A stretch of DNA of 61,992 nucleotides from a virus: positions 1 through 61,992 of IMG/VR virus record IMGVR_UViG_3300045988_165080. One strand, written 5' to 3'. Made by a program: the position numbers and the translations under genes. Shown one piece after another: positions 1 through 61,992 of the stretch; within the stretch, counting starts at the first letter, position 1, and every line of letters starts with the position of its first letter. A model generated the notes under the pieces. The model saw nothing but the letters and a program-made list of their open reading frames with translations. It did not search any database and was not told the origin of the DNA.

Positions 1-119
1 AGAAAAAAATATCTTGCAAGAATTAGCTGAAAAAAAAGGTATTTCATTATCAAAACTTATTGCAAATATAGTAAAAAATTCAAATGATTTTAAAAATTTT
101 TCTAATAAAAAATAGCAAA
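1..119. repeat. Terminal overlap: 1-119 identical to 61874-61992 (circular closure, unit length 61873 bp)
   Basis: Same string agaaaaaaatatcttgcaag...aaaaatagcaaa read at both window ends. Confidence 0.9.
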
Positions 120-211
120 ATAAAAACCCACACATTTATAGTTAATTATTGCCAGTAATTAACTACCTGTAAGATGTGTAGGCTATCCATAAATACATTA
201 TTTTCATTTGT
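118..211 (-). ncRNA. Candidate countertranscript (antisense copy-control RNA) between RHH gene and rep
   Basis: A minus-strand promoter reads into a 56-nt imperfect hairpin (127-182; inner stem tagttaatta/taattaacta). On the minus strand the hairpin is followed by TTTTTATTTT. The plus strand has no T-tract after it. Confidence 0.45.
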
Positions 212-217
212 TATTTA

Positions 218-246
218 ATTATAACATAATTTTATTAACAAATCAA
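218..246 (-). promoter_or_regulatory. SigmaA-type promoter on minus strand (TTGATT - 17 nt - TATAAT)
   Basis: Complement of 241-246 is TTGATT and complement of 218-223 is TATAAT, with an exact 17-nt spacer. Confidence 0.5.
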
Positions 247-296
247 TATGGTATAGTTTTCATCTTACTTAAAATAGCAGTATAGGAGATGAAAAA

Positions 297-1367
297 ATGT
301 CTAAATTTAAAAGCAGTAATGAATCAAAATTCGTAGCAAGTGCTAAATTAGCTGAAGGATTTACAGTTATTCCAAACGAAATTATGAATGATTTGGATTT
401 GTTAGGTCCAAATGCCTTCTTTGTGTTTGCTAAAATATTACAATATATATCTAATCCAGAACATAAAATAAGTATCCAAGGACTAGCAACACAATTAGGA
501 GTAAGTAAAACGAGAGTTTCAAATGGTATTAATAAACTTATAGAAGTTGGTTATATAAAAAGGACTCCACTTAAAAATGGTAATCTTACTAATGGTTATC
601 TATACGAAGTCTTTAGCGAAAAACAGAACGTAGAAATTACGAACGTAAGCGATAACGTTAATTTGAACGCCAGCGAAAAAACAAGCAATCGTGAAAGTAT
701 TGGAAATACTACATCTTACCGTAATCCTAAAAACTGGGATACCGAAAATAGGGATACCAATTTCTGCGATACCGGTTTTCGATACGCTAATAAAGAAAAT
801 AATAATAAAAATAATAACAATAAAGAAAATAATAACGTTGTTGTTAATAATGAAAGAGAAATAAAACTTTTTGATTTATATAAATCTTTTAAAATTGAAA
901 AACGTTTCATGCCGCATACGAAAAAAATGCTTTTAGAATACATAGATAAATTTGATTTAAATATATTTGAAAAAGTGTTTATAGCTGCAAGCGAAGAAAG
1001 TGTAACTAAAAAATATGCTTATATGAAAAAAGTATTTGAAACTTTGGACATGAAAAATATCAGGACTTTAGATGATTATTTAAAAGACCAAGAAAATTTT
1101 AAAAATAAAAAACAAACTAACGTAAAACAAGAAAAAAGTTCAAATACAGTAAATACGAAATATCATAATACATTTAATGAACATTATAAAAATTATACTG
1201 CAGATGAACTTGATAATAAGCTTAGATCTTCTAAGCCTAATAATGATATAGAGAAACAACTATATTTAACTGCGGTTGAAAATGGTTTAAGTTCTTTAAG
1301 TCAGTTATCTCAAAATAGAGTTGTTAGCTATGCTTTAGAACATAATTTAGAAGTGCCAAGGGGGTGA
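297..1367 (+). CDS. Plasmid-type replication initiator: N-terminal winged HTH plus C-terminal DnaD-like domain
   Basis: N-terminus FTVIPNEIMNDL...ISIQGLATQLGVSKTRVSNGINKLIEVGYIKR. C-terminal DnaD/replisome-organiser-like segment LFDLYKSF...KKYAYMKKVFETL. Sits downstream of the RHH and hairpin. Confidence 0.6.
   Translation: MSKFKSSNESKFVASAKLAEGFTVIPNEIMNDLDLLGPNAFFVFAKILQYISNPEHKISIQGLATQLGVSKTRVSNGINKLIEVGYIKRTPLKNGNLTNGYLYEVFSEKQNVEITNVSDNVNLNASEKTSNRESIGNTTSYRNPKNWDTENRDTNFCDTGFRYANKENNNKNNNNKENNNVVVNNEREIKLFDLYKSFKIEKRFMPHTKKMLLEYIDKFDLNIFEKVFIAASEESVTKKYAYMKKVFETLDMKNIRTLDDYLKDQENFKNKKQTNVKQEKSSNTVNTKYHNTFNEHYKNYTADELDNKLRSSKPNNDIEKQLYLTAVENGLSSLSQLSQNRVVSYALEHNLEVPRG
736..786. repeat. 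Iteron-like GGGATACC/GCGATACC/TCGATACG repeats at about 15-bp spacing inside rep, followed by an A/T-rich tract (787-850)
   Basis: GATAC cores at 738, 753, 768 and 781. They lie in the linker between the wHTH and DnaD-like domains. Confidence 0.45.
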
Positions 1368-1371
1368 GAAT

Positions 1372-1559
1372 ATGCTCAAAATTAGAATTACATACAATAG
1401 AGAAAAGCCAGAAGAATTAAAAAGATAGAAAAAGAATTTGATATTATAAGTCAGTCTCAAGAGTATAAAAACAGAGGAAAAAGTAAATATTCTAACATTT
1501 ATTTAGATATAGAAAATAAAGGATATATAAAAACAATTAACTTTATATATAAATCTTGA
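1372..1559 (+). pseudogene. Small conserved-looking gene split by a -1 frameshift at an A5 run (1419-1423)
   Basis: Frame 1 gives MLKIRITYNREKPEELKR, stopping at 1426. The -1 frame continues KIEKEFDIISQSQEYKNRGKSKYSNIYLDIENKGYIKTINFIYKS to 1559. Confidence 0.35.
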
Positions 1560-1755
1560 TTTAAAGTTATATTCGGCTTTGTAATGAAATTTTACAACTT
1601 TAGCTTAGTTTTTATTGCTAATTTAAAGAAACGTGTTATAAAGGGCGTAAAATCGATATTTTTAATAGATTGCAAACCTTTTAAACATATAACTGATATT
1701 TATAAAAAATAAGATTAAAAAGTTGTATAACCAAAATTAATAGAGGAGTGATGAT

Positions 1756-2052
1756 ATGAAAAAATTAGTTAAACAAGTAGATATTAAGAATTTTTTTAAA
1801 TTACTAGAAGGTAAAAAAGTTAATATATATGCTTTACCTCTATGTGGTATAGATTTTAGTTTATCAAGAGTAGCCATGAAAAATTATGAAAATTGTATTT
1901 ATTTTAAAACTGATAATAGTAGCATGAATATAGTTTATAAAGCTATTAAAAGTCTAGAAGTAGATGAAACAGAAGAAATTATTAAAATTAAGGCTAAAAT
2001 TGAAAATGGGACCTTAGTCACTATAAGACATTATAAACCACATGAAGAATAA
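1756..2052 (+). CDS. Hypothetical protein
   Basis: 98-aa ORF with RBS gaggag 6 nt upstream. Confidence 0.5.
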   Translation: MKKLVKQVDIKNFFKLLEGKKVNIYALPLCGIDFSLSRVAMKNYENCIYFKTDNSSMNIVYKAIKSLEVDETEEIIKIKAKIENGTLVTIRHYKPHEE

Positions 2053-2053
2053 A

Positions 2054-2071
2054 TAGGAATATGTTCCGATT
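2054..2071 (+). promoter_or_regulatory. Copy 1 of 18-bp motif TAGGAATATGTTCCGATT (imperfect palindrome GGAAnnnnTTCC)
   Basis: Identical 18-mer at 2054, 2204 and 57021. Each copy lies just upstream of promoter-like sequence. Confidence 0.5.
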
Positions 2072-2203
2072 GAAATTGAAAGTAAAAGGTGTTAATCTAA
2101 TATTAGATATAGAACTTACAAATTTTAGCTATATTGCTTTAGTAAAATACTCCTGTTTAAAAAAATAACTGCCTTGCTGGGTGGTTATTTTTATGTGTTT
2201 AAA

Positions 2204-2221
2204 TAGGAATATGTTCCGATT
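2204..2221 (+). promoter_or_regulatory. Copy 2 of 18-bp motif TAGGAATATGTTCCGATT
   Basis: Exactly 150 bp after copy 1. Followed by TTTATA - 17 nt - TATAAT and a short terminated transcript. Confidence 0.5.
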
Positions 2222-2321
2222 TATAAACATTTTATTTGGTGATATAATTTAAGTATAAGATTTAATCATACTCAGTTTAACTAATTGAGTAAGCCTAAAA
2301 TGCACATACTCCTATTAGCAA

Positions 2322-2355
2322 ATCCACTCTACTAGCCCCCTGAGTGGATTTTTTG
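2322..2355 (+). terminator. Intrinsic terminator ending a roughly 100-nt ORF-less transcript
   Basis: Stem atccactc/gagtggat followed by TTTTTTGTT. Confidence 0.6.
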
Positions 2356-2432
2356 TTGAATTAGTTTTTGCTGGAATAACAACCAAATACTTAATATTTA
2401 CTTTGAAAAACTATTATTTTAAAATAAAATTT

Positions 2433-2633
2433 ATGATAATAAACAATATTTCAAAAGTAAGAATGGATAAAAAACATAGTATTAGAAAGTTGGCCTATAA
2501 GACAAAGCTGAGCAAAAGTACTATTTTTAGATTGGAGAATAATGAAACGGTACTTGATTTAGTAAAATTAGAAAAAATTGCAATAGCACTAAATTGTAGG
2601 ATAACTGATCTATTTGATTCTGAATATAAATAG
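2433..2633 (+). CDS. XRE-family HTH regulator
   Basis: HSIRKLAYKTKLSKSTIFRLENNETVLDLVKLEKIAIALNCRITDLF has an HTH_3-like layout. The start codon is uncertain (2403 TTG, 2433 or 2463 ATG). Confidence 0.6.
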   Translation: MIINNISKVRMDKKHSIRKLAYKTKLSKSTIFRLENNETVLDLVKLEKIAIALNCRITDLFDSEYK

Positions 2634-2765
2634 TGTCCCAGTATATGGGACAACACAACAAAATAGCAATAAATGGAAGTATAATATAAGTGTAGATAAA
2701 TTATTCTTAATATTCAAATAAAAAGATAGAATTTTATGAAAAATAGTATTATAATATATCTGCAT

Positions 2766-2779
2766 AGAACATAAGTTCG
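2766..2779. promoter_or_regulatory. LexA (Cheo/SOS) box AGAACATAAGTTCG
   Basis: Matches the Firmicutes consensus CGAAC-N4-GTTCG. Lies 11 nt after a TATAAT (2750-2755) and 30 nt before the ORF at 2809. Confidence 0.55.
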
Positions 2780-2808
2780 GTATTATTACGCTATTTTGGG
2801 GGAGATCT

Positions 2809-2946
2809 ATGGATTATGTAACAAAATTGAAAAAGGAAATCATAAGTTTATTAGAAGAAAATGATAATATTGATACTATAGGATTTATCTATCAATATTT
2901 GACTAAGAAAAAAGATGAAAATAAAAAACATAACAATAAAAAATAG
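2809..2946 (+). CDS. Small acidic/basic protein (45 aa), candidate SOS-induced antirepressor-type factor
   Basis: RBS gggggag, then ATG at 2809 (MDYVTKLKKEIISLLEENDNIDTIGFIYQYL...). The LexA box is directly upstream. Confidence 0.4.
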   Translation: MDYVTKLKKEIISLLEENDNIDTIGFIYQYLTKKKDENKKHNNKK

Positions 2947-2969
2947 GGACATTGTTCCCTATTTTTTTT
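2936..2969. terminator. Bidirectional intrinsic terminator between convergent genes
   Basis: A-run, stem taggga/tcccta, then T8. Confidence 0.65.
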
Positions 2970-3339
2970 CTGAATTTTTAAATACATTAATTAAATCTTT
3001 TATTACTTCGATTTGTCTATCATTTAAATCTAAAAGCATCTCTGTTAATTCAAATAAGTTTTCTTCTCTTTCTAAATTTCCAACTATATTTGCCAATCTA
3101 ATATGTTTAGAATCTGAAGCATAGATACTTTCCTTCCCACCGTTTAAAAGCCAATTTTTATTAATATAAAAAATATTACATATGCTATCAATAAGATCTT
3201 CATTTAGTTTTGCTCTAGCTTTTTCGATATTGTATACGGCATCTTCACTCTTATTAATCATTTTTCCAAACTCTCTTCTGGAGAGCTTTTCTTTTTTTCT
3301 TATAAATTCAATTCTTTTACCTATTTCTTTTTCATTCAT
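2959..3339 (-). CDS. CI-like repressor (XRE HTH N-terminus plus C-terminal oligomerisation region)
   Basis: MNEKEIGKRIEFIRKKEKLSRREFGKMINKSEDAVYNIEKARAKL with RBS ggaggt. Divergent from a strong early promoter. Confidence 0.75.
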   Translation of the reverse strand: MNEKEIGKRIEFIRKKEKLSRREFGKMINKSEDAVYNIEKARAKLNEDLIDSICNIFYINKNWLLNGGKESIYASDSKHIRLANIVGNLEREENLFELTEMLLDLNDRQIEVIKDLINVFKNSEKK

Positions 3340-3394
3340 AGCGTACCTCCAATTATTATTATAAATAAATTGTAACACATATACACAACAAAAT

Positions 3395-3540
3395 AAACGA
3401 GAAAAACATAAAATTTCGTTTACAAGAACAGACAGGTAACAACTTTTAGCGGATAAAAACGAGAAAATAAAACCAAAATTGTCCAAAAATACGTTGACTT
3501 ACGTTATAAATAAGTATATAATATAAATATAAACGAAAAA
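3395..3540. promoter_or_regulatory. Three AAACGA(G)AAAA operator-like repeats in the cI/cro-type intergenic region
   Basis: Copies at 3395-3405, 3457-3467 and 3531-3540. The first is part of the inverted repeat aaacga-N15-tcgttt. The third abuts the -10 of the rightward promoter. Confidence 0.45.
3494..3522 (+). promoter_or_regulatory. Early rightward promoter TTGACT - 17 nt - TATAAT
   Basis: Near-consensus hexamers with a 17-nt spacer. Confidence 0.65.
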
Positions 3541-3563
3541 CAACGAAGAAGGGGGAATGTTGA

Positions 3564-3749
3564 ATGAGTACTAGATATGAAGAAAGACTTAAAATAGCAT
3601 CAGATTTGCAAGGCTTAAATAAAGAAAATTATAATACGGTCCTTAAAATCATAAAAGCTTTTCAAGTATCTGAATCAGCTAAAATTCTAGGAATAGATCC
3701 TTCTAAACTTTCTGAATTAGTAAAAGAGAAGGAAAGCCAGCAAGTTTAA
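3564..3749 (+). CDS. Small early protein in Cro position
   Basis: 61-aa ORF with RBS aaggggg. First gene of the rightward operon. Confidence 0.5.
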   Translation: MSTRYEERLKIASDLQGLNKENYNTVLKIIKAFQVSESAKILGIDPSKLSELVKEKESQQV

Positions 3750-3761
3750 GGAAGTGATTAA

Positions 3762-4688
3762 ATGACAGATTCAATGGAGGTAAAATACAACAAAAATAGT
3801 ATTTTACGTGATGGGTATGGAATAATACCTAAGATAGTTATGAGAGATAAAAATCTTTCAATTGAGGCAAAAGCAATTTATGCATATTTAATAGCCTTCG
3901 CTGGAGATAAAAAAACATGTTATCCAAGTAGAGATTTAATGTGTAAAGAATTAGGAATATCAATCAATAGATTTACTAAACACTTAAAAACATTAAAAGA
4001 ATCAGGGTACATAAAAGTAGAAAGAGTAAAATCAGGTAATTTAAAAGCAAAAAATATATATGAAATCATAATGGATGAAAGAGACCGATGTATTAATTTT
4101 AGAGATATCGAAAACGAATATCTCGAAAACGAATATCTCGAAAACGAATATCTCGAAAACGAATATCTCGAAAACGAATACACTAATAATAACAGTCTTA
4201 ATAATAACAGTTTAAATAATAATAGTGTTAATAATAACAGTATTAATAAAAAAGAAAAAAAGAAAAAAAGAACTGATTTAGATGTTCTTATAAATGAGTA
4301 TACTTCAAACTCTTTTTTACAGGAAACAATAATAGATTTTATAAAAATGCGAAAGGGCATTAAAAAACCTGTTACAGAAAGAGCACTTAAAGGAATACTA
4401 AATAAATTAGACAAATTAGCAACAATAGATGATATCAAAATAAAAATATTGGAGAACTCAATAGAAAACTGTTGGCAAGGAGTTTTTCCATTAAAAAAAG
4501 ACAACTTCAGTAATTACAATTCAAACAAACACAAAAATAAAGACAATTCAAATTCAAACATCGAGGATTTACAAGGATATATAGATCCTGAACAAATGAA
4601 ACCAGTCAAAAAAGAAGATCTAGACGAAATAGAAAAACTGCAAAAAGAATTAGATGCGATGGGAGATGGCTTTAAATGGCTAAAATAG
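3762..4688 (+). CDS. Phage replication protein (N-terminal HTH plus DnaD-like C-terminal domain)
   Basis: GIIPKIVMRDKNLSIEAKAIYAYLIAFAGDKKTCYPSRDLMCKELGISINRFTKHLKTLKESGYIKVER. A DnaD-like segment lies after the repeat linker. Followed by the helicase loader. Confidence 0.7.
   Translation: MTDSMEVKYNKNSILRDGYGIIPKIVMRDKNLSIEAKAIYAYLIAFAGDKKTCYPSRDLMCKELGISINRFTKHLKTLKESGYIKVERVKSGNLKAKNIYEIIMDERDRCINFRDIENEYLENEYLENEYLENEYLENEYTNNNSLNNNSLNNNSVNNNSINKKEKKKKRTDLDVLINEYTSNSFLQETIIDFIKMRKGIKKPVTERALKGILNKLDKLATIDDIKIKILENSIENCWQGVFPLKKDNFSNYNSNKHKNKDNSNSNIEDLQGYIDPEQMKPVKKEDLDEIEKLQKELDAMGDGFKWLK
4105..4179. repeat. Five tandem 15-bp iterons (ATCTCGAAAACGAAT) inside the replication gene
   Basis: Five contiguous 15-bp units, four identical and the first differing at one base (atatcg). 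They encode (ENEYL)x5. Confidence 0.85.
4185..4244. repeat. Four tandem 15-bp A/T-rich repeats (AATAATAACAGTNTT)
   Basis: Immediately follows the iterons. Encodes (NNNSL/V/I)x4. Confidence 0.8.
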
Positions 4689-5368
4689 CTATAGGATATC
4701 AATGCGAAAAATGCAAAGATTTAGGTTATATTCTACAGGAAGATGAAAAAGGTTATACCGTAGCTAAACCATGTGAGTGTCTTGAAAAAAGACAGATATT
4801 GGAAAAGTTAAAGAGATGCGGCTTAACAGATTCTTTCAAGAAAAAGACATTTTCTTCTTTTGAAACAGATACAGAATATCAAAAACAGGCAAAATTACAA
4901 GCTATGCGTTATTGTAAGAAGTTCGAAAATGAAAAAGGTAGCTTTTTATTAACTGGAAGCCCAGGCACAGGAAAAACCCATTTAGGAATCGCAATAATGA
5001 TACAGCTTGTAAATCAAAATGTAGGTTGTAAATATACAGAGTATATTAGTTTAATTATGAGCCTTAAACAATGTTGTATGGATGTGATTAATTACAACAA
5101 AGAAATGGATAAATATAAAAATTGCACTGTACTATTCATTGATGACTTATTAAAAGGACAAACAAGTGAAACTGATAGAAAGTATATTTATGAGATAATA
5201 AATTATCGTTACATGACAGAAAAATCGATTATAGTAAGCACAGAAAAAACATTAGATGAGTTAATGAATTATGATGCAGCTATAGCTAGTAGAATTATAG
5301 AAATGTGCAAAGAAAATATAATTGAGTTTAAAAATGTACCTAATAGGAGATTACAAAGGGGGATATAG
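4676..5368 (+). CDS. DnaC/IstB-like AAA+ helicase loader with N-terminal zinc ribbon
   Basis: CEKCKDLGY...CEC motif. Walker A GSPGTGKTH and Walker B VLFIDDL. Confidence 0.8.
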   Translation: MAKIAIGYQCEKCKDLGYILQEDEKGYTVAKPCECLEKRQILEKLKRCGLTDSFKKKTFSSFETDTEYQKQAKLQAMRYCKKFENEKGSFLLTGSPGTGKTHLGIAIMIQLVNQNVGCKYTEYISLIMSLKQCCMDVINYNKEMDKYKNCTVLFIDDLLKGQTSETDRKYIYEIINYRYMTEKSIIVSTEKTLDELMNYDAAIASRIIEMCKENIIEFKNVPNRRLQRGI

Positions 5369-5371
5369 CAA

Positions 5372-5989
5372 GTGCCAAGAAATACTTTAGGCTCCAAAGA
5401 TGAGATTTGGAAAGATATCAAAGGGTATGAAGGTTTATATCTAGTCAGTAACTTAGGTGATGTATATAGTTGCTTATCAAATAAAAAATTAAAACCTGGA
5501 AGTGATAACGGCTATTTAAAAGTAAATTTATGTAAGAATAACAAAGTGAAACAATTCACTGTGCATAGATTAGTTGCATTAGCATTTTTACCTAATGAAA
5601 ATAATTATCCATGCGTTAATCATAAAGATGAAAACCCCAGTAATAACAATGTTAATAATTTAGAATGGTGCACTTACAAATACAATAATAATTACGGAAG
5701 CATACGAGAGAGAATCAGTAAAACATTAAAAGGTAAAAATGCAGGTAAAAAACATCCTATGTACGGAAAGCATCATACACTTGAAAGCAAAAAAGAAATG
5801 AGCAAAAAGTTAAGTAAACCTGTTATATGTATAACTACAGGGGAAATATTTAATTCTTTAAAAGAAGCGAGTATAAAAACTGAAACATCTTACTCTAGTA
5901 TAAGTGACTGTTGCAGAAATAAAAAACAATCAGCTGGGAATCATCCAGTAACAGGTGAAAAACTAAAATGGGAATATTATAAGAAATAA
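5372..5989 (+). CDS. HNH homing endonuclease (NUMOD4 plus HNH plus C-terminal NUMOD-like repeats)
   Basis: WKDIKGYEGLYLVSNLGDVYS and VNHKDENPSNNNVNNLEW. Confidence 0.8.
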   Translation: MPRNTLGSKDEIWKDIKGYEGLYLVSNLGDVYSCLSNKKLKPGSDNGYLKVNLCKNNKVKQFTVHRLVALAFLPNENNYPCVNHKDENPSNNNVNNLEWCTYKYNNNYGSIRERISKTLKGKNAGKKHPMYGKHHTLESKKEMSKKLSKPVICITTGEIFNSLKEASIKTETSYSSISDCCRNKKQSAGNHPVTGEKLKWEYYKK

Positions 5990-6003
5990 AGGAGGATGAT
6001 TTT

Positions 6004-6243
6004 ATGCCACGCAACACCTTGGGTGACCTAAACAATCATTTATTCGCTCAATTAGAACGTTTAAATGATGAAGAGATAACAGGAGAAAAATTAGAAGATG
6101 AAATTACAAGAAGCAAAGCAGTCATAGGAGTTTCAAAACAAATTATTGCTAATGCAAATGTTGTATTAAGAGCAAAATCAATACAACTAGAGTATGGAAA
6201 AGATAAAAAAGAAATTCCTAAAATGCTTGAAGGTGGTGAGTAA
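6004..6243 (+). CDS. Hypothetical protein
   Basis: 79-aa ORF with RBS aaggagg. Its N-terminus MPRNTLG is shared with the upstream HNH gene. Confidence 0.5.
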   Translation: MPRNTLGDLNNHLFAQLERLNDEEITGEKLEDEITRSKAVIGVSKQIIANANVVLRAKSIQLEYGKDKKEIPKMLEGGE

Positions 6244-6251
6244 AAAATAGA

Positions 6252-6851
6252 ATGGGAAAATCAATTCATAGATGGAGTGATGAAGAAAAAGAATATCTTA
6301 AAGAAATAACTCCAGGTAGACATCACAAAGAAATCACTGATTTAATGAATGAAAAATTCGAATACAAGTTTGAAGTTAAGCAAATAAAAAATGCAATTAA
6401 AAGGTATGGATATAACACAGGTTTTAATGGCCAATTTAAAAAAGGACACAAAACATGGAATAAAGGAACTAAAGGACTTACAGGTCCAAATAAAACTTCT
6501 TTTAAAAAAGGTAATGAGCCATGAAATAAAAAGAAAATTGGTAGTGAAAGAATTGATATTAATGGATATATCTTAATTAAAGTAAAAGAACCTAATGCGT
6601 GGAGATTAAAGCATAGAATTATGTATGAAAAATATCACAATGTTAAATTAACATCGGATGATGCAGTTATATTTGCAGATCAAAACAAATTAAATTTAGA
6701 AAAAGATAATTTAATATTGATTAGTAAAAGTCAGTTACTAAAAATGAATAATGAAAAATTAATTTTTAATAATAAAGAATTAACTAAAACAGGAGCAAAT
6801 ATAGCTGAATTAATGATGAAGGTTGACGAAAGGAAAAAGAAAAATGAATAG
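6252..6851 (+). pseudogene. HNH endonuclease interrupted by an in-frame TGA (6522-6524)
   Basis: ORFs 6252-6524 and 6621-6851 are in the same frame. The read-through product is ...FKKGNEP*NKKKIGSERIDINGYILIKVKEPNAWRLKHRIMYEKYH...ADQNKLNLEKDNLILIS. The stop aligns with W of the earlier KKGHKTWNKG repeat. Confidence 0.6.
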
Positions 6852-7254
6852 TGTAGTTTTAGTTGGAAGATTAACAAAAGACCCAGAGTTAAGATACATA
6901 CCTAATTCTGGAACACCTGTTGCTACTTTTACAATAGCAATAGACAGAGATTATAAGAAAAAAGACGGAACAAAAGAAACAGATTTTATACCTATTGAAA
7001 TTATAGGAAAAGCAGCTGAATTTTGTGCTAATTATATAACAAAAGGTAGATTAGTTGCTATTCAAGGAAATCTTAGAGTTGATAGATATCAAACTCAAGA
7101 TGGAGAAAATAGAACTTTTACTAAGGTTAGTGGTAGAAGTGTACAAGCATTAGATTATCCGAAAGATAATCAACAAGGAACAAATAATATAACAAATCCA
7201 GGGTTAGATCCAAATGGATTTCAAGCTATAGATGATGATGACATACCTTTTTAA
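6844..7254 (+). CDS. ssb: Single-stranded DNA-binding protein
   Basis: MNSVVLVGRLTKDPELRY OB-fold start and the canonical acidic tail DDDIPF. Confidence 0.9.
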   Translation: MNSVVLVGRLTKDPELRYIPNSGTPVATFTIAIDRDYKKKDGTKETDFIPIEIIGKAAEFCANYITKGRLVAIQGNLRVDRYQTQDGENRTFTKVSGRSVQALDYPKDNQQGTNNITNPGLDPNGFQAIDDDDIPF

Positions 7255-7501
7255 TTTAAAGGGGGAGTATAAATGATAATTAAATTTTTAGAAATAAGTT
7301 TAATTTTCTGTATAGGTTTTGTGGTTGGAGCATGGTGGTGTGCTAATGCAGAAGGAGATGATTAAATTGATTTGCAAAATAGAAACCTTAAAAAAAATAG
7401 CAGAAAAGTATCCGACACTTACAATTTTAGAATTTATAGAAACTTATAAGGGGGTAATCAAATGAACATAGGGGGGTTATGTTAGGAGTAAAAGGCTAAA
7501 T

Positions 7502-7657
7502 ATGAAAAAAAGCCGAACAGAATTAGCAAACGCAGTTGGTGTTACAGAAAGTTATATAGCAAAATTAGAAAATGGAAAAATTACAAATCCAACTCTATTT
7601 GTTTTAAAAGGACTTTCAAAAGCTTTAAATGTATCGCCATTAGAATTTTTTAAATAG
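7502..7657 (+). CDS. Small XRE-type HTH protein
   Basis: SRTELANAVGVTESYIAKLENGKITNPTLFVLKGLSKALNVSPLEFF. Confidence 0.5.
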   Translation: MKKSRTELANAVGVTESYIAKLENGKITNPTLFVLKGLSKALNVSPLEFFK

Positions 7658-7668
7658 GAGAGGATGTA

Positions 7669-8121
7669 ATGGAAAATATTGCGGTACAAGAAACAATAAG
7701 TTTTTTATCAAACACATTTCCAAAAATTTATTCTAGTTTATATTTAAAATATTTAAAACAATATTCTGAACTGCATAATATTAATAAAACTCAATTAAAA
7801 GCATTAGTTTTTTTAAAAGGTAATAGTGAAATAAACATGACAGAATTATGTGCTAAGTTAAATATAGAAAAAGGCAGTTTAACTAGTTTAATAGATGATT
7901 TGAGTGAAAAGGGATATGTTTGCAGAGAAAAAACTGTTAATGATAGAAGAAAATATATAATAGTTTTAACTAAAGAAGGCAATCAAATAGCTAAAAATTT
8001 TATAGAAAAATTAAGCAATAATTTAGAAAATAAATTTTCAAAATTAAATAAAGAAGATATAAAAAAATATTTATATGCTATGAAATTTCTAGAAAATTTG
8101 ATAGACAAAGATTTAGATTAA
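7669..8121 (+). CDS. MarR-family transcriptional regulator
   Basis: Winged-helix segment MTELCAKLNIEKGSLTSLIDDLSEKGYVCREKTVNDRRKYIIVLTKEG. Confidence 0.75.
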   Translation: MENIAVQETISFLSNTFPKIYSSLYLKYLKQYSELHNINKTQLKALVFLKGNSEINMTELCAKLNIEKGSLTSLIDDLSEKGYVCREKTVNDRRKYIIVLTKEGNQIAKNFIEKLSNNLENKFSKLNKEDIKKYLYAMKFLENLIDKDLD

Positions 8122-8150
8122 ATACTTATTTAAAAATAGGGGGAATTAAT

Positions 8151-10118
8151 TTGAAGGAAATTAGATTAAAACAATTATCAATCAGCAATTTTAAAGGCAT
8201 TTCCAAACTAGACATACAATTCAAAGACATAACAACTTTATCAGGAATGAATGCAACAGGAAAATCAAGTGTATTTGATGCATTTACATGGCTTTTATTC
8301 GATAAAAACAGTAAGGGTGATAGTAAATTTGAATTAAAACCTTTAGATAAAAATAACGAGTATATAAGAGGTTTAAATCCACATGTAACAGGCATTTTAG
8401 AAGTTGATGGTATAGAAACAAAGTTGTCAAAAGAATACAAAGAAAAGTGGACTTCTAGAAGAGGAGAAAGTGAAAAAGTATTCGATGGCAATACAACAAA
8501 ATATGAAATTGATGATGTTCCAGTTAAAAAATCAGATTACAACAAAAAAATAAATGAGATAGCAGATGAAGAAACTTTCAAATTATTAACTAATCCATTC
8601 CATTTTCCTAATTTGGCTTGGAAAGAACAAAGAAAAGTTATCTTAGAAGTTGCTGGAGGAGATATATCCATAGAAGATGTTATAAAAGGCGATGAAGAAC
8701 TAAAATTAGTTAAACAAGATCTAGAACAAGAAGATGTATCTAAGCTGATAGATAGTAAAAAAGGTAGTATGAAGAAATTACGAGAAAATAAGAAATCAAT
8801 TCCTTATAAAATTGAGGAGTTAATGGAAACAGTAGTTGACTTTGATGTAAAAGAAGTTGAACTGAAAATATCAGCTAAAGAAAGCAAATTAAAAGATATA
8901 GATAAAAAAATAAGTGATATAGCTAATAGTAGTAAAGAACTAATAGCTAAAAGAGATGAAGTGATGAAAAAAATTAGCGCAAATGAAAAGCTAATTGAAG
9001 ATGAAAGACAAGCAGATAGAAAAGTATATGACAATAAAATAAGAGAATTACAAGAGAAAATAAGAAAAGAAGAAAAAGAGTTATACTCATGTGAACATAA
9101 AAAAAATGAATATGACTATAAAATAAAAAATTTAACAAATAAATTTAATTTTTTAGAAAATGAAGCATCCAAATTAAGAGAACAATTCAGTAAGATACAA
9201 TCAGAAAAAGTTGATTTTAGTAGTATAAAGACGGAGTGTCCTACTTGCAAACGACCATTCGAAGAATCAGACATAGAGGAAAAACAATCAGAGTTAGAAA
9301 AAAATTTCAACCTAGATAAAGCTAAAAGAAAAAAAGAAGTTATAGAACAAGGCAAAATAAAAGTTAAAGAACAAGAAGATATCAAAGAAGATATTGAAAA
9401 CTATACTGTAGAGATTTCCGATATAGAAAACAATATCAATATTAAAAAAGGAAATATAAATTACCTGGAAAAACAAATATCAAATTTAACATATACACCA
9501 AGTGAAACTTCTAAAGAAAAAATTTTAAAACTCAAAAGAGAAAATAACAAGCTTTTAGATAGTTTAGGAACATATGAAACGGAAGATAATTCAATACTTC
9601 TAAATGAAAAGGATGAAATCAACAAAGAATTAAAAGATTTATACAGTCAATTAGGAGCAGTTGAAAATAATAAGAAAGTAAATAAAAGAATAGAAGATTT
9701 AAAAGCAGAAGAAAAGCAACTTGGAGTAGAAATAGCAAGACAAGAAGGGCTTATAATGCTATACGAAAAGTTTATAACTAAAAGAGTAGAACTTTTAGAG
9801 AAAAATATAAACAAACACTTTAAGAATGTTAGCTTTAAATTATTTTCTACACAAGTGAACGGAGCTATTGCAGAAACTTGTGAGGCAACGATAAATGGAG
9901 TACCTTTTTCTAATGCAAATACTGCAGGCCAAATAAACGCTGGTATAGATATTATAAATACTTTATCCGAGTACTTTGGATTAATTGCACCAATATTTAT
10001 TGATAATAGCGAATGCGTAAATAAAATATCAGATACTAGAGGGCAATTGATTAAATTAGTAGTTACAGAAGATAAGAAATTAAACATAGATGCTATAGAA
10101 GTTATCACAGAAGAATAG
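8151..10118 (+). CDS. Rad50/SbcC-like recombination ATPase
   Basis: N-terminal Walker A LSGMNATGKSS, a long coiled coil, a CPTCKRPF zinc-hook-like motif and a C-terminal ABC-type domain. Confidence 0.75.
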   Translation: MKEIRLKQLSISNFKGISKLDIQFKDITTLSGMNATGKSSVFDAFTWLLFDKNSKGDSKFELKPLDKNNEYIRGLNPHVTGILEVDGIETKLSKEYKEKWTSRRGESEKVFDGNTTKYEIDDVPVKKSDYNKKINEIADEETFKLLTNPFHFPNLAWKEQRKVILEVAGGDISIEDVIKGDEELKLVKQDLEQEDVSKLIDSKKGSMKKLRENKKSIPYKIEELMETVVDFDVKEVELKISAKESKLKDIDKKISDIANSSKELIAKRDEVMKKISANEKLIEDERQADRKVYDNKIRELQEKIRKEEKELYSCEHKKNEYDYKIKNLTNKFNFLENEASKLREQFSKIQSEKVDFSSIKTECPTCKRPFEESDIEEKQSELEKNFNLDKAKRKKEVIEQGKIKVKEQEDIKEDIENYTVEISDIENNINIKKGNINYLEKQISNLTYTPSETSKEKILKLKRENNKLLDSLGTYETEDNSILLNEKDEINKELKDLYSQLGAVENNKKVNKRIEDLKAEEKQLGVEIARQEGLIMLYEKFITKRVELLEKNINKHFKNVSFKLFSTQVNGAIAETCEATINGVPFSNANTAGQINAGIDIINTLSEYFGLIAPIFIDNSECVNKISDTRGQLIKLVVTEDKKLNIDAIEVITEE

Positions 10119-10127
10119 GTTTAAAAA

Positions 10128-10388
10128 ATGAAGGGTAGAAAATGGAGTAAAGAAGAAGAAAAATTTCTAAAAGAAAATTATACAGTAATATCAGATAAAG
10201 AGATTGCAAGGTATTTAGGACGAACATTATCTTCAATTAGAGGAAAAGTTAATTTTGAAAAAGGAAAGAAAAGTAAACAAAGTAGATTAATAAATAAGAA
10301 TAATTATTTAACAGAAGAACAAAGAAAAAAGAAAATTAAAAATATAATATTTATGGCTACAGGAATTTATTTAAATGATAAGGTGTGA
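10128..10388 (+). CDS. Hypothetical protein (Myb/SANT-like N-terminus)
   Basis: RKWSKEEEKFLKENYTVISDKEIARYLGRTLSSIRGK. Confidence 0.4.
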   Translation: MKGRKWSKEEEKFLKENYTVISDKEIARYLGRTLSSIRGKVNFEKGKKSKQSRLINKNNYLTEEQRKKKIKNIIFMATGIYLNDKV

Positions 10389-10393
10389 TTTAA

Positions 10394-10753
10394 ATGGAAG
10401 ATTTAACTGGTAAAAAATATGGAAAACTTACTGTTATCAAATTCATAGAACGTAAAGATACAAGCTATTATTGGCTTTGTAAATGTGAATGTGGTAATGA
10501 AAAAATAGTTACAGCTAGCAATTTAAAAAAAGGAAGTTATAAAAGTTGTGGTTGTTTAAGAGAGGAACAAAAGGAAAAGAGAAAAAAGAATAAATATATT
10601 GGTTGGAATTATTATTTACCGTTTGAAAATGAAGTAAAAGATTACTCATCTAAAGTTACAACAAGAAAATTAAATAGAAAACAATTAGAACAATATTTAA
10701 AAGAATTGCAATATAAAGAAGTACAGTACAGAGGGGGAAAAAATAATGGCTAA
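10394..10753 (+). CDS. Hypothetical zinc-ribbon protein
   Basis: LTGKKYGKLTVI...WLCKCECGNEKIV...SCGC. Confidence 0.45.
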   Translation: MEDLTGKKYGKLTVIKFIERKDTSYYWLCKCECGNEKIVTASNLKKGSYKSCGCLREEQKEKRKKNKYIGWNYYLPFENEVKDYSSKVTTRKLNRKQLEQYLKELQYKEVQYRGGKNNG

Positions 10754-11609
10754 TCAAATTACTACTCAGCAAAATAAAGTCAAATCAGTAGAATCATTAA
10801 TGGCAACAAATGAAGTTAAATCAAAGTTCAATGATGTATTAGGTAAAAAAGCAGCAGGATTTATGGCATCTATAATAACTGCAAGTAAAAATAATTTAAA
10901 AGGTGTAGAGCCAAATTCTATTCTAAAAGGTGCAATGACAGCTGCAACATTAGATTTACCTATAGAACCTAATTTAGGATTTGCTTACTTAGTACCATAC
11001 AACAATAAAGTTAATGGACAATGGGTTAAACAAGCACAGTTTCAAATTGGGTATAAAGGGTGCATACAACTAGCTATTAGAAGTGGACAATACAAAACAA
11101 TAAATGCAATTGAAGTTTATGAAGGTGAAATAAAGAAGATTAATAGATTAACTGGGGAAATAGAATTAAACGAAGATGAAAATGAAATAAATAGAGAAAA
11201 AGTTGTAGGATATATGGCTTACTTTAGACTTATAAATGGATTTGAAAAATCACTATATATGAGCAAAGAAGATGCAGAAAAACATGCTAGAAAATATTCA
11301 AAAGTTTATGCAAGTGGGAAAAGTTGTTTATGGAAAACTGATTTTGATGCAATGGCAATAAAAACGGTCCTTAAAAGATTAATAAGTAAATATGGAATTA
11401 TGAGTATAGAAATGCAAAAAGCTGTACTAAGTGACCAAGCAATTATAGATGAAAATGACAACTTGATTTATGCTGATAATCCAGAACATGAAATAGAAGA
11501 AAAAGCTAATAAAAAAACTATAGATATGGAAGAAATTATAGATGCTGAAGTTGAAGAAGTTGTAGCAGAAAATACTAAAGAACAACAAGAGGAAGAATGT
11601 CCGTTCTAA
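10746..11609 (+). CDS. recT: RecT-family single-strand annealing protein
   Basis: QFQIGYKGCIQLAIRSGQYKTINAIEVYEGE and an acidic C-terminus. Confidence 0.85.
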   Translation: MANQITTQQNKVKSVESLMATNEVKSKFNDVLGKKAAGFMASIITASKNNLKGVEPNSILKGAMTAATLDLPIEPNLGFAYLVPYNNKVNGQWVKQAQFQIGYKGCIQLAIRSGQYKTINAIEVYEGEIKKINRLTGEIELNEDENEINREKVVGYMAYFRLINGFEKSLYMSKEDAEKHARKYSKVYASGKSCLWKTDFDAMAIKTVLKRLISKYGIMSIEMQKAVLSDQAIIDENDNLIYADNPEHEIEEKANKKTIDMEEIIDAEVEEVVAENTKEQQEEECPF

Positions 11610-12310
11610 AAGTATTAAGTAGTGGGAGTAAGGGTAACTGTTATTTACTTATTACTCCTAATGAAACACTAATAATTGAAGCAGGTATTAGATATAAAGA
11701 TATATTAAAAGGTCTTGATTTTAAATTAGATAAAGTTGTTGGATGTTTAGTAAGTCATGAGCATAAAGATCATTCTAAATCGATTGAAGATTTAATAAAA
11801 AACGGCATAGACATATATTCATCTAAGGGAACTTTTAAAGCATTAGGCATAGAAAACTATAGAAGTAAAGTTATAAAGGCTAATAAGAAGCAACAAATAG
11901 GGAATTTTACTATTCTGCCATTTGATGTAGTACATGATGCAGAAGAACCACTTGGATTTCTTATAAAACATCAGGACATAGGAACTTTATTATTTATAAC
12001 AGATACCTGCTATTGTGAATATAACTTCAGGAACATAGATAATATCTTAGTTGAATGCAATTATATAAAAGAAAATTTAGAAGAATATTGTATAGAAACA
12101 AGTTTAAGTGCACGTATAAAAGATACACACTTTGAACTTGAAAATGTAATTAAATTCTTAAAGGCAAGTGATTTAAGTAAAGTTAAAAATATAATGTTAC
12201 TACATTTAAGTGCAAAACATGGAGATGATGTAGTAATGAAAGAAAAGGTAGAAGAAGTAACTGGAATACCTGTTACGATAGCAGAAAAAAAAATAGAAAT
12301 AAATTTATAA
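11597..12310 (+). CDS. Metallo-beta-lactamase-fold hydrolase/nuclease
   Basis: HxHxDH motif VSHEHKDHS. Lies next to recT. Confidence 0.75.
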   Translation: MSVLKVLSSGSKGNCYLLITPNETLIIEAGIRYKDILKGLDFKLDKVVGCLVSHEHKDHSKSIEDLIKNGIDIYSSKGTFKALGIENYRSKVIKANKKQQIGNFTILPFDVVHDAEEPLGFLIKHQDIGTLLFITDTCYCEYNFRNIDNILVECNYIKENLEEYCIETSLSARIKDTHFELENVIKFLKASDLSKVKNIMLLHLSAKHGDDVVMKEKVEEVTGIPVTIAEKKIEINL

Positions 12311-12338
12311 GGGGGATAGTTATATAGGAGGGGGAAAT

Positions 12339-13067
12339 ATGAAATTATTAAAAGTTATAGAACGAAATGGTCATTACAGTCTAGTATTTGATAAACTACC
12401 TAAAATGACATATGAAAAAATAAACAGAGATTATGTAGGAACAATTTTAAATGATAATGGGGATGTTGCATTTTGTGATTATCTTAAATATTCAACATAT
12501 GGTGGGGCTTTTGGAGATGCAGAGTTAACATTAGATATGAAAGATGGGACACAAGAAAAAATAAAAAGCAATTGGTGGGATAGCTATATATGTGAAGAGT
12601 TTATTAATATTGGTATAGGAGACATTGATGAATTAGAAGATTGCTTTGTATTTAAAGGTACTCACGTAAAAAAACAAATATTATCAGACATGCTAAAAGA
12701 ATATCTAAAAACAGATAAATTTTATAATAGTTCTGAAATAAGAAAATGGGTTAAATCTTATGGGGAATGGTTTGATTTAATAAATGATTACAATAAAAAT
12801 TTAATGATAAATAAAAAAGGAAGAATAGTTAATAAATATTCAAAAGAGAATGAATTTAAATCATTTTTAATATGTAAATACTTTGAAAAATATAAGAAGA
12901 ATGTTTATATACTCGAAATTAAATATAGAGATAAGTTAGGAATAAGGAGAAAAGTAGAGTTAAATCCTAAAGAGGTATATATTAAATCCTTAAATATTTC
13001 AGAAAAAGAAGCATGGAAGCTTATAGAAAAAAATTGCCACTACACTATATATGTATCTAAAAAATAA
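12339..13067 (+). CDS. Hypothetical protein
   Basis: 242-aa ORF with RBS ggagggggaa. Confidence 0.5.
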   Translation: MKLLKVIERNGHYSLVFDKLPKMTYEKINRDYVGTILNDNGDVAFCDYLKYSTYGGAFGDAELTLDMKDGTQEKIKSNWWDSYICEEFINIGIGDIDELEDCFVFKGTHVKKQILSDMLKEYLKTDKFYNSSEIRKWVKSYGEWFDLINDYNKNLMINKKGRIVNKYSKENEFKSFLICKYFEKYKKNVYILEIKYRDKLGIRRKVELNPKEVYIKSLNISEKEAWKLIEKNCHYTIYVSKK

Positions 13068-13130
13068 TGATAAACGATATAAGATAAATAAACTTATAAA
13101 TGATTAAGAGAAATTGTATAGGAGGGAAAA

Positions 13131-13367
13131 ATGCAAGTAGATAAATATGTATCAGAATATAGAAGAGTATTAAAGATAGTAGGACGTGACGAGATGGAAT
13201 TTCAAAAAGACTTTTTAGAGCATTTAATCCAAAGGGATAAAGACAACATAGAGACATTACAATCAGTAAATGCACCAAATGATAGTGAGGCAATGACTAA
13301 AGCAAAAGATAGATTAAGACGTAATGAGATGGAATTGATAGCAGTTAAGAAAGTATTAGCAGAATAA
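13131..13367 (+). CDS. Hypothetical protein
   Basis: 78-aa ORF with RBS ggaggga. Confidence 0.45.
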   Translation: MQVDKYVSEYRRVLKIVGRDEMEFQKDFLEHLIQRDKDNIETLQSVNAPNDSEAMTKAKDRLRRNEMELIAVKKVLAE

Positions 13368-13430
13368 TACTTAAAAATAAATATCCTAGGATGCAAAATA
13401 TCCTAGGATTATGAAAGATGATGATGAAAT

Positions 13431-13589
13431 ATGGCAAAGAGAGCAACTGATTTAGAGTTAAGAAAACTAAAAAGATTATATAGAAAAGGATATAGTGTTT
13501 TAGAAATATCATATCATTTAGATCGTTCAGAAGAATTTGTAAAAATACATATTAAAAATATAAAACAAAGCAGAAGAAAAAGTAAATAA
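13431..13589 (+). CDS. Small HTH-like protein
   Basis: MAKRATDLELRKLKRLYRKGYSVLEISYHLDRSEEFV. Preceded by the direct repeat atatcctagga x2 (13381-13410). Confidence 0.4.
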   Translation: MAKRATDLELRKLKRLYRKGYSVLEISYHLDRSEEFVKIHIKNIKQSRRKSK

Positions 13590-13593
13590 GATT

Positions 13594-13854
13594 GTGGGGG
13601 AAGAAAATTTGAAGATTTGGCAGTATATAGCCTTTATGAGTAAAGGGCGAGTAGAAAATGATAGAGATAAAGTTTTTAAATATTTACTATCAAATTTAAA
13701 ACATACATGTGATGTTATAACAGATTTAATGCAAGAAGATTTATGTAAAAACAGTTTTTATATAGAAAACTGTAAAAAATATAAAGATTGTATATGTTGT
13801 TTAAATTGTTTTTTAGATGAGGAGGTTGAAAATGAAAATTTGCCAGGAATGTAA
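13594..13854 (+). CDS. Hypothetical Cys-rich protein
   Basis: 86-aa ORF with a GTG start. Confidence 0.35.
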   Translation: MGEENLKIWQYIAFMSKGRVENDRDKVFKYLLSNLKHTCDVITDLMQEDLCKNSFYIENCKKYKDCICCLNCFLDEEVENENLPGM

Positions 13855-14233
13855 TAGAGAATATGATAATTCACAAACTGTTGGAGATTTCTTTGGAGTA
13901 TGCGATGAATGTTATAAAGAAGAGTATAAAAAAGTAGAATACAACAAATACATAATGCCACTTTTAGAAGGAATTAATAAATTTACTGTTACAGAACAAA
14001 TGATGAAAGTAACAGAAGAACAAGCTGAATTTATTGGGGCGGTAGCAAAATTTGAAGCAGAAGGTGGAACAGATAAAGATAAAGAGCATATAATTGAAGA
14101 ATTTTTCGATAACATACAAGCCTCATTAGGTGTTTTAGACAAGATGGGATTAATAGATTTATTAGAAGAGGGACGAATAAAACATATAGCAAAATTAATT
14201 GATAGAGGTTGGAAATTCAAAGCGATGTTATAA
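13832..14233 (+). CDS. MazG-like nucleotide pyrophosphohydrolase with N-terminal zinc ribbon
   Basis: CQECN...CDEC, then EEQAEFIGAVAKFEAEGGTDKDKEHIIEEFFDNIQASLGVL. RBS gaggagg. Confidence 0.55.
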   Translation: MKICQECNREYDNSQTVGDFFGVCDECYKEEYKKVEYNKYIMPLLEGINKFTVTEQMMKVTEEQAEFIGAVAKFEAEGGTDKDKEHIIEEFFDNIQASLGVLDKMGLIDLLEEGRIKHIAKLIDRGWKFKAML

Positions 14234-14712
14234 GTGGGGTGAAAGCAATATTGAATAAAGAAGTTTTCAAAGAAGTTGATGAAATATTAAAAAATCTAAA
14301 ATATATTGATATTTACATAAAAGAAAAAGAATATCAAATAGAAAAAATAAAAAATGGAGATAGAGGAGCGATACAAGCAGTCTGTAATGATCTATTTAAA
14401 TCTTCTCCAACTAATTCAATTTCTAGCCGAGTTGAAAACGAAGTAATAAGTAGAGATAGATTAATTGCACAGCTAGAAGGGGAAATCTATGAACAAGGTA
14501 AAAACAGAAGACTTGTAATAAATGCTTTGAGTGAAATGGGAGAGAGTGAAAGATTTATTTATCAAGAGGTTTATCAAGAAGAAAAATTACTTTCACAAAT
14601 AGCTCAAGAAAATAATTGTTCTGTAGCAAAAATTTCATATATGAGAAAAGATTTTATAAACAAAATGGCCATAGTTCTATTAGGGCCAAAAGTATTGGAG
14701 GGGGAAAGATGA
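14209..14712 (+). CDS. Possible ArpU/RinA-type or sigma-region-4-like late transcription regulator
   Basis: C-terminal HTH-like segment LLSQIAQENNCSVAKISYMRKDFINKMA. Position is upstream of the sigma factor. Confidence 0.35.
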   Translation: MEIQSDVISGVKAILNKEVFKEVDEILKNLKYIDIYIKEKEYQIEKIKNGDRGAIQAVCNDLFKSSPTNSISSRVENEVISRDRLIAQLEGEIYEQGKNRRLVINALSEMGESERFIYQEVYQEEKLLSQIAQENNCSVAKISYMRKDFINKMAIVLLGPKVLEGER

Positions 14713-15713
14713 TTATACATAAATCAATAATACATGTACTAGATAAAAATAGTGATAGTCCAATATTAAATGACTATGAATGTAAAAATAGCTTAGAAGT
14801 AGATAAGTTTTTCCAAAAAATAATAAATAGAGTATCAAAAGATGATGATCTAAGAAAAGCAATATTTAATGATTACAGCAACAATATAGTTAAAAATTGT
14901 TGTGAACAAATTATATATGACGAAAACACATTTTTAAAAAATTCAAAAGAAATAGCAGCATATTTATTTGATATTATGCAACAAAGTGAAGGAATAGATT
15001 CTTGCGATTTAGCAATCTGTTTATATAGTGTAAAAAACGAAAAAAATGTAGCAATAATAAAACTTGATTATAGAAAAAATTATACACATTCAATTGATTT
15101 TATAGAAAATAAATTCAATATACAAATAATATCAAATGAAATTGGAATACCTGAAACTAGCAAACCAAAACAGTGTGCATTAGTTGGAGTTAGTGGGATA
15201 AATGATTATTATCATTTTAGATTGTTAGACAAAGATGCTGAAAAAGACCAACTTGAAACTAAATTTTTAACAGATTTTCTAAATGCTAAGAAAATAGAAG
15301 ATTCTAAATATAAAACAAAAGTATTTAAGAAAACTACAGATAGTTGGATAACAAATGCAATAACAGAAGATATGAAAATGGCCGAAGATATAAGGAGTAT
15401 GCTTAATTATACTTTGAAAGAAAAAGAAACTGTAGATGTTAAAGAATTTGCTAAAAGTAGTATACAAGATGAAGTGTTACAAGAAAGCTTTAATGAACGA
15501 ATGGAAGATAGAAACTTAACTGAAAGCTTTGAAATAGACAAAAAATGGGTTGAAAAGAAACTTAAAAACAGAAGTATAAAAACTGATACTGGATTTAGTA
15601 TAAAAGGAAATTTAACAAATTTTGAAGATCCAATGAAATATAGTTTTAGAAAAAATGAAAATGGAACATACGACATAGTATTAAAAAATATATCTTTTTA
15701 TGAGGAGAAATAA
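14709..15713 (+). CDS. Nucleoid-associated protein (NdpA/YejK-like family)
   Basis: N-terminus MIIHKSIIHVLDKNSDSPILNDYE and a size of about 334 aa fit the family. RBS ggaggggg. Confidence 0.5.
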   Translation: MIIHKSIIHVLDKNSDSPILNDYECKNSLEVDKFFQKIINRVSKDDDLRKAIFNDYSNNIVKNCCEQIIYDENTFLKNSKEIAAYLFDIMQQSEGIDSCDLAICLYSVKNEKNVAIIKLDYRKNYTHSIDFIENKFNIQIISNEIGIPETSKPKQCALVGVSGINDYYHFRLLDKDAEKDQLETKFLTDFLNAKKIEDSKYKTKVFKKTTDSWITNAITEDMKMAEDIRSMLNYTLKEKETVDVKEFAKSSIQDEVLQESFNERMEDRNLTESFEIDKKWVEKKLKNRSIKTDTGFSIKGNLTNFEDPMKYSFRKNENGTYDIVLKNISFYEEK

Positions 15714-15716
15714 AAA

Positions 15717-16271
15717 ATGACGAAGGAAGAAAAAAATCAATTAGCAGAAGAAAATTTGGGTTTAATTTATGCAGTTATAAATAAAAAATTTAATTTTGAA
15801 AATGTTACAGAAGAAGATAAAAAAAATTATTTTGAGGAAGGAATGATAGGTTTAGCAATAGCAATAAATAATTATGATACATCAGTAGATTCAAAGTTTT
15901 CCTCTTATGCTTTCACATGTATCAAAAATGAAATATGTAAATATATAGACAAACAAAAATGTTATAAAAGGAAAACAGATTCTGAATATAAAAAATCAAT
16001 CGATGAATATATAGATGGAGATAAAAAACTAACATATAAAGATATTTTAGTAAATGAAAAGGAAGATTATATTTCTTTAATCAACAAAGAATACATTTTA
16101 AATACAATTGAACAAATAGATATAAAAGATATAAAATTTATAGTTTCAAAACGAATTGAAGGATATACCTACAAAGAAATAGGAATTGAACTTAAAATTA
16201 GTAAACAAGCAGTACATACAAGAATAAAAAATTTAAAAAAGAATTTGCTTGCATCAGGAGTAATAATATAA
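15717..16271 (+). CDS. Sigma-70 family (ECF-like) sigma factor
   Basis: Region 2-like FSSYAFTCIKNEICKYI and region 4 HTH EGYTYKEIGIELKISKQAVHTRIKNLKKNL. Confidence 0.75.
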   Translation: MTKEEKNQLAEENLGLIYAVINKKFNFENVTEEDKKNYFEEGMIGLAIAINNYDTSVDSKFSSYAFTCIKNEICKYIDKQKCYKRKTDSEYKKSIDEYIDGDKKLTYKDILVNEKEDYISLINKEYILNTIEQIDIKDIKFIVSKRIEGYTYKEIGIELKISKQAVHTRIKNLKKNLLASGVII

Positions 16272-16275
16272 GGCG

Positions 16276-16539
16276 GTGAGTAAAATGGAATTTGAATGTG
16301 AAAACCTAACAACTCTAGGATGCCCAAGAATGGATGCAGTAAAAGAACTAATGCTACTGGAACAAATAGAAAATAATGTAGAACTGGACTTAAAAAATAT
16401 TTGTAGGAATCAATGTTGTAAAGACTGCGAAAACAAATGCAGTTATGAATGTGGCAGAGTAAAATATTTAGATCCAGTAGAACAATTTAAGAAAGAAGAA
16501 ATAGGACAAGTTAGTTATAAGCAATTAAGTTTTTTCTAG
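16276..16539 (+). CDS. Cys-rich small protein ending in YKQLSFF
   Basis: 87-aa ORF whose C-terminal motif is shared with the next gene. Confidence 0.5.
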   Translation: MSKMEFECENLTTLGCPRMDAVKELMLLEQIENNVELDLKNICRNQCCKDCENKCSYECGRVKYLDPVEQFKKEEIGQVSYKQLSFF

Positions 16540-16542
16540 GGG

Positions 16543-16890
16543 GTGAAAAGTATGAATACTATACCTGAATTTGTAAAACAGGGATTTTTACAAGAGTACC
16601 GATGTATTTATAGTGGATTTGAAGATGATTTAGACAAAATAAAAGGGAAAGAAAATAAAATAGATTTCTTTAAACAAGAATTCTCTACATCGCGTTATGG
16701 ATGTTATGAAGCAAATAAAAATCTAAATTGCTTTTTAGGATTAAATTCAAAAAATAAAGGCATTAAAATTATATATAAAAAAGATGGGAAAATACAAGAT
16801 AAGATAATTAGTTATAAAACTTGTATTGAGTGGATAGAAGAGAGTAAGCAAAGAAAAATACAATCTTATGAACAACTTAGTTTCTTCTAA
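16543..16890 (+). CDS. Small protein ending in YEQLSFF
   Basis: 115-aa ORF with RBS gggggtg. Confidence 0.5.
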   Translation: MKSMNTIPEFVKQGFLQEYRCIYSGFEDDLDKIKGKENKIDFFKQEFSTSRYGCYEANKNLNCFLGLNSKNKGIKIIYKKDGKIQDKIISYKTCIEWIEESKQRKIQSYEQLSFF

Positions 16891-17028
16891 AGGAGGTTGA
16901 AATGATATTAAGCAAAGTGAATGAGATAGTAAATAGAGCAAAAGAAATAATGGAAGCTAAGGGGACAAGTCCTCTAGCTTCTGTAATAAAAGCGATAGAA
17001 GAAGTAGAAAGAGAATTGGAGGTAGAAC

Positions 17029-17406
17029 ATGAGTAGTAATTATTTCAAAAAGTGTTCAAATTGTAAATGGTTGAAAATAAATGAAAAAAGAGAAAAATTT
17101 TATTGTGAAAATGCATTTGGAAACTTTATATCAACTGGTGATGTTTGTGAATATTGGGAAGGCATACACACAGTAAAAGAAGATGTAGTAAATCATCCAT
17201 CACATCACAATGACGGCAAAATAGAGGTAATGGATTTTATTGAAGATAAACAACTAAACTTTGCTAGAGGTAATGTAATCAAATATGTTTCTAGAGCTGG
17301 GAAAAAAGACCCAAATAAAGAACTAGAGGACCTTAAAAAAGCATCATGGTATTTAAATAGAGAAATAGAACGATTAAACAAGGAGGAAGAACAATGGAAG
17401 AAATAA
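17029..17406 (+). CDS. DUF3310-like phage protein with N-terminal zinc ribbon
   Basis: NHPSHHNDGKIEVMDFIEDKQLNFARGNVIKYVSRAGKKDP...DLKKASWYL. Confidence 0.55.
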   Translation: MSSNYFKKCSNCKWLKINEKREKFYCENAFGNFISTGDVCEYWEGIHTVKEDVVNHPSHHNDGKIEVMDFIEDKQLNFARGNVIKYVSRAGKKDPNKELEDLKKASWYLNREIERLNKEEEQWKK

Positions 17407-17630
17407 AACAAGCACTAGAAATATTAAAAAGAGAATGTACTAAACAAGACGACTGTGAAGGTTGCCCAATATCTAAGGTATTAGGATATAGTTGCCAAGA
17501 GGTAGCTATTCCAGAAGAATGGGAAGTAAACCACTAGGAGGAGAAATGGATAGAGTAATAGGAGATATAATTATTCTAGTTGTAATAGGATTATGGATAG
17601 CTAGTAGATTATTTGTATAAGGGGGATAAT

Positions 17631-18407
17631 ATGTTTACAATAAATGATTTTAAAGTAGAGTTAAAAAATCCAGAAGAAGTAAAAAACTTTGTAAAAAGAC
17701 ATGGAGAATTTAGTAAAGTGTGTTATGATACTCCAAAAGAAAAAGCAGAAAAAGTAGGAGAACATTGCTTAGAAAGTGGACATCTAAGTGGAAGTAGACA
17801 CTTATATATGGTATTTGAATTAGAAAATGTACCTCGCAGCCTAATTGATCAGTTGGTTCGCCATGAACAAGGAGTAGTAAAAAACGTGCAATCTCTTAGA
17901 TATTGCAACAAAAAAGAAGATGTTAATGTATATGTGGCTCCTGAGGTAATGGAAGATGTATATTTAAGAGCAGAAATTATAGGAATAGAGCAAATTATTC
18001 GTAAATCTTACGAAAATATCCAAGCTACACTAAAAGATGCTGGACTAACAGGAGAAAAAAGTAATGAAATAGCCAGAACAATACTACCAATAGGAATAAG
18101 TACAAAATGTAGTTTTGCAGTAAATTTAGAAGGATTAATTCATCTTGCTAATGTTAGACTTTGCAATAGAGCAGAGCTTCCAATTAGAACAATAGTAAAA
18201 GAAATGGTCAAACAAGTAGTAGAAATAGAACCGAGATATAAACCATTCCTTGTGCCTAACTGTAAGAAATTAGGATATTGTCCAGAAGGTAATAAGCATA
18301 GTTGTGGTAGAAAACCTACAAAAGAAGAAATAGATAATAGGGAAGAAAAATATTTAGCTTTAAAAAAATGGTTTACTGAGTTTAAAAAAGAACATGGATA
18401 TGATTAG
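17631..18407 (+). CDS. thyX: ThyX-like flavin-dependent thymidylate synthase (divergent signature)
   Basis: [41 protein letters not shown]. This resembles the ThyX RHRxxSxxxxSxR motif but reads RHE with altered spacing. Confidence 0.75.
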
Positions 18408-18418
18408 GAGAAATAATT

Positions 18419-18868
18419 ATGCGACCAACATGGGACGAGTATTTTATGGAAATTGCTGAAGTAGTAAAGAAACGTTCAACATGTATAAGAAGGCAAGTAG
18501 GAGCAGTTATTGTAAAAGACAAACAAATTCTAGCTACTGGTTATAATGGATCACCTAAAAAATTAAAACATTGTGAAGAAATAGGATGCAAAAGAGAACA
18601 ACTAAAAATACCATCAGGACAAAGACATGAACTTTGCAGAGCTTTACATGCTGAACAAAATGCAATAATTCAAGCAGCACATAATGGAGTAAATATAAAT
18701 CACTCAACATTATATGTAACTACAAAACCTTGTGTATTATGTGCAAAGATGTGTATAAACGCAGGAATAGATAGAATAGTTTATTTAGGAGATTATCCAG
18801 ATGAACTATCAACAGAAATATTAAAAGAGGCAGAAATTGAAGTAGTTAATTTTGATATAAAGGGGTAA
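18419..18868 (+). CDS. dCMP deaminase
   Basis: Zinc motifs HAEQNAI and PCVLCAKM. Confidence 0.85.
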
Positions 18869-18871
18869 AAA

Positions 18872-19163
18872 ATGAATTTATATTTTGGGTATGAAACTAT
18901 AACTGTGGAAAATAAAAGTAGTTTAGCTAGAAGTATTAGACAAGAGATTAACGAGATAAAAGATGATAAAGAAAAGATAGAAGAATTTAAAAAGAAAATT
19001 TTGTAAAGCTGGAGGCACTGCAAGTAAAAATGCAGTTTCTCCAAAATTAAACATTCCTATGGCGTGGCTTAAAGAAATGGGTATTAATCCAGAAGATAAA
19101 GAAATAACACTTACATTCGATGGAAAGAAAATAATTATAGAAAAGAAGAATATACAACTTTAA
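18872..19163 (+). pseudogene. AbrB/SpoVT-like small gene apparently split by a +1 frameshift
   Basis: ORF 18872-19006 (MNLYFGYETITVENKSS...KKKIL). A shifted frame open from 18981 encodes ...GGTASKNAVSPKLNIPMAWLKEMGINPEDKEITLTFDGKKIIIEKK and ends at 19163. Confidence 0.35.
18887..18909 (+). repeat. Solo copy of the 23-nt ISL3 left inverted repeat
   Basis: gggtatgaaactataactgtgga is identical to 21939-21961. Confidence 0.7.
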
Positions 19164-19235
19164 TTAAAATTAATTGAAAACTTAGAATAAGTATATTATA
19201 ATTATATTAAGATGCAAATATTGTATTAAAGTAAA

Positions 19236-19263
19236 GGCAGTCTTTTCAGGACTGTCTTTTTTT
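19236..19263 (+). terminator. Intrinsic terminator
   Basis: Stem ggcagtc/gactgtc followed by T7. Confidence 0.7.
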
Positions 19264-19291
19264 ATGTTAAATTAAAAAGGAGATATGTGAA

Positions 19292-20209
19292 ATGTCAAAA
19301 GAAGTTCTAATAGTGAATTCAGAAACAGAAGATCTCCTAGATAATTTCAATTTAAAAGATGATGAAGAGTTAGTGATTCAAAAACAGGCGAAAAAACTAA
19401 CTCCAAAACAAAAAAGATTAATTAACGAAAAAAATGATTTAAAGAAGTTTTGCAACAAGCAAGGAGGCTTTGTTCATATGTTTTATATAAATGGAAAGCT
19501 ATTATTTCATGATTTAAATATAGATAGACCAAATATATCTAGATTAATATATTTAGCTACTTATTTAGATTATAATGATAGACAAGCCAATTTACTTATA
19601 AAATATGGTAAAAACAAAGTTATTCATGCCATGACTAGAGAAGAAATGAGAAAACTGCTTAAACTAAGTGTAACAGTATTTGATTCATTCTTGTCTCAAA
19701 TGAAAGAAAACAATATTATTTATGAGGTTAACAATAAATTTTATATTGATCCAAAATATTTTAGTAAAGGTAAGCGTGATAATGACAAATCTTTTACAAG
19801 AGTGTTTATTTCAACAACTCGACATATTTATGAAAATTGCACACCTAGACAACATAAAACACTTAGTTATATATACCAACTTATTCCGTATATGAATTTT
19901 GAACTTAACATATTATGTAGAAATCCATTAGAAAGTGAATTTACAAGGCTTAAAAAACTAAATTCAGAAGATATTTGTAAATTACTAGAAATATCAACTA
20001 GCAAACAAAGTATATATAAATTTAGAGAAAGTTTAAAAAAATTTCATATAAAAATAGATGGGCGAAAATACTATCTTATTTCTTATGTGAAGGTTGCTAA
20101 TGGATATGGAATAAAAGATTATTATGTAATAAATCCAGCTGTAATATGGGGAGGAAATAGCCTAGAAGAGAATAGAAAAACTCTTTCATGGCTTTTTTTT
20201 AATGCTTAA
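19292..20209 (+). CDS. Hypothetical protein, possibly tandem winged-helix DNA-binding
   Basis: 305-aa ORF with RBS aaaggag. It is its own transcription unit between a terminator and the late operon. Confidence 0.45.
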   Translation: MSKEVLIVNSETEDLLDNFNLKDDEELVIQKQAKKLTPKQKRLINEKNDLKKFCNKQGGFVHMFYINGKLLFHDLNIDRPNISRLIYLATYLDYNDRQANLLIKYGKNKVIHAMTREEMRKLLKLSVTVFDSFLSQMKENNIIYEVNNKFYIDPKYFSKGKRDNDKSFTRVFISTTRHIYENCTPRQHKTLSYIYQLIPYMNFELNILCRNPLESEFTRLKKLNSEDICKLLEISTSKQSIYKFRESLKKFHIKIDGRKYYLISYVKVANGYGIKDYYVINPAVIWGGNSLEENRKTLSWLFFNA

Positions 20210-20227
20210 AATTAGGCCTTTAAAACA

Positions 20228-20275
20228 AAAAAGTAAACTTTTTACGGGGAAAAAATGGCAAAAAGTAAACTTTTT
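20228..20275. promoter_or_regulatory. Two identical 16-bp palindromes AAAAAGT-AA-ACTTTTT spaced 32 bp apart
   Basis: Copies at 20228-20243 and 20260-20275, upstream of the ERCC4/terS late operon. Confidence 0.5.
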
Positions 20276-20434
20276 ATAAGAAAGCTAAATTAAGTAATAT
20301 CAACATTTAGAACCTATTTTTAGAGTTTGTTAGTTATATATTATATACAGAACAGAATTTCTCTTAATTGCCTACGGCATAAACCTTTGTAATTGTTGCA
20401 ATTTCAATGTTTTTAGCTTATAGAAGGGGATAAT

Positions 20435-20944
20435 ATGAAAATAAAAATAGAAGATTATGAAATTATATGCGATACAAGGGAACAGGATACATTAATTCAA
20501 GATACTCTTATAAAAAAAGGAATAAAAACAGCTAGAGAAAAATTAGATACTGGAGATTATGCTATTAGATATCAAGGAGAATATATACCTAATATTTTAA
20601 TAGAAAGAAAAGCAAACCTAGATGAATTGCTAGGAAATCTATTAGATTCAGTAAAAGATGAAAATAAAGACAACCGTTTTATAAGAGAATTAAAAAGAGC
20701 AAAAGAATCAGGAGTTAAATTATTCTTACTTATACAAGATAAGGATTATTATATTAAACTCCTAAAAGGTGAGTATATAAGCAATGTTCATCCTAACGCT
20801 AGCGCGGCTATGGTAATCTCATTAATGGCTAAATTTGATAATCTTCATATTATTGCATGTAATAGAAAAGAATCACCTTCAATGGTACATAAAATTTTAT
20901 ATTATCACCTAAGAGAAGAAATAAAAAGAAAGGAGGGTAATTGA
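20435..20944 (+). CDS. ERCC4/XPF-Mus81-type nuclease domain protein
   Basis: GDYAI...IERKANLDELLGNL, matching the GDxn-ERKxxxD signature. Confidence 0.65.
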   Translation: MKIKIEDYEIICDTREQDTLIQDTLIKKGIKTAREKLDTGDYAIRYQGEYIPNILIERKANLDELLGNLLDSVKDENKDNRFIRELKRAKESGVKLFLLIQDKDYYIKLLKGEYISNVHPNASAAMVISLMAKFDNLHIIACNRKESPSMVHKILYYHLREEIKRKEGN

Positions 20945-20946
20945 TT

Positions 20947-21408
20947 ATGCCACGAGAAAAAGATTCTAGGTTAACAGAAGACCAATTAATTGCAGCAGAA
21001 TTATTAGTGTATGGTGCAACTAATAAAGAAGTAGCAGACCAATTAGATGTTTGTGAAAAAACTATAATGCGCTGGAAGAAAAGACCAGAATTCATGGAAG
21101 AACTTGATAGACAATATGAAGTTGCTAAAAATAAAGTTGACAATCGTATAATGAAATTCTCTAATCAACTTTTACAAAATATTCTCGACCTATCAAGATC
21201 AGCTAAGAGCGAGAAGGTTAGACTAGATGCAAGCATATACTTACTTAATAGATTGGCTGGTGCTCCAATTTCAAAAGTGGAAACTAAAACAGTTATTACT
21301 CCTGAAACTGAAAAAGAAAATAATAATGAGCCTTCTTGGGATGATTTTAATGATTCAGATGTTATAGAAGGGAATGTAATAGATATAACAGATAGTGAAA
21401 TATCATAA
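20947..21408 (+). CDS. Terminase small subunit
   Basis: N-terminal HTH LIAAELLVYGATNKEVADQLDVCEKTIMRWKKRPEF, an acidic tail, and position at the head of the late region. Confidence 0.6.
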   Translation: MPREKDSRLTEDQLIAAELLVYGATNKEVADQLDVCEKTIMRWKKRPEFMEELDRQYEVAKNKVDNRIMKFSNQLLQNILDLSRSAKSEKVRLDASIYLLNRLAGAPISKVETKTVITPETEKENNNEPSWDDFNDSDVIEGNVIDITDSEIS

Positions 21409-21419
21409 GAGGGAATGTA

Positions 21420-21900
21420 GGGGGGCGCTTATCGCGGTCCATATTTACGAGGTGTTGCCCTTAAAAAACTATTTAAATAGTTGATTTAATAATATTAAGC
21501 TATAAGAACTATTAAGAGAAGGAATATATTACCAATAGAATAAGGACAAACAAGACAAAGTGCAACGTCTTAGAGGGGCGCACAAGAGGTGTAAGGCAAT
21601 AGACTGAACATTAAGACTAGTATAATAGAAGATAGTAGTATTAATAGTGTTCTATATAGTATCAATACTTATAAGTTATGATACACTTCGACATAGTAAG
21701 TGATATCAATATGTTTACTTGTCTTATAACTTAGTGTCATAAGTAACAAGGCAAAACAAGGGCCTCTCGGTGGGGTAGGGTACTCCAGGTAAGGGGGCGG
21801 TGCATTCTATACCCTAGTATTTTCAACGCGTGCGCCAAGCCACAGAGAACTGCTCAGCAAAAAATGAGACTTGAGGGGAAAATGAAACCTCAAAAAAAAT
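21420..21900. ncRNA. Candidate large structured non-coding RNA (class unknown; ROOL/GOLLD-like is a hypothesis)
   Basis: About 530 nt lack an ORF of 60 aa or more on either strand. G/C runs are unusual for this genome. Long-range complementarity: GAGG..GCCCTT (21457-21470) with AAGGGCCTC (21766-21774), and GGCGCAC (21585-21591) with GTGCGCC (21829-21835). Local hairpins lie at 21646-21676, 21684-21750 and about 21784-21825 (tagggta/tacccta). Confidence 0.3.
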
Positions 21901-22087
21901 CCTACAAAAAATTTTTTGGAAACTTGAGAAAAAATAAAGGGTATGAAACTATAACTGTGGATTAATAAGAAAACGTACTTTGACAAGTGAATATAAAATT
22001 TATTACTTAAAATAACTTTAACTGTGGAAATTATAACTTTAACTGTGGTATAATATTAATAAATAATAATACACAGGAGGAAATAAA

Positions 22088-22273
22088 ATGACAGGTAATA
22101 AAAAAATAATAACAGTAAAAGAATTTGCTGAAATGTATGGTTTTGGACTTAGATATGCATATGAAATGGTACACACTGTAGGTTTTCCAATGATAAGAAC
22201 AGGTAAAAAAATAAATATATTAGTTGATAAAGTAGATGCCTGGTTGGAAGAAAATATAGGCAAAACATTCTAA
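22088..22273 (+). CDS. Excisionase-family (MerR-like) HTH DNA-binding protein
   Basis: ITVKEFAEMYGFGLRYAYEMVHTVGFPMIRTGKKINILVDKVDAWLEEN. Confidence 0.6.
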   Translation: MTGNKKIITVKEFAEMYGFGLRYAYEMVHTVGFPMIRTGKKINILVDKVDAWLEENIGKTF

Positions 22274-22315
22274 CCTTAATAATAGATTTATTCTTTAGCG
22301 AATAGAGGTGATGAT

Positions 22316-22810
22316 ATGACTATAGGGGAAAAAATCAAATCATTAAGAAAGGATAAAAAAATAACTCAAAAACAATTATCTGAATTAATTGATAAAAATG
22401 TAAGAACTATACAAAAATACGAATCGGGCGAAATAATACCACCTTTGGAGATGTTAATAGAAATATCAGTAGTTTTAAATGTTCCAATGGAGTATTTTGT
22501 TGATTTAGATGAAGTAAAAACAAAGTATGTAGATAAGTTAAAAGACATGAAAGAATTCTTACAAAACAGAGAAGGTTGGGATTTAAAAGAACTTATACAA
22601 GATATGTCAGAAAAGACGAACCTTCTTAAATGCAATTCATTTAATTGTGATTTATCTATTGCATTAGATGAGTGCAGTATAATTTGGGGAACATTAGATG
22701 GACAAGCTGACTTCTTATGTGGATTAGATGATTTTATAGATAAATATACTGAAATTTTTATAAAAAATATATGCAATTTAATAGACTCATACAAAAATAC
22801 AAATTACTAG
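22316..22810 (+). CDS. XRE-family HTH regulator with a C-terminal domain of unknown function
   Basis: IGEKIKSLRKDKKITQKQLSELIDKNVRTIQKYESGEIIPPLEMLIEISVVLNVPMEYF. Confidence 0.7.
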   Translation: MTIGEKIKSLRKDKKITQKQLSELIDKNVRTIQKYESGEIIPPLEMLIEISVVLNVPMEYFVDLDEVKTKYVDKLKDMKEFLQNREGWDLKELIQDMSEKTNLLKCNSFNCDLSIALDECSIIWGTLDGQADFLCGLDDFIDKYTEIFIKNICNLIDSYKNTNY

Positions 22811-22826
22811 AAAGAGAATAGACAAC

Positions 22827-24140
22827 ATGAATATACTAAATTTACCAGAATTTGAAGTTTTAGACACAATACAAGATGACCACGATATGACGGTAATAGT
22901 AAGACCAGTTAAAGAGCCTGTAGCTTGCCCAGAGTGTGGTGGAGTTGAATATTATAAGCATGGCAAATCAAAACGATTTGTAAGGGATTTAAACAGCTTT
23001 GGGAAACGTGTAGGGATTGAAATACATACACATAGATATAAATGTAGATACTGTGATACAACATTTAGCCAACATTATGAAAGCATAGACGATAGAGATA
23101 AAATCACTATTCGTTTAAGAGAACAGATAGAAAAAGAATCTCTTAAAAAGCCGTTTGCTAATATAGCAGAGGAATATAGTATCTCTCCTACTACAGTAAA
23201 GAGAATATTTAATGCTTACATAGAAAGGCTAGAAAAGGATATGACCTTCCTTACTCCAGTTATACTAGGGATAGACGAAGCACATCTAAATAAAAGCATG
23301 AGAGCCGTTTACACCGATATAATTGGACGTAAGGTATTGAATATCCAGCCAAGCCGTAAGAAATCCGATGTAAAGGATTTTTTAAGCAAATTGCCTAACA
23401 AGGAGAATATAGAAGTAGTAACCATAGATATGTGGAGATACTACAAAGAGGCAGTCTATGAGGAGTTGCCAAAAGCCAAAGTAATCGTTGACAGATTCCA
23501 TGTAATACAATTAGTTAATAATGCTTTAGAAGGTGAGAGAAAGTCATTTAAAGGCTCTCTAGACAGAAAGCAAAGGTCTAAGTTGTTAAAAGATAGATTC
23601 TTGCTATTAAGGAATAAGGAAGATTTAGAACCTAAACAGATTTGGGATATGCAGCTAATGTTTCTAGATTTTCCACAGTTAAAGTTAGCTTATGAATTGA
23701 AGGAACAATTCAGAGATATCTATAAACATGATAATCGAGAAGATGCTTTAAAGGCTTATGAGGACTGGAAGAAAGCAGTTCCAAAGGATATGAAATACTA
23801 TCAAGATGTTATTAAAACAGTTGATAACTGGCAGTATGAGATATTTAACTACTTTACTTGTAGAATCACAAATGCTTATACAGAGAGTTTAAATAACTTG
23901 ATTAAGAACATCGAGAAAGCTGGGAGAGGTTACTCATTTGAAGTGCTTAGAGCAAAGGTGTTATTCGGTACAAGTGCTACTAGAAAACCTAAATATACAA
24001 GAGCAAATACAAGTAACAAAACATATACATTTACTACGGCATTTAGTTGGAATGATTTCGTAGGAAGTACAAAATTAACAGAAGGTTTCGGAGTAGATAT
24101 TCCACAACTACTAGAGGTATTAGAGAGTGATAAATTTTAA
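22827..24140 (+). CDS. ISL3-family transposase
   Basis: MNILNLPEFEV N-terminus, zinc finger CPECGG...CRYCDTTF and a DDE domain (GIDEAH...ITIDMW...DRFHV). Confidence 0.9.
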   Translation: MNILNLPEFEVLDTIQDDHDMTVIVRPVKEPVACPECGGVEYYKHGKSKRFVRDLNSFGKRVGIEIHTHRYKCRYCDTTFSQHYESIDDRDKITIRLREQIEKESLKKPFANIAEEYSISPTTVKRIFNAYIERLEKDMTFLTPVILGIDEAHLNKSMRAVYTDIIGRKVLNIQPSRKKSDVKDFLSKLPNKENIEVVTIDMWRYYKEAVYEELPKAKVIVDRFHVIQLVNNALEGERKSFKGSLDRKQRSKLLKDRFLLLRNKEDLEPKQIWDMQLMFLDFPQLKLAYELKEQFRDIYKHDNREDALKAYEDWKKAVPKDMKYYQDVIKTVDNWQYEIFNYFTCRITNAYTESLNNLIKNIEKAGRGYSFEVLRAKVLFGTSATRKPKYTRANTSNKTYTFTTAFSWNDFVGSTKLTEGFGVDIPQLLEVLESDKF

Positions 24141-24192
24141 TTCACTCTCTTTTCTTTTCCACAATTAAAGTTATATACCCAAAATAAAAAGC

Positions 24193-24351
24193 CTACTTAA
24201 CAGTAGACTCTTTAAGAAGTTGAATAGCTTTATCTAAAAGTTTAGATATTGGAACAGATGATTGGTTAGAATATTCTTTAAGCCATTGATACAACTCTTT
24301 ATCAATAGCGGAACCAATTGGAACTCTGTTTTTTAAATCTTTTCTTGCCAA
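24193..24351 (-). CDS. Ribbon-helix-helix (CopG/Arc-like) protein, not in the supplied ORF track
   Basis: TTG start after RBS gaggtg. Sequence LARKDLKNRVPIGSAIDKELYQWLKEYSNQSSVPISKLLDKAIQLLKESTVK. Confidence 0.5.
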   Translation of the reverse strand: MARKDLKNRVPIGSAIDKELYQWLKEYSNQSSVPISKLLDKAIQLLKESTVK

Positions 24352-24382
24352 AATAATCACCTCGAGTTAATTATAAAATATA

Positions 24383-24412
24383 TTACAACTGATTACAACT
24401 GATTGTAACTGA
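24383..24412. promoter_or_regulatory. Three tandem 10-bp repeats TTACAACTGA/TTACAACTGA/TTGTAACTGA (operator-like)
   Basis: Lie between the divergent RHH gene and the GIY-YIG gene. One repeat per helical turn. Confidence 0.5.
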
Positions 24413-24452
24413 TATAAGTTTGTAATATAATATAATTAAGAGGTGAGATAGA

Positions 24453-25715
24453 ATGTATTTTGGAATTTACTCAATAACAAATGTAGTAACAGGTGATATG
24501 TATATAGGACAAACAATCCAAGATTTTGAAAAAAGATGGAAAAGCCATATAAGTGCTTTAAATAGAGGTAATCATGATAATGAATATCTTCAAAGAAGTT
24601 GGAATAAATATGGAGAAGATGCTTTTAAGTTTAAAGCTATACATTATTGTGATGAACTTGACATTTTAAATGATTTAGAAAAGTATTATATAAAAAAATA
24701 TGATACTTATAATAATGGATTTAATATGACAGAAGGTGGAGACTATTTTCTAAATGAAATTCCAGAAGAAATACGAAAGAAAAGATTAGAAAATTTAAAG
24801 AAAGTAAATAGAGAAAGAAGTGATTATACAGAGCATCAAATTGCTAAGGTTAAGGAAATGTTGTCAGTGCTAGAAAATAATCCAATCTCTATAAAGAAAA
24901 TATCTAAATTAACTGGAGTTAGAGAAAATATCATTTATAGCATTAAAAATCTTGACTCTTGGATAGATGTGAGATCCGATTTAAATGAAAAAATCAAACA
25001 ATTAAATTTTATAGAGTGTAGAAATAAAAAAATTATAGAGGATTTATATTCTTATAATTATTCTTTAGAAGAACTTTGTAATAAATATAATCTTGCAGAA
25101 AATAGCATTAGAACTATTTTTTACAAAGAAAAAATAAAAGATTATGGTAAAGTTTTTAAAGATGTGAAAAATACTCGAATGAAACAAAAATTTTTAAAAG
25201 GAATGGAAAAAGGTATCGAAACGTTTATAGATATGGAAAATTTTACCGGACATTCGAGATATACACTTGAAAAAATGTGTGAAAGAGAAGGATTACAAGA
25301 ACAATGTAAAAAGCTAAGAAAAATAAGAAATAAAAATATGTATAAGAGCAAAGAAAAAGGAGTTAATTATGATATTAAAAGGAAAAGTTGGTTTTTAAGA
25401 ATAAATTTTAATGGCAAACAGATACCAATAGGTCATTTTAAAACAGAAAAAGATGCTATAGATGCAAAACAACAGTTAATTCCACATATAAAAACTAATG
25501 ATTATACTTCTATATTAGCAATAAAAGCTAAATATAGTAAAAAAGTTACTCCTAAGAAAACTATTAAAGCAATAAACATAAAAGATAATTCAGAAGAAAT
25601 TATTGAAGGAATAGGAGTTTGTGCAAGAAAACTTGATATTCCAAGAAAAAGCATAGAAAAAGTGTTACAAGGAAAACAAAAAACAACTTATGGATATACA
25701 TTTGCATATGTTTAA
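24453..25715 (+). CDS. GIY-YIG homing endonuclease with a C-terminal AP2-like DNA-binding domain
   Basis: GIYSITNVVTGDMYIGQT...RWKSH and KGVNYDIKRKSWFLRINFNGKQIPIGHFKTEKDAIDAKQ. Confidence 0.85.
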   Translation: MYFGIYSITNVVTGDMYIGQTIQDFEKRWKSHISALNRGNHDNEYLQRSWNKYGEDAFKFKAIHYCDELDILNDLEKYYIKKYDTYNNGFNMTEGGDYFLNEIPEEIRKKRLENLKKVNRERSDYTEHQIAKVKEMLSVLENNPISIKKISKLTGVRENIIYSIKNLDSWIDVRSDLNEKIKQLNFIECRNKKIIEDLYSYNYSLEELCNKYNLAENSIRTIFYKEKIKDYGKVFKDVKNTRMKQKFLKGMEKGIETFIDMENFTGHSRYTLEKMCEREGLQEQCKKLRKIRNKNMYKSKEKGVNYDIKRKSWFLRINFNGKQIPIGHFKTEKDAIDAKQQLIPHIKTNDYTSILAIKAKYSKKVTPKKTIKAINIKDNSEEIIEGIGVCARKLDIPRKSIEKVLQGKQKTTYGYTFAYV

Positions 25716-25814
25716 ATGTTAAAAACAAATATTTAAAGTCCATAAATAGGTTTACAACTTTTAAGACTTATGATACAATATAAGTATAAAAGATAATCAT
25801 AGGGGGTTGTAAAT

Positions 25815-26384
25815 ATGAAATATGGATATGCAAGAGTTAGTACTTATTCACAAAAGAAAGATGGTAACTCATTAGAAAGTCAAAGAGAATTATTATTAAA
25901 TGAAGGTTGTACAGAGGTATTTTCAGATGCTTATAGTGGATTAAAAACAGATAGACCAGAATTCACTAAACTATTAGGGCTTTTAAAAGAAGGTGACACT
26001 TTAGTAGTAACTAAATTAGATAGATTTTCAAGAAGTGCATCAGCTGGAATTAAGTTAATAGATTCACTATTGGAAAAAGGTGTTAAGGTCCACATTCTTA
26101 ATATAGGGCTTATGGATACAACACCTACTGGAAAGCTTATAAGAAATATCTTCTTCAGTTTCGCAGAGTTTGAAAGAGATATGATCGTAGAAAGAACTCA
26201 AGAAGGTAAGGCAATAGCAAAACAGAAACCAGGATTCAAAGACGGTAGAAAAAGAGTTTATGACGAGAAGAAAATTAAACATGCTATGAAACTAAAAGAG
26301 GAAGGATACAGCTATAAGCAAGTTACAGAAGTAACAGGAATAAGCAAAGCTACACTAATTAGAAGAATGAAAGAATATCAATAA
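25815..26384 (+). CDS. Small serine recombinase (resolvase/invertase type)
   Basis: YGYARVSTYSQ catalytic serine motif, LVVTKLDRFSRS and a C-terminal HTH YKQVTEVTGISKATLIRR. Promoter TTTACA - 17 nt - TACAAT lies upstream. Confidence 0.9.
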   Translation: MKYGYARVSTYSQKKDGNSLESQRELLLNEGCTEVFSDAYSGLKTDRPEFTKLLGLLKEGDTLVVTKLDRFSRSASAGIKLIDSLLEKGVKVHILNIGLMDTTPTGKLIRNIFFSFAEFERDMIVERTQEGKAIAKQKPGFKDGRKRVYDEKKIKHAMKLKEEGYSYKQVTEVTGISKATLIRRMKEYQ

Positions 26385-26516
26385 GAAAATAAATAATACA
26401 TTTTAAAAGTCAGAGAAATCTGGCTTTTTATTTCCAATAAATATCAAATTTATATAAATATATTTTTTAGAATAATAGAAAAAAATAACATAATATACTA
26501 TAATATAAATATAAAA

Positions 26517-26611
26517 AGAGAACTACATTCTATTTGCTCTAGAGTGGAAGTTCTTTAATAGTTATTTATCATCGGAACCACTCTTATTGGCGTTTGAGTG
26601 GTTTTTTTGCT
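26517..26611 (+). repeat. Left copy of a ~100-bp element (21-nt identical core plus terminator hairpin); inverted copy at 59059-59160
   Basis: agagaactacattctatttgc is identical to the complement of 59140-59160. aaccactcttattggcgtttgagtggttttttt resembles the complement of 59059-59093. TATAAT at 26499-26504 lies upstream. Confidence 0.7.
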
Positions 26612-26667
26612 ATATATAATAGATTATATGTTGTTAAAGAGTGGCGATTAAGTTGCTCTTTTTATAT

Positions 26668-26743
26668 TGGCCTATAGCTCAACAGGTAGAGCGCTCGGCT
26701 GTTAACCGATAGGTTGCGAGTTCAAATCTCACTAGGCCAGCCA
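26668..26743 (+). tRNA. tRNA-Asn (anticodon GTT), CCA encoded
   Basis: Acceptor stem TGGCCTA/TAGGCCA, D-arm GCTC..GAGC, anticodon loop CTGTTAA, T-loop TTCAAAT and 3' GCCA. Confidence 0.85.
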
Positions 26744-26759
26744 TTAATATAAAAGGAGA

Positions 26760-27020
26760 ATGTCTATGAAATTATATGAATTAGCTTATTTAAATGTTGA
26801 AAAAAATAAAAACTCTATAAATTTTGGGATTATGGATAAATTTATCAATGGAAAGACTTCTCATAATCTCGTTAAAAAGAGTAAACAAGAAAAAGAAGAA
26901 GTTATTTGCTACCTAAATGGTAGAGCGATGACTAAAAGCAAACTAGAAAAGACTTTTCCTAAAAAGAAAAAAAATAAATCAAAGAGAAAATATATAAAAA
27001 AGAAAAAAACTAAAGAGTAG
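26760..27020 (+). CDS. Hypothetical protein with a lysine-rich tail
   Basis: 86-aa ORF with RBS aaaggag. C-terminus KKKKNKSKRKYIKKKKTKE. Confidence 0.45.
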   Translation: MSMKLYELAYLNVEKNKNSINFGIMDKFINGKTSHNLVKKSKQEKEEVICYLNGRAMTKSKLEKTFPKKKKNKSKRKYIKKKKTKE

Positions 27021-27074
27021 TTATTAATTGACTGCTCTTTTTTAATGCAAATAAATTTAGAAAGGAGTGGTTAG

Positions 27075-28826
27075 ATGATTTATTTTGATGATATAGAGTT
27101 TGCTAATGACAATAAATACTCTATATACTTGATTGATAAATATTTAAAGAAATATTTCCCTAAAAATCAAAATAATATCAAACAAAAATACCTTCCTAAT
27201 GAAGTTGCAAAAGTAATTGGAGAGAAGGATATAACTTTTTTTAGTTTATATTTTCTTAGGACAACATTTATTCCAAGTGATGACAACAGTGCAAGGGAAC
27301 TTTGTGAAGAACATTATAAAATATGGAAAGTTCTTTCGGAGGCTTTTGTACAAGATCTATACGATAAACTTAATATAGTAGAGCCTAGGGGACTTGCTAA
27401 GTCAACTATATGTGATAAAACACTTGCAATATGGTTACATTGCTATAAAAAATCAAAGTTTACTCTATTAGGAGCAAAAACTGCAGATGATGCCGAGCAA
27501 TTCTTAAATTCTATAAAAAAAGAGTTTCTAGAAAATGAGCTTATAAAAGATGTATTCGGAAACTTAATAGATTTAAAAGGTAAAAAGCCTAACTCGAAAG
27601 ATTATTACAAAGTTAACTCAGGAGAAATTGAGTTTACTAATGATACATACATAAGAGCAGTAGGTTCAACCACTTCTGTCCGTGGTGCTAACTGGGGAGG
27701 TGTAAGACCTACAGTAGTTATTGCTGATGACTATCAATCAGAAGTTGATATTATAACCGAAGATGCTAGAGAAAAGAAATGGAATAGATGGTGTAAAGAA
27801 GTTGAGGAGGTTGGAGATACTGCAGTATTTAGAAAAGGTAAAAAAGTTAAGTCAGCAACTAAGTTTGTAAGTATAGGAACTGTATTACACATTGATTGCT
27901 TAATAAGTAAGCTTAGTAGAAATAGAGATTATCACACTATTATGAATAGAGCTGTTTTATTAGAAGATGGCCAAACAGTTGATGATATCTTTGAAAGTGA
28001 TTTATGGATTCAATGTAAAAAGATTTATTTTGATGACAAAATAGAAGATCCTCAAATAAAAGCTAGAAAATTCTATGAAGAACATATAGATGAAATGAAA
28101 TATCCATTATTATGGGAAGAAAAATGGGATTTTTTTATAGATATAGCAGTTAAATACTGGAGTAATAGAAAATCATTTATGTCAGAAAAGATGAATGATG
28201 CTAGTAGTATAGGTGAAAAATGGTTCAAATCTATAAGAACTCAATCAGTAGAGGAGATAGAAGACCATGTTTTTTTAAAAACAATGCTTTGTGTTGACCC
28301 TGCAGGAGATAATTCTTCGAATAAGAAAAAGAAAACCGACTCATTTGCAATGATAGTAGGTTCATTAGGAGAAAATGACTTTAAATATATCAGAAGAATG
28401 ATACTTGAAAAAATGAGTTTTACAGAGTATTGTAATACAATTATTGATATTTTATTAGAATTTACTGATATAACTCATATATCTATAGAAAGAAATACCT
28501 ACTTAGGTTCAGATGTAACTACTATACAACAAATGATTGAAAAGATACCTGAACTAAAGAAAAGAAATTTAATATTTATTAATGATATGAATAATAAAAA
28601 TAAAGATAATCGTATTGCAACTATACAAGATCCAGTTAATAATGGTCAAATTATATTTGCAGATAATAATAAAGCATTTACAGATCAGATATTAGACTTT
28701 CAAGGAACTGCATATACACTACATGATGATGCTGCAGATGTTGTTTCTGATTTTGCAAATAAAATACTAAAAATAAAAACAAAAAATATAATTAGGTTCA
28801 TGGATAGAAGGAGATTGGGTGTGTAA
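27075..28826 (+). CDS. Terminase large subunit
   Basis: ATPase motifs VEPRGLAKST and VVIADDYQSE, a C-terminal nuclease region (VDPAG...HDDAADV), and position before the portal. Confidence 0.85.
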   Translation: MIYFDDIEFANDNKYSIYLIDKYLKKYFPKNQNNIKQKYLPNEVAKVIGEKDITFFSLYFLRTTFIPSDDNSARELCEEHYKIWKVLSEAFVQDLYDKLNIVEPRGLAKSTICDKTLAIWLHCYKKSKFTLLGAKTADDAEQFLNSIKKEFLENELIKDVFGNLIDLKGKKPNSKDYYKVNSGEIEFTNDTYIRAVGSTTSVRGANWGGVRPTVVIADDYQSEVDIITEDAREKKWNRWCKEVEEVGDTAVFRKGKKVKSATKFVSIGTVLHIDCLISKLSRNRDYHTIMNRAVLLEDGQTVDDIFESDLWIQCKKIYFDDKIEDPQIKARKFYEEHIDEMKYPLLWEEKWDFFIDIAVKYWSNRKSFMSEKMNDASSIGEKWFKSIRTQSVEEIEDHVFLKTMLCVDPAGDNSSNKKKKTDSFAMIVGSLGENDFKYIRRMILEKMSFTEYCNTIIDILLEFTDITHISIERNTYLGSDVTTIQQMIEKIPELKKRNLIFINDMNNKNKDNRIATIQDPVNNGQIIFADNNKAFTDQILDFQGTAYTLHDDAADVVSDFANKILKIKTKNIIRFMDRRRLGV

Positions 28827-29264
28827 ATGAAAAAATATAAGCCTATCGATGAAGTTATAAGTGTTTATGATGTTCCTAAAGAATTATGGGAATCTGAAAG
28901 CTTAATGAAAGAAAAACCGAATTGGAATAAGACAAATTATACCGAGTCGGAAAAAGTATATCAAAATAAGGAATTTATTATATTGAAAGTTAAAAGTAAT
29001 AAAAAAATTGGATTTATTGTATATAACACGAAAAAAGAGTGGGAAAATGGTCACTCTCATTTAAATTCTAGAGCTATTTCAGAAATTGTAATAAAAAATG
29101 TAATTTATAAAAGAAAACCTAAAACGAATAACTTGTATGTACTTAAAAGTCATGCAAGGGTTTCAAACGATGAAAAATACATAAAATTTATTGAAGAACT
29201 GATAGAAGTTAAAAAAAATAAGAGCAAAAATAAATATATAAATAAGAAAGGAGGCCGAAAATAA
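28827..29264 (+). CDS. Hypothetical protein inserted between terL and portal, with a lysine-rich tail
   Basis: 145-aa ORF. C-terminus KKNKSKNKYINKKGGRK. Confidence 0.5.
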   Translation: MKKYKPIDEVISVYDVPKELWESESLMKEKPNWNKTNYTESEKVYQNKEFIILKVKSNKKIGFIVYNTKKEWENGHSHLNSRAISEIVIKNVIYKRKPKTNNLYVLKSHARVSNDEKYIKFIEELIEVKKNKSKNKYINKKGGRK

Positions 29265-30676
29265 TGCAGACTATAGCTGAAATTATAGATGGTCTAAAAA
29301 AAGGAATGACTCTAGATTTAAACATTCCTGATCATATGAATTTTGTCAGATATATGTATCAATGTTTTGAGTCTGATTTACATAAATATCAAAAGATGTA
29401 TGACTATTATAAAGGTAATACAGATGCTATGGCCGATTATAAAACAATTACACAAAGGTCAAACTTAAAAGTAAATACTAATTTTTTTAAAAAGTTTGTA
29501 AAAGAAGAGGTCTCTTATACTGTAGGAAATCCTATTACTTATGAAAGTAAAGAGCAACCTGGTTTATTAGATGAATTAACATCAACCATGGCATTGTGGA
29601 ATAAAAACCATGACAGTGATTTAATGAAATATATGGTTATTTTTACTAAAGTATTTGAAATTTATCGATATGATGAAGAAGGATTTAAAAGCATTATTTC
29701 AACACCTTTAACAGGATATGCATATCAAGATGAATATGACAATGTTTTGTTTTATATGGATGTAAAAGTAGAACATTTAGATGTAGATGTTTATCACATA
29801 GATGTTTATACAAAAAAATGTGTTTATCATTTAGATAGAGAATTCAATCAAATAGAGCCTCCAACAAACCATAGATTTGGTATAATACCTGTTTCAGTAG
29901 GTAAATTAACTGAAGAATTAACAGAAGATAGTTTATATAAAGACCTAAAAGGTTTACAAGATGCTTATGAAACTAATTTATCTGACTTAGGAAATGAAAT
30001 TTCAGATTTTAGAAACGCATATATGCTGATGACAGATTGTGAATTTGAAGAAGAAAAAGTAGTTATTGATGAAGAAACTGGAGAAGAAACAAAAATAGAT
30101 CCGATTTTAGAAATGAAGAAAAAAGGCATCTTGATGGTAGGTAAAGATGGGAAGATACAATGGTTGATTAAACAAATTAATGATACTTTTGTACAAAATA
30201 CGCTAGATAGATATAAAGATGATATGTATCAAATAAGTTGTCACATAAATCATAATGAAAGGCTTCAATCAAATTTGAGTGGGATTACACTTAGAAGTAG
30301 ATTAATAGCACTTGAAAACAAATGCGCACTTCAAATAAATGCTCATTCAAATATAGTTACAAATAGATTGAAATTTTGGTGCAATTATATAAATTATTTT
30401 AAAGCAAAAAACTTTGATTGGAAAAAAATAAAAATTATTTATACTGCAAATATCCCTCAAGACGATTTAGCTACAGCTCAAATGCTTAGTCAAGTACCGC
30501 CTGGAGTTATTTCTAAGAGAACGGCATCAAGTAGATTTGGATTTATAGTAGATTTAGATGCTGAACAAAGACAAATTGAAAGAGAATATGAAGAAGAAAT
30601 GAAAAGGGAAGATGAAAGTTTAGGTGAATTGTATGGCAATAAACACCAACACACAGAAACAAACTTCGAAGAATAG
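29264..30676 (+). CDS. Portal protein (SPP1 gp6-like by size and position)
   Basis: 470 aa, directly after the terminase region and before a gp7-like head morphogenesis gene. Confidence 0.8.
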   Translation: MQTIAEIIDGLKKGMTLDLNIPDHMNFVRYMYQCFESDLHKYQKMYDYYKGNTDAMADYKTITQRSNLKVNTNFFKKFVKEEVSYTVGNPITYESKEQPGLLDELTSTMALWNKNHDSDLMKYMVIFTKVFEIYRYDEEGFKSIISTPLTGYAYQDEYDNVLFYMDVKVEHLDVDVYHIDVYTKKCVYHLDREFNQIEPPTNHRFGIIPVSVGKLTEELTEDSLYKDLKGLQDAYETNLSDLGNEISDFRNAYMLMTDCEFEEEKVVIDEETGEETKIDPILEMKKKGILMVGKDGKIQWLIKQINDTFVQNTLDRYKDDMYQISCHINHNERLQSNLSGITLRSRLIALENKCALQINAHSNIVTNRLKFWCNYINYFKAKNFDWKKIKIIYTANIPQDDLATAQMLSQVPPGVISKRTASSRFGFIVDLDAEQRQIEREYEEEMKREDESLGELYGNKHQHTETNFEE

Positions 30677-31379
30677 AAATGCTGAAGAAACTAAAAGTTT
30701 CATGGAAAAAGCATATAATCAAGCAGAACAAGAGCTTGAGAAATATCTTAAAAAGATGAATAAGACCGATAAACAGATTAGAGAGTTAATGGAAACTGCT
30801 AATTTTGCTTATCAAATAGAAAAGACATCAAAGGATTATGAAAGTGCTGAAAGATTTCTTGTAATAGCAGTTTTTTCAATGCTTAATGATGAAGATGAAT
30901 GGCTTGAAGATCTAATAGATAACTTCTTTGATGAAATGTTTGAAGAAATTGTAGAGTACTTTGGATATTTTGTAGACAATGAAGAAAAGCAGAAAATATT
31001 AAATAGAAAATATGAAGGTAAAACGTATAAACAAAGAATAAAAATCAATATGGCTAGAATAAATAATCGAACTAAAAAAAGATTAAAAATAGCGTATAAC
31101 AAGAGAAATTTATACAATATCGCATCATGGTTAACACCAAGACAAAAAATGAGTAGAAAAAGAGCAAGAGGTATATTGATATCTGAACTTAGTAGAATAG
31201 CAAATGATATCTTTATTTATTGTAATAGAGATAAAAAATTTATGTATTGTTCAGTTTTAGAGGAAAGAACTTGTGGTGATTGTGAAAGTATGCATGGTAC
31301 TATTTTAACTGCTGAAGAAGCTCATGATTTAATACCTCAGCATAATTTCTGTAAATGTTACTTTGTAGTTGTAAGATAA
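30633..31379 (+). CDS. Minor head / head morphogenesis protein (SPP1 gp7 / Mu F-like)
   Basis: C-terminal CGDCESMHGT...NFCKCYF motif and position after the portal. Confidence 0.7.
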   Translation: MAINTNTQKQTSKNRNAEETKSFMEKAYNQAEQELEKYLKKMNKTDKQIRELMETANFAYQIEKTSKDYESAERFLVIAVFSMLNDEDEWLEDLIDNFFDEMFEEIVEYFGYFVDNEEKQKILNRKYEGKTYKQRIKINMARINNRTKKRLKIAYNKRNLYNIASWLTPRQKMSRKRARGILISELSRIANDIFIYCNRDKKFMYCSVLEERTCGDCESMHGTILTAEEAHDLIPQHNFCKCYFVVVR

Positions 31380-31392
31380 TAGGAGGTCATTA

Positions 31393-31704
31393 ATGAAAAA
31401 AGTATTTATATCTCAACCAATGAGAGGACTAACAGACGAAGAAATATTAAAAAAAAGAAGTGAAATAAAAAAAAATATAGAGACTAAAATAAACGAAGAA
31501 ATAGAATTTATAGATTCGTTTTTACAAGATTATCCAAGTAATATACACGATATACACGTACCAGTTTGGTATTTAGGTAAATCAATACAACTATTATCAC
31601 AAGCAGATATGGTATACTTTGGAGAAGGTTGGAATGAAGCAAGAGGATGTAAAATAGAATATGAAATAGCAAAAGCATATGGAATAAATATAATAGGTTG
31701 TTAG
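31393..31704 (+). CDS. DUF4406 / nucleoside 2-deoxyribosyltransferase-like protein
   Basis: KKVFISQPMRGL...ADMVYFGEGWNEARGCKIEYEIAKAYGINII. Confidence 0.5.
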   Translation: MKKVFISQPMRGLTDEEILKKRSEIKKNIETKINEEIEFIDSFLQDYPSNIHDIHVPVWYLGKSIQLLSQADMVYFGEGWNEARGCKIEYEIAKAYGINIIGC

Positions 31705-31713
31705 GAGGATAAT

Positions 31714-31980
31714 ATGAACGAAAAAGAGTTTTTAAGTTGGTGTAAAGATGAAATTGTAAAGTACACTAATAATCACTTAGATAAATCAGACAATAAGCAA
31801 ATAACAAAAGATGATGTGTTTATGGTTTGGTGTACTAAAGTTTTACAAAATAATAAAGCATTGTTAAGTACAACTTTATTTGACGGAATGTATTACGAAT
31901 GTACATACAACGGAGATAAAAAAGAAATGTACATAGATGCTTACAAGAAATGGGAGAATTATAAAGTTGAGCAAAAATAA
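31714..31980 (+). CDS. Hypothetical protein
   Basis: 88-aa ORF with RBS aggagga. Confidence 0.5.
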   Translation: MNEKEFLSWCKDEIVKYTNNHLDKSDNKQITKDDVFMVWCTKVLQNNKALLSTTLFDGMYYECTYNGDKKEMYIDAYKKWENYKVEQK

Positions 31981-32206
31981 GTATAGAAAAGAAGATTATG
32001 ATTTGCTTTTAGGTATATATGCTTTTGTAGGAGTATACTTCTTAGCATATGCATTATTTTTAATATCATTAGCAATACTTCATATACCTATATCGAATAT
32101 TATAGATTGGATGGGTATGGCTGTAATATCGATACTTAGTATTGTTTATGTGGTAAGATTGCATATAAAAAGAGCAAAATCAATAAAGGATAAGGAGAAA
32201 ATATGA
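31937..32206 (+). CDS. Small membrane protein (two hydrophobic helices)
   Basis: LLLGIYAFVGVYFLAYALFLISLAIL and WMGMAVISILSIVYVV. The start is uncertain. Confidence 0.4.
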   Translation: MLTRNGRIIKLSKNKYRKEDYDLLLGIYAFVGVYFLAYALFLISLAILHIPISNIIDWMGMAVISILSIVYVVRLHIKRAKSIKDKEKI

Positions 32207-32442
32207 GTGAACAACAAATAGAAGCTATTAGAGATATTCTTAGAAAAGCTATTGACGATATAGTGAGTAATATTAGAAAGTTGATTGGTAAAATATTTAA
32301 CGACCTAATGACACTGTATAGTACTCTTAAAAAGATTAATTTAATAAAGCATAAAGAACACAAGGATGTAGTGCTTTACAAGTTAAAACCTCAAGTAATA
32401 AATAGAAAGCCGAAATATACAAGATGCAGAAATTGCTGCTAA
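32203..32442 (+). CDS. Hypothetical basic protein
   Basis: 79-aa ORF with RBS aaggagaa. Confidence 0.4.
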   Translation: MSEQQIEAIRDILRKAIDDIVSNIRKLIGKIFNDLMTLYSTLKKINLIKHKEHKDVVLYKLKPQVINRKPKYTRCRNCC

Positions 32443-32492
32443 ACAAAAGTCCGTAAGGGCTTATTTTTATGCTCCGAAATGAGGATAAACTA

Positions 32493-32557
32493 AGTACTTT
32501 GGGGGCTAGTACTCCGAGGGACTAAATTCTTATTTAAATACTATGAGGGCTAGTACT
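32493..32557 (+). repeat. Two related stem-loops sharing GGGCTAGTACT, upstream of the scaffold gene
   Basis: agtact-ttgggggct-agtact (32493-32513) and atact-atgagggct-agtact (32538-32557). A terminator lies at about 32447-32470 just before them. Confidence 0.5.
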
Positions 32558-32578
32558 TCATGGGGAAAGAGGTAAAAA

Positions 32579-33265
32579 ATGATAATCAAAAAAGATTTGT
32601 TAGAAAAATTAAACGATATAGATGAAAATGCCGATGTTACTGAAATCTTAAAAGGGATTGATGGAATAGCAGAAGTTAAAGAAATACCTTTTGATGTAAA
32701 TAAATTGACTGTTGAGGATTATAAAAATATTCTTGAAACAAATAAAGCGATACAAGGATATAATCAATCTCAATTAGATAGTGCTGTATCTAAAGGTGTT
32801 GAAAGTTTTAAAACAAAAAAAATGCCTGGAATTATAGAGAGTGAAATAAAAAAAGCAACTGCTCCAAAACATGAAACTCCTGAACAAAAGGCTCAAAGAG
32901 AACAAATGGAAGCTATGGAAGCAAGACTTAAAGAGATGGAAGAAAAGAATGCTGCAACTGAAAAGAAAAATGCAGAAAACGAAGCTAAATTAGCTCAAGA
33001 AGGTAGAATCAAAGAAAGTCGTACTTATCTAGCAGAAATGAAATATCCAAAACAAGTCGAAAATTTCTTAGAGTTTGTAGTTGGTGAAGATATGGATATC
33101 AGTAAACAAAATATTGATAAATTAGCTAATGCATTTAGCGAATATGGGCAAGAAGTCCTTAAAACTGATATGACAAATAATCCATTTAATCCTAGCAGTG
33201 GAGGAAATGGGGATCCGGTTGATCATGTTCAAGCTCAAGTAAATCAAATTTTAGGCTTGTCATAA
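32579..33265 (+). CDS. Scaffolding protein
   Basis: Highly charged, coiled-coil-like (EQKAQREQMEAMEARLKEMEEKNAATEKKNAENEAKL). Immediately precedes the capsid gene. Confidence 0.65.
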   Translation: MIIKKDLLEKLNDIDENADVTEILKGIDGIAEVKEIPFDVNKLTVEDYKNILETNKAIQGYNQSQLDSAVSKGVESFKTKKMPGIIESEIKKATAPKHETPEQKAQREQMEAMEARLKEMEEKNAATEKKNAENEAKLAQEGRIKESRTYLAEMKYPKQVENFLEFVVGEDMDISKQNIDKLANAFSEYGQEVLKTDMTNNPFNPSSGGNGDPVDHVQAQVNQILGLS

Positions 33266-33292
33266 AAATAAATTAATTAGGAGGTGTTTAGC

Positions 33293-34231
33293 ATGGCTAA
33301 CACAATACAATACGCACAAATTTTACAAAATGCATTAGACAAACAAATGGTACACGAATCATTAACAGGCTGGATGGATGCCAATGCAGGTCAAGTTAAA
33401 TATAATGGTGGTAAAGAAGTTAAAATACCTCAATTATCAATGGATGGACTTGCTAACTATGATAAACAAGCTGATAGTGGATATACTAAAGGCTCTATCA
33501 AATACGAATACAAAACTTACACAATGACACAAGATAGAGGACGTAAATTCCAAATAGACTCTCAAGATGTTGATGAAACTAACTTTGTATTAACAGCAAC
33601 AACAATAATGGGTGAATTCCAAAGAACTAAAGTTATACCTGAAGTAGATGCTTATAGATTAAGTAAATTAGCAACAACTGCCATGAGCGTGGCTAATGAT
33701 GAAAACGTAGAATACGGATACACTGTAGCAAATTCAACTGTTATAGCTAAAATTAAAAAAGGTATAAAAACATTAAGAGAAAAATGCCATAATGGAACAC
33801 TAGTTATTATGTGCAACTATGACACACAACTAGCTATAGAAGAAGCTGCATTAGGTAAATTAGCATCTGTATCTTTTTCTCAAGGTGGAATAAACACTAA
33901 AGTTCCAGCTATAGATGGATGCCCAATTATACCAGTTCCACAAAATAGACTATATAGTGCAATCCAATTATATGATGGTTCGACTAGTGGTCAAACTACT
34001 GGCGGATACATTAAAGCAACTTCTGGATTAGATGTTAACTTTTTAATCATGCCTTTAGATTTACCTTTAGCAGTAACTAAACAAGATATCATGAGAATAT
34101 TTGATCCTGAAACTAACCAAAGTGCAAATGCATGGGCTATGGACTATAGAAGATATCATGACTTATGGGTATTAGAAAGTAAAAAAGAAGGGGTATATGC
34201 AAATATAAAAGATGCAAAACCTAATCAATAA
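33293..34231 (+). CDS. Major capsid protein
   Basis: About 312 aa with RBS taggaggtg. Position is after the scaffold. Confidence 0.75.
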   Translation: MANTIQYAQILQNALDKQMVHESLTGWMDANAGQVKYNGGKEVKIPQLSMDGLANYDKQADSGYTKGSIKYEYKTYTMTQDRGRKFQIDSQDVDETNFVLTATTIMGEFQRTKVIPEVDAYRLSKLATTAMSVANDENVEYGYTVANSTVIAKIKKGIKTLREKCHNGTLVIMCNYDTQLAIEEAALGKLASVSFSQGGINTKVPAIDGCPIIPVPQNRLYSAIQLYDGSTSGQTTGGYIKATSGLDVNFLIMPLDLPLAVTKQDIMRIFDPETNQSANAWAMDYRRYHDLWVLESKKEGVYANIKDAKPNQ

Positions 34232-34252
34232 AGTAATTAATAAGGTAATTTT

Positions 34253-34501
34253 ATGTTTGAAATAAAAAAACAAAATGTCCATAGAACAGTAGAAACAATG
34301 GAACAAGTACAAAAATATATTGCTGAAGGGTATGAATTAATCAAGGATTTAAACGAACAGAAAAGTGAAAATTTTTCATCAGTTGATATTGATTCTTTGA
34401 ATTTTAATAATCTAAAAACCTTGGCTAAAGAAAAAAAGATTAAAGGCTATAGTACAATGACAAAAACAAACTTAATTAAAGCTTTAAAGGGGTTGTTATA
34501 A
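34253..34501 (+). CDS. Small protein with a Rho-N/SAP-like C-terminal motif
   Basis: LNFNNLKTLAKEKKIKGYSTMTKTNLIKALKG. Confidence 0.5.
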   Translation: MFEIKKQNVHRTVETMEQVQKYIAEGYELIKDLNEQKSENFSSVDIDSLNFNNLKTLAKEKKIKGYSTMTKTNLIKALKGLL

Positions 34502-34864
34502 ATGACTTCTTATGATTTGTTATTACAAAAACATTTCCCTAATATAAATGAATCTGATTTAGCTATGCATAAACAATTAGCTACTCAAAAGCTATTACTT
34601 TATTTTAAGAATAGACTTAATAGAAATATAACAGCTAAACAATTAGAAACAGAGTACGGATCCGCTCTGTTTCTTTTGGTTTCTAATGCTATTAATTTTA
34701 ATGCTAACTATTCAAGCGTAAAGGGAATTAAATCGATTTCACAAGGGAATAAGAAAACCACATTTGATGAAAGTGTAAGTTCTATCAATTCAGGTGGAGC
34801 TTATGATATAACTGATGAAATAAAGGAACTTTTACCTGTAGCAGCAGTTAAATTGAGGGGTTAG
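34502..34864 (+). CDS. Head-tail connector protein
   Basis: Called from position and size in the head-to-tail joining block. Confidence 0.45.
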   Translation: MTSYDLLLQKHFPNINESDLAMHKQLATQKLLLYFKNRLNRNITAKQLETEYGSALFLLVSNAINFNANYSSVKGIKSISQGNKKTTFDESVSSINSGGAYDITDEIKELLPVAAVKLRG

Positions 34865-35296
34865 GTGATAAATATGTTTGGATATGACGAAGATAGTGCA
34901 ACTTTATTTAATATTTCTTTAGATGAAAAAAGAAAACCAGTTTATCACCGTACTTTTTTAACAGGTATAGATTGGCAACAAGCTACAGGAGTTAAATTTT
35001 TAAAGACAACTGGTTCATCTGCCGATATAGATAATAAAATTTTAATATTTGTAAAATATGGGGCCTATGAAGGCAAATCTTATATAGGCCCTAAAAAATT
35101 TAGTCAACTTGAAGATAAAAGTAATTATTATACATTCAACGAAGGAGAAGATATACTCCTAAAAGGAATACATGACATTGAAATCACTAATTCTCAAGAG
35201 TTTAACGATATTCAAAGAAATTATGATGATGTAGTTAAAATTATTAATGTTACTAAGTGTGAATTAACTAAGCACTTTGAATTAGGATGTGAGTAA
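34865..35296 (+). CDS. Head-tail joining protein
   Basis: Called from position. ATG at 34874 is an alternative start. Confidence 0.4.
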   Translation: MINMFGYDEDSATLFNISLDEKRKPVYHRTFLTGIDWQQATGVKFLKTTGSSADIDNKILIFVKYGAYEGKSYIGPKKFSQLEDKSNYYTFNEGEDILLKGIHDIEITNSQEFNDIQRNYDDVVKIINVTKCELTKHFELGCE

Positions 35297-35672
35297 ATTG
35301 GGAGGATTAATAGCAAAAGCAAAAATTCAAATAGATTATGACAAAGTTATAAGTAAAAGTAAACTTGAGCAAGGGCAAAAACAATTTGTAAGTCTTGTTA
35401 GAAGTAAATCTGACCCATATGTACCTTTTTTAAGTGGAGATTTAAAAAATACTGCTAAAGAAAATAAAAAAAGTATTACATATAGTCCTTATCACAGAGG
35501 TTTAAAATCATATGCAGCTAAAAATTATTATACAAATGCAGGTATGGGAAGACAAGGTTTGAATAGAGGTGGAAAAAGAGGTAGAATGTGGGTTCCACGA
35601 ATGTGGGTCAATGAAGGTGATTCAATAGTAAATGAAGTTGCTAAAACCATTGGAGGAAAAGCTACAAAATGA
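35289..35672 (+). CDS. Minor capsid / head-tail adaptor protein
   Basis: SKSDPYVPFLSGDLKNTA motif typical of phage minor capsid proteins, plus position. Confidence 0.45.
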   Translation: MSKLGGLIAKAKIQIDYDKVISKSKLEQGQKQFVSLVRSKSDPYVPFLSGDLKNTAKENKKSITYSPYHRGLKSYAAKNYYTNAGMGRQGLNRGGKRGRMWVPRMWVNEGDSIVNEVAKTIGGKATK

Positions 35673-36118
35673 CAATTAACTTAAATGATATTGAAAAAAG
35701 AACTGTTACAGATAAATTAATAGACTTTTTTTTATCTTGCCCTTTAATTAATGAAAAATCACCTATTTCAGCTGATTACATAGGAGATGAGATACAAACC
35801 TATTCAATTGACGGGTCGCCTTCTGAAACTATCATAAAAACTTATATTGATGGTTCTACAGAAAGACAATTAATATTTGATTTCACTAGTAGAGAAAGTG
35901 TCGAAGCATACAATAACGAGAAAAATATTAGCTTTTATGAAAAATTAGCTGAATGGGTTGAAATACAAAACATTCAAGGAAATTTACCTCAATTAAACTA
36001 CCCGCTTATTCCTGAAAAAATTGAAGTTTTAACTCATGGATATGTTGAACAAATGAGTGCTAATAAAGCAATTTATGTTATTCAAATGAAATTTATTTAT
36101 ACAAAAATGGCTGAATAG
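35669..36118 (+). CDS. Tail completion / minor capsid protein
   Basis: Called from position before the major tail gene. Confidence 0.4.
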   Translation: MTINLNDIEKRTVTDKLIDFFLSCPLINEKSPISADYIGDEIQTYSIDGSPSETIIKTYIDGSTERQLIFDFTSRESVEAYNNEKNISFYEKLAEWVEIQNIQGNLPQLNYPLIPEKIEVLTHGYVEQMSANKAIYVIQMKFIYTKMAE

Positions 36119-36137
36119 CCTAAAAGGAGGGATTATA

Positions 36138-36662
36138 ATGGCTTTAAAAAGAAAAGATTTTGCTGATTATTTAAATGTAAGTAAAACACAAGAAGCATCA
36201 TATGTATTATTAGGCTATGGTGTTGAAAGTTTAGACGAAGAACCAGGTGCTCAAACTGATACAACTTGTTATATTAATGATGAAACTTCTTCTACAACTA
36301 TAACTAAGTATGAAACTCAATTCCCTTATACTTCTGAAATTATAATAGAACAAGAAGCAATAAAAAGTTTATACTTAACTGGCAGAAACCATGAAACTGG
36401 AACAGATGCAGAAAGGGATTATGTTCGTGTAGATATGTTTGACCCTGTTTCAGATAGTGCTGGAACTTACAATGCAAGAAAATTTAGAATTTCAAATGAA
36501 GTTTCGACTTTTAGTGGAGAAGGTGGAGAAAAAATGAAAGTAGAAGGTACTTTACATGCAATAGGAGATCCTATTCAAGGAACTTTTAATGTAACTACCA
36601 AAACATTTACACCAACCACTACACAAACTTCTAATACACAACAAAACCAAGCTACTGAATAA
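36138..36662 (+). CDS. Major tail protein
   Basis: 174 aa with RBS aaaggaggg. Precedes the chaperone and tape-measure genes. Confidence 0.6.
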   Translation: MALKRKDFADYLNVSKTQEASYVLLGYGVESLDEEPGAQTDTTCYINDETSSTTITKYETQFPYTSEIIIEQEAIKSLYLTGRNHETGTDAERDYVRVDMFDPVSDSAGTYNARKFRISNEVSTFSGEGGEKMKVEGTLHAIGDPIQGTFNVTTKTFTPTTTQTSNTQQNQATE

Positions 36663-36683
36663 TAAAAAATAGGAGGTTAAAAT

Positions 36684-37085
36684 ATGAATTTTAAAATAAA
36701 TGGTGTTGAAGTAGAGTTTGATTTTTTTGATATGGATGAAAAGGAAGATTTTGATGCAATATTTTTAACAGCTAATGAAAAAATACAAAAATTAAGTAAT
36801 GAGCATAAAGATTTTGATACAAAGTTTGGAAAAGCATATTGTGAAGTAATAGTTAATATGTTCGAAGATTTATTTGGTGAAGAAAAAACTTATGAAATTT
36901 TCCAAGGAAAAACAAATATAATGAAATGTACAACGGCAGTAAAAGATTTAGCTAAGGCTAAATTAGAACATGATAAATTATTCCAAGAAACTTTAAAAGA
37001 AATTACTGGATTAGATATTGATGTATTTGGTGAAAAACCATTAAATAGAGAGCAACGTAGAGCTAGAAAAAAATATAATCAATGA
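36684..37085 (+). CDS. Tail assembly chaperone
   Basis: Acidic 133-aa protein between the major tail and tape-measure genes. Confidence 0.5.
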   Translation: MNFKINGVEVEFDFFDMDEKEDFDAIFLTANEKIQKLSNEHKDFDTKFGKAYCEVIVNMFEDLFGEEKTYEIFQGKTNIMKCTTAVKDLAKAKLEHDKLFQETLKEITGLDIDVFGEKPLNREQRRARKKYNQ

Positions 37086-37717
37086 ACTTAAATATTTTAA
37101 CCGATTATTTACCTACAACAATAGAAGTTCAAGGAGTGCGATATCCAATTAACTGGGATTTTCGCACTTCTATTCTATTTGAACAGTTAATGATGGATGA
37201 CAATGTTGATGAAGAAAAAAAACCATGGGAGGCTCTTAATCTCTATTTTGGATATGAAATTGAAACAATTAAATGTATTAATACAAGTAACATGAATGAA
37301 TTTACAAAACAAATGCTACTTTTTTATAGATGTGGTAAAGAAATAGAAACTTCTCAAGATAACGGAGAAAACAACTCAGAAACTCAAAAAATATATGATT
37401 ATGAATACGATAGTTCATATATTTATGCTGCATTTTTACAAATTTACAGAATAGACCTTCAAGATATTGAAGATTTACATTGGTGGAAGTTTAAAGCTTT
37501 ATTTAATTCTTTAACAGATGATTGTAAATTCATGAAAATACTAGGATATAGAAATGTTGATTTATCTAAAATCAAAGATAAAGAAAGAAAAAATTTCTAC
37601 AAACAGATGAAAAAAATATATGCTTTACCAGGTTCGATTAAAGAAAAAGAAAAACAAGCTTTAATAAACGAAATGTTGATGAGAGGTGAAGATCCTAGAG
37701 AATTATTAAGACAATAA
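37082..37717 (+). CDS. Phage Gp15-family protein
   Basis: LPTTIEVQGVRYPINWDFRTSILFEQLMMDD. ATGA start/stop overlap with the preceding gene. Confidence 0.5.
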   Translation: MNLNILTDYLPTTIEVQGVRYPINWDFRTSILFEQLMMDDNVDEEKKPWEALNLYFGYEIETIKCINTSNMNEFTKQMLLFYRCGKEIETSQDNGENNSETQKIYDYEYDSSYIYAAFLQIYRIDLQDIEDLHWWKFKALFNSLTDDCKFMKILGYRNVDLSKIKDKERKNFYKQMKKIYALPGSIKEKEKQALINEMLMRGEDPRELLRQ

Positions 37718-37756
37718 TTTATTTTCGTACTATAATATATATAGGGGGGATGAATT

Positions 37757-38257
37757 ATGAAAAAGGAATCTCAAATCGATTTAAAAGTTGTTTTTATTAT
37801 TGCAATAATTATTTTTAGTTTAAGCATATTAGTTGTTGTAGCTAAAACATTAGCAAATACAGAAAATGAGAAAGATATACAAAATACTGAACAAATTTAT
37901 ATTTTAAACGATACTGAAACTAAAGAAGTTTTTTCTAAGTATCATAAACTTTACAAAGAAAGTATTGATTTAATAGATGAAGGTATTAGCGGGAAAATAT
38001 CCAAGAAAATTTATAATGAAACAAAAAATTCAGCTGATGATATAAGAAATCTTAATTTGAAAGAAGAATATAAATCAGATCAAAACAATTTAGCATTAAC
38101 TTTTGAATATTTAAATAAGTCAATGCAAGCTTATAATGATTATATTTATTTTCAAGTCAATAGAAGAGATAAATTTGATACGAGTTATAAGCATTGTTTA
38201 GATGATTATAATGATTATCTAAATAAATCACAAGCATATTACAGTTTAATAGATTAA
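37757..38257 (+). CDS. Membrane-anchored protein (moron) between tail chaperones and the tape measure
   Basis: N-terminal TM helix VVFIIAIIIFSLSILVVVA and its own terminator. Confidence 0.5.
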   Translation: MKKESQIDLKVVFIIAIIIFSLSILVVVAKTLANTENEKDIQNTEQIYILNDTETKEVFSKYHKLYKESIDLIDEGISGKISKKIYNETKNSADDIRNLNLKEEYKSDQNNLALTFEYLNKSMQAYNDYIYFQVNRRDKFDTSYKHCLDDYNDYLNKSQAYYSLID

Positions 38258-38261
38258 TTTC

Positions 38262-38288
38262 AAGAACACTTCGGTGTTCTTTTTTTAT
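38262..38288 (+). terminator. Intrinsic terminator
   Basis: Stem aagaacac/gtgttctt with a ttcg loop, followed by a T-run. Confidence 0.75.
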
Positions 38289-38312
38289 GCCTAAAAAAGG
38301 AGGTGAGAGCAA

Positions 38313-41300
38313 ATGGCGGCAGATGGAAAAGTTGTTATAGAAGTTTTACTAGAATGTGATAAAGTAGAAGGCCAATTAAATGAACTTAAAAATGCTTTTG
38401 CGGATTTAGGTAGTGTTGGAAATGTATTTGGCGAAATGAGTTCTCTTGTAAACACATTTTCAAGTACTTTTAGGGCCTTAGAAAAGGTGGTAGGTCCAGT
38501 AGCGGCTGGTGTTGTCGCATCTATAACTACAATAGTAACTGCTTTTACAAAGTTATATGATGCAAGTAAGAAAAACTTCTTTGAAAATTTACAAAATATA
38601 TCCGAAAAACTCCAGCCAATTGTAAGCATTGTTCAAAATGCTACAAGTACAATTTTAAATTGTTTTAGTCAAGTCACTGATTTTTCATTTGATTTTAGTT
38701 CGTTAATGGCAGATGCAATTGAATTTGAAAGTTCTATGGCACGAGTGTCAGCTATAATGGGTGTTGTTGGTGACGATATAGGTGTTTTAACTGAAACTAC
38801 AAGACAATACGGAGCAACCACTAGGTACACCAGTGTACAGGTAAGTGAAGCTTTTAGCTATATGGGCATGGCCGGATTTTCATTACAAGAGTCACTCGCG
38901 TCAATCCAAGATGTTTTAAATTTAACTACGATTGGAGCCACAGATCTCAGGCACAGCTAGTGATATTGTCACTGATGGGTTAACTGCACTATCGATGTCA
39001 GCATCTCAAGCCTCTAATTTTGTTGATTATATGGCTGCAGCTATTACTAGAAGTAATACTACTGTGGAATTAATGGGTGAAACAATGAAATACGCAGGTA
39101 GTGTTGCTGGTACTTTAGGCGTATCCATGGATGATTTATCAGTAGCTATAGGCCTTATGTCCAATAGTTCAGTGAAGGGAAGTCGTGCAGGGACTGCATT
39201 AAGAACATTGTTATCAAATTTAAGTGCTCCTACCGATTCAGTGGCAACTGCTATGCAAAAATATGGTATATCTCTTATTACTGCAAAAGATGGTTCTGTA
39301 GACTTGGATAAAACTTTAAGAAATTTAAGAACAAGTTTGAAAGGATTACCTTTAGTAGAACAAGCGGCCGCTTGTAAAAATCTTGCTGGTAAAACTGGTA
39401 TGACAGGTCTTTTGGCTATTGTTAATGCAACTGATGAGGCTTATGATAGTTTAACTGCTAGCGTTCAAAACTCTACTCAAACAGTTTCATACTGGAATCA
39501 AAATTTAGGTGAAATGGGTATTACAGGTAAAGAGTGCAGCGATAGAATAGAAACATTGAAAGAGGTACTTGGTGAAACGGAATATCTAGGTGCAGCTTTT
39601 AATATGACAACTCAAGACATGGCACTTGCATTACAAGTTTTAGGCTCTAATGCAAAAGTAACATCTGATAATGTAGAGGATTTATTTAGTGTTTTAGATG
39701 CCATGAGAAATCCTACAAAATCTCAACAACAACAATTTAAAAAATTAGGACTAACTTATAGAGAAATTAATGATGATGCTTTTGACTATAGCGCTACCTG
39801 TGACATGATAAATGAGAATACTGTAGGTATAGTAGATAATGCTAAAAAATTAAATGGAGTTTTAAGCAAACAAGAAATAATTGATAAATTAAGCCCTAAT
39901 ATGTCTTTAAAAGAGGCAAATGCGGTACTAAAAGAATACGGATTAAATGCCAAAAGTGCAGCAACTGGACAAATAGATTTAATAGCCAATTTAACTCAAT
40001 TAAGAAATAAATTTAAAGGAATGGATGAATCTACTAGAGAAGCAACGTTGAGTAATTTAGGTTTATCTGATTCTTTAGATGAAATAAATGAAATCTGTAA
40101 TTTATCTGATGAACAATTTAAAATGTATTGTGACAATTTAAAATTAGTTACAGGTTTATCAGAAAAAATGGCTGAAGCAATGGATGAAACTACTAAAAAT
40201 AAATTATTAGTATTATCATCTGCTTTACAAGATGTTGCTATTGAAGGGTTTGAAGCATTAAAGCCAGCTATTCAAGGTGCATCTGAAAAATTAGCTAACT
40301 TTTTTAGTATTTGGAGAAGTGGAAATTCAAGTGGCGAAACCGAAAAGGGTCAAGCTTTATATACATTTGATAATTTAAAGAAGGCATTAGATAATTTACT
40401 AAATGATATAAAAAATGCAGATATTACAGGAGCAATACAAACAGCAATTTCTAAAGTAAATACATTTATAACACAAGGTGGATTAAGTAGAGTATTAGAC
40501 ATAGGAAAAGAAATTATACATCAAATTTGCCAAGGTATTATAAATAGTAGAGGCGATATAAGAGAAGGTATTTCAAGCGCAATCAAACAAATCTCTGAAT
40601 TTGTTAGAGATGTAGCCCCAGAAATAGAAGAGGCCGGAAGAGTTATTTTAGATGCTATTAGAGATGGCATAAAAAACAATTCACACAATATTCATGATGC
40701 ATTAGATGCAGTAGCATCCGCTATGAACTCATGGATACAAGGTAGTGAGCAAATAAAATCTTTAACTGGTAATTTTGCCGATATTTTTATTGACAGTTTA
40801 ATTGATAATATTAAATCTAGAGTTACTGGCAGAGCATCAGAACTTTGGAGTGCAGCTACAAGTTGGCTAACAAATTCTACTCCAGACTTTTCTAAGGGTT
40901 TAACGGGATTGTTTTCTTCTACTCCAGACTTTTCTAAAGGGTTGACAGGATTATTTTCTAAAATAGCCGATTGGTTTACTGGTAAATCTTATGCGGCAGA
41001 AACAACAGGCAATGAAAAAGAACTTAGTACAAACAAGAAAAACAGTAAAAATAGCAATAAAATAAACAGTAAACTTTCTAGTATGGATGTTAGTGAAATA
41101 AAAGCTTTACAAACTCAATTAACAGCATTACAAACAACTGCTCAAAATGTTTCTAATTCTATTTCACAAAGTTTTACAAATATGCAAAATACTATGAGAA
41201 CTAGTTTAGTTGGATGTGCCAATATAGCTAGAAATCAGTTTGTAAGTATAACTAATGTTGCAAGAAATCAATGTTTAAATGTGTCTAATATAGTTAGAAA

Positions 41301-42066
41301 TCAATTTGTATCAGTTAGCAATATTATTAAAAATCAAGTAACAAATGCTAGAAATGCTTTAACAACTCAAATGATTTCTATGAAAAATGTAACTAATACA
41401 CAAATTACAGCAGCAAGAAATGCCGTTACAACTCAAATGATTTCTATGAAAAAGGTTATAACAACTCAAAGTAGGGAAGCAAGAAACAACTTTACTAGTC
41501 AAATGATTTCTATGAAGAATGTGGCTAGGACTCAATCTACTCAAATAGGACAAGCAGTTGCTAGTGGTATGGCTACTGGTATTAGAAATGGTACTGCTAG
41601 AGCAGTAAGTGCTGCTAGAAGTCTTGTAAATCAAGTCAATGCTGAAATGAAAAAGACTGCTAAGATAAATTCTCCTTCAAAGATAACTACTAAATACGGT
41701 GAATATTTAGATGAAGGTTTAATTGAAGGTATGAAAAACAAATCTAAAGAATTATATTCAGTTGCTAGAAGTATAACAACAGAAATGAATGAAAATATGA
41801 AAGCAGCCGTTCAAGGTGAAATTGCTTTATTTAATTTAAATGCTAGTAATAATAACGAAAGTAAAATTGTTAATACGACTAATAATAGCTTTAGATTAAA
41901 TGATGAAGATATTCAAAAATTAGCTGATGCTAATGCTCAAAGACCAGTTGCAGTTGAAACAAAAGTAGGTGAAAGTACTCTTGCCAAGACTATAGCTAAA
42001 CCAATTGAAAATTTTAATAAAACTGATACAAAGAGATTAAATAGATTGAAGGGGGTAACAATATAA
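38313..42066 (+). pseudogene. Tail tape measure protein (TP901-type core) split by a +1 frameshift near 38946-38950
   Basis: Frame A ends ...LNLTTIGATDLRHS* at 38960. Frame B continues GTASDIVTDGLTALSMS...MGETMKYAGSVAG to 42066. No RBS precedes the frame B start. Confidence 0.8.
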
Positions 42067-44048
42067 TGTTCAAATTTAATGGCATAGATTTAGAGCTATA
42101 TGTAAAAGTTATAGAAATTAGTAAGCCCATGCTATCGAGAACTAATTATTTTAAAGAAAATCCTTCAAGACACGGAACAAGTTATCAGGGATATAAATAT
42201 AATGATAAAGATATAGAAGTTAAATTTGATATAAGAGGTAATACAGATACAGAAGTCCAAAATTTAGCTGATAGTCTTTGTTCTATTTTCGATGTGGACG
42301 AGCCAAAAGAATTAGTTGTAGATGATAATAAAAGAATATATTTAGCAATTCCAAATGGAGATATTGACCAAGATAAAATTGCAAAGGGTATTAGAAGAAT
42401 AAAAATGTCTTTTAGTTGTCCTATACCTTTTTCACATAATCCTAATGCAAAGCTTTATAACGGTGAAAAAACAATTGATATTATAAATGAAGGAAATGTA
42501 AGTGCTCCTGGTATAGTAAATGTAGCTTTTAATGGTGATGCTACTTATTGCCAAATTGATGGAGATGATGGAAAAGCAGTATTGATTGGTGAATATCCAT
42601 CATTAATGAATACAAAAGTTGAAATATCTTCAGTTGTTGTTGATGAAAATTGTGAAACTACTTCAAGATTTGTGTCTGTAAGTGGTGAAGTTGATGCAAA
42701 TAGAAGTATCACGGGTACTATACAACCAAATGCAAGTGGTAGTAGCTGGTGTATTAAAGCATCTGATTATGGAAGTGGAGAAAAATGGCATGGTCCAGCA
42801 TTGCGTTATAATTTACCTTCAAACGTTACTGATTTTGATTGCAAAATGGAACTATATCATGATTCTTCCGGTAAACTTGAATATAATGAAACTTATTCAA
42901 CTGAAGAAACAGCTCGCTATAAAGTTACTGTATCTACAATTAATATGAGGGCAAGTAGAACAACTAGTTCAGCCGTTCTTACTCAAATGAAAAGAGGTAC
43001 TTATTTAAATATTATACAAGTTGTAGATGGCTGGTTAAACACAACGTATAATGGCAAAACAGGTTGGGTAAAAATATCTGCTGGACTTACTAAAGTAACT
43101 ACTGTAAGTACAACTTATTATACAACTAATGAGTTAAATGTAAGAGCTGGTCGTGGTACAAACTATAGAATTTTAACTGTAATTCCTAAAAATACACCTA
43201 TAATAGTTTATACAAATACTAAATCTGGAAATTGGGTACAAGTAAAATATAATGGGGTAACAGGATATGTCCATACAAATTATATAATTGAGGGAAACAA
43301 AGTACAAATAGATACAGATGAAAAGTTTGAAACTGCAGAAGATAAATTAGGAATAGTTGAAATTTATGGTTATGATCAGGCAGGTAATAAATTATTTAAA
43401 GTTATGTTATGTGATGAAAATGAATATTATGAATCAACGTATCCATTGGTACAAGTTGGAAATGTATATTTTTTACAAGATTTTTCTTTTAGCGTTCCAA
43501 AACCAAAACAAAGTACTACTTCATCTGGTAGCGATGATAATCTAACTGTAACTATAAAAAATCTAAAAAGTGGTAAATACGGAAATTGGAATGAATTTAA
43601 AGGTTATTTTAGAATCGTTAGAGATAAAAATGAATGGTATGCAGAAATTGTGAAATATAACTCAAGTGGAAATATTGAAAGAACTTTACAAAGTAAAAGA
43701 ATTAAAAGTGAAAATTATCCAACAGGTGCCTTAAATCATATCGTAGTTTATTTTGGTAAATATTCAGATAAAGAAGTTGTCGATACGATGACTTTTAATA
43801 GACTACTTATAAAAAAATTAAGTGAAACAACTGAGGAAAATACGGACATTATTAGATTTAAACAAGGGGATGAATTAAAAGTAGATTTTGCAAATAATGA
43901 AGTATTTATAAATAATGTTAAAAGCATGGAAAATGTTAATGTTGGAAGTAAATTTTTCGAGATTCCTCCCGGAACATCAACACTAAAAGTTTCTTCTGAT
44001 GCTAGTATTACGAGTTCGGTTATTTTTAACGAAAGGTGGTTGGATTAG
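42066..44048 (+). CDS. Distal tail protein (Dit-like) with two inserted SH3b-like domains
   Basis: Position after the tape measure. YKVTVSTINMRASRTTSSAVLTQMKRGTYLNIIQVVDGWLNTTYNGKTGWVKIS and YYTTNELNVRAGRGTNYRILTVIPKNTPIIVYTNTKSGNWVQVKYNGVTGYVHTNYI. Confidence 0.65.
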   Translation: MFKFNGIDLELYVKVIEISKPMLSRTNYFKENPSRHGTSYQGYKYNDKDIEVKFDIRGNTDTEVQNLADSLCSIFDVDEPKELVVDDNKRIYLAIPNGDIDQDKIAKGIRRIKMSFSCPIPFSHNPNAKLYNGEKTIDIINEGNVSAPGIVNVAFNGDATYCQIDGDDGKAVLIGEYPSLMNTKVEISSVVVDENCETTSRFVSVSGEVDANRSITGTIQPNASGSSWCIKASDYGSGEKWHGPALRYNLPSNVTDFDCKMELYHDSSGKLEYNETYSTEETARYKVTVSTINMRASRTTSSAVLTQMKRGTYLNIIQVVDGWLNTTYNGKTGWVKISAGLTKVTTVSTTYYTTNELNVRAGRGTNYRILTVIPKNTPIIVYTNTKSGNWVQVKYNGVTGYVHTNYIIEGNKVQIDTDEKFETAEDKLGIVEIYGYDQAGNKLFKVMLCDENEYYESTYPLVQVGNVYFLQDFSFSVPKPKQSTTSSGSDDNLTVTIKNLKSGKYGNWNEFKGYFRIVRDKNEWYAEIVKYNSSGNIERTLQSKRIKSENYPTGALNHIVVYFGKYSDKEVVDTMTFNRLLIKKLSETTEENTDIIRFKQGDELKVDFANNEVFINNVKSMENVNVGSKFFEIPPGTSTLKVSSDASITSSVIFNERWLD

Positions 44049-47000
44049 TGGAAAAACTTGTAACAGAGATTTACATCTTAAATAGAAAAAAGAAAATTAT
44101 AGATGTATTATCAAATAATGGGACTAATCCTTCTAGTCCTTTTTTTGATGACCTTTTTACAATGTATTTAAGTACTGGTGCAGATACATTCGAATTTTCT
44201 ACAATATTTAATGAAAGGACAAGTAATATTGAAAATGGTTATTTTGTTCTTTTTTATTTTAAAAATAATTTTAAACTATTTCAAATAATGAGTTCAAAAA
44301 ATGAGCATACAAATGGAATACTTATAAAATCATGCTATTGTGAAACAGTTGGCCTTGAACTAATAAATAAACCTGTTAGAAAGTCTACTATAAACGGTGA
44401 TGTATCAACGTTTTTTTCATTAGCATTACAAGATTCTAGTTTTGAATTAGGTTATGTAGATCCAACAATCACTGATTTTAAAACTGTAGTTATAGAAAAA
44501 CCAACTCCAATATATACTGTAATTCAAGATAATCTATCAACTTATGATATAGAAATTGAATTTACCGTTGAAATAAAGAACAATAAAGTAAGCAAACAAT
44601 ATGTAAATGTATATAGAAAAAGAGGTAAAAATACTCATGTTAGATTTGAATATTCTACTAATGTAGACAATGTTAAAAAAAGTGAGGATTTAACGGATTT
44701 TTGTTCAGCATTAATAGGCGTTGGTTCAAATGGTATAGATTTTAAAGATATTGAATGGATTAAGAGTAACGGAAATCCGACTGATAAACCTATGAATCAA
44801 GATTTTGTTGTTGATGAAACTGCACATCAATATTTCCATAATGATGATGGTAGTTATATTACAGGTGTTTACGAAAGTAATGCAGATAATTCTGCCGATT
44901 TGTTAGATGAAACATGGAAAGAATTGCAAACTAGAAAACAACCTAAAATTGACTATGAAACAAGTATAGTTTTATTTGATGAAGATATTGATATAGGTGA
45001 TACTGTTTATGTTATAGACCACGAATATACGCCTGATTTATATTTAGAGGCAAGAGTTAGTAAACTAGAATTAAGTTTTACTGATTGGTATAACAAAAGT
45101 AAGTGTACTTTAGCTAATTATAAAGAAGTAAAAAGTAAAATACTTAATTTATCTAATCCAGATGATATTTTTAATGAAATTTTAGATTTTTTAGGTGGAA
45201 TCGGTATAGGAAAATTAACAGACGAAGACCTTGCCAAAATTGAAGATTATCTCTATAAAATGGGTTTAGAAAAAAAAGAAATAGATGAATTATTTAATAA
45301 AATTTATGATATTATAGACCCTCCTCCAAAGCCTCCTACAGGTGATGATACTGAGTATGAACCAATTTATCTAAGTACATATAAAAACGGTGTTTGGGTT
45401 GGAGATGATAGATTTTACGATATAAAATATTCTGAAACAGTATCTAGTGTAGATACAGATAATGACCAATATTCTCAAGCGTTAGCTTTGTATCAACAAT
45501 ATAATATTGGAAAAAATCAAAACAGTTCTTATTTGGATAATGTAATGTCTAGTAGTAATAATTATAAATTATATGTAATGGTTAATTACTATAGTGAAAA
45601 ATTCGGCCTAGACCCTCAATTTGTTTATGCAATAATGATGGGTGAAAGTAGTGGTAATCCTTCTGCTCATGGTCAAAGTGCTGGAAGTGGTTACGGCTTA
45701 TTTGGAATAGAACGTTCTGTATTTTTCAAAGGTTTTAAAGGTACTAGTACGTTAACAATAAAGTATTTAGATGGAAGTACTGAAAGTTTTTATCCTAGTA
45801 CATCAAATATGACTCCTGGATATGGTGGAACTACAGCAATAAATGGTATTACAGTCGATAAAAATATTTCTAATCAAATTAAATTAGGGTGTTATCTAAT
45901 TAGACAAGCAATAGAATACTGTCATGGGAATATGTTTGCTGCTTTAGTATCTTATAACATGGGTATAGGTTCGCTTTATTGGATTATAAGTAAATATGTT
46001 TGTGATACTTATAATTACACATTTGTTGATAGTTATAGTTTAAGTAAACAATCAAATGCAGTTCAAGCTAAAGTATATGAAGAATTAGATAGTTTAAAGT
46101 TTAACTTTGCTGCTTATAGACAAGTTTTAAAAGATACTAAAGGTCTAGGAACTCCAACAAATGTTGAAGGCTATTTGAAGTGGTATAAAATTATAGACGG
46201 TCAATTACCTTATTACAAAGATAAAAACGGAAATAAATTAGGATATGGAGTTGGAAAGTCTACACCTAAATCATCAGCTCAATTAAATGCAACAGATACT
46301 AGAAATAAAATTGTTGAGACTGCTAAAGCTATAGTTAGCCAACATGTGAATCAAAAGATTGCGACATATGACCAAGCATATAGAACTTGGAACTTTAAAA
46401 AGCCAAATAGACGAAGTGGTTACTACTATGGAATTAAAAATCCTATTTGTTATGATTGTAGTTCATTTGTATCATGTTGTTATGGAGAAGCTGGTTTAAC
46501 CAGTGTATTTCATGCAGACTCTACTTGTTCAGGAGGAACTCTTGTAAAATATGCAACTGCAAAACCTGGTTATAAAATGTGGAAGGTTACTACTGCAGGA
46601 CTTAATGAGGCAAAACCTGGAGATATAGTAATGGATGCAAATTTTGCTGTAACATCCAGCAATCTTACCGCCTCATATATGAGCTTATGGGGAAAAACTC
46701 ATCATACTATGATTTATATCGGAGACGGAAAAGTAGCTCATGCTAGTCAATGGGCATATCATCCAAATGCTATAAAGATTTCCAGTATAACTTATTATAT
46801 CAATAAAGGGACTTCTTTCTTTTTAAGACCTTATGATTTAACAGAAGCAGATAATAGAACTGCTACCGAAACACCTTCTGTTGAAGAAACGGACTTTAAT
46901 GAAGTATACATAAAAGCTCTTAGATTAGCAAATGCGTATAATTTTTATGATAGTAATAATAATCTTCTTACAAAAGTTAAAGGTTTTTATAGTGATGATA

Positions 47001-48397
47001 ATAAAGCTTATCCTGATGTTACTCCATATGTACTTATACATTTTGGAATAAATGATTTAAGTCAAAACGGTATTGATGGAATAAAGACACTAGCAAGTAT
47101 TTTAAGAAATAAATATAGAAATACACCGATATTTATTTTAAAAGAGTTACATGTTGGGACTGCGTATGCAAATTATGAAACTGTAAATACAAGTATAGAT
47201 GAACTAAACACACAATTAAAAAACTTTTGTGATAATGAAGATAACATCTTTCTTTTAGATATTTCTAGTTCTGTTGAAACTTATACAGGTGTTTTAAATT
47301 CAGAATATACAACAGATGGATACAGATTTAAAGATAATGCTAGTAAAAAAGTTTTTTATGATGCAATTACAAGTAAATTACTATCAACAGCAATAGGTTA
47401 TAAAGAAAAAGATAAAACAGATGATAGTGGAGAAAGTTCTGATAAAGAAGATAAAGATAATACAACTGTTGCAGAAACTGTATCTATAGTTATGCAAGCT
47501 AATAAAAAATATGAATATGGTGTTGTTAAAGATCTTACATTTTTACTACCTACAGTTGTAGTTGATTCGTTTTATAGTAGAATTATTTTTAAAACTCCGA
47601 AGGATTCCGAACCTATGAAATACTATCAATCTAAAATAGTTTATTTGCAAGGAACTGATTGTCTAAATGGTCAATTAATTCCAAAAGCAGATACTACTTA
47701 TAACATAATTGTTATGCCAAATGCAAATAAAGACTTAACATCAGAAAAATATTATGGTTCCGTTACTGGAGTGAGTAGTGGTGGAAATTATAAAGAATTT
47801 ACTACTTTTGTTGGAGGAATTAAAGTAGCTGAAATTGCTCAAACATATTTAAATCAAACTGGCTTAAGATACGGAGAATTTACTTTTACAATCAATTTAG
47901 AACCAACAAACTTTCCAAATAATATGAGTGGAAATTTAAATAAATGGTATGATTCCAGTGTAAATAAAGCCAATATAGACGGTAGTTCTTTAGTTATGCT
48001 TGCTTATTTAGGAATAACTTATAAAAACAGTGCTTATAATAATCATTCTCTAAAAAAATTAGTTAAAAATACTAATTATAGTTGGACCTTTAAGTTCCCA
48101 CGTATAGCATCAGAACAAGCTAGATATTGTATTCAAAAAGGTTGGGTTCTAAATGAGGCTGATTTAACTAATTTTACGAATTTAAAAGCAGGAGATTTAT
48201 TATTTTATGATAGTGATACTTTTGACAATGAAAGATTTATGAATATATCACATGTTGCAATTTGTGTAGGTGAAGTAGACGGAGTTATGTCTTTAATAGA
48301 AGCAACTATCTGTGAAAATGGAGTAAGAGTTAAATCTGTTGAATCTACTACTTCAGACAAATTATTATTTGTAGCTAGACCAAGAATATTATCTTAA
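44048..48397 (+). CDS. Tail-associated lysin (about 1450 aa): lytic transglycosylase, NlpC/P60, SGNH-like and second NlpC/P60-like domains
   Basis: MMGESSGNPSAHG...GLFGI (SLT). YDCSSFVSCCYGEAGL...HHTMIYIGDGKVAH (NlpC/P60). VLIHFGINDL (SGNH-like). GDLLFYDSD...ISHVAICVGE. The start is 44036 or 44048 (GTG). Confidence 0.75.
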   Translation: MEKLVTEIYILNRKKKIIDVLSNNGTNPSSPFFDDLFTMYLSTGADTFEFSTIFNERTSNIENGYFVLFYFKNNFKLFQIMSSKNEHTNGILIKSCYCETVGLELINKPVRKSTINGDVSTFFSLALQDSSFELGYVDPTITDFKTVVIEKPTPIYTVIQDNLSTYDIEIEFTVEIKNNKVSKQYVNVYRKRGKNTHVRFEYSTNVDNVKKSEDLTDFCSALIGVGSNGIDFKDIEWIKSNGNPTDKPMNQDFVVDETAHQYFHNDDGSYITGVYESNADNSADLLDETWKELQTRKQPKIDYETSIVLFDEDIDIGDTVYVIDHEYTPDLYLEARVSKLELSFTDWYNKSKCTLANYKEVKSKILNLSNPDDIFNEILDFLGGIGIGKLTDEDLAKIEDYLYKMGLEKKEIDELFNKIYDIIDPPPKPPTGDDTEYEPIYLSTYKNGVWVGDDRFYDIKYSETVSSVDTDNDQYSQALALYQQYNIGKNQNSSYLDNVMSSSNNYKLYVMVNYYSEKFGLDPQFVYAIMMGESSGNPSAHGQSAGSGYGLFGIERSVFFKGFKGTSTLTIKYLDGSTESFYPSTSNMTPGYGGTTAINGITVDKNISNQIKLGCYLIRQAIEYCHGNMFAALVSYNMGIGSLYWIISKYVCDTYNYTFVDSYSLSKQSNAVQAKVYEELDSLKFNFAAYRQVLKDTKGLGTPTNVEGYLKWYKIIDGQLPYYKDKNGNKLGYGVGKSTPKSSAQLNATDTRNKIVETAKAIVSQHVNQKIATYDQAYRTWNFKKPNRRSGYYYGIKNPICYDCSSFVSCCYGEAGLTSVFHADSTCSGGTLVKYATAKPGYKMWKVTTAGLNEAKPGDIVMDANFAVTSSNLTASYMSLWGKTHHTMIYIGDGKVAHASQWAYHPNAIKISSITYYINKGTSFFLRPYDLTEADNRTATETPSVEETDFNEVYIKALRLANAYNFYDSNNNLLTKVKGFYSDDNKAYPDVTPYVLIHFGINDLSQNGIDGIKTLASILRNKYRNTPIFILKELHVGTAYANYETVNTSIDELNTQLKNFCDNEDNIFLLDISSSVETYTGVLNSEYTTDGYRFKDNASKKVFYDAITSKLLSTAIGYKEKDKTDDSGESSDKEDKDNTTVAETVSIVMQANKKYEYGVVKDLTFLLPTVVVDSFYSRIIFKTPKDSEPMKYYQSKIVYLQGTDCLNGQLIPKADTTYNIIVMPNANKDLTSEKYYGSVTGVSSGGNYKEFTTFVGGIKVAEIAQTYLNQTGLRYGEFTFTINLEPTNFPNNMSGNLNKWYDSSVNKANIDGSSLVMLAYLGITYKNSAYNNHSLKKLVKNTNYSWTFKFPRIASEQARYCIQKGWVLNEADLTNFTNLKAGDLLFYDSDTFDNERFMNISHVAICVGEVDGVMSLIEATICENGVRVKSVESTTSDKLLFVARPRILS

Positions 48398-48411
48398 GGA
48401 GAGTGGTTATT

Positions 48412-50499
48412 ATGAACAAAGAAACGGTAACTAGAGAGTATAATAACTACTCTGATAGTTATAATGCTTTATTTAATATACTTACTAATGTGATAGCAAA
48501 CAAAGAAATAAAACAGGATGATGTATATGATTTAGAAGAGGCACATGCATCTTATGTTAATAATGCTGAAATTATAAGGACAGCATTAAATCAAGAAGAT
48601 GAAAATATTGCGACAGATAAGCTTGAAAAAAGTAAAGTTATTACAAAAGAAACTATTTTAGATCTTCTAACAGAAGGTGGTACAAGAAATATATTCTATC
48701 AAGGCAATGATGGAGAAATATTAATTGATGGTCAAGGTGTACCAGCTCTTGTTTTATTAGCAAAGAAATTGAATTTAATAGCAACAGATGGAGAAGATGA
48801 GTCAAGTATTACATTGACACCTACATTTATACAATTGTTAGCAGCTAGTGATATACGTCTAGGAGCAAATAATATAAAACTTGAAGGTTATACCACTATT
48901 AATGGTGGCTTTAAAATTGATGAAAATGGCAATATGGAAGCTAATGATGGAAAATTTAAAGGTAATATAGAAGCTACAAGTGGGAAAATATCTTCAGACT
49001 TAGAAGTAGATGGTCTTAATGTATCAGGAACATTAACAGCAGATGCATTAAATGTTAGACAACTTAATTATTTTAATGACGGAATTACATCTGATATTAG
49101 TCTTACAGTTGATACATCTATAACAGATACTCCAAATATATTTGAAAATAACGGCAAATTTAATTCCTTACAAAGAGCAATTGAATCTATTCCAAAAAAT
49201 CTTAATGGATATACAGTAAGTATAGCAGTTAATTCAATATTGTATGAAAATATAACTATTAAAGGATTTAATGGTGGAACTTTATACGTTCTGTTTAATA
49301 AAAATAATTACGGCAATATACTGGGCCATAATTGTGGAGCAGAAATATTATTACAAGGAACCGGAACAACTACACAAGTTTTAGTCAGCAATTATAAAAC
49401 TACAGGAAATGTAAACATGCGTACTGGTGGAGATACTTCTTATAATATCGTTCAAACAGTCCCTTCTGGAGCAGTATTATTACTTACAGATTTTAACAGC
49501 AACGGATGGGGTTATACTACATATAATGGAAAAAGTGGATGGATAAGTACAAATACTTCATATATGGTAAAAGAAGAAGTTTACCAAACAAGTGGAACAT
49601 CTACAGCTATACAACCCAATGAATTGATAACTCAAGATGGATATAATTTTGCTGCAGTATTTCGTAATTGCCCTTATGTAGCTATATATAATTTAGAATT
49701 ATATAGTAAAACAGGAGATGCTAACAATTATACTGTGGGATCTATAAGAGGGTCTTATTTAGATATAGAAAATAGTAAATTATGTGGTAGTGAAAATGGA
49801 ATATTAGCAAATAGAGGAGGAAGAGTATTTGAATCAAATGTTACAGGTAAAGTTAATAGTATTGCTCAAAAGGTAGAATTAAGCGGAACAATTTATATAA
49901 ATGATGGTACAACTGTAAATGGTACAATATCTAAAGACAATTCATCTCAAATTATATATTCTGAATCTGGAGCAGTAAAGGATAATACAAGTAATGTAGG
50001 AACAAATACTAATACTACAACTGCTACATCTGCAGTAACTATATATAGCAATAGCGGTAATACATATAGACATAATATCTATACGGGCTATAAAAACGAC
50101 AATACTGTACGCCAGGGTGATTATGGTTTTGGCGATTGTGATGGAATTTGGCTATTTGGCAGTCAATTTGCTAACAAATTAAAAGGAAAAAATATCACTA
50201 AAATATCATTAACTGTTAGTAGATTAAAAAGTGGAATATACGGAAATGTTACAGGAATATTAAAAATGCACAATCATACAATACAGCCTTCTACTGCTCC
50301 TGTATTCACATCTGGATGGAGTAAAGAGTTCGTAATGACAATAAATACTTCAATGACAATTGAAATAACTGATGCCACTGTATTAAATGCTATAAAAAAT
50401 GGTACTTGTGCAGGATTTGGTGTACAAGCCGACTACGATAAAGCACATTATGCTACGTATGAAGGGACTTGTACATTAGTTGCTACTATACAAGGATAA
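48412..50499 (+). CDS. Tail fibre / receptor-binding protein with an internal SH3b-like domain
   Basis: YKTTGNVNMRTGGDTSYNIVQTVPSGAVLLLTDFNSNGWGYTTYNGKSGWIS, plus position. Confidence 0.6.
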   Translation: MNKETVTREYNNYSDSYNALFNILTNVIANKEIKQDDVYDLEEAHASYVNNAEIIRTALNQEDENIATDKLEKSKVITKETILDLLTEGGTRNIFYQGNDGEILIDGQGVPALVLLAKKLNLIATDGEDESSITLTPTFIQLLAASDIRLGANNIKLEGYTTINGGFKIDENGNMEANDGKFKGNIEATSGKISSDLEVDGLNVSGTLTADALNVRQLNYFNDGITSDISLTVDTSITDTPNIFENNGKFNSLQRAIESIPKNLNGYTVSIAVNSILYENITIKGFNGGTLYVLFNKNNYGNILGHNCGAEILLQGTGTTTQVLVSNYKTTGNVNMRTGGDTSYNIVQTVPSGAVLLLTDFNSNGWGYTTYNGKSGWISTNTSYMVKEEVYQTSGTSTAIQPNELITQDGYNFAAVFRNCPYVAIYNLELYSKTGDANNYTVGSIRGSYLDIENSKLCGSENGILANRGGRVFESNVTGKVNSIAQKVELSGTIYINDGTTVNGTISKDNSSQIIYSESGAVKDNTSNVGTNTNTTTATSAVTIYSNSGNTYRHNIYTGYKNDNTVRQGDYGFGDCDGIWLFGSQFANKLKGKNITKISLTVSRLKSGIYGNVTGILKMHNHTIQPSTAPVFTSGWSKEFVMTINTSMTIEITDATVLNAIKNGTCAGFGVQADYDKAHYATYEGTCTLVATIQG

Positions 50500-50510
50500 G
50501 GAGGGCCAAC

Positions 50511-51050
50511 ATGAAAGAAATTTTGAGAGATTATACAATTGACTTTGATCTAATAACAGGAAAGATATCTTCAGACTATCTTTCTTTTTTTATTACAGAT
50601 AAAAATGTATCAACTTTATTCGTAAAATTAAAAGCAATTAATAACGATAATATTGTTGCTTATCTAAAAAATTCAGAAGTTACTAATCACAGTTTAAATT
50701 TAAAAGTTAAAAAACCTAAAACTGGAGAAACAGTTAATAAAACAGGTAAAAAAATTCAAGGTGAAGATGATGAAATTGCTATATTTAGATTTGATTTAGA
50801 AACTAAATTTACAAATCAAGCTGGAGATTGTAACTGTGAATTGTTTGATACTTTTATAGAAAACAGTTTAGAAAAACTAGTAAGTAGTAAAACTTTCCCT
50901 TATACAGTTTCACCAAGTGCTACTGCAGATGCTACGCCTGAAAATCCTAATCCTGGAACAGGTGGAACAACAAGTATTACATATGATGAGACAAACGAAT
51001 TATTAGTGTTTAATTCGGTTACTACTGAAAATGAGTTAACAACAATCTAG
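50511..51050 (+). CDS. Tail/baseplate accessory protein (BppU-N-like?)
   Basis: RBS aaggaggg, then MKEILRDYTIDFDLITGK.... Called from position. Confidence 0.4.
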   Translation: MKEILRDYTIDFDLITGKISSDYLSFFITDKNVSTLFVKLKAINNDNIVAYLKNSEVTNHSLNLKVKKPKTGETVNKTGKKIQGEDDEIAIFRFDLETKFTNQAGDCNCELFDTFIENSLEKLVSSKTFPYTVSPSATADATPENPNPGTGGTTSITYDETNELLVFNSVTTENELTTI

Positions 51051-51062
51051 GAGGTGGTTTAA

Positions 51063-52877
51063 ATGGCAGATAATGAAAAATATGCATGTGGATATAAAAA
51101 CTCACAAACAGGTGAAATTGTATACTATAAGGATAAAGATGCACGTTCGCAACTTAAAGATATTGCGAACATAGTCAGCTTATTTCAAGGTGATAATGAC
51201 ACGATAAAATTACAAAACGCCATCAACTATGTACACGAAAATGGCGGAGGGAATATAATAATTGACAAAGATATTAACTTGGTTGATACTATAATAATAA
51301 AAGATAATGTTAATATTTATAGCAAAAAATCAAAGATAGTATCAAACACTGACAAAATACCCATTATTATAAAAGGAAATAATGTTTCAATGAATGGTAT
51401 TACAATAAATTGTAATAAGATTTCTAATGTAGGTATTTATGTGGATAGTTATATTAGAAATATAAATATAACTGAATGCGAGGTTTTTAATATTGATACT
51501 GAAGCAGAAGCATACGGCATATATATATCATCATATGGATGTAGTAATATAAAAATACATAAATGTAATGTACATGATATAAAAAGTACTGCTGATGGTG
51601 TTACTGCCGTAAGGGGTGGAGGCTGGAGTAAAGGAATAATAATAGATAGAGCGGAATATGTAAATGGAGATGTATCGAAAGGCAAAGATTTGAACACAAA
51701 AGGTATAATTATTAGTGAGAATATAATTGAAAATATTTTTCCGTATGAAGATGGTGAAGCCATTTATATTGAAGGTAATTCTATAAAAAACATAGTGAAT
51801 GCAAAAATAATAAACAATACAATTAAAAATTTCGGCAAACGTGCAATAAAAATTTTACCTTGTTCGGAAATAATAATTTCAAATAATTATATAGAAAATA
51901 ACTTAGAGGATTATAATTTTTCTTTTATAAGTTTCTTTGCTACTAATATCACAATATCTAATAACAGATGTATAAAAACAAATAATTATATAGAAAATGG
52001 GATAGAAATTGGATACGACTATGATACTTACATTATAAATGAAGAAGTTGGAAATATAATTATAACAAATAATAATTTAATATGTGGAAATACAGGAACA
52101 AATTATGGGATAATATTTAAACATAAACAAATGACAACATCTTGTATTATTTCAAATAATAATATACAAAATGTTAGATATGGGATAGCTTTAAAAACCT
52201 CTAATATAATTAAAAATATAAATATAAATAATAATATATTCAATAATGTAACAGGTACTGCTATTTATAATAGGTCAAATTTAAGTACGTTGACAGTTGA
52301 TGGAAATATAATTACTGGTAATATGTTAAGTAGTGCCATTGATATAAATATTGATGACAGTTTGGAAAATAAAAAAATTGAATATATAATAATACAAAAC
52401 AATTTTATAAATAAAACAGATTATGCAGGTATATCAATATCTTATGGAGATACAATAAAAATATTAAATAATAACTTTTATTGTAATGTTGATAGTGTTT
52501 ATATAGATACTGAACATGTGACTAATTATTATGTGCAAAACACTATAAACTTAAAAAATAATAAATTTTCAAAATATGATACTTTCAAAGAAGATTCTAA
52601 TTTAATTCTTATAAATGAAATTAATACTACATTAATTATACCAACTATATTATCTAAAATTATAATTGTTAAATATTTAATTGCTAATACAATAGATAAT
52701 ATAGTTGCAAACAATGGAACAATGATTGTATTGACAACTTCGAATGGAGATTTAACTATAAATAATAGTTCTGACATAGCTTTAAAAAATTCAACTAACG
52801 TAACTTTAGCATTCCAACAATCTATAACACTGATAAGATTAGATAATAGATGGATAGAAATATCAAGGAATTTTTAA
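51063..52877 (+). CDS. Right-handed beta-helix tailspike / depolymerase-like protein
   Basis: Many I/V-x-N-N repeats (IISNNYIENN, ITISNNRC, IIITNNNL, IISNNNIQN, ININNNIFNN) typical of parallel beta-helix repeats. Confidence 0.6.
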   Translation: MADNEKYACGYKNSQTGEIVYYKDKDARSQLKDIANIVSLFQGDNDTIKLQNAINYVHENGGGNIIIDKDINLVDTIIIKDNVNIYSKKSKIVSNTDKIPIIIKGNNVSMNGITINCNKISNVGIYVDSYIRNINITECEVFNIDTEAEAYGIYISSYGCSNIKIHKCNVHDIKSTADGVTAVRGGGWSKGIIIDRAEYVNGDVSKGKDLNTKGIIISENIIENIFPYEDGEAIYIEGNSIKNIVNAKIINNTIKNFGKRAIKILPCSEIIISNNYIENNLEDYNFSFISFFATNITISNNRCIKTNNYIENGIEIGYDYDTYIINEEVGNIIITNNNLICGNTGTNYGIIFKHKQMTTSCIISNNNIQNVRYGIALKTSNIIKNININNNIFNNVTGTAIYNRSNLSTLTVDGNIITGNMLSSAIDINIDDSLENKKIEYIIIQNNFINKTDYAGISISYGDTIKILNNNFYCNVDSVYIDTEHVTNYYVQNTINLKNNKFSKYDTFKEDSNLILINEINTTLIIPTILSKIIIVKYLIANTIDNIVANNGTMIVLTTSNGDLTINNSSDIALKNSTNVTLAFQQSITLIRLDNRWIEISRNF

Positions 52878-53070
52878 TCCTCATAGATTCAAGAAACTAC
52901 TAATTTATATTACTAATAATTATTTATCCTTTATGATAGGTAAATTTCCAAAGATAATAAAATATTATTATCGTTCATTAGTTCACAATTTAAAAATATT
53001 GCGTACTTAGTTTTGCGATATGGTGGAGTATAAAGGTACACCATTTAAAAATTAGAAAGGAGATTATATT

Positions 53071-53316
53071 ATGAAAGATAAAATATTGGAAAGATTCGCT
53101 TATGATACTGGAGCAACAGATAGTGGAATTAATCACTCAAAAGAAGATATTAAAGAATATTTATTAAATTTATCAGAAAATGAATTTAGATTATTTCTAA
53201 GTAGATTAATTAGGGAAGAATTTTTATCTGAAAATTCATTAGAACAAGGATATGGAATTGAAGATGTGTCAAGTTTTATAAATTGGATTAAATATGATTT
53301 AGAAATAGATATTTAA
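53071..53316 (+). CDS. Hypothetical protein
   Basis: 81-aa ORF with RBS aaaggag. Confidence 0.45.
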   Translation: MKDKILERFAYDTGATDSGINHSKEDIKEYLLNLSENEFRLFLSRLIREEFLSENSLEQGYGIEDVSSFINWIKYDLEIDI

Positions 53317-53337
53317 TAATTAAAAGGAGGTTTAATT

Positions 53338-53517
53338 ATGAACGAAGAGTATATTCTGTTAGAAGAAGATAAAAGAGAAGAATTACGAAAAGCATATGAA
53401 ATAATTGAAAAAGTAAAAAATAAAATAAATCTTGATTATGAAGAATATACATGCATAGATACAACGCTTGATTATTTAAACGTTGCGATAAATTATAAGA
53501 AAAAAATGTTGTCTTAG
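53338..53517 (+). CDS. Hypothetical small protein (not in the ORF track)
   Basis: RBS aaaggagg, then MNEEYILLEEDKREELRKAYEIIEKVKNK... (59 aa). Confidence 0.4.
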   Translation: MNEEYILLEEDKREELRKAYEIIEKVKNKINLDYEEYTCIDTTLDYLNVAINYKKKMLS

Positions 53518-53568
53518 TTAAAAATGATTGCGAACCTATTTTACCAAGTAAATACCAAGTAAGATAAT

Positions 53569-53602
53569 AAGAGTAGCTAAATCAATAGCTACTCTTTTTT
53601 AT
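53569..53602 (+). terminator. Intrinsic terminator closing the tail-fibre region
   Basis: Stem aagagtagct/agctactctt followed by a T-run. Confidence 0.75.
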
Positions 53603-53671
53603 TAAAAAATTATAAAAAGTGTAATCTTTTCCATACTTTTGCATAGAATTAAGTAAAAGGAGGTTTAGATT

Positions 53672-53851
53672 ATGAAAAATAATAAAACCGTAATCCAATT
53701 GAGTTTTAAAAATAACATGGATGATAAACTTTTATTATCGTGGCTAGAAGATAAATTTGCAGAATACGGTAATAAAAGTAATTATATAAAATACATTCTT
53801 AGAAAAGAAATGCTAAAAGAATCAAATGAGTTTGCTCAAAAAGTCAAATAG
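53672..53851 (+). CDS. Ribbon-helix-helix-like regulator heading the accessory cassette (not in the ORF track)
   Basis: RBS aaaggagg, then MKNNKTVIQLSFKNNMDDKLLLSWLEDKFAEYGNKSNYIKYILRKEM. Confidence 0.5.
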   Translation: MKNNKTVIQLSFKNNMDDKLLLSWLEDKFAEYGNKSNYIKYILRKEMLKESNEFAQKVK

Positions 53852-53887
53852 AAAAGCAAGTCCGAACCAAAATAATGCTTCACTCAT
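53822..53887 (-). CDS. Speculative 21-aa hydrophobic peptide antisense to the RHH 3' end
   Basis: RBS gaggtg 6 nt before ATG. Sequence MSEALFWFGLAFLFDFLSKLI. Confidence 0.2.
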   Translation of the reverse strand: MSEALFWFGLAFLFDFLSKLI

Positions 53888-53950
53888 TTTTATCACCTCG
53901 GTCAATTCATATTTTAATTATTATTTTAAACAGGAAGGAGATTTTTATAC

Positions 53951-54331
53951 ATGAAATCTTATAGTTTTAAGGAATATAAGTTAATATCAGAAAATGATTG
54001 CACTTTAATTGAAAAATTTCTTAATAACTTAAAGATGAATAAAAAAGAATACAAAAGAATTATTGTTTTAATAGCTATTTTTATGAATAAGAATTTAATT
54101 TCTTATTGTATAACTACAGAAACTGAAATATCAAACGTAGCTACTCAAATCCTTAGTTTATTAATGGTCTTTGCTAAATATGGTTGTATGTGTATGGGAA
54201 TAAAAAGCATTATAGAAAATGCTTTACAAGGGGCAGATTTTAAGCAAGCAACAACATCTGGAATACAATATTTCCTAATTTATATATTATTAAGTTTTTA
54301 TCCGAAACTTTTTTCAATGATTAGATTTTAG
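53951..54331 (+). CDS. Small membrane protein (two hydrophobic helices; VirB2/TcpD-like topology)
   Basis: VATQILSLLMVFAKYGCMCMGI and GIQYFLIYILLSFYPKLF. RBS aggaaggag. Confidence 0.5.
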   Translation: MKSYSFKEYKLISENDCTLIEKFLNNLKMNKKEYKRIIVLIAIFMNKNLISYCITTETEISNVATQILSLLMVFAKYGCMCMGIKSIIENALQGADFKQATTSGIQYFLIYILLSFYPKLFSMIRF

Positions 54332-54342
54332 GAGGTATTGAT

Positions 54343-54594
54343 ATGGAAGAAAAATTAAATCAAGTTATAAATATTTTAGATAATTTCTTACATCCGATAG
54401 AATTTATTAAAGAAACTGGATATGAGCTTTTAGTTGCTATACAAAATCTATCTTTTGATATATGCCTTATAGCAGGTTTTATAGCACTTTTATTATATGT
54501 ATTTGGGTATAAGAAAGGTAAGAGATGGGCATTTATGATACCTTGTATATATATTATCCTTAACATAGTTATAGGAGCAATTACTCATGCTTAA
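54343..54594 (+). CDS. Small membrane protein (two TM helices; VirB3/TcpE-like topology)
   Basis: FDICLIAGFIALLLYVFGY and WAFMIPCIYIILNIVIGAI. RBS taggagg. Confidence 0.5.
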   Translation: MEEKLNQVINILDNFLHPIEFIKETGYELLVAIQNLSFDICLIAGFIALLLYVFGYKKGKRWAFMIPCIYIILNIVIGAITHA

Positions 54595-56797
54595 AAGTAT
54601 TCCTATAGCAAAATATTTTGAGATACAAAATCAAGAATATGTATACCTAAAATTAGTTCCAAGCAAATCAATTAGAAATAATAGGACTTATTCTATGTTA
54701 GAACTTGTAAATAAAATGTATCTCAATCTTAATAAGCTCATAAAGATAGAAGATAAAAAATTAATTATAAAAACTCAATTTAAAGCAAGTTATTATATTT
54801 ACATTACAAAAGATAAAATTAATTTTTATTTTATAGTTCCTAAACTATTCTATACAAAATTTAAAGTTAAATTTAAAGAAATATGGAAATCTGTAGAAAT
54901 AAAAGAAGTTAATACAATTCCACTCCTAACTAGATCACAATATCAATTAATATATAAAAATAAGGATTATATGTCCATAAATACAGATTTAAGGTCTAAT
55001 GACTTGTTATCCGCCAATATGGCTACTGTAGGAGTATTACAAGATGGAGAAGAAGCAGGAATATTATATAATTTTCTACCTACATCAGAAAAACAATGTA
55101 ATTATTTTAAATCCACTTGTCAAAAGTTTATTAAAGAATATAAAAATACAAATGTAAAATATACATCTAATGTCGTAGCTAATATCGTTATTAAAATATT
55201 ATCTTATAGTATAGATTTTGTTAACTCAACTTTAAATTTTTTATTTGATGTAAAACAAGTAGATAAACAAGTTAATTTTAATAAATTGAGTAATAATACA
55301 ATCAAAAAAGCTACTACAGATATATGTAAAACACAGATTATATTATCTAGCAAAGCTAAAACAACTAATAGAGAAAAATCTATTATAGATACATTATTTA
55401 ATTCTTATTCGGCTATAGAAGATGACAATAAGTTTATATGTAAGAAAATTAAACACAATATAAGAACATTAAATACATCTGTATATGAATGTGGTAATTT
55501 TATAGCACTTCCTGGAGATGATATAATACAGCAATTTCCACAGATAAATCATAACAAAGTATATAATAAGAATTTCCCAAAATGTTTAGCTACTGGAAAT
55601 ATATTAATTGGTAATACTATAAAAAATACACCAGTATATTATTCTATGGATAAGGAAATTAGTAGACTTGGAAGGGTATTAATGGGAGGTATGGGATGTG
55701 GTAAAACTTATTATATGCAGAATCTAGCAAAATCTATAATAGCTAATGGAGATGGCCTTATAGTATTAGATATAATAAGGGACTGCAGTCTTGCAGAATC
55801 TATAAAGCAGGTTACACCAAAAGATAGATTAATAGAAATAGATTGTAGTAATCCTAAGCAACTACAAGGATTTTGTTATAATGAATTAGTATGTAAAAGT
55901 AATGATAATTATAGAAAATTAGCTAAATGTATGGAAAAAGGCACACAATTACACATATTACTTAATACTATTAATGCTGATACAAAATTAACTCCTAGAA
56001 TGTTACGTTACTTTTATGCAGCTTGTACCGTAGTATTTTATAAGAATTTTAACGCTAGTTTCAAAGAAATTATAGAGATACTTTTATATCCTGATGTGCG
56101 TAAAAATCTTTTAGAAAAACTTTCAGAAAATGAAAAATCTTTACTTGCAGATGAAATTAAAGATTTATACGATTTAGATAAAGTCAATAAAAATGGAAAT
56201 ATAGAGAACTATGATAGCAAGATAGACGGAATAATAGATAGAATAAGCGTATTAAAAACTAATTTATATACAAAACTAGCTTATAATACACCAGGAAATA
56301 ATAATATAGACTTTGTAAAAGCATTAGACCAAAATAAAGTTATAATTATAAAGGCTAAAGAAGAAGATTTCACAAATAGAAATATGAGAGATTTAATAGC
56401 AACATTTTATCTTTCTAAAGTATGGTTAGCAAAACAAATAAGATCTAATACACGCACAGAATTATTTATAGACGAAATTAATTTATTTCCTACAGCACAA
56501 ATTATCCTGCAAGATATTCTCACAGAATGTAGAAAATATTCTTTAATTCCTACTATAAGCTTACACTTTTTAGAACAATGTACAAAAAAGTGTAAAAATG
56601 CTATTCTAAGTAGTGGATGTAGTTTTTTATTACTTGCTGGAGCTGATGTAAAATGTTTTATTGAACTTAAGGAATTATTTAATAAGGAAGGATACACAGA
56701 AACGGATTTACTAGAACTAAAAAGATATCATGCTCTTTGCCTTATTAGAAATGAAGATAATGTATATTCTGCATTTGTGGTAAGATTACCAAAATAA
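54587..56797 (+). CDS. 736-aa P-loop NTPase (HerA/VirB4/FtsK-like motif order) with an N-terminal half I could not assign to a family
   Basis: Walker A LMGGMGCGKTYY near residue 365, then GLIVLDIIRD. Walker B TELFIDEINLF. 8-nt overlap with the upstream membrane-protein gene. Confidence 0.6.
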   Translation: MLKSIPIAKYFEIQNQEYVYLKLVPSKSIRNNRTYSMLELVNKMYLNLNKLIKIEDKKLIIKTQFKASYYIYITKDKINFYFIVPKLFYTKFKVKFKEIWKSVEIKEVNTIPLLTRSQYQLIYKNKDYMSINTDLRSNDLLSANMATVGVLQDGEEAGILYNFLPTSEKQCNYFKSTCQKFIKEYKNTNVKYTSNVVANIVIKILSYSIDFVNSTLNFLFDVKQVDKQVNFNKLSNNTIKKATTDICKTQIILSSKAKTTNREKSIIDTLFNSYSAIEDDNKFICKKIKHNIRTLNTSVYECGNFIALPGDDIIQQFPQINHNKVYNKNFPKCLATGNILIGNTIKNTPVYYSMDKEISRLGRVLMGGMGCGKTYYMQNLAKSIIANGDGLIVLDIIRDCSLAESIKQVTPKDRLIEIDCSNPKQLQGFCYNELVCKSNDNYRKLAKCMEKGTQLHILLNTINADTKLTPRMLRYFYAACTVVFYKNFNASFKEIIEILLYPDVRKNLLEKLSENEKSLLADEIKDLYDLDKVNKNGNIENYDSKIDGIIDRISVLKTNLYTKLAYNTPGNNNIDFVKALDQNKVIIIKAKEEDFTNRNMRDLIATFYLSKVWLAKQIRSNTRTELFIDEINLFPTAQIILQDILTECRKYSLIPTISLHFLEQCTKKCKNAILSSGCSFLLLAGADVKCFIELKELFNKEGYTETDLLELKRYHALCLIRNEDNVYSAFVVRLPK

Positions 56798-56824
56798 AAG
56801 GAGGTTATCCCTCCTTATTTTTAT
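56798..56824 (+). terminator. Intrinsic terminator closing the accessory cassette
   Basis: Stem aaggagg/cctcctt followed by ATTTTTAT. Confidence 0.7.
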
Positions 56825-57020
56825 GTAAATTTATATAAATTCCTGTGCTAGATAAAAATACACATAGTATACCTAAATTGCTATAAACTTGATATAACCG
56901 CTCTACGTTTATTACGGTCGCTGTCGCTACTTCATAAACGCTTCGCATATCATAGCATATGCAAAATATATATAAAAATATTACTAATTAACAAAGTTTT
57001 AACACTTAAATTATAAATAT

Positions 57021-57038
57021 TAGGAATATGTTCCGATT
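57021..57038 (+). promoter_or_regulatory. Copy 3 of 18-bp motif TAGGAATATGTTCCGATT
   Basis: Identical to 2054-2071 and 2204-2221. Followed by a hairpin-rich ORF-less leader. Confidence 0.5.
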
Positions 57039-57301
57039 GCAAATTTGTTATTGGGAATTTACACTATAATTGTAGATAAAATAATTTCTCATTTGAAACC
57101 CCAACGAGCAAAGGAATCGGTTTAATAACCTTTTCCGGAAAGGACTTACTTTTAGAGTGGGTCCTTCTTTTGCTTATTGGCTATGAAAGAGGGTGATTCC
57201 AATGTGGACTTAATAAAAAAACATTTATATTTTAATCGAATTTTAATTTTAAAAGTTATATGTGTATATAGTATTTAGAGGCACTTACCATTTTTTCTAA
57301 G

Positions 57302-57332
57302 GGGGTTACTAATTTGTAATCCCTTTTATTTT
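57302..57332 (+). terminator. Terminator-like hairpin directly upstream of the RBS of the 57353 gene (possible attenuator)
   Basis: Stem ggggttac/gtaatccc followed by TTTTATTTT. The RBS aaaggag starts about 8 nt later. Confidence 0.5.
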
Positions 57333-57352
57333 GTAAAAAGGAGTTTGAAAAG

Positions 57353-57622
57353 ATGAAAATAAATATAAAAACTCCAGAAGGAGTTCATGCTGAACAAAGA
57401 GAAATCGAAGCTTACATAAAACATATTCATAAAAAATATCCAAATCGAGAAATTGAATATCTAAATATAACAATAGACGATAAAGGGTATGTAGATTTAG
57501 AATATAAACTTGTTCCTGTTTCATTTGAAAGAATCAGAAGAATTACAGGTTATTTAAGTGAAGTTCGACAATTTAACGATGGTAAAAAAGGAGAACTTAG
57601 AGATAGAGTAAAACATACTTAA
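57353..57622 (+). CDS. Small protein with an NrdD-type glycyl-radical C-terminal motif
   Basis: FERIRRITGYLSEVRQFNDGKKGELRDRVKH resembles the class III ribonucleotide reductase C-terminus R-x-C-G-Y-L...N-x-G-K-x-x-E...R-x-x-H. Confidence 0.5.
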   Translation: MKINIKTPEGVHAEQREIEAYIKHIHKKYPNREIEYLNITIDDKGYVDLEYKLVPVSFERIRRITGYLSEVRQFNDGKKGELRDRVKHT

Positions 57623-57642
57623 GAAAATTGAGAGGTATTAAT

Positions 57643-57876
57643 ATGCAAACAGAAATAATTGTTGCTATTATAGCATTTATAGGAACTTTAGCTGGTTCTT
57701 ATTTTGCAAATAGTAAAACTACTGCAGTAATGCAAGAACAAATCAAAGGTATAAAAGAAGATATAAAAACTTTATCAACTAGAGTAGATAAACATAATAA
57801 TTTAGTAGAAAGAATGGCAAAAGTAGAAGATTCAACAAAGTCTGCACATCACAGAATAGATCACTTAGAAGAATAG
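57643..57876 (+). CDS. XhlA-like lysis-associated membrane protein
   Basis: N-terminal TM helix IIVAIIAFIGTLAGSYF plus a coiled coil. Position before the holin. Confidence 0.55.
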   Translation: MQTEIIVAIIAFIGTLAGSYFANSKTTAVMQEQIKGIKEDIKTLSTRVDKHNNLVERMAKVEDSTKSAHHRIDHLEE

Positions 57877-57886
57877 GAGGTTAATT

Positions 57887-58147
57887 ATGATAGATTTAAA
57901 TGTTATTAATAGTTATTTAGTCATTGGAGTTGTATTAGGTTGTTGTGGAATAGGATATGTTATAAAAACTAGCTTTGACTTTATTCCTAATAAGTATATT
58001 CCTTTCATAATGGCTGTATTAGGTGTTGTATTAAACATAGCAATATCTAAGTCATTTGATATGAATGTTTTCTTAGGAGGGCTTTTAAGTGGGCTTTCTA
58101 GTGTAGGATTGCACCAAAGTTTCAAGGCTTTAATTGAAAATAAATAG
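57887..58147 (+). CDS. Holin
   Basis: 86 aa with two to three TM helices, immediately upstream of the endolysin. Confidence 0.7.
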   Translation: MIDLNVINSYLVIGVVLGCCGIGYVIKTSFDFIPNKYIPFIMAVLGVVLNIAISKSFDMNVFLGGLLSGLSSVGLHQSFKALIENK

Positions 58148-58158
58148 GAGATGATATA

Positions 58159-58980
58159 ATGTCAATAGTAAAACCAACAATAGTTGAAAAATGGCAAAAG
58201 AAAAACAAATATGGTAGACCTGGAACTCCATTAAATTACACAAAAGTAGCAATTCACTATACTGGTGAAGCAGATGTACCAGGTTATAAGACTGTATCTT
58301 ATTTTAATAATGTAGTTGCTAACGGGTACAAAGTTAATGGAAAATATATATATGCTAGTGCTCACTTTGTTATAGATCTTGACGGTACTATCTATCAGTT
58401 AATACCTACAACTGAAAAATGCTATTGTACTAATAGTGCAAATGATTATGCAATAGGAGTCGAAGTTGCAACAACAGGTTCTGATAATCATTATACAGAT
58501 GCTACATATAAATCTATGGTATGGTTATGTACTTGGTTATGTGCTAATAAAGGACTTAATCCTAAAAAGGATATAATTAGACATACTGATGTAGTTGGTC
58601 GTGCTTATAAATTATGTCCAATTTACATGGTTTTAAACGAAGATAAATATGAACAATTTAGATTGGATTGTTATAACCTAAAAGCAGGCAAAATATCTGT
58701 TAATCAAATAGTTAATTGTACGAATGGTAAAGGTAAGGTTACAATAGTACCTACTACAACTACAGGTAATAACAAAACATTATATGTTAAAATACTACAA
58801 GATATAAACATGCATAGTAAACCAGACTTTACAAGCAAAAGCGTAATAGGGGTTGTTACAAAAGGTGGAGTTTATACTGTAGTAGAAACTATAAAAAGAA
58901 CTGGAACAGATATGTATAAATTAAAATCAGGAGTATATATCACTGCCAGCCCAAAATATGTAGAAGTATTTGAAAAATAA
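58159..58980 (+). CDS. Endolysin: N-acetylmuramoyl-L-alanine amidase (Amidase_2/PGRP-like) plus C-terminal SH3b
   Basis: VAIHYTGEADVPG...ASAHFVIDLDGTIYQLIP...NDYAIGVEV. C-terminus YVKILQDINMHSKPDFTSKSVIGVVTKGGVYTVVE. Confidence 0.85.
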   Translation: MSIVKPTIVEKWQKKNKYGRPGTPLNYTKVAIHYTGEADVPGYKTVSYFNNVVANGYKVNGKYIYASAHFVIDLDGTIYQLIPTTEKCYCTNSANDYAIGVEVATTGSDNHYTDATYKSMVWLCTWLCANKGLNPKKDIIRHTDVVGRAYKLCPIYMVLNEDKYEQFRLDCYNLKAGKISVNQIVNCTNGKGKVTIVPTTTTGNNKTLYVKILQDINMHSKPDFTSKSVIGVVTKGGVYTVVETIKRTGTDMYKLKSGVYITASPKYVEVFEK

Positions 58981-59058
58981 TTCTATCGGACGCGACCGAT
59001 AGCGACCGATAATATTAAAAGCTAGGGGATACTCTCCTCTAGCTTTTTTATTTTAGAC

Positions 59059-59160
59059 AGCAAAAAACCACTCTAATGGCGATAAGGGTGGTTTTTAACA
59101 TAAGTTTATAATCATTTTTCAAAGGACTATCACTCTAGTGCAAATAGAATGTAGTTCTCT
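59059..59160 (-). repeat. Right (inverted) copy of the ~100-bp element found at 26517-26611
   Basis: 59140-59160 is the exact reverse complement of 26517-26537. The 59059-59093 hairpin also works as a plus-strand terminator after the endolysin. Confidence 0.7.
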
Positions 59161-59270
59161 ATTTATATAATATCGGGTATTGAAACTTAAAGGTGGTTAT
59201 AGATAAATAATTAATGATAAATAATATATACTTTCTTGAAATATTAGAGTGGTTGAATAGGAGTGATTGA

Positions 59271-60035
59271 ATGATTGAAGATGAAAGATATAAATTATAT
59301 AATGGTGATTGTTTAGAAGTGATGGATGGATTAATTAGCTTAGGTGTAAAATTTGACATGATATTTACAGATATTCCATATGGAATAACATCGAGAAATA
59401 AATGGGATGAAATAATTCCTTTTAATTGTATGTGGGAGAAAATACATAAACTAATTAATGACAACACACCTATATTATTATTTTCAGATGAGCCGTTTAC
59501 AAGTAAATTAATATGCAGTAATTTAAAAGAATTTAAATATAGGATAACATGGGACAAACAATTACCAAGTGGTTTTCTTAATGCTAAACGTATGCCCTTA
59601 AAAAGGACAGAGGATATATGTGTCTTTTATAAAAAATTACCAATATACAATCCTCAAATGACTGACGCAGAACAAAAAAATATTAGACCAATTGGTAAGA
59701 AAGGTTATTCAAGCAATAATTATGGAAAACATATTACAAAATCTAGTAAAAATTATGATATTACAAAAAGATATCCCACAAATTTATATAGTTTAAGTAA
59801 ACTTATAGGAGAATGCAATAGTTTAAATAGAGTACATCCTACGCAAAAACCTATCAACTTACTTGAATATTGGATAAAAACATACACGAATGAGGGCGAT
59901 TTAGTATTAGATTTTACAATGGGTAGTGGTAGTACAGGTGTTGCTTGTTTAAATACTAATAGAAGATTTGTAGGAATAGAATTAGATGAAAACTATTTCA
60001 ATATAGCTAAAAATAGAATTGAAAACATTTCATAA
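59271..60035 (+). CDS. Orphan DNA methyltransferase (N6-adenine/N4-cytosine, beta class)
   Basis: Motif IV-like MIFTDIPYG and motif I VLDFTMGSGSTGVA. No adjacent restriction gene. Confidence 0.85.
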   Translation: MIEDERYKLYNGDCLEVMDGLISLGVKFDMIFTDIPYGITSRNKWDEIIPFNCMWEKIHKLINDNTPILLFSDEPFTSKLICSNLKEFKYRITWDKQLPSGFLNAKRMPLKRTEDICVFYKKLPIYNPQMTDAEQKNIRPIGKKGYSSNNYGKHITKSSKNYDITKRYPTNLYSLSKLIGECNSLNRVHPTQKPINLLEYWIKTYTNEGDLVLDFTMGSGSTGVACLNTNRRFVGIELDENYFNIAKNRIENIS

Positions 60036-60102
60036 AAATCTATTTATACCCACCTTGAAATTTGTTACAATCTAGTAATATTTTAAATAAAGAGGTGGGA
60101 GA

Positions 60103-60174
60103 ATGTTAAATTTACCAGAATTTGAAGGGGTATACAACTTTAATTGTGGAAAAGAAAAGAGAGTGAATTAAAAT
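60103..60174. mobile_element. IS-derived chimeric fragment: transposase-start homologue fused to an inverted copy of the ISL3 right end
   Basis: atgttaaatttaccagaatttgaag resembles the start of the gene at 22827. gggtatacaactttaattgtggaaaagaaaagagagtgaattaaaat (60128-60174) matches the complement of 24134-24180 at 46 of 47 positions. Confidence 0.6.
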
Positions 60175-60176
60175 CC

Positions 60177-60263
60177 AAATTAGAAGAATTAGCAAAAAAC
60201 GATTGTAGGTCTTTAACAAATTTAATTAATAAAATTTTAAACGATTATATTAATAGTAAATAA
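60177..60263 (+). pseudogene. 5'-truncated RHH gene (paralogue of the 61824 RHH)
   Basis: KLEELAKNDCRSLTNLINKILNDYINSK aligns with LQELAEKKGISLSKLIANIVKN. The N-terminal beta-strand is replaced by the IS fragment. Confidence 0.5.
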
Positions 60264-60270
60264 ACAAAAA

Positions 60271-60296
60271 AGCTAAGGTTATCTGAAACCTTAGCT
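60271..60296. terminator. Bidirectional terminator between the RHH remnant and parR
   Basis: Stem agctaaggtt/aaccttagct flanked by an A-run and a T-run. Confidence 0.65.
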
Positions 60297-60303
60297 TATC
60301 TTT

Positions 60304-60603
60304 TTAATCAGGCATTTCTTCTTCCATTTTGAAAAGACTTTCTTTTATTATTTTTTGATCTTCATCTTCTTCTATTTTTTCATCTTCTATTATATTTTCT
60401 GATTGTTTAATAACTTGTGAAATGTCACCAATATTTACGTTAACTTGTATATTGTTAAAATCAATTTGTTTTAATATACTCCACTCACTTAATATTACTT
60501 GTATTGCATCATTTCTACTTGACAAGTTATTTTGTTTTTGGAATTTATTTATCATATCCCAAAAAGTTTCTTCTAAATAAACTGTACTTGATTTTTTTGC
60601 CAT
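60304..60603 (-). CDS. parR: ParR-like centromere-binding adaptor (RHH-like N-terminus, acidic tail)
   Basis: Immediately downstream of parM. N-terminus STVYLEETFWDMINKFQKQNNLSSRNDAIQVILSEW. Confidence 0.55.
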   Translation of the reverse strand: MAKKSSTVYLEETFWDMINKFQKQNNLSSRNDAIQVILSEWSILKQIDFNNIQVNVNIGDISQVIKQSENIIEDEKIEEDEDQKIIKESLFKMEEEMPD

Positions 60604-60615
60604 AATTAATCACCT

Positions 60616-61539
60616 TTAAAATTTTAATTTTGCAAATTTAAATAATCCAATAGCAGTAGCCATTTGCGAATTTTCAACTCTATCAAAATCATCTGATGGT
60701 TCAAGGTTTAAAGAAGTTCCTCCAGCTAAATATAATTTCATTTCGTCTTTGTTAATCCAATTTTCTTCTACTATTTGATTAACTTTTTCAGATCCTAATT
60801 TGTATGCTTTTTTCTTTAATGTGTCATAATCATTTGAACTATCTATTTCATTTACACTTTTAGATATTCCAGTTGCCATTAAATTATCTTGAATTATTTT
60901 TAGCATTGTACTATTTCCATATTCAACAGTATTAGATAATCTATCGTTAAATACAAAACCTTTATCAAAATATGATAATTCCATAGTTCTGAAACCAACA
61001 TTTACAAGCCCTACTGGTTTATCCTTGTTTACCTTTCCGTTGATAGCATAATATAATGCTGCATCTCCTTCTCTAGCTATTGAAACATCTTCTATGAACA
61101 CTTTTTTAGTAGCATTTGTAATATTATCTTTTATAACAATAGTTTCTCCTTTATAAGTTTCTACTATTTCAGCTAAAACTGATTTTTTATAGTTTTTATA
61201 TGGAACTCCAAACATAATTTTTACAGTATCTTTTACTGCAATATCATTTAAAGCAGCAGCTAATAAAATTTTCATAGTTTCACTTGTTTTACTATCTTGT
61301 GAATTTCTTATAGATGAATAAGATTCTTTTTCTGCTAGTAATCCAATAAAATAGTCCATTCCTTCTATGTTTAAATATTTAGGATCTTTGTAACTATCAA
61401 AATCAACTTTTCCTGAACGACCATCTCCATATACAGATTTAAATATTGTTTGTTTTTCTTCTCCATCTACTTCTGTATAAGCTTTTATATAGCCTCTTCC
61501 TCCATCAAATCCAATTAATTGGGTATCCTTTTTTGCCAT
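60616..61539 (-). CDS. parM: ParM/Alp-family actin-like segregation ATPase
   Basis: LIGFDGGRGYIKAY phosphate-1-like motif and LYLAGGTS adenosine/phosphate-2-like motif. 307 aa with a repeat array upstream. Confidence 0.75.
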   Translation of the reverse strand: MAKKDTQLIGFDGGRGYIKAYTEVDGEEKQTIFKSVYGDGRSGKVDFDSYKDPKYLNIEGMDYFIGLLAEKESYSSIRNSQDSKTSETMKILLAAALNDIAVKDTVKIMFGVPYKNYKKSVLAEIVETYKGETIVIKDNITNATKKVFIEDVSIAREGDAALYYAINGKVNKDKPVGLVNVGFRTMELSYFDKGFVFNDRLSNTVEYGNSTMLKIIQDNLMATGISKSVNEIDSSNDYDTLKKKAYKLGSEKVNQIVEENWINKDEMKLYLAGGTSLNLEPSDDFDRVENSQMATAIGLFKFAKLKF

Positions 61540-61554
61540 TTTACATCCTCCTAT

Positions 61555-61735
61555 TAGTTAATATTTTAATAATATTTTATGAAAATTATATTCTAAATGT
61601 GCATAAAAGTCAATAAAATAGTTAATATATTATTAATATTTTGTTATAAGTTAATTTTTTAATAACATTTAACCTTATTTTATAATCAATATATTGTTAA
61701 TATCTCAACTTTAGTTAATATATCATTAATATTTT
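61555..61735. promoter_or_regulatory. parC-like centromere: three 24-bp repeats TAGTTAATAT(A/T)T(T/C)ATTAATATTTT plus partial copies
   Basis: Copies at 61555-61578, 61619-61642 and 61712-61735, immediately upstream of parM. Confidence 0.55.
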
Positions 61736-61823
61736 AATTAAAAAAATAATTATGTTAGATATTGTTTTTTTATATAAAAAGTGATACACTTTAAAAAAGA
61801 ATAATATAAGGTGGTGTTTTTAT

Positions 61824-61988
61824 TTGGCAGTATCAGAAGAAAATTCAAGAATCAATGTTAAGTTTACTAAAAAAGAAAAAAATATCTTGCAAGAATTAGC
61901 TGAAAAAAAAGGTATTTCATTATCAAAACTTATTGCAAATATAGTAAAAAATTCAAATGATTTTAAAAATTTTTCTAATAAAAAATAG
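61824..61988 (+). CDS. CopG-like ribbon-helix-helix protein upstream of rep (runs into the closure overlap)
   Basis: TTG start after RBS aaggtggtg. Sequence SRINVKFTKKEKNILQELAEKKGISLSKLIANIVKN. Confidence 0.55.
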   Translation: MAVSEENSRINVKFTKKEKNILQELAEKKGISLSKLIANIVKNSNDFKNFSNKK

Positions 61989-61992
61989 CAAA

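What the first reader, a model, noticed from the sequence alone, without database searches (positions are those of the whole stretch)
26517..59160. ~100-bp inverted repeats bracket the 32.5-kb packaging/structural/lysis block, with the left copy 130 bp from a serine recombinase
26517-26611 and 59059-59160 are inverted copies of one element. It has a 21-nt perfectly identical core (agagaactacattctatttgc), a palindrome-containing segment (ctctagag versus cactagagtg), a variable spacer and a conserved hairpin plus T-run. The left copy has a TATAAT 12 nt upstream, so each copy could encode a ~100-nt terminated sRNA. Alternatively, the pair may be crossover sites. They lie in inverted orientation, and a Hin/resolvase-type recombinase gene (25815-26384) sits next to the left copy. 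Either way, the pair marks the boundaries of the late module almost exactly, from terL to the endolysin.
Basis: partly seen in the sequence, partly recalled or inferred. Interest (0 to 1): 0.65.

Follow-up and report, generated by a model that had tools for sequence, protein, structure and literature searches.

The report
Orphan type I antitoxin RNA genes
The two inverted ~100-bp repeats are copies of a small antisense-RNA gene of the kind that neutralises a membrane toxin in Clostridioides difficile phages, but here the toxin genes are gone, so they are leftover or free-standing antitoxins and not recombination sites.

Summary
Two inverted copies (26517-26608 +, 59061-59160 -) share an exact 21-mer, with none expected by chance.

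Each copy is a small-RNA gene with a -10 element, a 15-bp 5' stem-loop, an AU-rich variable linker and a terminator hairpin.

A covariance model built from these units finds 152 units in related phages, plasmids and gut metagenome contigs. In that set, 61 units lie antisense to the 3' end of an intact small toxin gene. These include C. difficile toxins that match NCBIfam CD_typeI_toxin, and phiCD38-2 gp33, which is named a type I toxin in the literature.

In the window only dead remnants of the toxin frame survive (KNHSNANKSG, KNHSNGDKGGF). Both copies are therefore orphan antitoxin-type sRNA genes.

The recombinase-site idea is not supported:
- The neighbouring recombinase varies from 100% to 28% identity while the 21-mer stays identical.
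- None of about 23 related contigs shows an inverted junction.
- Relatives carry tandem arrays of up to four units.

Some orphan units in relatives are identical to the antitoxins of intact modules on ~10-kb satellite-like elements. This suggests, but does not show, neutralisation of foreign toxins in trans.

The parts
26476..26504 (+). Promoter-like site of the left sRNA gene (TAGAAA, 17 nt, TATAAT)
   Evidence: The consensus scan gives 10 of 12 matches. The same promoter sequence precedes the left-locus unit in L001, L002, L005, L068, L079 and L085.
26517..26556 (+). Left unit, 5' stem-loop (15 bp in two segments, 7-nt loop UUUGCUC). It contains the 21-mer core. Its complement followed by a T-run would serve as the toxin-mRNA terminator in an intact module.
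   Evidence: RNAfold. CM R1 hit at 26517-26608, 95 bits. Covariation in the helix. The U.G pair kept in 43 of 52 sequences points to the + strand.
26557..26573 (+). Left unit, single-stranded AU-rich variable linker, the presumed specificity region
   Evidence: Unpaired in the minimum-free-energy fold. At this same locus relatives carry other linker types between identical flanks.
26574..26608 (+). Left unit, terminator hairpin (AACCACUC...GAGUGGUU) plus U-run
   Evidence: RNAfold. The pattern CCACTCTTATYGNCNTTTRAGTG is found in 51 viral loci. Compensatory changes in 6 of 8 pairs.
26577..26650 (-). Dead remnant of the toxin reading frame (..ATL*QHIIYYI*QKNHSNANKSGSDDK*). It has two in-frame stops and no start codon or hydrophobic N-terminus.
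   Evidence: Translation. tblastn finds only KNHSNANKSG. Homology to the intact modules of L062 and L073 ends about 40 nt beyond the T-run.
59121..59160 (-). Right unit, 5' stem-loop with the identical 21-mer
   Evidence: RNAfold. CM hit at 59061-59160, 96.9 bits.
59096..59120 (-). Right unit, variable linker (GAAAAAUGAUUAUAAACUUAUGUUA)
   Evidence: The same linker type occurs in L006, L010, L011, L061 and L074 units.
59061..59095 (-). Right unit, terminator hairpin plus U-run. It is back to back with the endolysin terminator (59017-59047).
59161..59180 (-). Putative -10 region of the right unit (TATTAT at 59172-59167). It has no TG extension and no recognisable -35, so expression is less certain than for the left unit.
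   Evidence: Read directly from the sequence. The promoter scan finds no full consensus site. Relatives have TGTGATATTAT at this position.
59045..59095 (+). Dead remnant of the toxin frame (FLF*TAKNHSNGDKGGF*)

Best explanation
Each repeat is a free-standing gene for a ~95-100-nt antisense-type sRNA. It is homologous to the antitoxin RNAs of the clostridial type I toxin-antitoxin family (C. difficile RCd type).

In an intact module a 34-53-aa membrane toxin gene converges on the antitoxin gene. The antitoxin's terminator hairpin lies inside the toxin's conserved K-N-H-S...K-S-G coding region. Its linker covers the toxin's C-terminus and 3' UTR. Its 5' stem-loop is the complement of the toxin mRNA's own terminator. 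The antitoxin is therefore fully complementary to the last ~100 nt of the toxin mRNA and silences it by duplex formation.

In this phage-plasmid both toxin genes have been deleted or have decayed, while the antitoxin genes keep promoter, helices and terminator. These points are shown by the sequence. The two copies are inverted only because each sits at a separate accessory-gene hotspot: recombinase/tRNA-terS on the left and endolysin/partition genes on the right.

The following is inferred. The RNAs most likely still act as antitoxins in trans. They would pair with matching toxin mRNAs made by co-resident elements (satellite-like plasmids, prophages, rival phage-plasmids). This would protect the cell, and hence the phage-plasmid, from those addiction or abortive toxins. 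The linker would set the specificity.
For: Anatomy and structure:
- Both units have a 5' stem-loop, an open linker and a terminator hairpin.
- In 52 distinct sequences 84.9% of cells are paired against 44-48% in slid controls. Fifteen of 23 pairs change on both sides, and no shuffle of 500 reaches the observed values.
- In 33 distinct gut-metagenome units of the window's type, 89.5% of cells are paired and 11 of 23 pairs are compensatory.

Homology to known antitoxins:
- In phiCD38-2 a unit beginning AAGAGAACTGTATTCTAG... runs antisense into the 3' half of gp33. Peltier et al. 2020 (PMC7699646) name gp33 a type I toxin.
- 61 of 152 CM hits lie opposite an intact small ORF with a hydrophobic N-terminus and a K(N/S)HS..KSG tail.
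- The C. difficile toxins among these score 97.5 and 94.3 bits on NCBIfam NF047374 CD_typeI_toxin, cut-off 60. NCBI names them type I toxin-antitoxin system toxins.
- The published architecture is convergent overlapping transcripts, a short ~134-150-nt antitoxin and a Rho-independent terminator. Antitoxins are reported to work in trans, to tolerate 3 mismatches, and not to cross-protect across divergent pairs.

Loss of the toxin in the window:
- Only KNHSNANKSG and FLF*TAKNHSNGDKGGF remain, interrupted by stops.
- The alignment to intact modules breaks about 40 nt past the terminator.

Hints that orphan units are functional:
- Relatives hold arrays of 2-4 units in which only the first has a promoter and only the last has a U-run.
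- Linker cassettes are exchanged between identical flanks.
- Orphan units are 93-100% identical to the cognate antitoxins of intact modules. For example, the L004 unit equals the L060 unit.
- Those intact modules sit mostly on ~10-kb capsid-plus-primase elements. Orphans sit only on phage-plasmid relatives.
Against: - No transcript data exist for this element.
- The right copy lacks the TG extension and a recognisable -35.
- No intact toxin matching either window linker was found. The nearest toxin-linked units are 88% (left) and 85% (right) identical and differ in the linker.
- Published data show that divergent antitoxins do not cross-protect. A current target for these two RNAs is therefore unproven.
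- An orphan antitoxin is also the expected neutral intermediate when a toxin-antitoxin module decays, because losing the toxin first is harmless.
- No complementary target of significant length exists within the window itself. The best matches are 12-13 nt with E 0.02-0.09.
Confidence: 0.7

Rival explanations
1. The units are inert remnants of decayed toxin-antitoxin modules. At most they still serve as two-way transcription terminators at the borders of the late module. The hairpin with a U-run works on one strand, and the complement of the 5' stem-loop with its T-run works on the other.
For: - The toxin frames are clearly dead.
- Losing the toxin first is the harmless route of decay.
- Both hairpins are followed by T-runs on the appropriate strands.
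- The right unit abuts the endolysin terminator.
- No matching toxin was found for either window linker.
Against: - Promoters and both helices are kept intact in dozens of orphan copies. CM scores run from 37 to 107 bits (most above 50), and 89.5% of cells are paired.
- Orphans are assembled head to tail into arrays of up to four different units with one promoter and one terminator. Neutral decay does not produce that.
- Linker cassettes are swapped at a fixed locus.
- The endolysin already has its own strong terminator.
Confidence: 0.25
2. The two copies are crossover sites for the adjacent serine recombinase, which would invert the 32.5-kb late block.
For: - A resolvase/invertase-family gene ends 132 bp from the left copy.
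- The copies are inverted.
- The 5' stem-loop is a dyad-symmetric DNA sequence.
- A serine recombinase of some kind is also found beside the left unit in L001, L002, L005, L008, L068, L079 and L085.
Against: - The recombinase beside the unit is 100%, 69%, 32% or 28% identical in relatives while the 21-mer is unchanged, so protein and supposed site do not co-vary.
- Loci with TerL always carry the recombinase, and loci with the endolysin always carry ParM/Rep. None of about 23 related contigs shows the junction expected of the inverted isomer.
- L092 is collinear with the window across the right copy.
- The right locus holds 1-4 tandem units, or a truncated unit without the stem-loop.
- The helix keeps G.U pairs, which only make sense in RNA.
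- The same element is a toxin-antitoxin component in C. difficile phages that have no such recombinase next to it.
Confidence: 0.03
3. The left copy is a promoter-proximal leader and terminator of the late operon, like lambda PR'-tR'. It would be read through only when a phage antiterminator acts.
For: It lies directly upstream of tRNA-Asn, a small ORF and TerL. It has a good promoter, and two terminator-like hairpins (26574-26608 and 26636-26661) stand before the late genes.
Against: - An almost identical unit faces the 3' end of the endolysin at the other end, where there is nothing to antiterminate into.
- Inner units of arrays have no promoter.
- Homologues are antitoxins overlapping toxin genes.
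- No antiterminator was identified.
Confidence: 0.05

Closest known systems
Antitoxin RNAs RCd8-RCd15 of the C. difficile type I toxin-antitoxin systems (Maikova et al. 2018, PMC5961336; Peltier et al. 2020, PMC7699646)
   Same: - Small RNA with its own sigma-A-type promoter and a Rho-independent terminator.
- Convergent on, and complementary to, the 3' part of a small membrane-toxin mRNA.
- Carried by phages and plasmids and often placed next to CRISPR arrays.
- One covariance model detects both the window units and the RNAs opposite annotated C. difficile toxins.
   Different: - The window units have no toxin partner.
- They are shorter (~95-100 nt against the published 125-150 nt).
- Their 5' stem-loop sequence belongs to a gut-metagenome clade not found in 185,579 reference genomes.
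- In relatives they form multi-unit arrays, which the three papers consulted do not mention. A text search for 'orphan' in those papers returned nothing.
Pseudo-ToxI of phage PhiTE, a phage-borne mimic of a type III antitoxin RNA that expands in copy number to escape ToxIN (recalled from Blower et al. 2012, not checked here)
   Same: A phage carries an antitoxin RNA without the toxin. Tandem repeat number varies. The proposed benefit is neutralising a toxin encoded elsewhere.
   Different: ToxI is a 36-nt protein-binding repeat processed by the toxin (type III). The units here are ~100-nt antisense RNAs that would act by base pairing (type I), and no escape phenotype is known.
Hin/Gin/Cin DNA invertase systems
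   Same: A small serine recombinase gene lies beside one of two inverted repeats.
   Different: Invertase sites are ~26-bp sites flanking segments of about 1-4 kb. Here the repeat is a ~100-bp structured RNA gene. The segment is 32.5 kb, no isomer is seen, and the recombinase varies independently of the repeat.
Bacillus subtilis prophage type I modules with 3' overlap (TxpA/RatA, BsrG/SR4; recalled knowledge)
   Same: Toxin and antitoxin converge and overlap at their 3' ends. The location is a prophage. The antitoxin acts by duplex formation and RNase III cleavage.
   Different: No sequence relationship was found. The Rfam SR6 and related antitoxin models score far below threshold.

Membership tests
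C. difficile-type type I toxin-antitoxin system (CD_typeI_toxin plus RCd antitoxin) | Antitoxin: a small RNA with its own promoter and a Rho-independent terminator | tested here: met
   The left copy has TAGAAA-17-TATAAT. The right copy has only a -10-like TATTAT, and the promoter scan finds no site there. Both have a hairpin with a U-run. This is a sequence-level test only, with no transcript data.
C. difficile-type type I toxin-antitoxin system (CD_typeI_toxin plus RCd antitoxin) | The antitoxin is homologous in sequence and structure to RNAs lying antisense to recognised toxins | tested here: met
   CM R1 scores the window units at 95 and 96.9 bits. It also hits the RNAs opposite phiCD38-2 gp33 and opposite the 53-aa, 35-aa and 34-aa C. 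difficile toxins. Those toxins match NF047374 and carry NCBI toxin names.
C. difficile-type type I toxin-antitoxin system (CD_typeI_toxin plus RCd antitoxin) | A convergent, overlapping gene for a small hydrophobic toxin with a positively charged tail | tested here: not met
   Only interrupted C-terminal remnants remain, and there is no intact toxin anywhere in the window. The locus is therefore not a complete toxin-antitoxin system, only its antitoxin half.
C. difficile-type type I toxin-antitoxin system (CD_typeI_toxin plus RCd antitoxin) | The toxin arrests growth and the RNA neutralises it | not testable with these tools
   This needs expression assays. It has been published for the C. difficile pairs.
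Serine-invertase switch (Hin/Gin type) | Recombinase of the resolvase/invertase family next to the segment | tested here: met
   Pfam Resolvase 9.4e-38 plus HTH_7; phrog_125 8.4e-58.
Serine-invertase switch (Hin/Gin type) | Both orientations of the segment exist in the population | tested here: not met
   None of about 23 related contigs has the inverted junction. L092 and contigs 164392 and 164739 are collinear with the window. Raw reads were not available.
Serine-invertase switch (Hin/Gin type) | The sites are specific to their recombinase and change with it | tested here: not met
   The 21-mer is identical beside recombinases of 100%, 69%, 32% and 28% identity.
Serine-invertase switch (Hin/Gin type) | Short (~26 bp) dyad-symmetric crossover sites with a matching central dinucleotide, plus an enhancer | tested here: inconclusive
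   The 5' stem-loop is a dyad, but with a 7-bp centre that differs between the copies (TTTGCTC against TTTGCAC). The enhancer was not examined.
Any Rfam RNA family | Match at or above the family's gathering score | tested here: not met
   Only tRNA-Asn passes in the window. At permissive thresholds every match over the units is far below its cut-off.

The most novel reading that the evidence does not exclude
Gut phage-plasmids of this family collect promoter-driven orphan antitoxin RNAs, singly as in this window or in arrays of up to four with different linkers. These would act as an 'anti-addiction' or counter-defence cassette. Each unit would silence the type I toxin of a different co-resident element, notably the ~10-kb capsid-plus-primase satellite-like plasmids that carry the matching intact toxin-antitoxin modules. 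The phage-plasmid and its host cell would then be immune to post-segregational or infection-triggered killing by those elements. The cassette sits beside a phage-borne CRISPR array in many relatives, which would make the locus a combined offence-and-defence island.
Probability: 0.35. Interest if true: 0.75.

Novelty: new variant of a known kind. Interest (0 to 1): 0.5.

Why it matters
Type I toxin-antitoxin modules are known to stabilise C. difficile prophages. Antitoxins kept without their toxins, and stacked into arrays on a different class of mobile element, have not been described in the papers consulted.

If these RNAs work in trans, they would be an RNA-based way for one mobile element to disarm the addiction or abortive-infection toxins of another. 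That would be a type I counterpart of phage-borne pseudo-ToxI. It would also give a sequence-readable record of which elements compete in the human gut.

On the practical side, the result removes a false lead (a 32-kb invertible late block). It also supplies a covariance model for an RNA family that is absent from Rfam and left unannotated in nearly all the C. difficile phage and plasmid records listed.

Tried and rejected
- Close relatives: megablast of both flanks against GenBank phages found none.
- Reference genomes: two scans of 185,579 reference genomes for the core motif were empty, so the host stays unidentified. The nearest TerL is C. perfringens at 55% and C. difficile phage-plasmids at 38%.
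- One viral scan was wasted on a mis-spaced pattern.
- An RNAduplex scan of the window for linker targets timed out. The blastn-short replacement found only 12-14-nt matches at chance level.
- Scans for toxin-linked copies of the window's own two linker types found only orphan copies.
- CRISPR-like guide array, type III ToxI-like array, put/antiterminator RNA and packaging site were all considered. They were dropped once the units were seen to overlap toxin genes in phiCD38-2 and other loci.
- A search for an invertible tail-fibre segment, or a res-like repeat that could be the recombinase's real target, gave only AT-rich noise.
- RNAalifold on the plain MAFFT alignment recovered only the inner helices, because the outer stem was misaligned. 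The structure was therefore supplied by hand and re-tested on model-guided alignments. Those alignments lean towards the model.


Full report
**1. The observation**

The window is a circular assembly: bases 1-119 equal 61874-61992. It encodes a phage-plasmid. Its genes include a Rep/DnaD-like initiator (297-1367), a ParM-like actin (60616-61539, minus strand), TerL (27075-28826), an amidase endolysin (58159-58980), a serine recombinase (25815-26384), an ISL3 transposase and a GIY-YIG/HNH endonuclease.

The repeat finder reports the two inverted arms at the stated positions. The 21-mer AGAGAACTACATTCTATTTGC occurs exactly twice, with none expected by chance. The alignment shows a conserved core, a variable spacer and a conserved hairpin with a T-run.

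**2. Anatomy of a unit**

Folded as RNA, each copy gives the same three parts (z-scores -3.8 and -3.2):
- an unpaired AU-rich linker of 17-25 nt;
- a terminator hairpin (AACCACUC...GAGUGGUU) followed by a U-run.

The left copy has a good promoter (TAGAAA-17-TATAAT). The right copy has only a TATTAT -10, without the TG extension seen in relatives. No Rfam family matches either copy, even at permissive thresholds.

**3. Relatives**

The 21-mer and looser patterns retrieved 13 IMG/VR loci and 29 human-gut metagenome contigs. They retrieved nothing from the reference genomes.

In these relatives the two loci are conserved: recombinase-unit-tRNA/TerL on one side and endolysin-unit(s)-ParM/Rep on the other. 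The right-hand locus often holds head-to-tail arrays of 2-4 units. Only the first unit has a promoter and only the last has a U-run. Inner junctions read GAGUGGGGAAAGAGAAC. Linkers fall into about a dozen types that are shuffled among phages. At the left locus different linker types sit between identical flanks.

**4. The key link**

The terminator-hairpin pattern alone hit 51 viral loci, mostly prophages of isolates. BLAST placed these units in 34 C. difficile phage records and 31 C. difficile plasmid records (plus two from Terrisporobacter), nearly always unannotated.

In phiCD38-2 two such RNA genes lie in tandem. The second starts AAGAGAACTGTATTCTAG..., which is the window's stem-loop. It runs antisense into the 3' half of gp33. 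Peltier et al. 2020 identify gp33 as a type I toxin.

On the opposite strand the terminator hairpin encodes the toxin's conserved KNHS..KSG motif. The complement of the 5' stem-loop, followed by a T-run, is the toxin mRNA's terminator. This matches the published architecture. That architecture has convergent overlapping transcripts, a short 125-150-nt antitoxin ending at a Rho-independent terminator, and overlap of about 131-134 nt. Antitoxins are active in trans, tolerate three mismatches, and do not cross-protect between divergent pairs. Modules often lie next to CRISPR arrays.

**5. Family-wide test**

I built a covariance model from 20 units with the hand-specified structure. It finds 101 units in the viral and phage loci (only the two in the window), 46 in the metagenome loci and 5 more in further loci.

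| Alignment | Distinct sequences | Cells paired | Slid controls | Pairs changed on both sides | Shuffles reaching observed |
|---|---|---|---|---|---|
| All viral and phage loci | 52 | 84.9% | 44-48% | 15 of 23 | 0 of 500 |
| Window-type gut units | 33 | 89.5% | 39-46% | 11 of 23 | 0 of 500 on four measures; 12 of 500 on further pair types |

Conserved G.U pairs, for example U.G in 43 of 52 sequences, place the selected helix on the sRNA strand. These alignments are model-fitted, so the numbers lean towards the structure. The gap to the slid controls is nevertheless large.

Sixty-one of the 152 units lie opposite an intact small ORF with a hydrophobic N-terminus and a K(N/S)HS...KSG tail. The C. 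difficile ones score 97.5 and 94.3 bits on NCBIfam CD_typeI_toxin and carry NCBI's toxin name. The gut-metagenome toxins align with them, but only one reaches a weak HMM score.

**6. The window's units are orphans**

tblastn with eight toxin variants finds only KNHSNANKSG (26606-26577) and FLF*TAKNHSNGDKGGF (59045-59095). The antisense frames carry stop codons and have no start or hydrophobic N-terminus. Alignment with the intact modules of L062 and L073 shows that homology covers the promoter, the sRNA and about 40 nt beyond the U-run. It then gives way to a hairpin and tRNA-Asn.

At the right locus the close relative L092 has two orphan units, then an intact toxin-antitoxin pair, a CRISPR array and a TnpB gene. 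The window has a DNA methyltransferase in that position. The unit therefore sits at the edge of a variable accessory slot.

**7. Why not recombination sites**

- The recombinase beside the left unit is 100%, 69%, 32% or 28% identical in relatives, yet the 21-mer is unchanged.
- Loci with TerL always carry the recombinase and loci with the endolysin always carry ParM/Rep. No junction of the inverted isomer appears in about 23 contigs.
- Unit number varies, and some units lack the stem-loop altogether.
- The helix keeps G.U pairs, which points to RNA.
- The element is a toxin-antitoxin part in phages that have no such recombinase next to it.

The recombinase is more plausibly a multimer resolvase of the plasmid state. 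That is an inference. No alternative site was found.

**8. Function**

What is shown: these are antitoxin-type sRNA genes without toxins.

What is inferred: they still act as antitoxins in trans. The points in favour are these:
- Promoters and helices are retained in dozens of orphans.
- Orphans are organised into single-promoter arrays.
- Linker cassettes are exchanged at a fixed locus.
- Orphan units are 93-100% identical to the cognate antitoxins of intact modules.
- Those intact modules lie mostly on ~10-kb capsid-plus-primase, satellite-like elements, whereas orphans lie only on phage-plasmid relatives.

The points against are these:
- No matching toxin was found for either window linker.
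- The right promoter is weak.
- An orphan antitoxin is also the neutral intermediate of module decay.

I rate the identity at about 0.85-0.9 and a present-day trans function of these two units at about 0.4.

**9. Novelty and verdict**

The RNA family is known from C. difficile, although it is absent from Rfam and from most annotations. Toxin-less copies, and arrays of them in relatives on gut phage-plasmids, appear not to have been described in the literature consulted. I classify the finding as a new variant of a known kind, of moderate interest (0.5).

Noticed in passing
L007, L009, L010, L018, L033, L061, L074, L083, L086-L090, L092, L094 (e.g. L010 4675-5075); absent from the window: A CRISPR array with a 37-nt repeat, GTAACAGAATATATTCCAGT(T/A)(G/A)AACAAGGATTAAAAC, and 3-8 repeats lies directly upstream of the right-hand antitoxin units in 15 related loci. 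It is co-oriented with them. In L087 and L089 the last repeat is fused to a truncated unit. The window has no copy, even allowing 3 mismatches.
   Followed up: partly
L003, L060, L063, L071, L073, L075, L076, L080, L082, L093, L095-L097; shared stretches at window 1756-2018, 2432-2618, 57018-57068: Intact toxin-antitoxin modules with window-type antitoxins sit mostly on ~9.5-10-kb elements. These encode an HK97-type capsid protein, a DnaG/VapE primase and HTH regulators, but no terminase, tail or integrase. They look like plasmid-type phage satellites. The L003-type toxin found on them is recorded on 554 contigs. L095 shares two genes and a 51-bp stretch (92%) with the window.
   Followed up: partly
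window 18877-18918, 21939-22036, 23653-23701 (-), 24134-24190 (-), 60128-60174: A repeat family, GGGTATGAAACTATAACTGTGGA / AACTTTAACTGTGGAAAA, occurs in six places, including a 47-nt 98% inverted pair (24134-24180 / 60128-60174). Copies flank the ISL3 transposase gene. The same motifs overlap a TGTGGTATAAT promoter in front of the antitoxin arrays of L012 and L013. They may be operators or IS ends.
   Followed up: no
window 2050-2071, 2200-2221, 57017-57038: Three copies of TAAATAGGAATATGTTCCGATT, with a GGAATATGTTCC dyad. The third copy lies in the stretch shared with the ~10-kb satellite-like element, which suggests a common regulator-binding site.
   Followed up: no
window 58984-59011: CGACCGATAG-type 10-mers lie between the endolysin stop codon and its terminator. 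The copy number of the TATCGGTCGC unit varies from about 2 to 5 in relatives (L009, L010, L087, L088).
   Followed up: no
window 26636-26661 and 26668-26743: A second terminator-like hairpin (AAAGAGTGGCGATTAAGTTGCTCTTT plus a T-run) and a tRNA-Asn(GTT) gene occupy the place where the toxin's N-terminal half and promoter would be. They lie just upstream of a small basic ORF (26760-27020) and TerL.
   Followed up: partly
window 4105-4250: Two runs of 15-bp tandem repeats (ATCTCGAAAACGAAT x5, then TTAATAATAACAGT-type x3) lie inside ORF 3762-4688, a few kb from the replication initiator. They could be iterons or a repetitive coding segment.
   Followed up: no
window 22827-24140 and 24453-25715: An ISL3-family transposase (Pfam DDE_Tnp_ISL3 1.7e-62) and a 420-aa GIY-YIG plus HNH/NUMOD homing endonuclease sit between the early region and the recombinase. 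A GIY-YIG gene also follows the antitoxin array in L012.
   Followed up: no
L056 4025-4126 (phiCD38-2), L057 4016-4121 (phiCD211): Orphan or frame-disrupted antitoxin units also exist in well-studied C. difficile phages. Examples are the first of two tandem units in phiCD38-2, and the phiCD211 unit whose counterpart in L026 and L043 faces an intact 38-aa toxin. They are unannotated in the records.
   Followed up: partly

Follow-up and report, generated by a model that had tools for sequence, protein, structure and literature searches.

A putative minimal type-IV-secretion-like translocon in a gut clostridial phage-plasmid: the counterpart of SPP1 genes 31-31.1-31.2-32

What would a conjugation-type ATPase, encoded behind two small membrane proteins in a unit of its own, do for a phage-plasmid? 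The locus that raises this question lies in a 61,992-nt stretch of DNA (the window), a closed circle whose exact 119-nt terminal overlap gives a 61,873-bp replicon, the genome of a gut clostridial phage-plasmid. The cassette consists of four plus-strand genes for proteins of 59, 126, 83 and 736 aa (53672..53851, 53951..54331, 54343..54594 and 54587..56797), with a GGAG-type ribosome-binding site before each open reading frame. A preliminary description, made from the DNA letters, took them for a self-contained, terminator-bounded unit between tail-fibre and lysis genes with an 8-nt overlap of the last two reading frames, and we found this layout as described, the overlap lying at 54587-54594. 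Tail and tail-fibre genes are found upstream, a holin (Phage_holin_5_2) and an Amidase_2 endolysin downstream, and on either side of the cassette is a terminator-like hairpin with a T-run that can be read as a terminator on both strands. The first (53569..53602, plus strand; hairpin at 53569-53596, its 11-bp stem including 4 GC pairs and enclosing a 6-nt loop) closes the unit of tail-fibre genes and small reading frames, and the second (56798..56824, plus strand; hairpin at 56798-56816, 7-bp stem) lies 1 nt past the ATPase stop codon. There are 8 such hairpin and T-run sites in the 6.5-kb region, compared to 0.9 expected from shuffles.

The Walker A (GGMGCGKT, residues 367-374; 55685..55708, plus strand) and Walker B (ELFIDE, residues 625-630; 56459..56476, plus strand) motifs first read in the 736-aa protein hold across 75 homologues, in which G372 and K373 of the former and D629 and E630 of the latter are invariant, as are K241, E301, R505 and R552. 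The protein is built from an N-terminal domain of ~350 aa and a C-terminal motor of the FtsK/HerA superfamily, VirB4/VirD4 clade, and its AlphaFold2 model (pLDDT 92) has a helical insertion resembling the all-alpha domain between the two motifs. When this model was searched with Foldseek, as the preliminary description had proposed, R388 TrwK/VirB4 came first, matching over the full length (E 5e-13, ~870 columns), followed by TrwB (TM-score 0.57 on the target) and then HerA; the VirB4 C-terminal domain (4ag6) gave a TM-score of 0.64 on the target. The TM-score to full-length TrwK/VirB4 is only 0.38, and an equivalence of the N-terminal domains is therefore just a possibility; the N-terminal ~350 aa, which had been said to resemble nothing recognisable, indeed have no match at the sequence level. 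Predicted fold and conserved motifs together support a conjugation-type P-loop motor of the VirB4/VirD4/HerA clade. The family comprises 596 clusters at 50% identity, and the 120 closest relatives are all intact, at 735-736 aa.

The likeness to VirB4 drawn at the outset thus stands for the fold, VirB4 being the best Foldseek match, and fails for sequence. Neither CagE_TrbE_VirB nor AAA_10 of Pfam matches any of 57 relatives, the former is also absent from the window protein, and NCBIfam gives no match for this protein; with no VirB4 profile match, membership of the VirB4 family at the sequence level was rejected, and the scanned reading frames hold no mating-pair-formation genes. A type IV coupling protein (VirD4/TrwB) was rejected too. 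TrwB_AAD_bind is the sole recurring Pfam family, matching 18 of the 57 relatives (best E 6.6e-8), and the window protein matches neither it nor T4SS-DNA_transf above the curated cut-off, its TrwB_AAD_bind score of 17.0 bits falling short of 20.5 bits and covering residues 356-396 only; moreover, the 736 residues include no hydrophobic segment and so no N-terminal transmembrane anchor, no Replic_Relax homologue that could be a partner relaxase was found in the window, and the 350-aa N-terminal domain has no counterpart in TrwB/VirD4, though this is the second-best fold match.

Hydropathy and alignments agree that the two small proteins ahead of the ATPase are membrane proteins. Each had been given two hydrophobic helices, which is right for the 83-aa protein, but the 126-aa protein has three hydrophobic segments (40 homologues; P118 invariant): a cytoplasmic N-terminus is predicted, then a leader or first transmembrane segment, then two hydrophobic helices with a short polar loop between them. 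The commonest Pfam match in this family is TrbC, sub-threshold and in 5 of the 40 members (best E 2.9e-4), while T4SS_pilin matches one; there is no PDB sequence match, and the homologues are all annotated as 'hypothetical'. Of the suggested link to VirB2, the shared layout survives, with only these sub-threshold TrbC matches beside it. In the 83-aa protein both hydrophobic helices are strong and a basic loop, GYKKGKR, has G55 and K58 invariant; the protein is presumed to be the membrane anchor of the ATPase. In Bacillus and Paenibacillus relatives its position is taken by an M23 peptidase fused to a similar C-terminal two-helix membrane segment. The 59-aa protein, a presumed regulator or DNA adaptor, can be called RHH-like, as it was initially, from a strand-helix-helix pattern conserved in 29 homologues (S11 and K13 invariant) and not from a database match, a weak one to phrog_4223 being seen.

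It was also proposed that the cassette might be a new system, which it is not. Judged by sequence comparison it is a homologue of SPP1 31-31.1-31.2-32 and of the 'DNA translocation operon' of the Bacillus phages 0305phi8-36 and SPO1, a kind already published (Godinho et al. 2018, PMC6316719; Pathria et al. 2012, PMC3357382). The ATPase matches PHROG 5156 at E 2.5e-77 (residues 8-734) and, in hhalign, SPP1 gp32 with a probability of 100% (E 7.9e-54) over 736 columns, N-terminal domain included. The 59-aa protein shares the RHH-like motif of SPP1 gp31, with a weak profile match (probability 42%, E 2.7e-4), and the profile of the 126-aa protein aligns, again weakly, with the SPP1-type gp31.1 set over 102 columns in register (probability 54%, E 1.3e-4), gp31.1 having the same leader and two helices. 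For the 83-aa protein the counterpart by position is gp31.2, likewise a two-helix hairpin, with no detectable homology. The order of the four genes is the same, the gp31.2 gene overlaps the ATPase start in the same way, and the SPP1 unit too lies near lysis genes and has a terminator and then a sigma-E-like motif upstream. SPP1 is, however, a virulent Bacillus siphophage, identity is only ~18%, and gp32 is 100 aa longer. The 0305phi8-36/SPO1 operon (gp27.9 to gp27.3) has a homologous ATPase (SPO1 gp27.4) with small membrane proteins upstream and a linked actin-like Alp/ParM gene, as in many cassette loci, but these are lytic phages with large genomes, and their operons further include a putative relaxase of Replic_Relax/MobC-like type and a reported VirB6-like protein (PMC3357382), neither found here. 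SPP1 does not require gp32, for which a translocon formed together with gp31.1 and gp31.2 has been proposed (PMC6316719); deletion of the operon left growth of 0305phi8-36 unimpaired (PMC3357382). Given that both phages grow lytically in the laboratory without it, the cassette would have an accessory function.

The layout also recalls systems that move DNA by conjugation. VirB4 of R388 (TrwK/TrwM/TrwL) is a soluble ATPase in which a C-terminal motor follows an N-terminal domain, as here, and VirB2 and VirB3, like the cassette proteins, are a leader-bearing two-helix protein and a small hairpin membrane protein ahead of the ATPase; VirB3-VirB4 translational coupling or fusion is common. By the positive-inside rule, however, the basic loop of the 83-aa hairpin would face the cytoplasm, the opposite of the VirB3 topology known from the R388 structure, and VirB6, B8, B9, B10, B11 and D4 have no counterparts among the reading frames scanned. 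A similar picture emerges for TcpD-TcpE-TcpF of Clostridium perfringens pCW3 and ConC/ConD/ConE of ICEBs1, where two small membrane proteins precede an ATPase of ~800 aa; TcpD, from clostridial hosts, has a leader ending in AYA and then two hydrophobic helices, like the 126-aa protein. The pCW3 and ICEBs1 loci encode, in addition, a relaxase with its coupling protein, a hydrolase, and proteins resembling VirB6 and VirB8, and the earlier suggestion that the cassette belongs with TcpD/TcpE/TcpF was rejected since no homology is detectable (hhalign probabilities of 16.7% for the 126-aa protein against TcpD, 0.07% for the 83-aa protein against TcpE, and 6.8%, over the P-loop only, for the ATPase against TcpF). 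Outside conjugation there is archaeal Ced DNA import, which comprises CedA, CedA1, CedA2 and CedB, CedA being a polytopic channel. It would resemble the cassette in combining a minimal set of small membrane proteins with a VirB4/HerA-like ATPase and moving DNA without a relaxase, but it differs in its polytopic channel protein, its archaeal setting and the import of DNA.

A relaxase, coupling protein and VirB6 or VirB8 gene had been reported missing from the replicon, and they are indeed missing from the window reading frames that we scanned. In Pfam searches, neither the ten largest early-region reading frames nor the neighbours of the cassette in related contigs included an integrase, a relaxase or any other gene for transfer; the cassette, its flanking genes, the ten largest early-region reading frames, the Alp/ParM gene and its 99-aa neighbour gave no VirB6/VirB8-type gene or coupling protein; the window contains no Replic_Relax homologue and no oriT was found in it; and the ±8-kb flanks of related loci hold no mating-pair-formation genes (VirB6, VirB8 etc.). 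Their absence counts against the DNA translocon proposed below, as regards both its channel and the processing of the DNA. The replicon does have an actin-like Alp/ParM segregation gene (60616..61539, minus strand; Pfam ALP_N, E 5e-17), which is unlinked to the cassette here.

Among relatives the picture is different for this last gene. In about 50 loci, which belong to phages, prophages and plasmids of clostridia and the Bacillus group, we see the same order of RHH-like protein, ~135-aa membrane protein, ~83-aa hairpin and ~770-aa ATPase, and the cassette is thus conserved as a unit, as a survey of gene neighbourhoods was expected to reveal or refute. When considering 59 loci, the 126-aa family is present in 44, the 83-aa family in 35, and the RHH-like and ParM/Alp genes in 27 each. 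In these 27 loci the ParM/Alp homologue lies within 7 genes of the cassette, mostly directly upstream, and in two Paenibacillus loci, where ParM is absent, TubZ takes its position; this frequent placement of an actin-like ParM/Alp or tubulin-like TubZ gene ahead of the cassette is new here. In SPO1 and pW2 a Replic_Relax gene adjoins the ATPase. Also new is the restriction, as far as seen, to elements of spore-formers, namely phages, phage-plasmids and plasmids of endospore-forming Firmicutes. A gp32 homologue occurs in 107 phage records, whose hosts are endospore-formers with one exception, a single 'Microcystis' record, which we suspect to be mislabelled as its alignment resembles those of the ~80-kb Bacillus phages next to it in the list. 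Matching plasmids come from Clostridium (32), Bacillus (3) and the archaeon Haladaptatus (2), and 54 genome loci belong to spore-forming genera throughout, save two contigs of one 'Candidatus Melainabacteria' bin. Integrated prophages carry the cassette as well.

We sought further signs of when the cassette is used in its promoter region. Directly 3' of the upstream terminator and 22 nt ahead of the first ATG lies a promoter-like element (53621..53649, plus strand; GTAATCT-N14-CATAGAAT), in the position of the conserved promoter of related cassettes, where -35-like and CATAnAAT blocks are conserved and the spacer is variable. It scores 10.6 with a sigma-K PWM compared to a control 95th percentile of 9.0, a match that is weak alone (p about 0.035; 22 such sites on the plus strand of the window). 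With the same PWM, cassette promoters can be told apart from 166 controls at p = 7e-5, though the related promoters in this comparison are not independent and all such matches are to a consensus in DNA that is AT-rich; the strict sigma-K pattern is no more frequent than expected by chance. With a sigma-E PWM, the two closest relatives and SPP1 gene 31 score 14.2-14.4, the SPP1 site being the only one of at least 14 in 12 kb on both strands, and cassettes overall are not separable from controls. Ten promoters have a SpoIIID-like box in which 8-9 of 10 positions agree with the ideal site. The third feature that is new here would thus be a mother-cell-type (sigma-E/K-like) motif conserved at the promoter position, with a SpoIIID-like box in some clades.

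The cassette is the clostridial phage-plasmid version of SPP1 31-31.1-31.2-32, and we think it reasonably probable that it forms a minimal type-IV-secretion-like translocon, possibly used in sporulation. A ring of the ATPase would be docked at the membrane via the 83-aa hairpin protein, the leader-bearing 126-aa protein may contribute the extracytoplasmic part, as a channel or something pilin-like, and the RHH protein could be an autoregulator of the unit or a DNA marker. Hydrolysis of ATP would then drive transport of a macromolecule through the cytoplasmic membrane, and the likeliest substrate is the DNA of the element itself.

For 0305phi8-36, Pathria et al. (PMC3357382) proposed a virion-free, conjugation-like spread, in which the genome would be exported straight into neighbouring cells, as in chains or biofilms. 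This published hypothesis fits the VirB4/VirD4-like ATPase, the putative relaxase gene beside it in SPO1 and pW2, and the M23 wall hydrolases of the Bacillus variants. The frequent ParM partner can be counted toward it as well, for ParM and ParR are reported to stimulate R1 conjugation. We nevertheless consider it unlikely for the cassette: relaxase, oriT and VirB6 and VirB8 analogues were not found by the window scans or in the clostridial loci, all but one of the 37 carrier plasmids are non-mobilizable by MOB-suite typing, there is no report of transfer, and the restriction to spore-formers would go unexplained.

Slightly less likely again is superinfection exclusion or defence, whereby a resident membrane-anchored ATPase complex would stop or expel incoming phage or plasmid DNA. 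The setting is moron-like, with its own promoter and terminators, the cassettes lying where tail-fibre genes give way to lysis genes or the lysis module to the lysogeny module, and the SPP1 genes are expressed early (PMC6316719). FtsK/HerA-type ATPases do occur in defence systems, and the ATPase has weak matches to DptH, HerA-Sir2 and mad8. In PADLOC, however, mad8 is its only match (E 1.2e-7), a generic alignment over the P-loop domain, with no other MADS gene present and no match for the three small proteins, so that the earlier idea of defence finds no footing among known families. No effector domain such as a nuclease is present, members are single-copy and strongly conserved where a patchy and variable family might be expected, and the tight linkage to ParM/TubZ and RHH genes, with a relaxase-like gene in lytic phages, is atypical of defence islands. 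Very improbable is export of protein and not DNA, the ATPase pulling the 126-aa protein, as a kind of pilin, out of the membrane for a filament, or secreting an effector, for although VirB4 powers pilus assembly in type IV secretion systems and the 126-aa family has a VirB2-like layout with weak TrbC matches, a homology to VirB2 is no more than possible, the unit has no adhesin or effector gene, a Gram-positive wall would demand further machinery, and the link to DNA-segregation genes speaks for DNA.

Returning to a translocon for the element's own DNA, its possible use in sporulation is suggested by the restriction to spore-formers, the frequent pairing with ParM/TubZ and the mother-cell-type promoter motif. 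The restriction could reflect phylogenetic sampling instead of function, and it depends on discounting the 'Microcystis' phage record, the 'Melainabacteria' bin and the two Haladaptatus plasmids. Two observations run counter to a sporulation role, namely that the SPP1 genes are assigned to the early sigma-A operon PE5 (PMC6316719), and that integrated prophages enter the forespore with the chromosome anyway. Taken on its own, this part of the proposal is thus a tentative one, in which the cassette would act during host sporulation and may help the phage or plasmid genome to reach, or remain in, the forespore.

The cassette consists of four co-directional genes, each preceded by a strong ribosome-binding site, which encode an RHH-like protein of 59 aa (53672-53851), membrane proteins of 126 aa (53951-54331) and 83 aa (54343-54594), and an ATPase of 736 aa (54587-56797), the last two ORFs sharing an 8-nt overlap. 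Terminator-like hairpins with T-runs bracket the unit (53569-53602 and 56798-56824), and the 6.5-kb region holds eight terminator-like sites compared to 0.9 expected from shuffles. Its 5′ neighbours are tail and tail-fibre genes, and its 3′ neighbours a holin and an amidase endolysin. Having re-derived ORFs, overlap, hairpins, hydropathy and flanks, we find the feature to be real and its preliminary description accurate. Rfam and tRNA scans gave no match inside or beside the cassette, and no repeat array suggestive of a centromere or oriT was found around the RHH gene.

The ends of the window overlap exactly over 119 nt (1-119 = 61874-61992), so it represents a closed circle of 61,873 bp. It codes for a replication initiator, a DnaC-like loader and RecT, and carries an Alp/ParM actin gene (60616-61539, minus strand) away from the cassette on the circle; the subset of its ORFs that we scanned contains neither integrase nor relaxase, which fits a phage-plasmid. 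Megablast against the phage collection found no close relative, and comparison of the first 25 kb with the plasmid collection gave only about 200 bp at 77% identity in two C. perfringens plasmids. Elsewhere the window carries a 37-kDa nucleoid-associated protein (14616-15713; Pfam NA37, E 1.5e-57), the thymidylate synthase ThyX (17613-18407) and, directly 5′ of the terminase region, a GIY-YIG/NUMOD homing-endonuclease-like gene (24453-25715, plus strand) and a tRNA-Asn (GTT; 26668-26743, plus strand). An ISL3-family transposase lies at 22827-24140 (plus strand) within the phage-plasmid, and the same 437-aa protein is encoded elsewhere in four related contigs, directly after the endolysin on the opposite strand (14519-15832, minus strand); since its position differs between related contigs, the insertion sequence appears to be mobile within the phage lineage. 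Beyond the cassette, about 530 nt of non-coding sequence (56825-57352) with terminator-like hairpins at 57140-57166 and 57299-57326 precede an 89-aa ORF (57353-57622, plus strand), the last 30 residues of which match the C-terminal glycyl-radical region of NrdD (Pfam NRDD, E 4e-8; PHROG 487). This ORF is kept at the equivalent position in related contigs and may be a stand-alone “spare part” for the anaerobic ribonucleotide reductase NrdD. Finally, a 54-aa ORF at the window end (61824-61988), which extends into the 119-nt terminal repeat, has a weak NikA-like Pfam match in related contigs and is likely an RHH protein.

Sequence searches alone place the 736-aa protein only loosely. It has no membrane segment by hydropathy, its single Pfam match is a sub-threshold one to TrwB_AAD_bind, NCBIfam gives none, and PHROGs matches it over its full length to family 5156, which carries no function annotation. 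Among 57 relatives, the only Pfam families found in more than eight are TrwB_AAD_bind (best E 6.6e-8) and the generic AAA_14, in 18 each, and the VirB4 N-terminal family is found in none. Single-sequence phmmer of the PDB returned only noise, and a PDB profile search gave matches at the level of the P-loop only (RecA, DptH, B204, TrwB, HerA). The PADLOC assignment mad8 was rejected as a generic P-loop similarity, the remaining MADS system being absent. Structure prediction from the single sequence was unusable (AlphaFold, pLDDT 34), and a 75-sequence alignment gave a confident AlphaFold2 model (pLDDT 92). The best Foldseek match to this model in the PDB is the full-length TrwK/VirB4 of R388 (E 5e-13, about 870 aligned columns, TM-score 0.38), followed by TrwB/VirD4 over the C-terminal half only (TM-score 0.57 on the target), and then by HerA and the C-terminal domain of Thermoanaerobacter VirB4 (TM-score 0.64). 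Fold and Pfam matches together put the motor in the VirB4/VirD4 branch of the FtsK-HerA superfamily; its catalytic motifs are intact, and the architecture, a soluble N-terminal domain followed by the motor, is VirB4-like. As the preliminary description had it, the N-terminal 350 aa have no sequence relative in the searches made; they include K241 and E301, invariant in the 75-sequence alignment.

The small proteins were compared as families. Hydropathy shows two hydrophobic helices in the 126-aa protein after a leader or first membrane segment. Members of its family have a cytoplasmic N-terminus, then a leader, usually with an Ala-x-Ala-like site at its end, and a pair of hydrophobic helices, which is the layout of VirB2 and TcpD; the window's own leader ends in a degenerate “SYCI”. 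The commonest Pfam match of this family is TrbC/VirB2, found in 5 of 40 members and below threshold, and a profile search retrieved only unnamed proteins without a Pfam domain, which is no help on the question of VirB2. By the same measure there are two strong membrane helices in the 83-aa protein, and its family has the form of a hairpin whose basic loop includes the invariant residues G55 and K58; the positive-inside rule would put this loop in the cytoplasm and the N-terminus outside. At its position, relatives in Bacillus, Paenibacillus and Alicyclobacillus encode an M23 peptidoglycan peptidase fused to a C-terminal two-helix segment like that of the 83-aa family, a fusion that would put the hydrolase outside the cell. 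The 59-aa family shows the strand-helix-helix pattern typical of RHH proteins, with no database match found, and PDB profile searches with all three small-protein families gave nothing useful.

The cassette had been proposed to be a new system, an orphan module resembling VirB2/B3/B4 or TcpD/E/F. The VirB4-like character holds at the level of fold and layout; the novelty does not, as the cassette is homologous to operons already published in SPP1 and in 0305phi8-36 and SPO1, and is thus an added member of a described family. In their re-annotation of SPP1, Godinho et al. (2018) reported that gp32 (836 aa) is non-essential and that HHpred relates its C-terminus to TrwB, VirB4 and FtsK, and suggested that it may form a trans-membrane translocon together with two membrane proteins, gp31.1 and gp31.2 (PMC6316719). 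SPP1 genes 31, 31.1, 31.2 and 32 follow the order of the window cassette and overlap in the same way where the ATPase gene begins; the alignment of gp32 to our ATPase family profile spans 736 columns (probability 100%, E 8e-54), gp31 has the RHH-like motif of the 59-aa family, and the SPP1-type gp31.1 set and the 126-aa family align in register (probability 54%, E 1.3e-4). For the Bacillus phages 0305phi8-36 and SPO1, Pathria et al. (2012) reported a “DNA translocation operon” that encodes a putative relaxase (gp27.3 in SPO1), a coupling ATPase (gp27.4), an actin-like protein (gp27.9) and a VirB6-like protein; deletion of the operon caused no growth defect (PMC3357382). In our own analysis gp27.4 is homologous to the window ATPase, gp27.9 belongs to the Alp actins and gp27.3 to the Replic_Relax family. 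No significant homology emerged when the cassette was compared directly with pCW3 TcpD/E/F, hhalign being negative for both TcpF and TcpE, and homology to Tcp is unsupported.

The family is large. A large protein collection contains 963 relatives of the ATPase, and a search without word index found 596 clusters at 50% identity; the best 120 of the 963 are 88-93% identical, are all 735-736 aa long, and come from gut-metagenome contigs of 60-80 kb that bear the names Intestinibacter bartlettii or Romboutsia timonensis. For the gene neighbourhoods we drew on phages, plasmids and a single genome of each species (the genome loci located with a 15-sequence subset of the 75-sequence ATPase alignment), and re-called and clustered their proteins. 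The 126-aa protein has a homologue in 44 of 59 ATPase-bearing loci, the 83-aa protein directly 5′ of the ATPase in 35, and the 59-aa protein in 27; where BLAST did not cluster them, there is usually an ORF of equal size and hydrophobicity at the corresponding position. The cassette, originally called self-contained, is therefore a conserved unit across the fetched loci. In related gut contigs the tail-fibre genes directly 5′ are variable and the spacing of the cassette is identical. Comparing the window (51063-53517) with the four related contigs (about 7360-8900), the genes 5′ of the cassette differ between otherwise near-identical contigs and include a pectate-lyase-like tail fibre, a CotH/Big_2 protein with an acyltransferase, and small ORFs; this stretch is a receptor-binding variable region abutting the constant cassette.

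Segregation genes recur beside the unit. In 27 loci no more than seven genes separate the cassette from an Alp/ParM actin gene, which is mostly placed directly 5′ of the RHH gene. At the ParM position two Paenibacillus loci have a tubulin/FtsZ-like gene of the TubZ type, with no ParM in the region shown; in these (L028, at 5840-6919, and L030) the TubZ-type gene and a 58-aa ORF replace the ParM/Alp and RHH pair, directly 5′ of the membrane-protein and ATPase genes. The occurrence of two unrelated types of filament at one position speaks for a functional link with the positioning of DNA. In the Alicyclobacillus phage MMB025 (4961-6031) the gene directly 3′ of the ATPase is annotated “DefenseFinder protein”, with no NCBIfam match, and is followed by an integrase.

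The carriers are nearly all associated with spore-formers. A tblastn search of 50,697 phage records matched 57 with the window ATPase and 107 with SPP1 gp32, the hosts being Bacillus, Geobacillus, Lysinibacillus, Brevibacillus, Alicyclobacillus, Clostridium and Terrisporobacter; one of the records, labelled “Microcystis”, aligns like the approximately 80-kb Bacillus phages listed beside it, and we suspect that it is mislabelled. The collection is rich in phages of Staphylococcus, Streptococcus, Lactococcus, Listeria and Enterococcus, and none of these matched. Plasmid matches comprise 32 from Clostridium, 3 from Bacillus and 2 from the archaeon Haladaptatus, and the 54 genome loci come from endospore-forming genera except for two contigs that belong to a single metagenome bin labelled “Candidatus Melainabacteria”. 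Carriers of the family include the textbook phages SPP1, SPO1 and SP-10 and plasmids of Clostridium tetani and C. botulinum, and the window member itself recurs in the human gut, in many metagenome contigs attributed to Intestinibacter and Romboutsia.

Where the RHH gene opens the unit, the upstream sequence starts directly after a terminator; versions of this promoter are those of SPP1, of the window (53603-53671) and of the GGACAGGCAAG type. When 19 upstream regions are anchored on the -10 box, the conserved blocks are aGGACAgGCAAgTT and CATAnAAT, with a variable spacer, and CATAT(T/A)AT is described as the canonical -10 box of the C. difficile mother-cell sigma factors (PMC3789822). The sequence TAGGACAGGC agrees with the SpoIIID consensus TAGGACAAGC (PMC11180830) at 9 of 10 positions, and ten promoters agree at 8-9 of 10; the window's own promoter is without a SpoIIID-like box. 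About 60-90 nt 5′ of the RHH gene, twelve loci (L008, L011-L013, L015, L017-L019, L022, L024, L026 and L050) have a block (T/A)AGGACAGGCAAGTT at a fixed 22 nt, counted from GGACA, to the CATAnAAT box, which agrees with TAGGACAAGC at 7-9 of 10 positions (8-9 in nine of the twelve). On a sigma-K matrix cassette promoters score a median of 7.1 compared to 3.5 for 166 other upstream regions of the same loci, with a rank-test p of 7e-5, the significance of which is overstated because related promoters share ancestry. The window element GTAATCT-N14-CATAGAAT (53621-53649) scores 10.6 on this matrix, a value reached 22 times on the window plus strand, so that taken alone it has p of about 0.035. The strict sigma-K pattern AC-N16/17-CATANNNTA is about as frequent as expected by chance. 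A sigma-E matrix gives no overall separation from the 166 controls. The two closest relatives of the window cassette score 14.2 (GTAATAT-N14-CATATAAT) and 14.4 (GGAATAT-N15-CATATAAT) on it; in the entire 62-kb window, scores of 13 or more are limited to a single site on each strand. SPP1 provides an independent case, with GGAATAA-N15-CATATCAT (14.2), which follows directly on a terminator and precedes gene 31, the only site of at least 14 on either strand in 12 kb, and GBK2 and LY5 show the same arrangement; the literature assigns SPP1 genes 31-32 to an early sigma-A operon. A sigma factor adjoining the cassette in SP-10 was considered as a sporulation sigma and rejected, being of generic sigma-70/ECF type. 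Between the -35-like and -10-like boxes of SPP1, 5′ of gene 31, lies a palindrome AGCGATATGATCGCT (139-168), a candidate operator for the RHH-like gp31. Within the roughly 130 nt 5′ of the first cassette gene, Salirhabdus and Neobacillus loci have repeated GTATTAC/GTAATAC motifs and a shared GTAACACCA box, which look like operator or centromere-like sites of Bacillus-type cassettes. We regard the link to sporulation as a lead rather than a result; the associations with segregation genes, spore-forming hosts and promoters are new here.

The cassette is a self-contained conserved unit with a VirB4/VirD4-type motor and two membrane partners, one translationally coupled, and it is dispensable in two phages (PMC6316719, PMC3357382). 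In the mechanism we propose, a ring ATPase would dock on the 83-aa hairpin, the 126-aa protein would form an extracytoplasmic or channel part, and the RHH protein would act as autoregulator or DNA adaptor. The substrate would be DNA, given the family of the motor, the linkage to ParM/TubZ and, in lytic Bacillus phages, the relaxase-like gene next to it. Sporulation would be the most attractive setting for such a device, which would help the phage or plasmid genome into the forespore. In its full form, with a mother-cell-expressed DNA translocon, a ParM/TubZ filament and an RHH adaptor together bringing a genome copy into the forespore, or keeping it there, after the asymmetric septum forms, we think this proposal rather improbable. 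Conceivable rivals on the sequence data are conjugation-like spread between cells, superinfection exclusion or defence, and pilus or protein export. A search for Replic_Relax (relaxase-like) proteins found none in the window or the clostridial loci.

Were transfer into the forespore to prove true, it would in effect be conjugation into the host's own spore, and lytic and temperate phages of spore-formers would own a dedicated machine for making “virospores”. The family is widespread and present in model phages, and the combination of spore-forming hosts, filaments and mother-cell-type promoters turns the old question of how phages and plasmids enter spores into a hypothesis that can now be tested in SPP1 and Bacillus subtilis. 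If the cassette moves DNA, it would be the smallest conjugation-type machine known in Gram-positive bacteria, and a route of gene flow or phage persistence overlooked by virion-based thinking.
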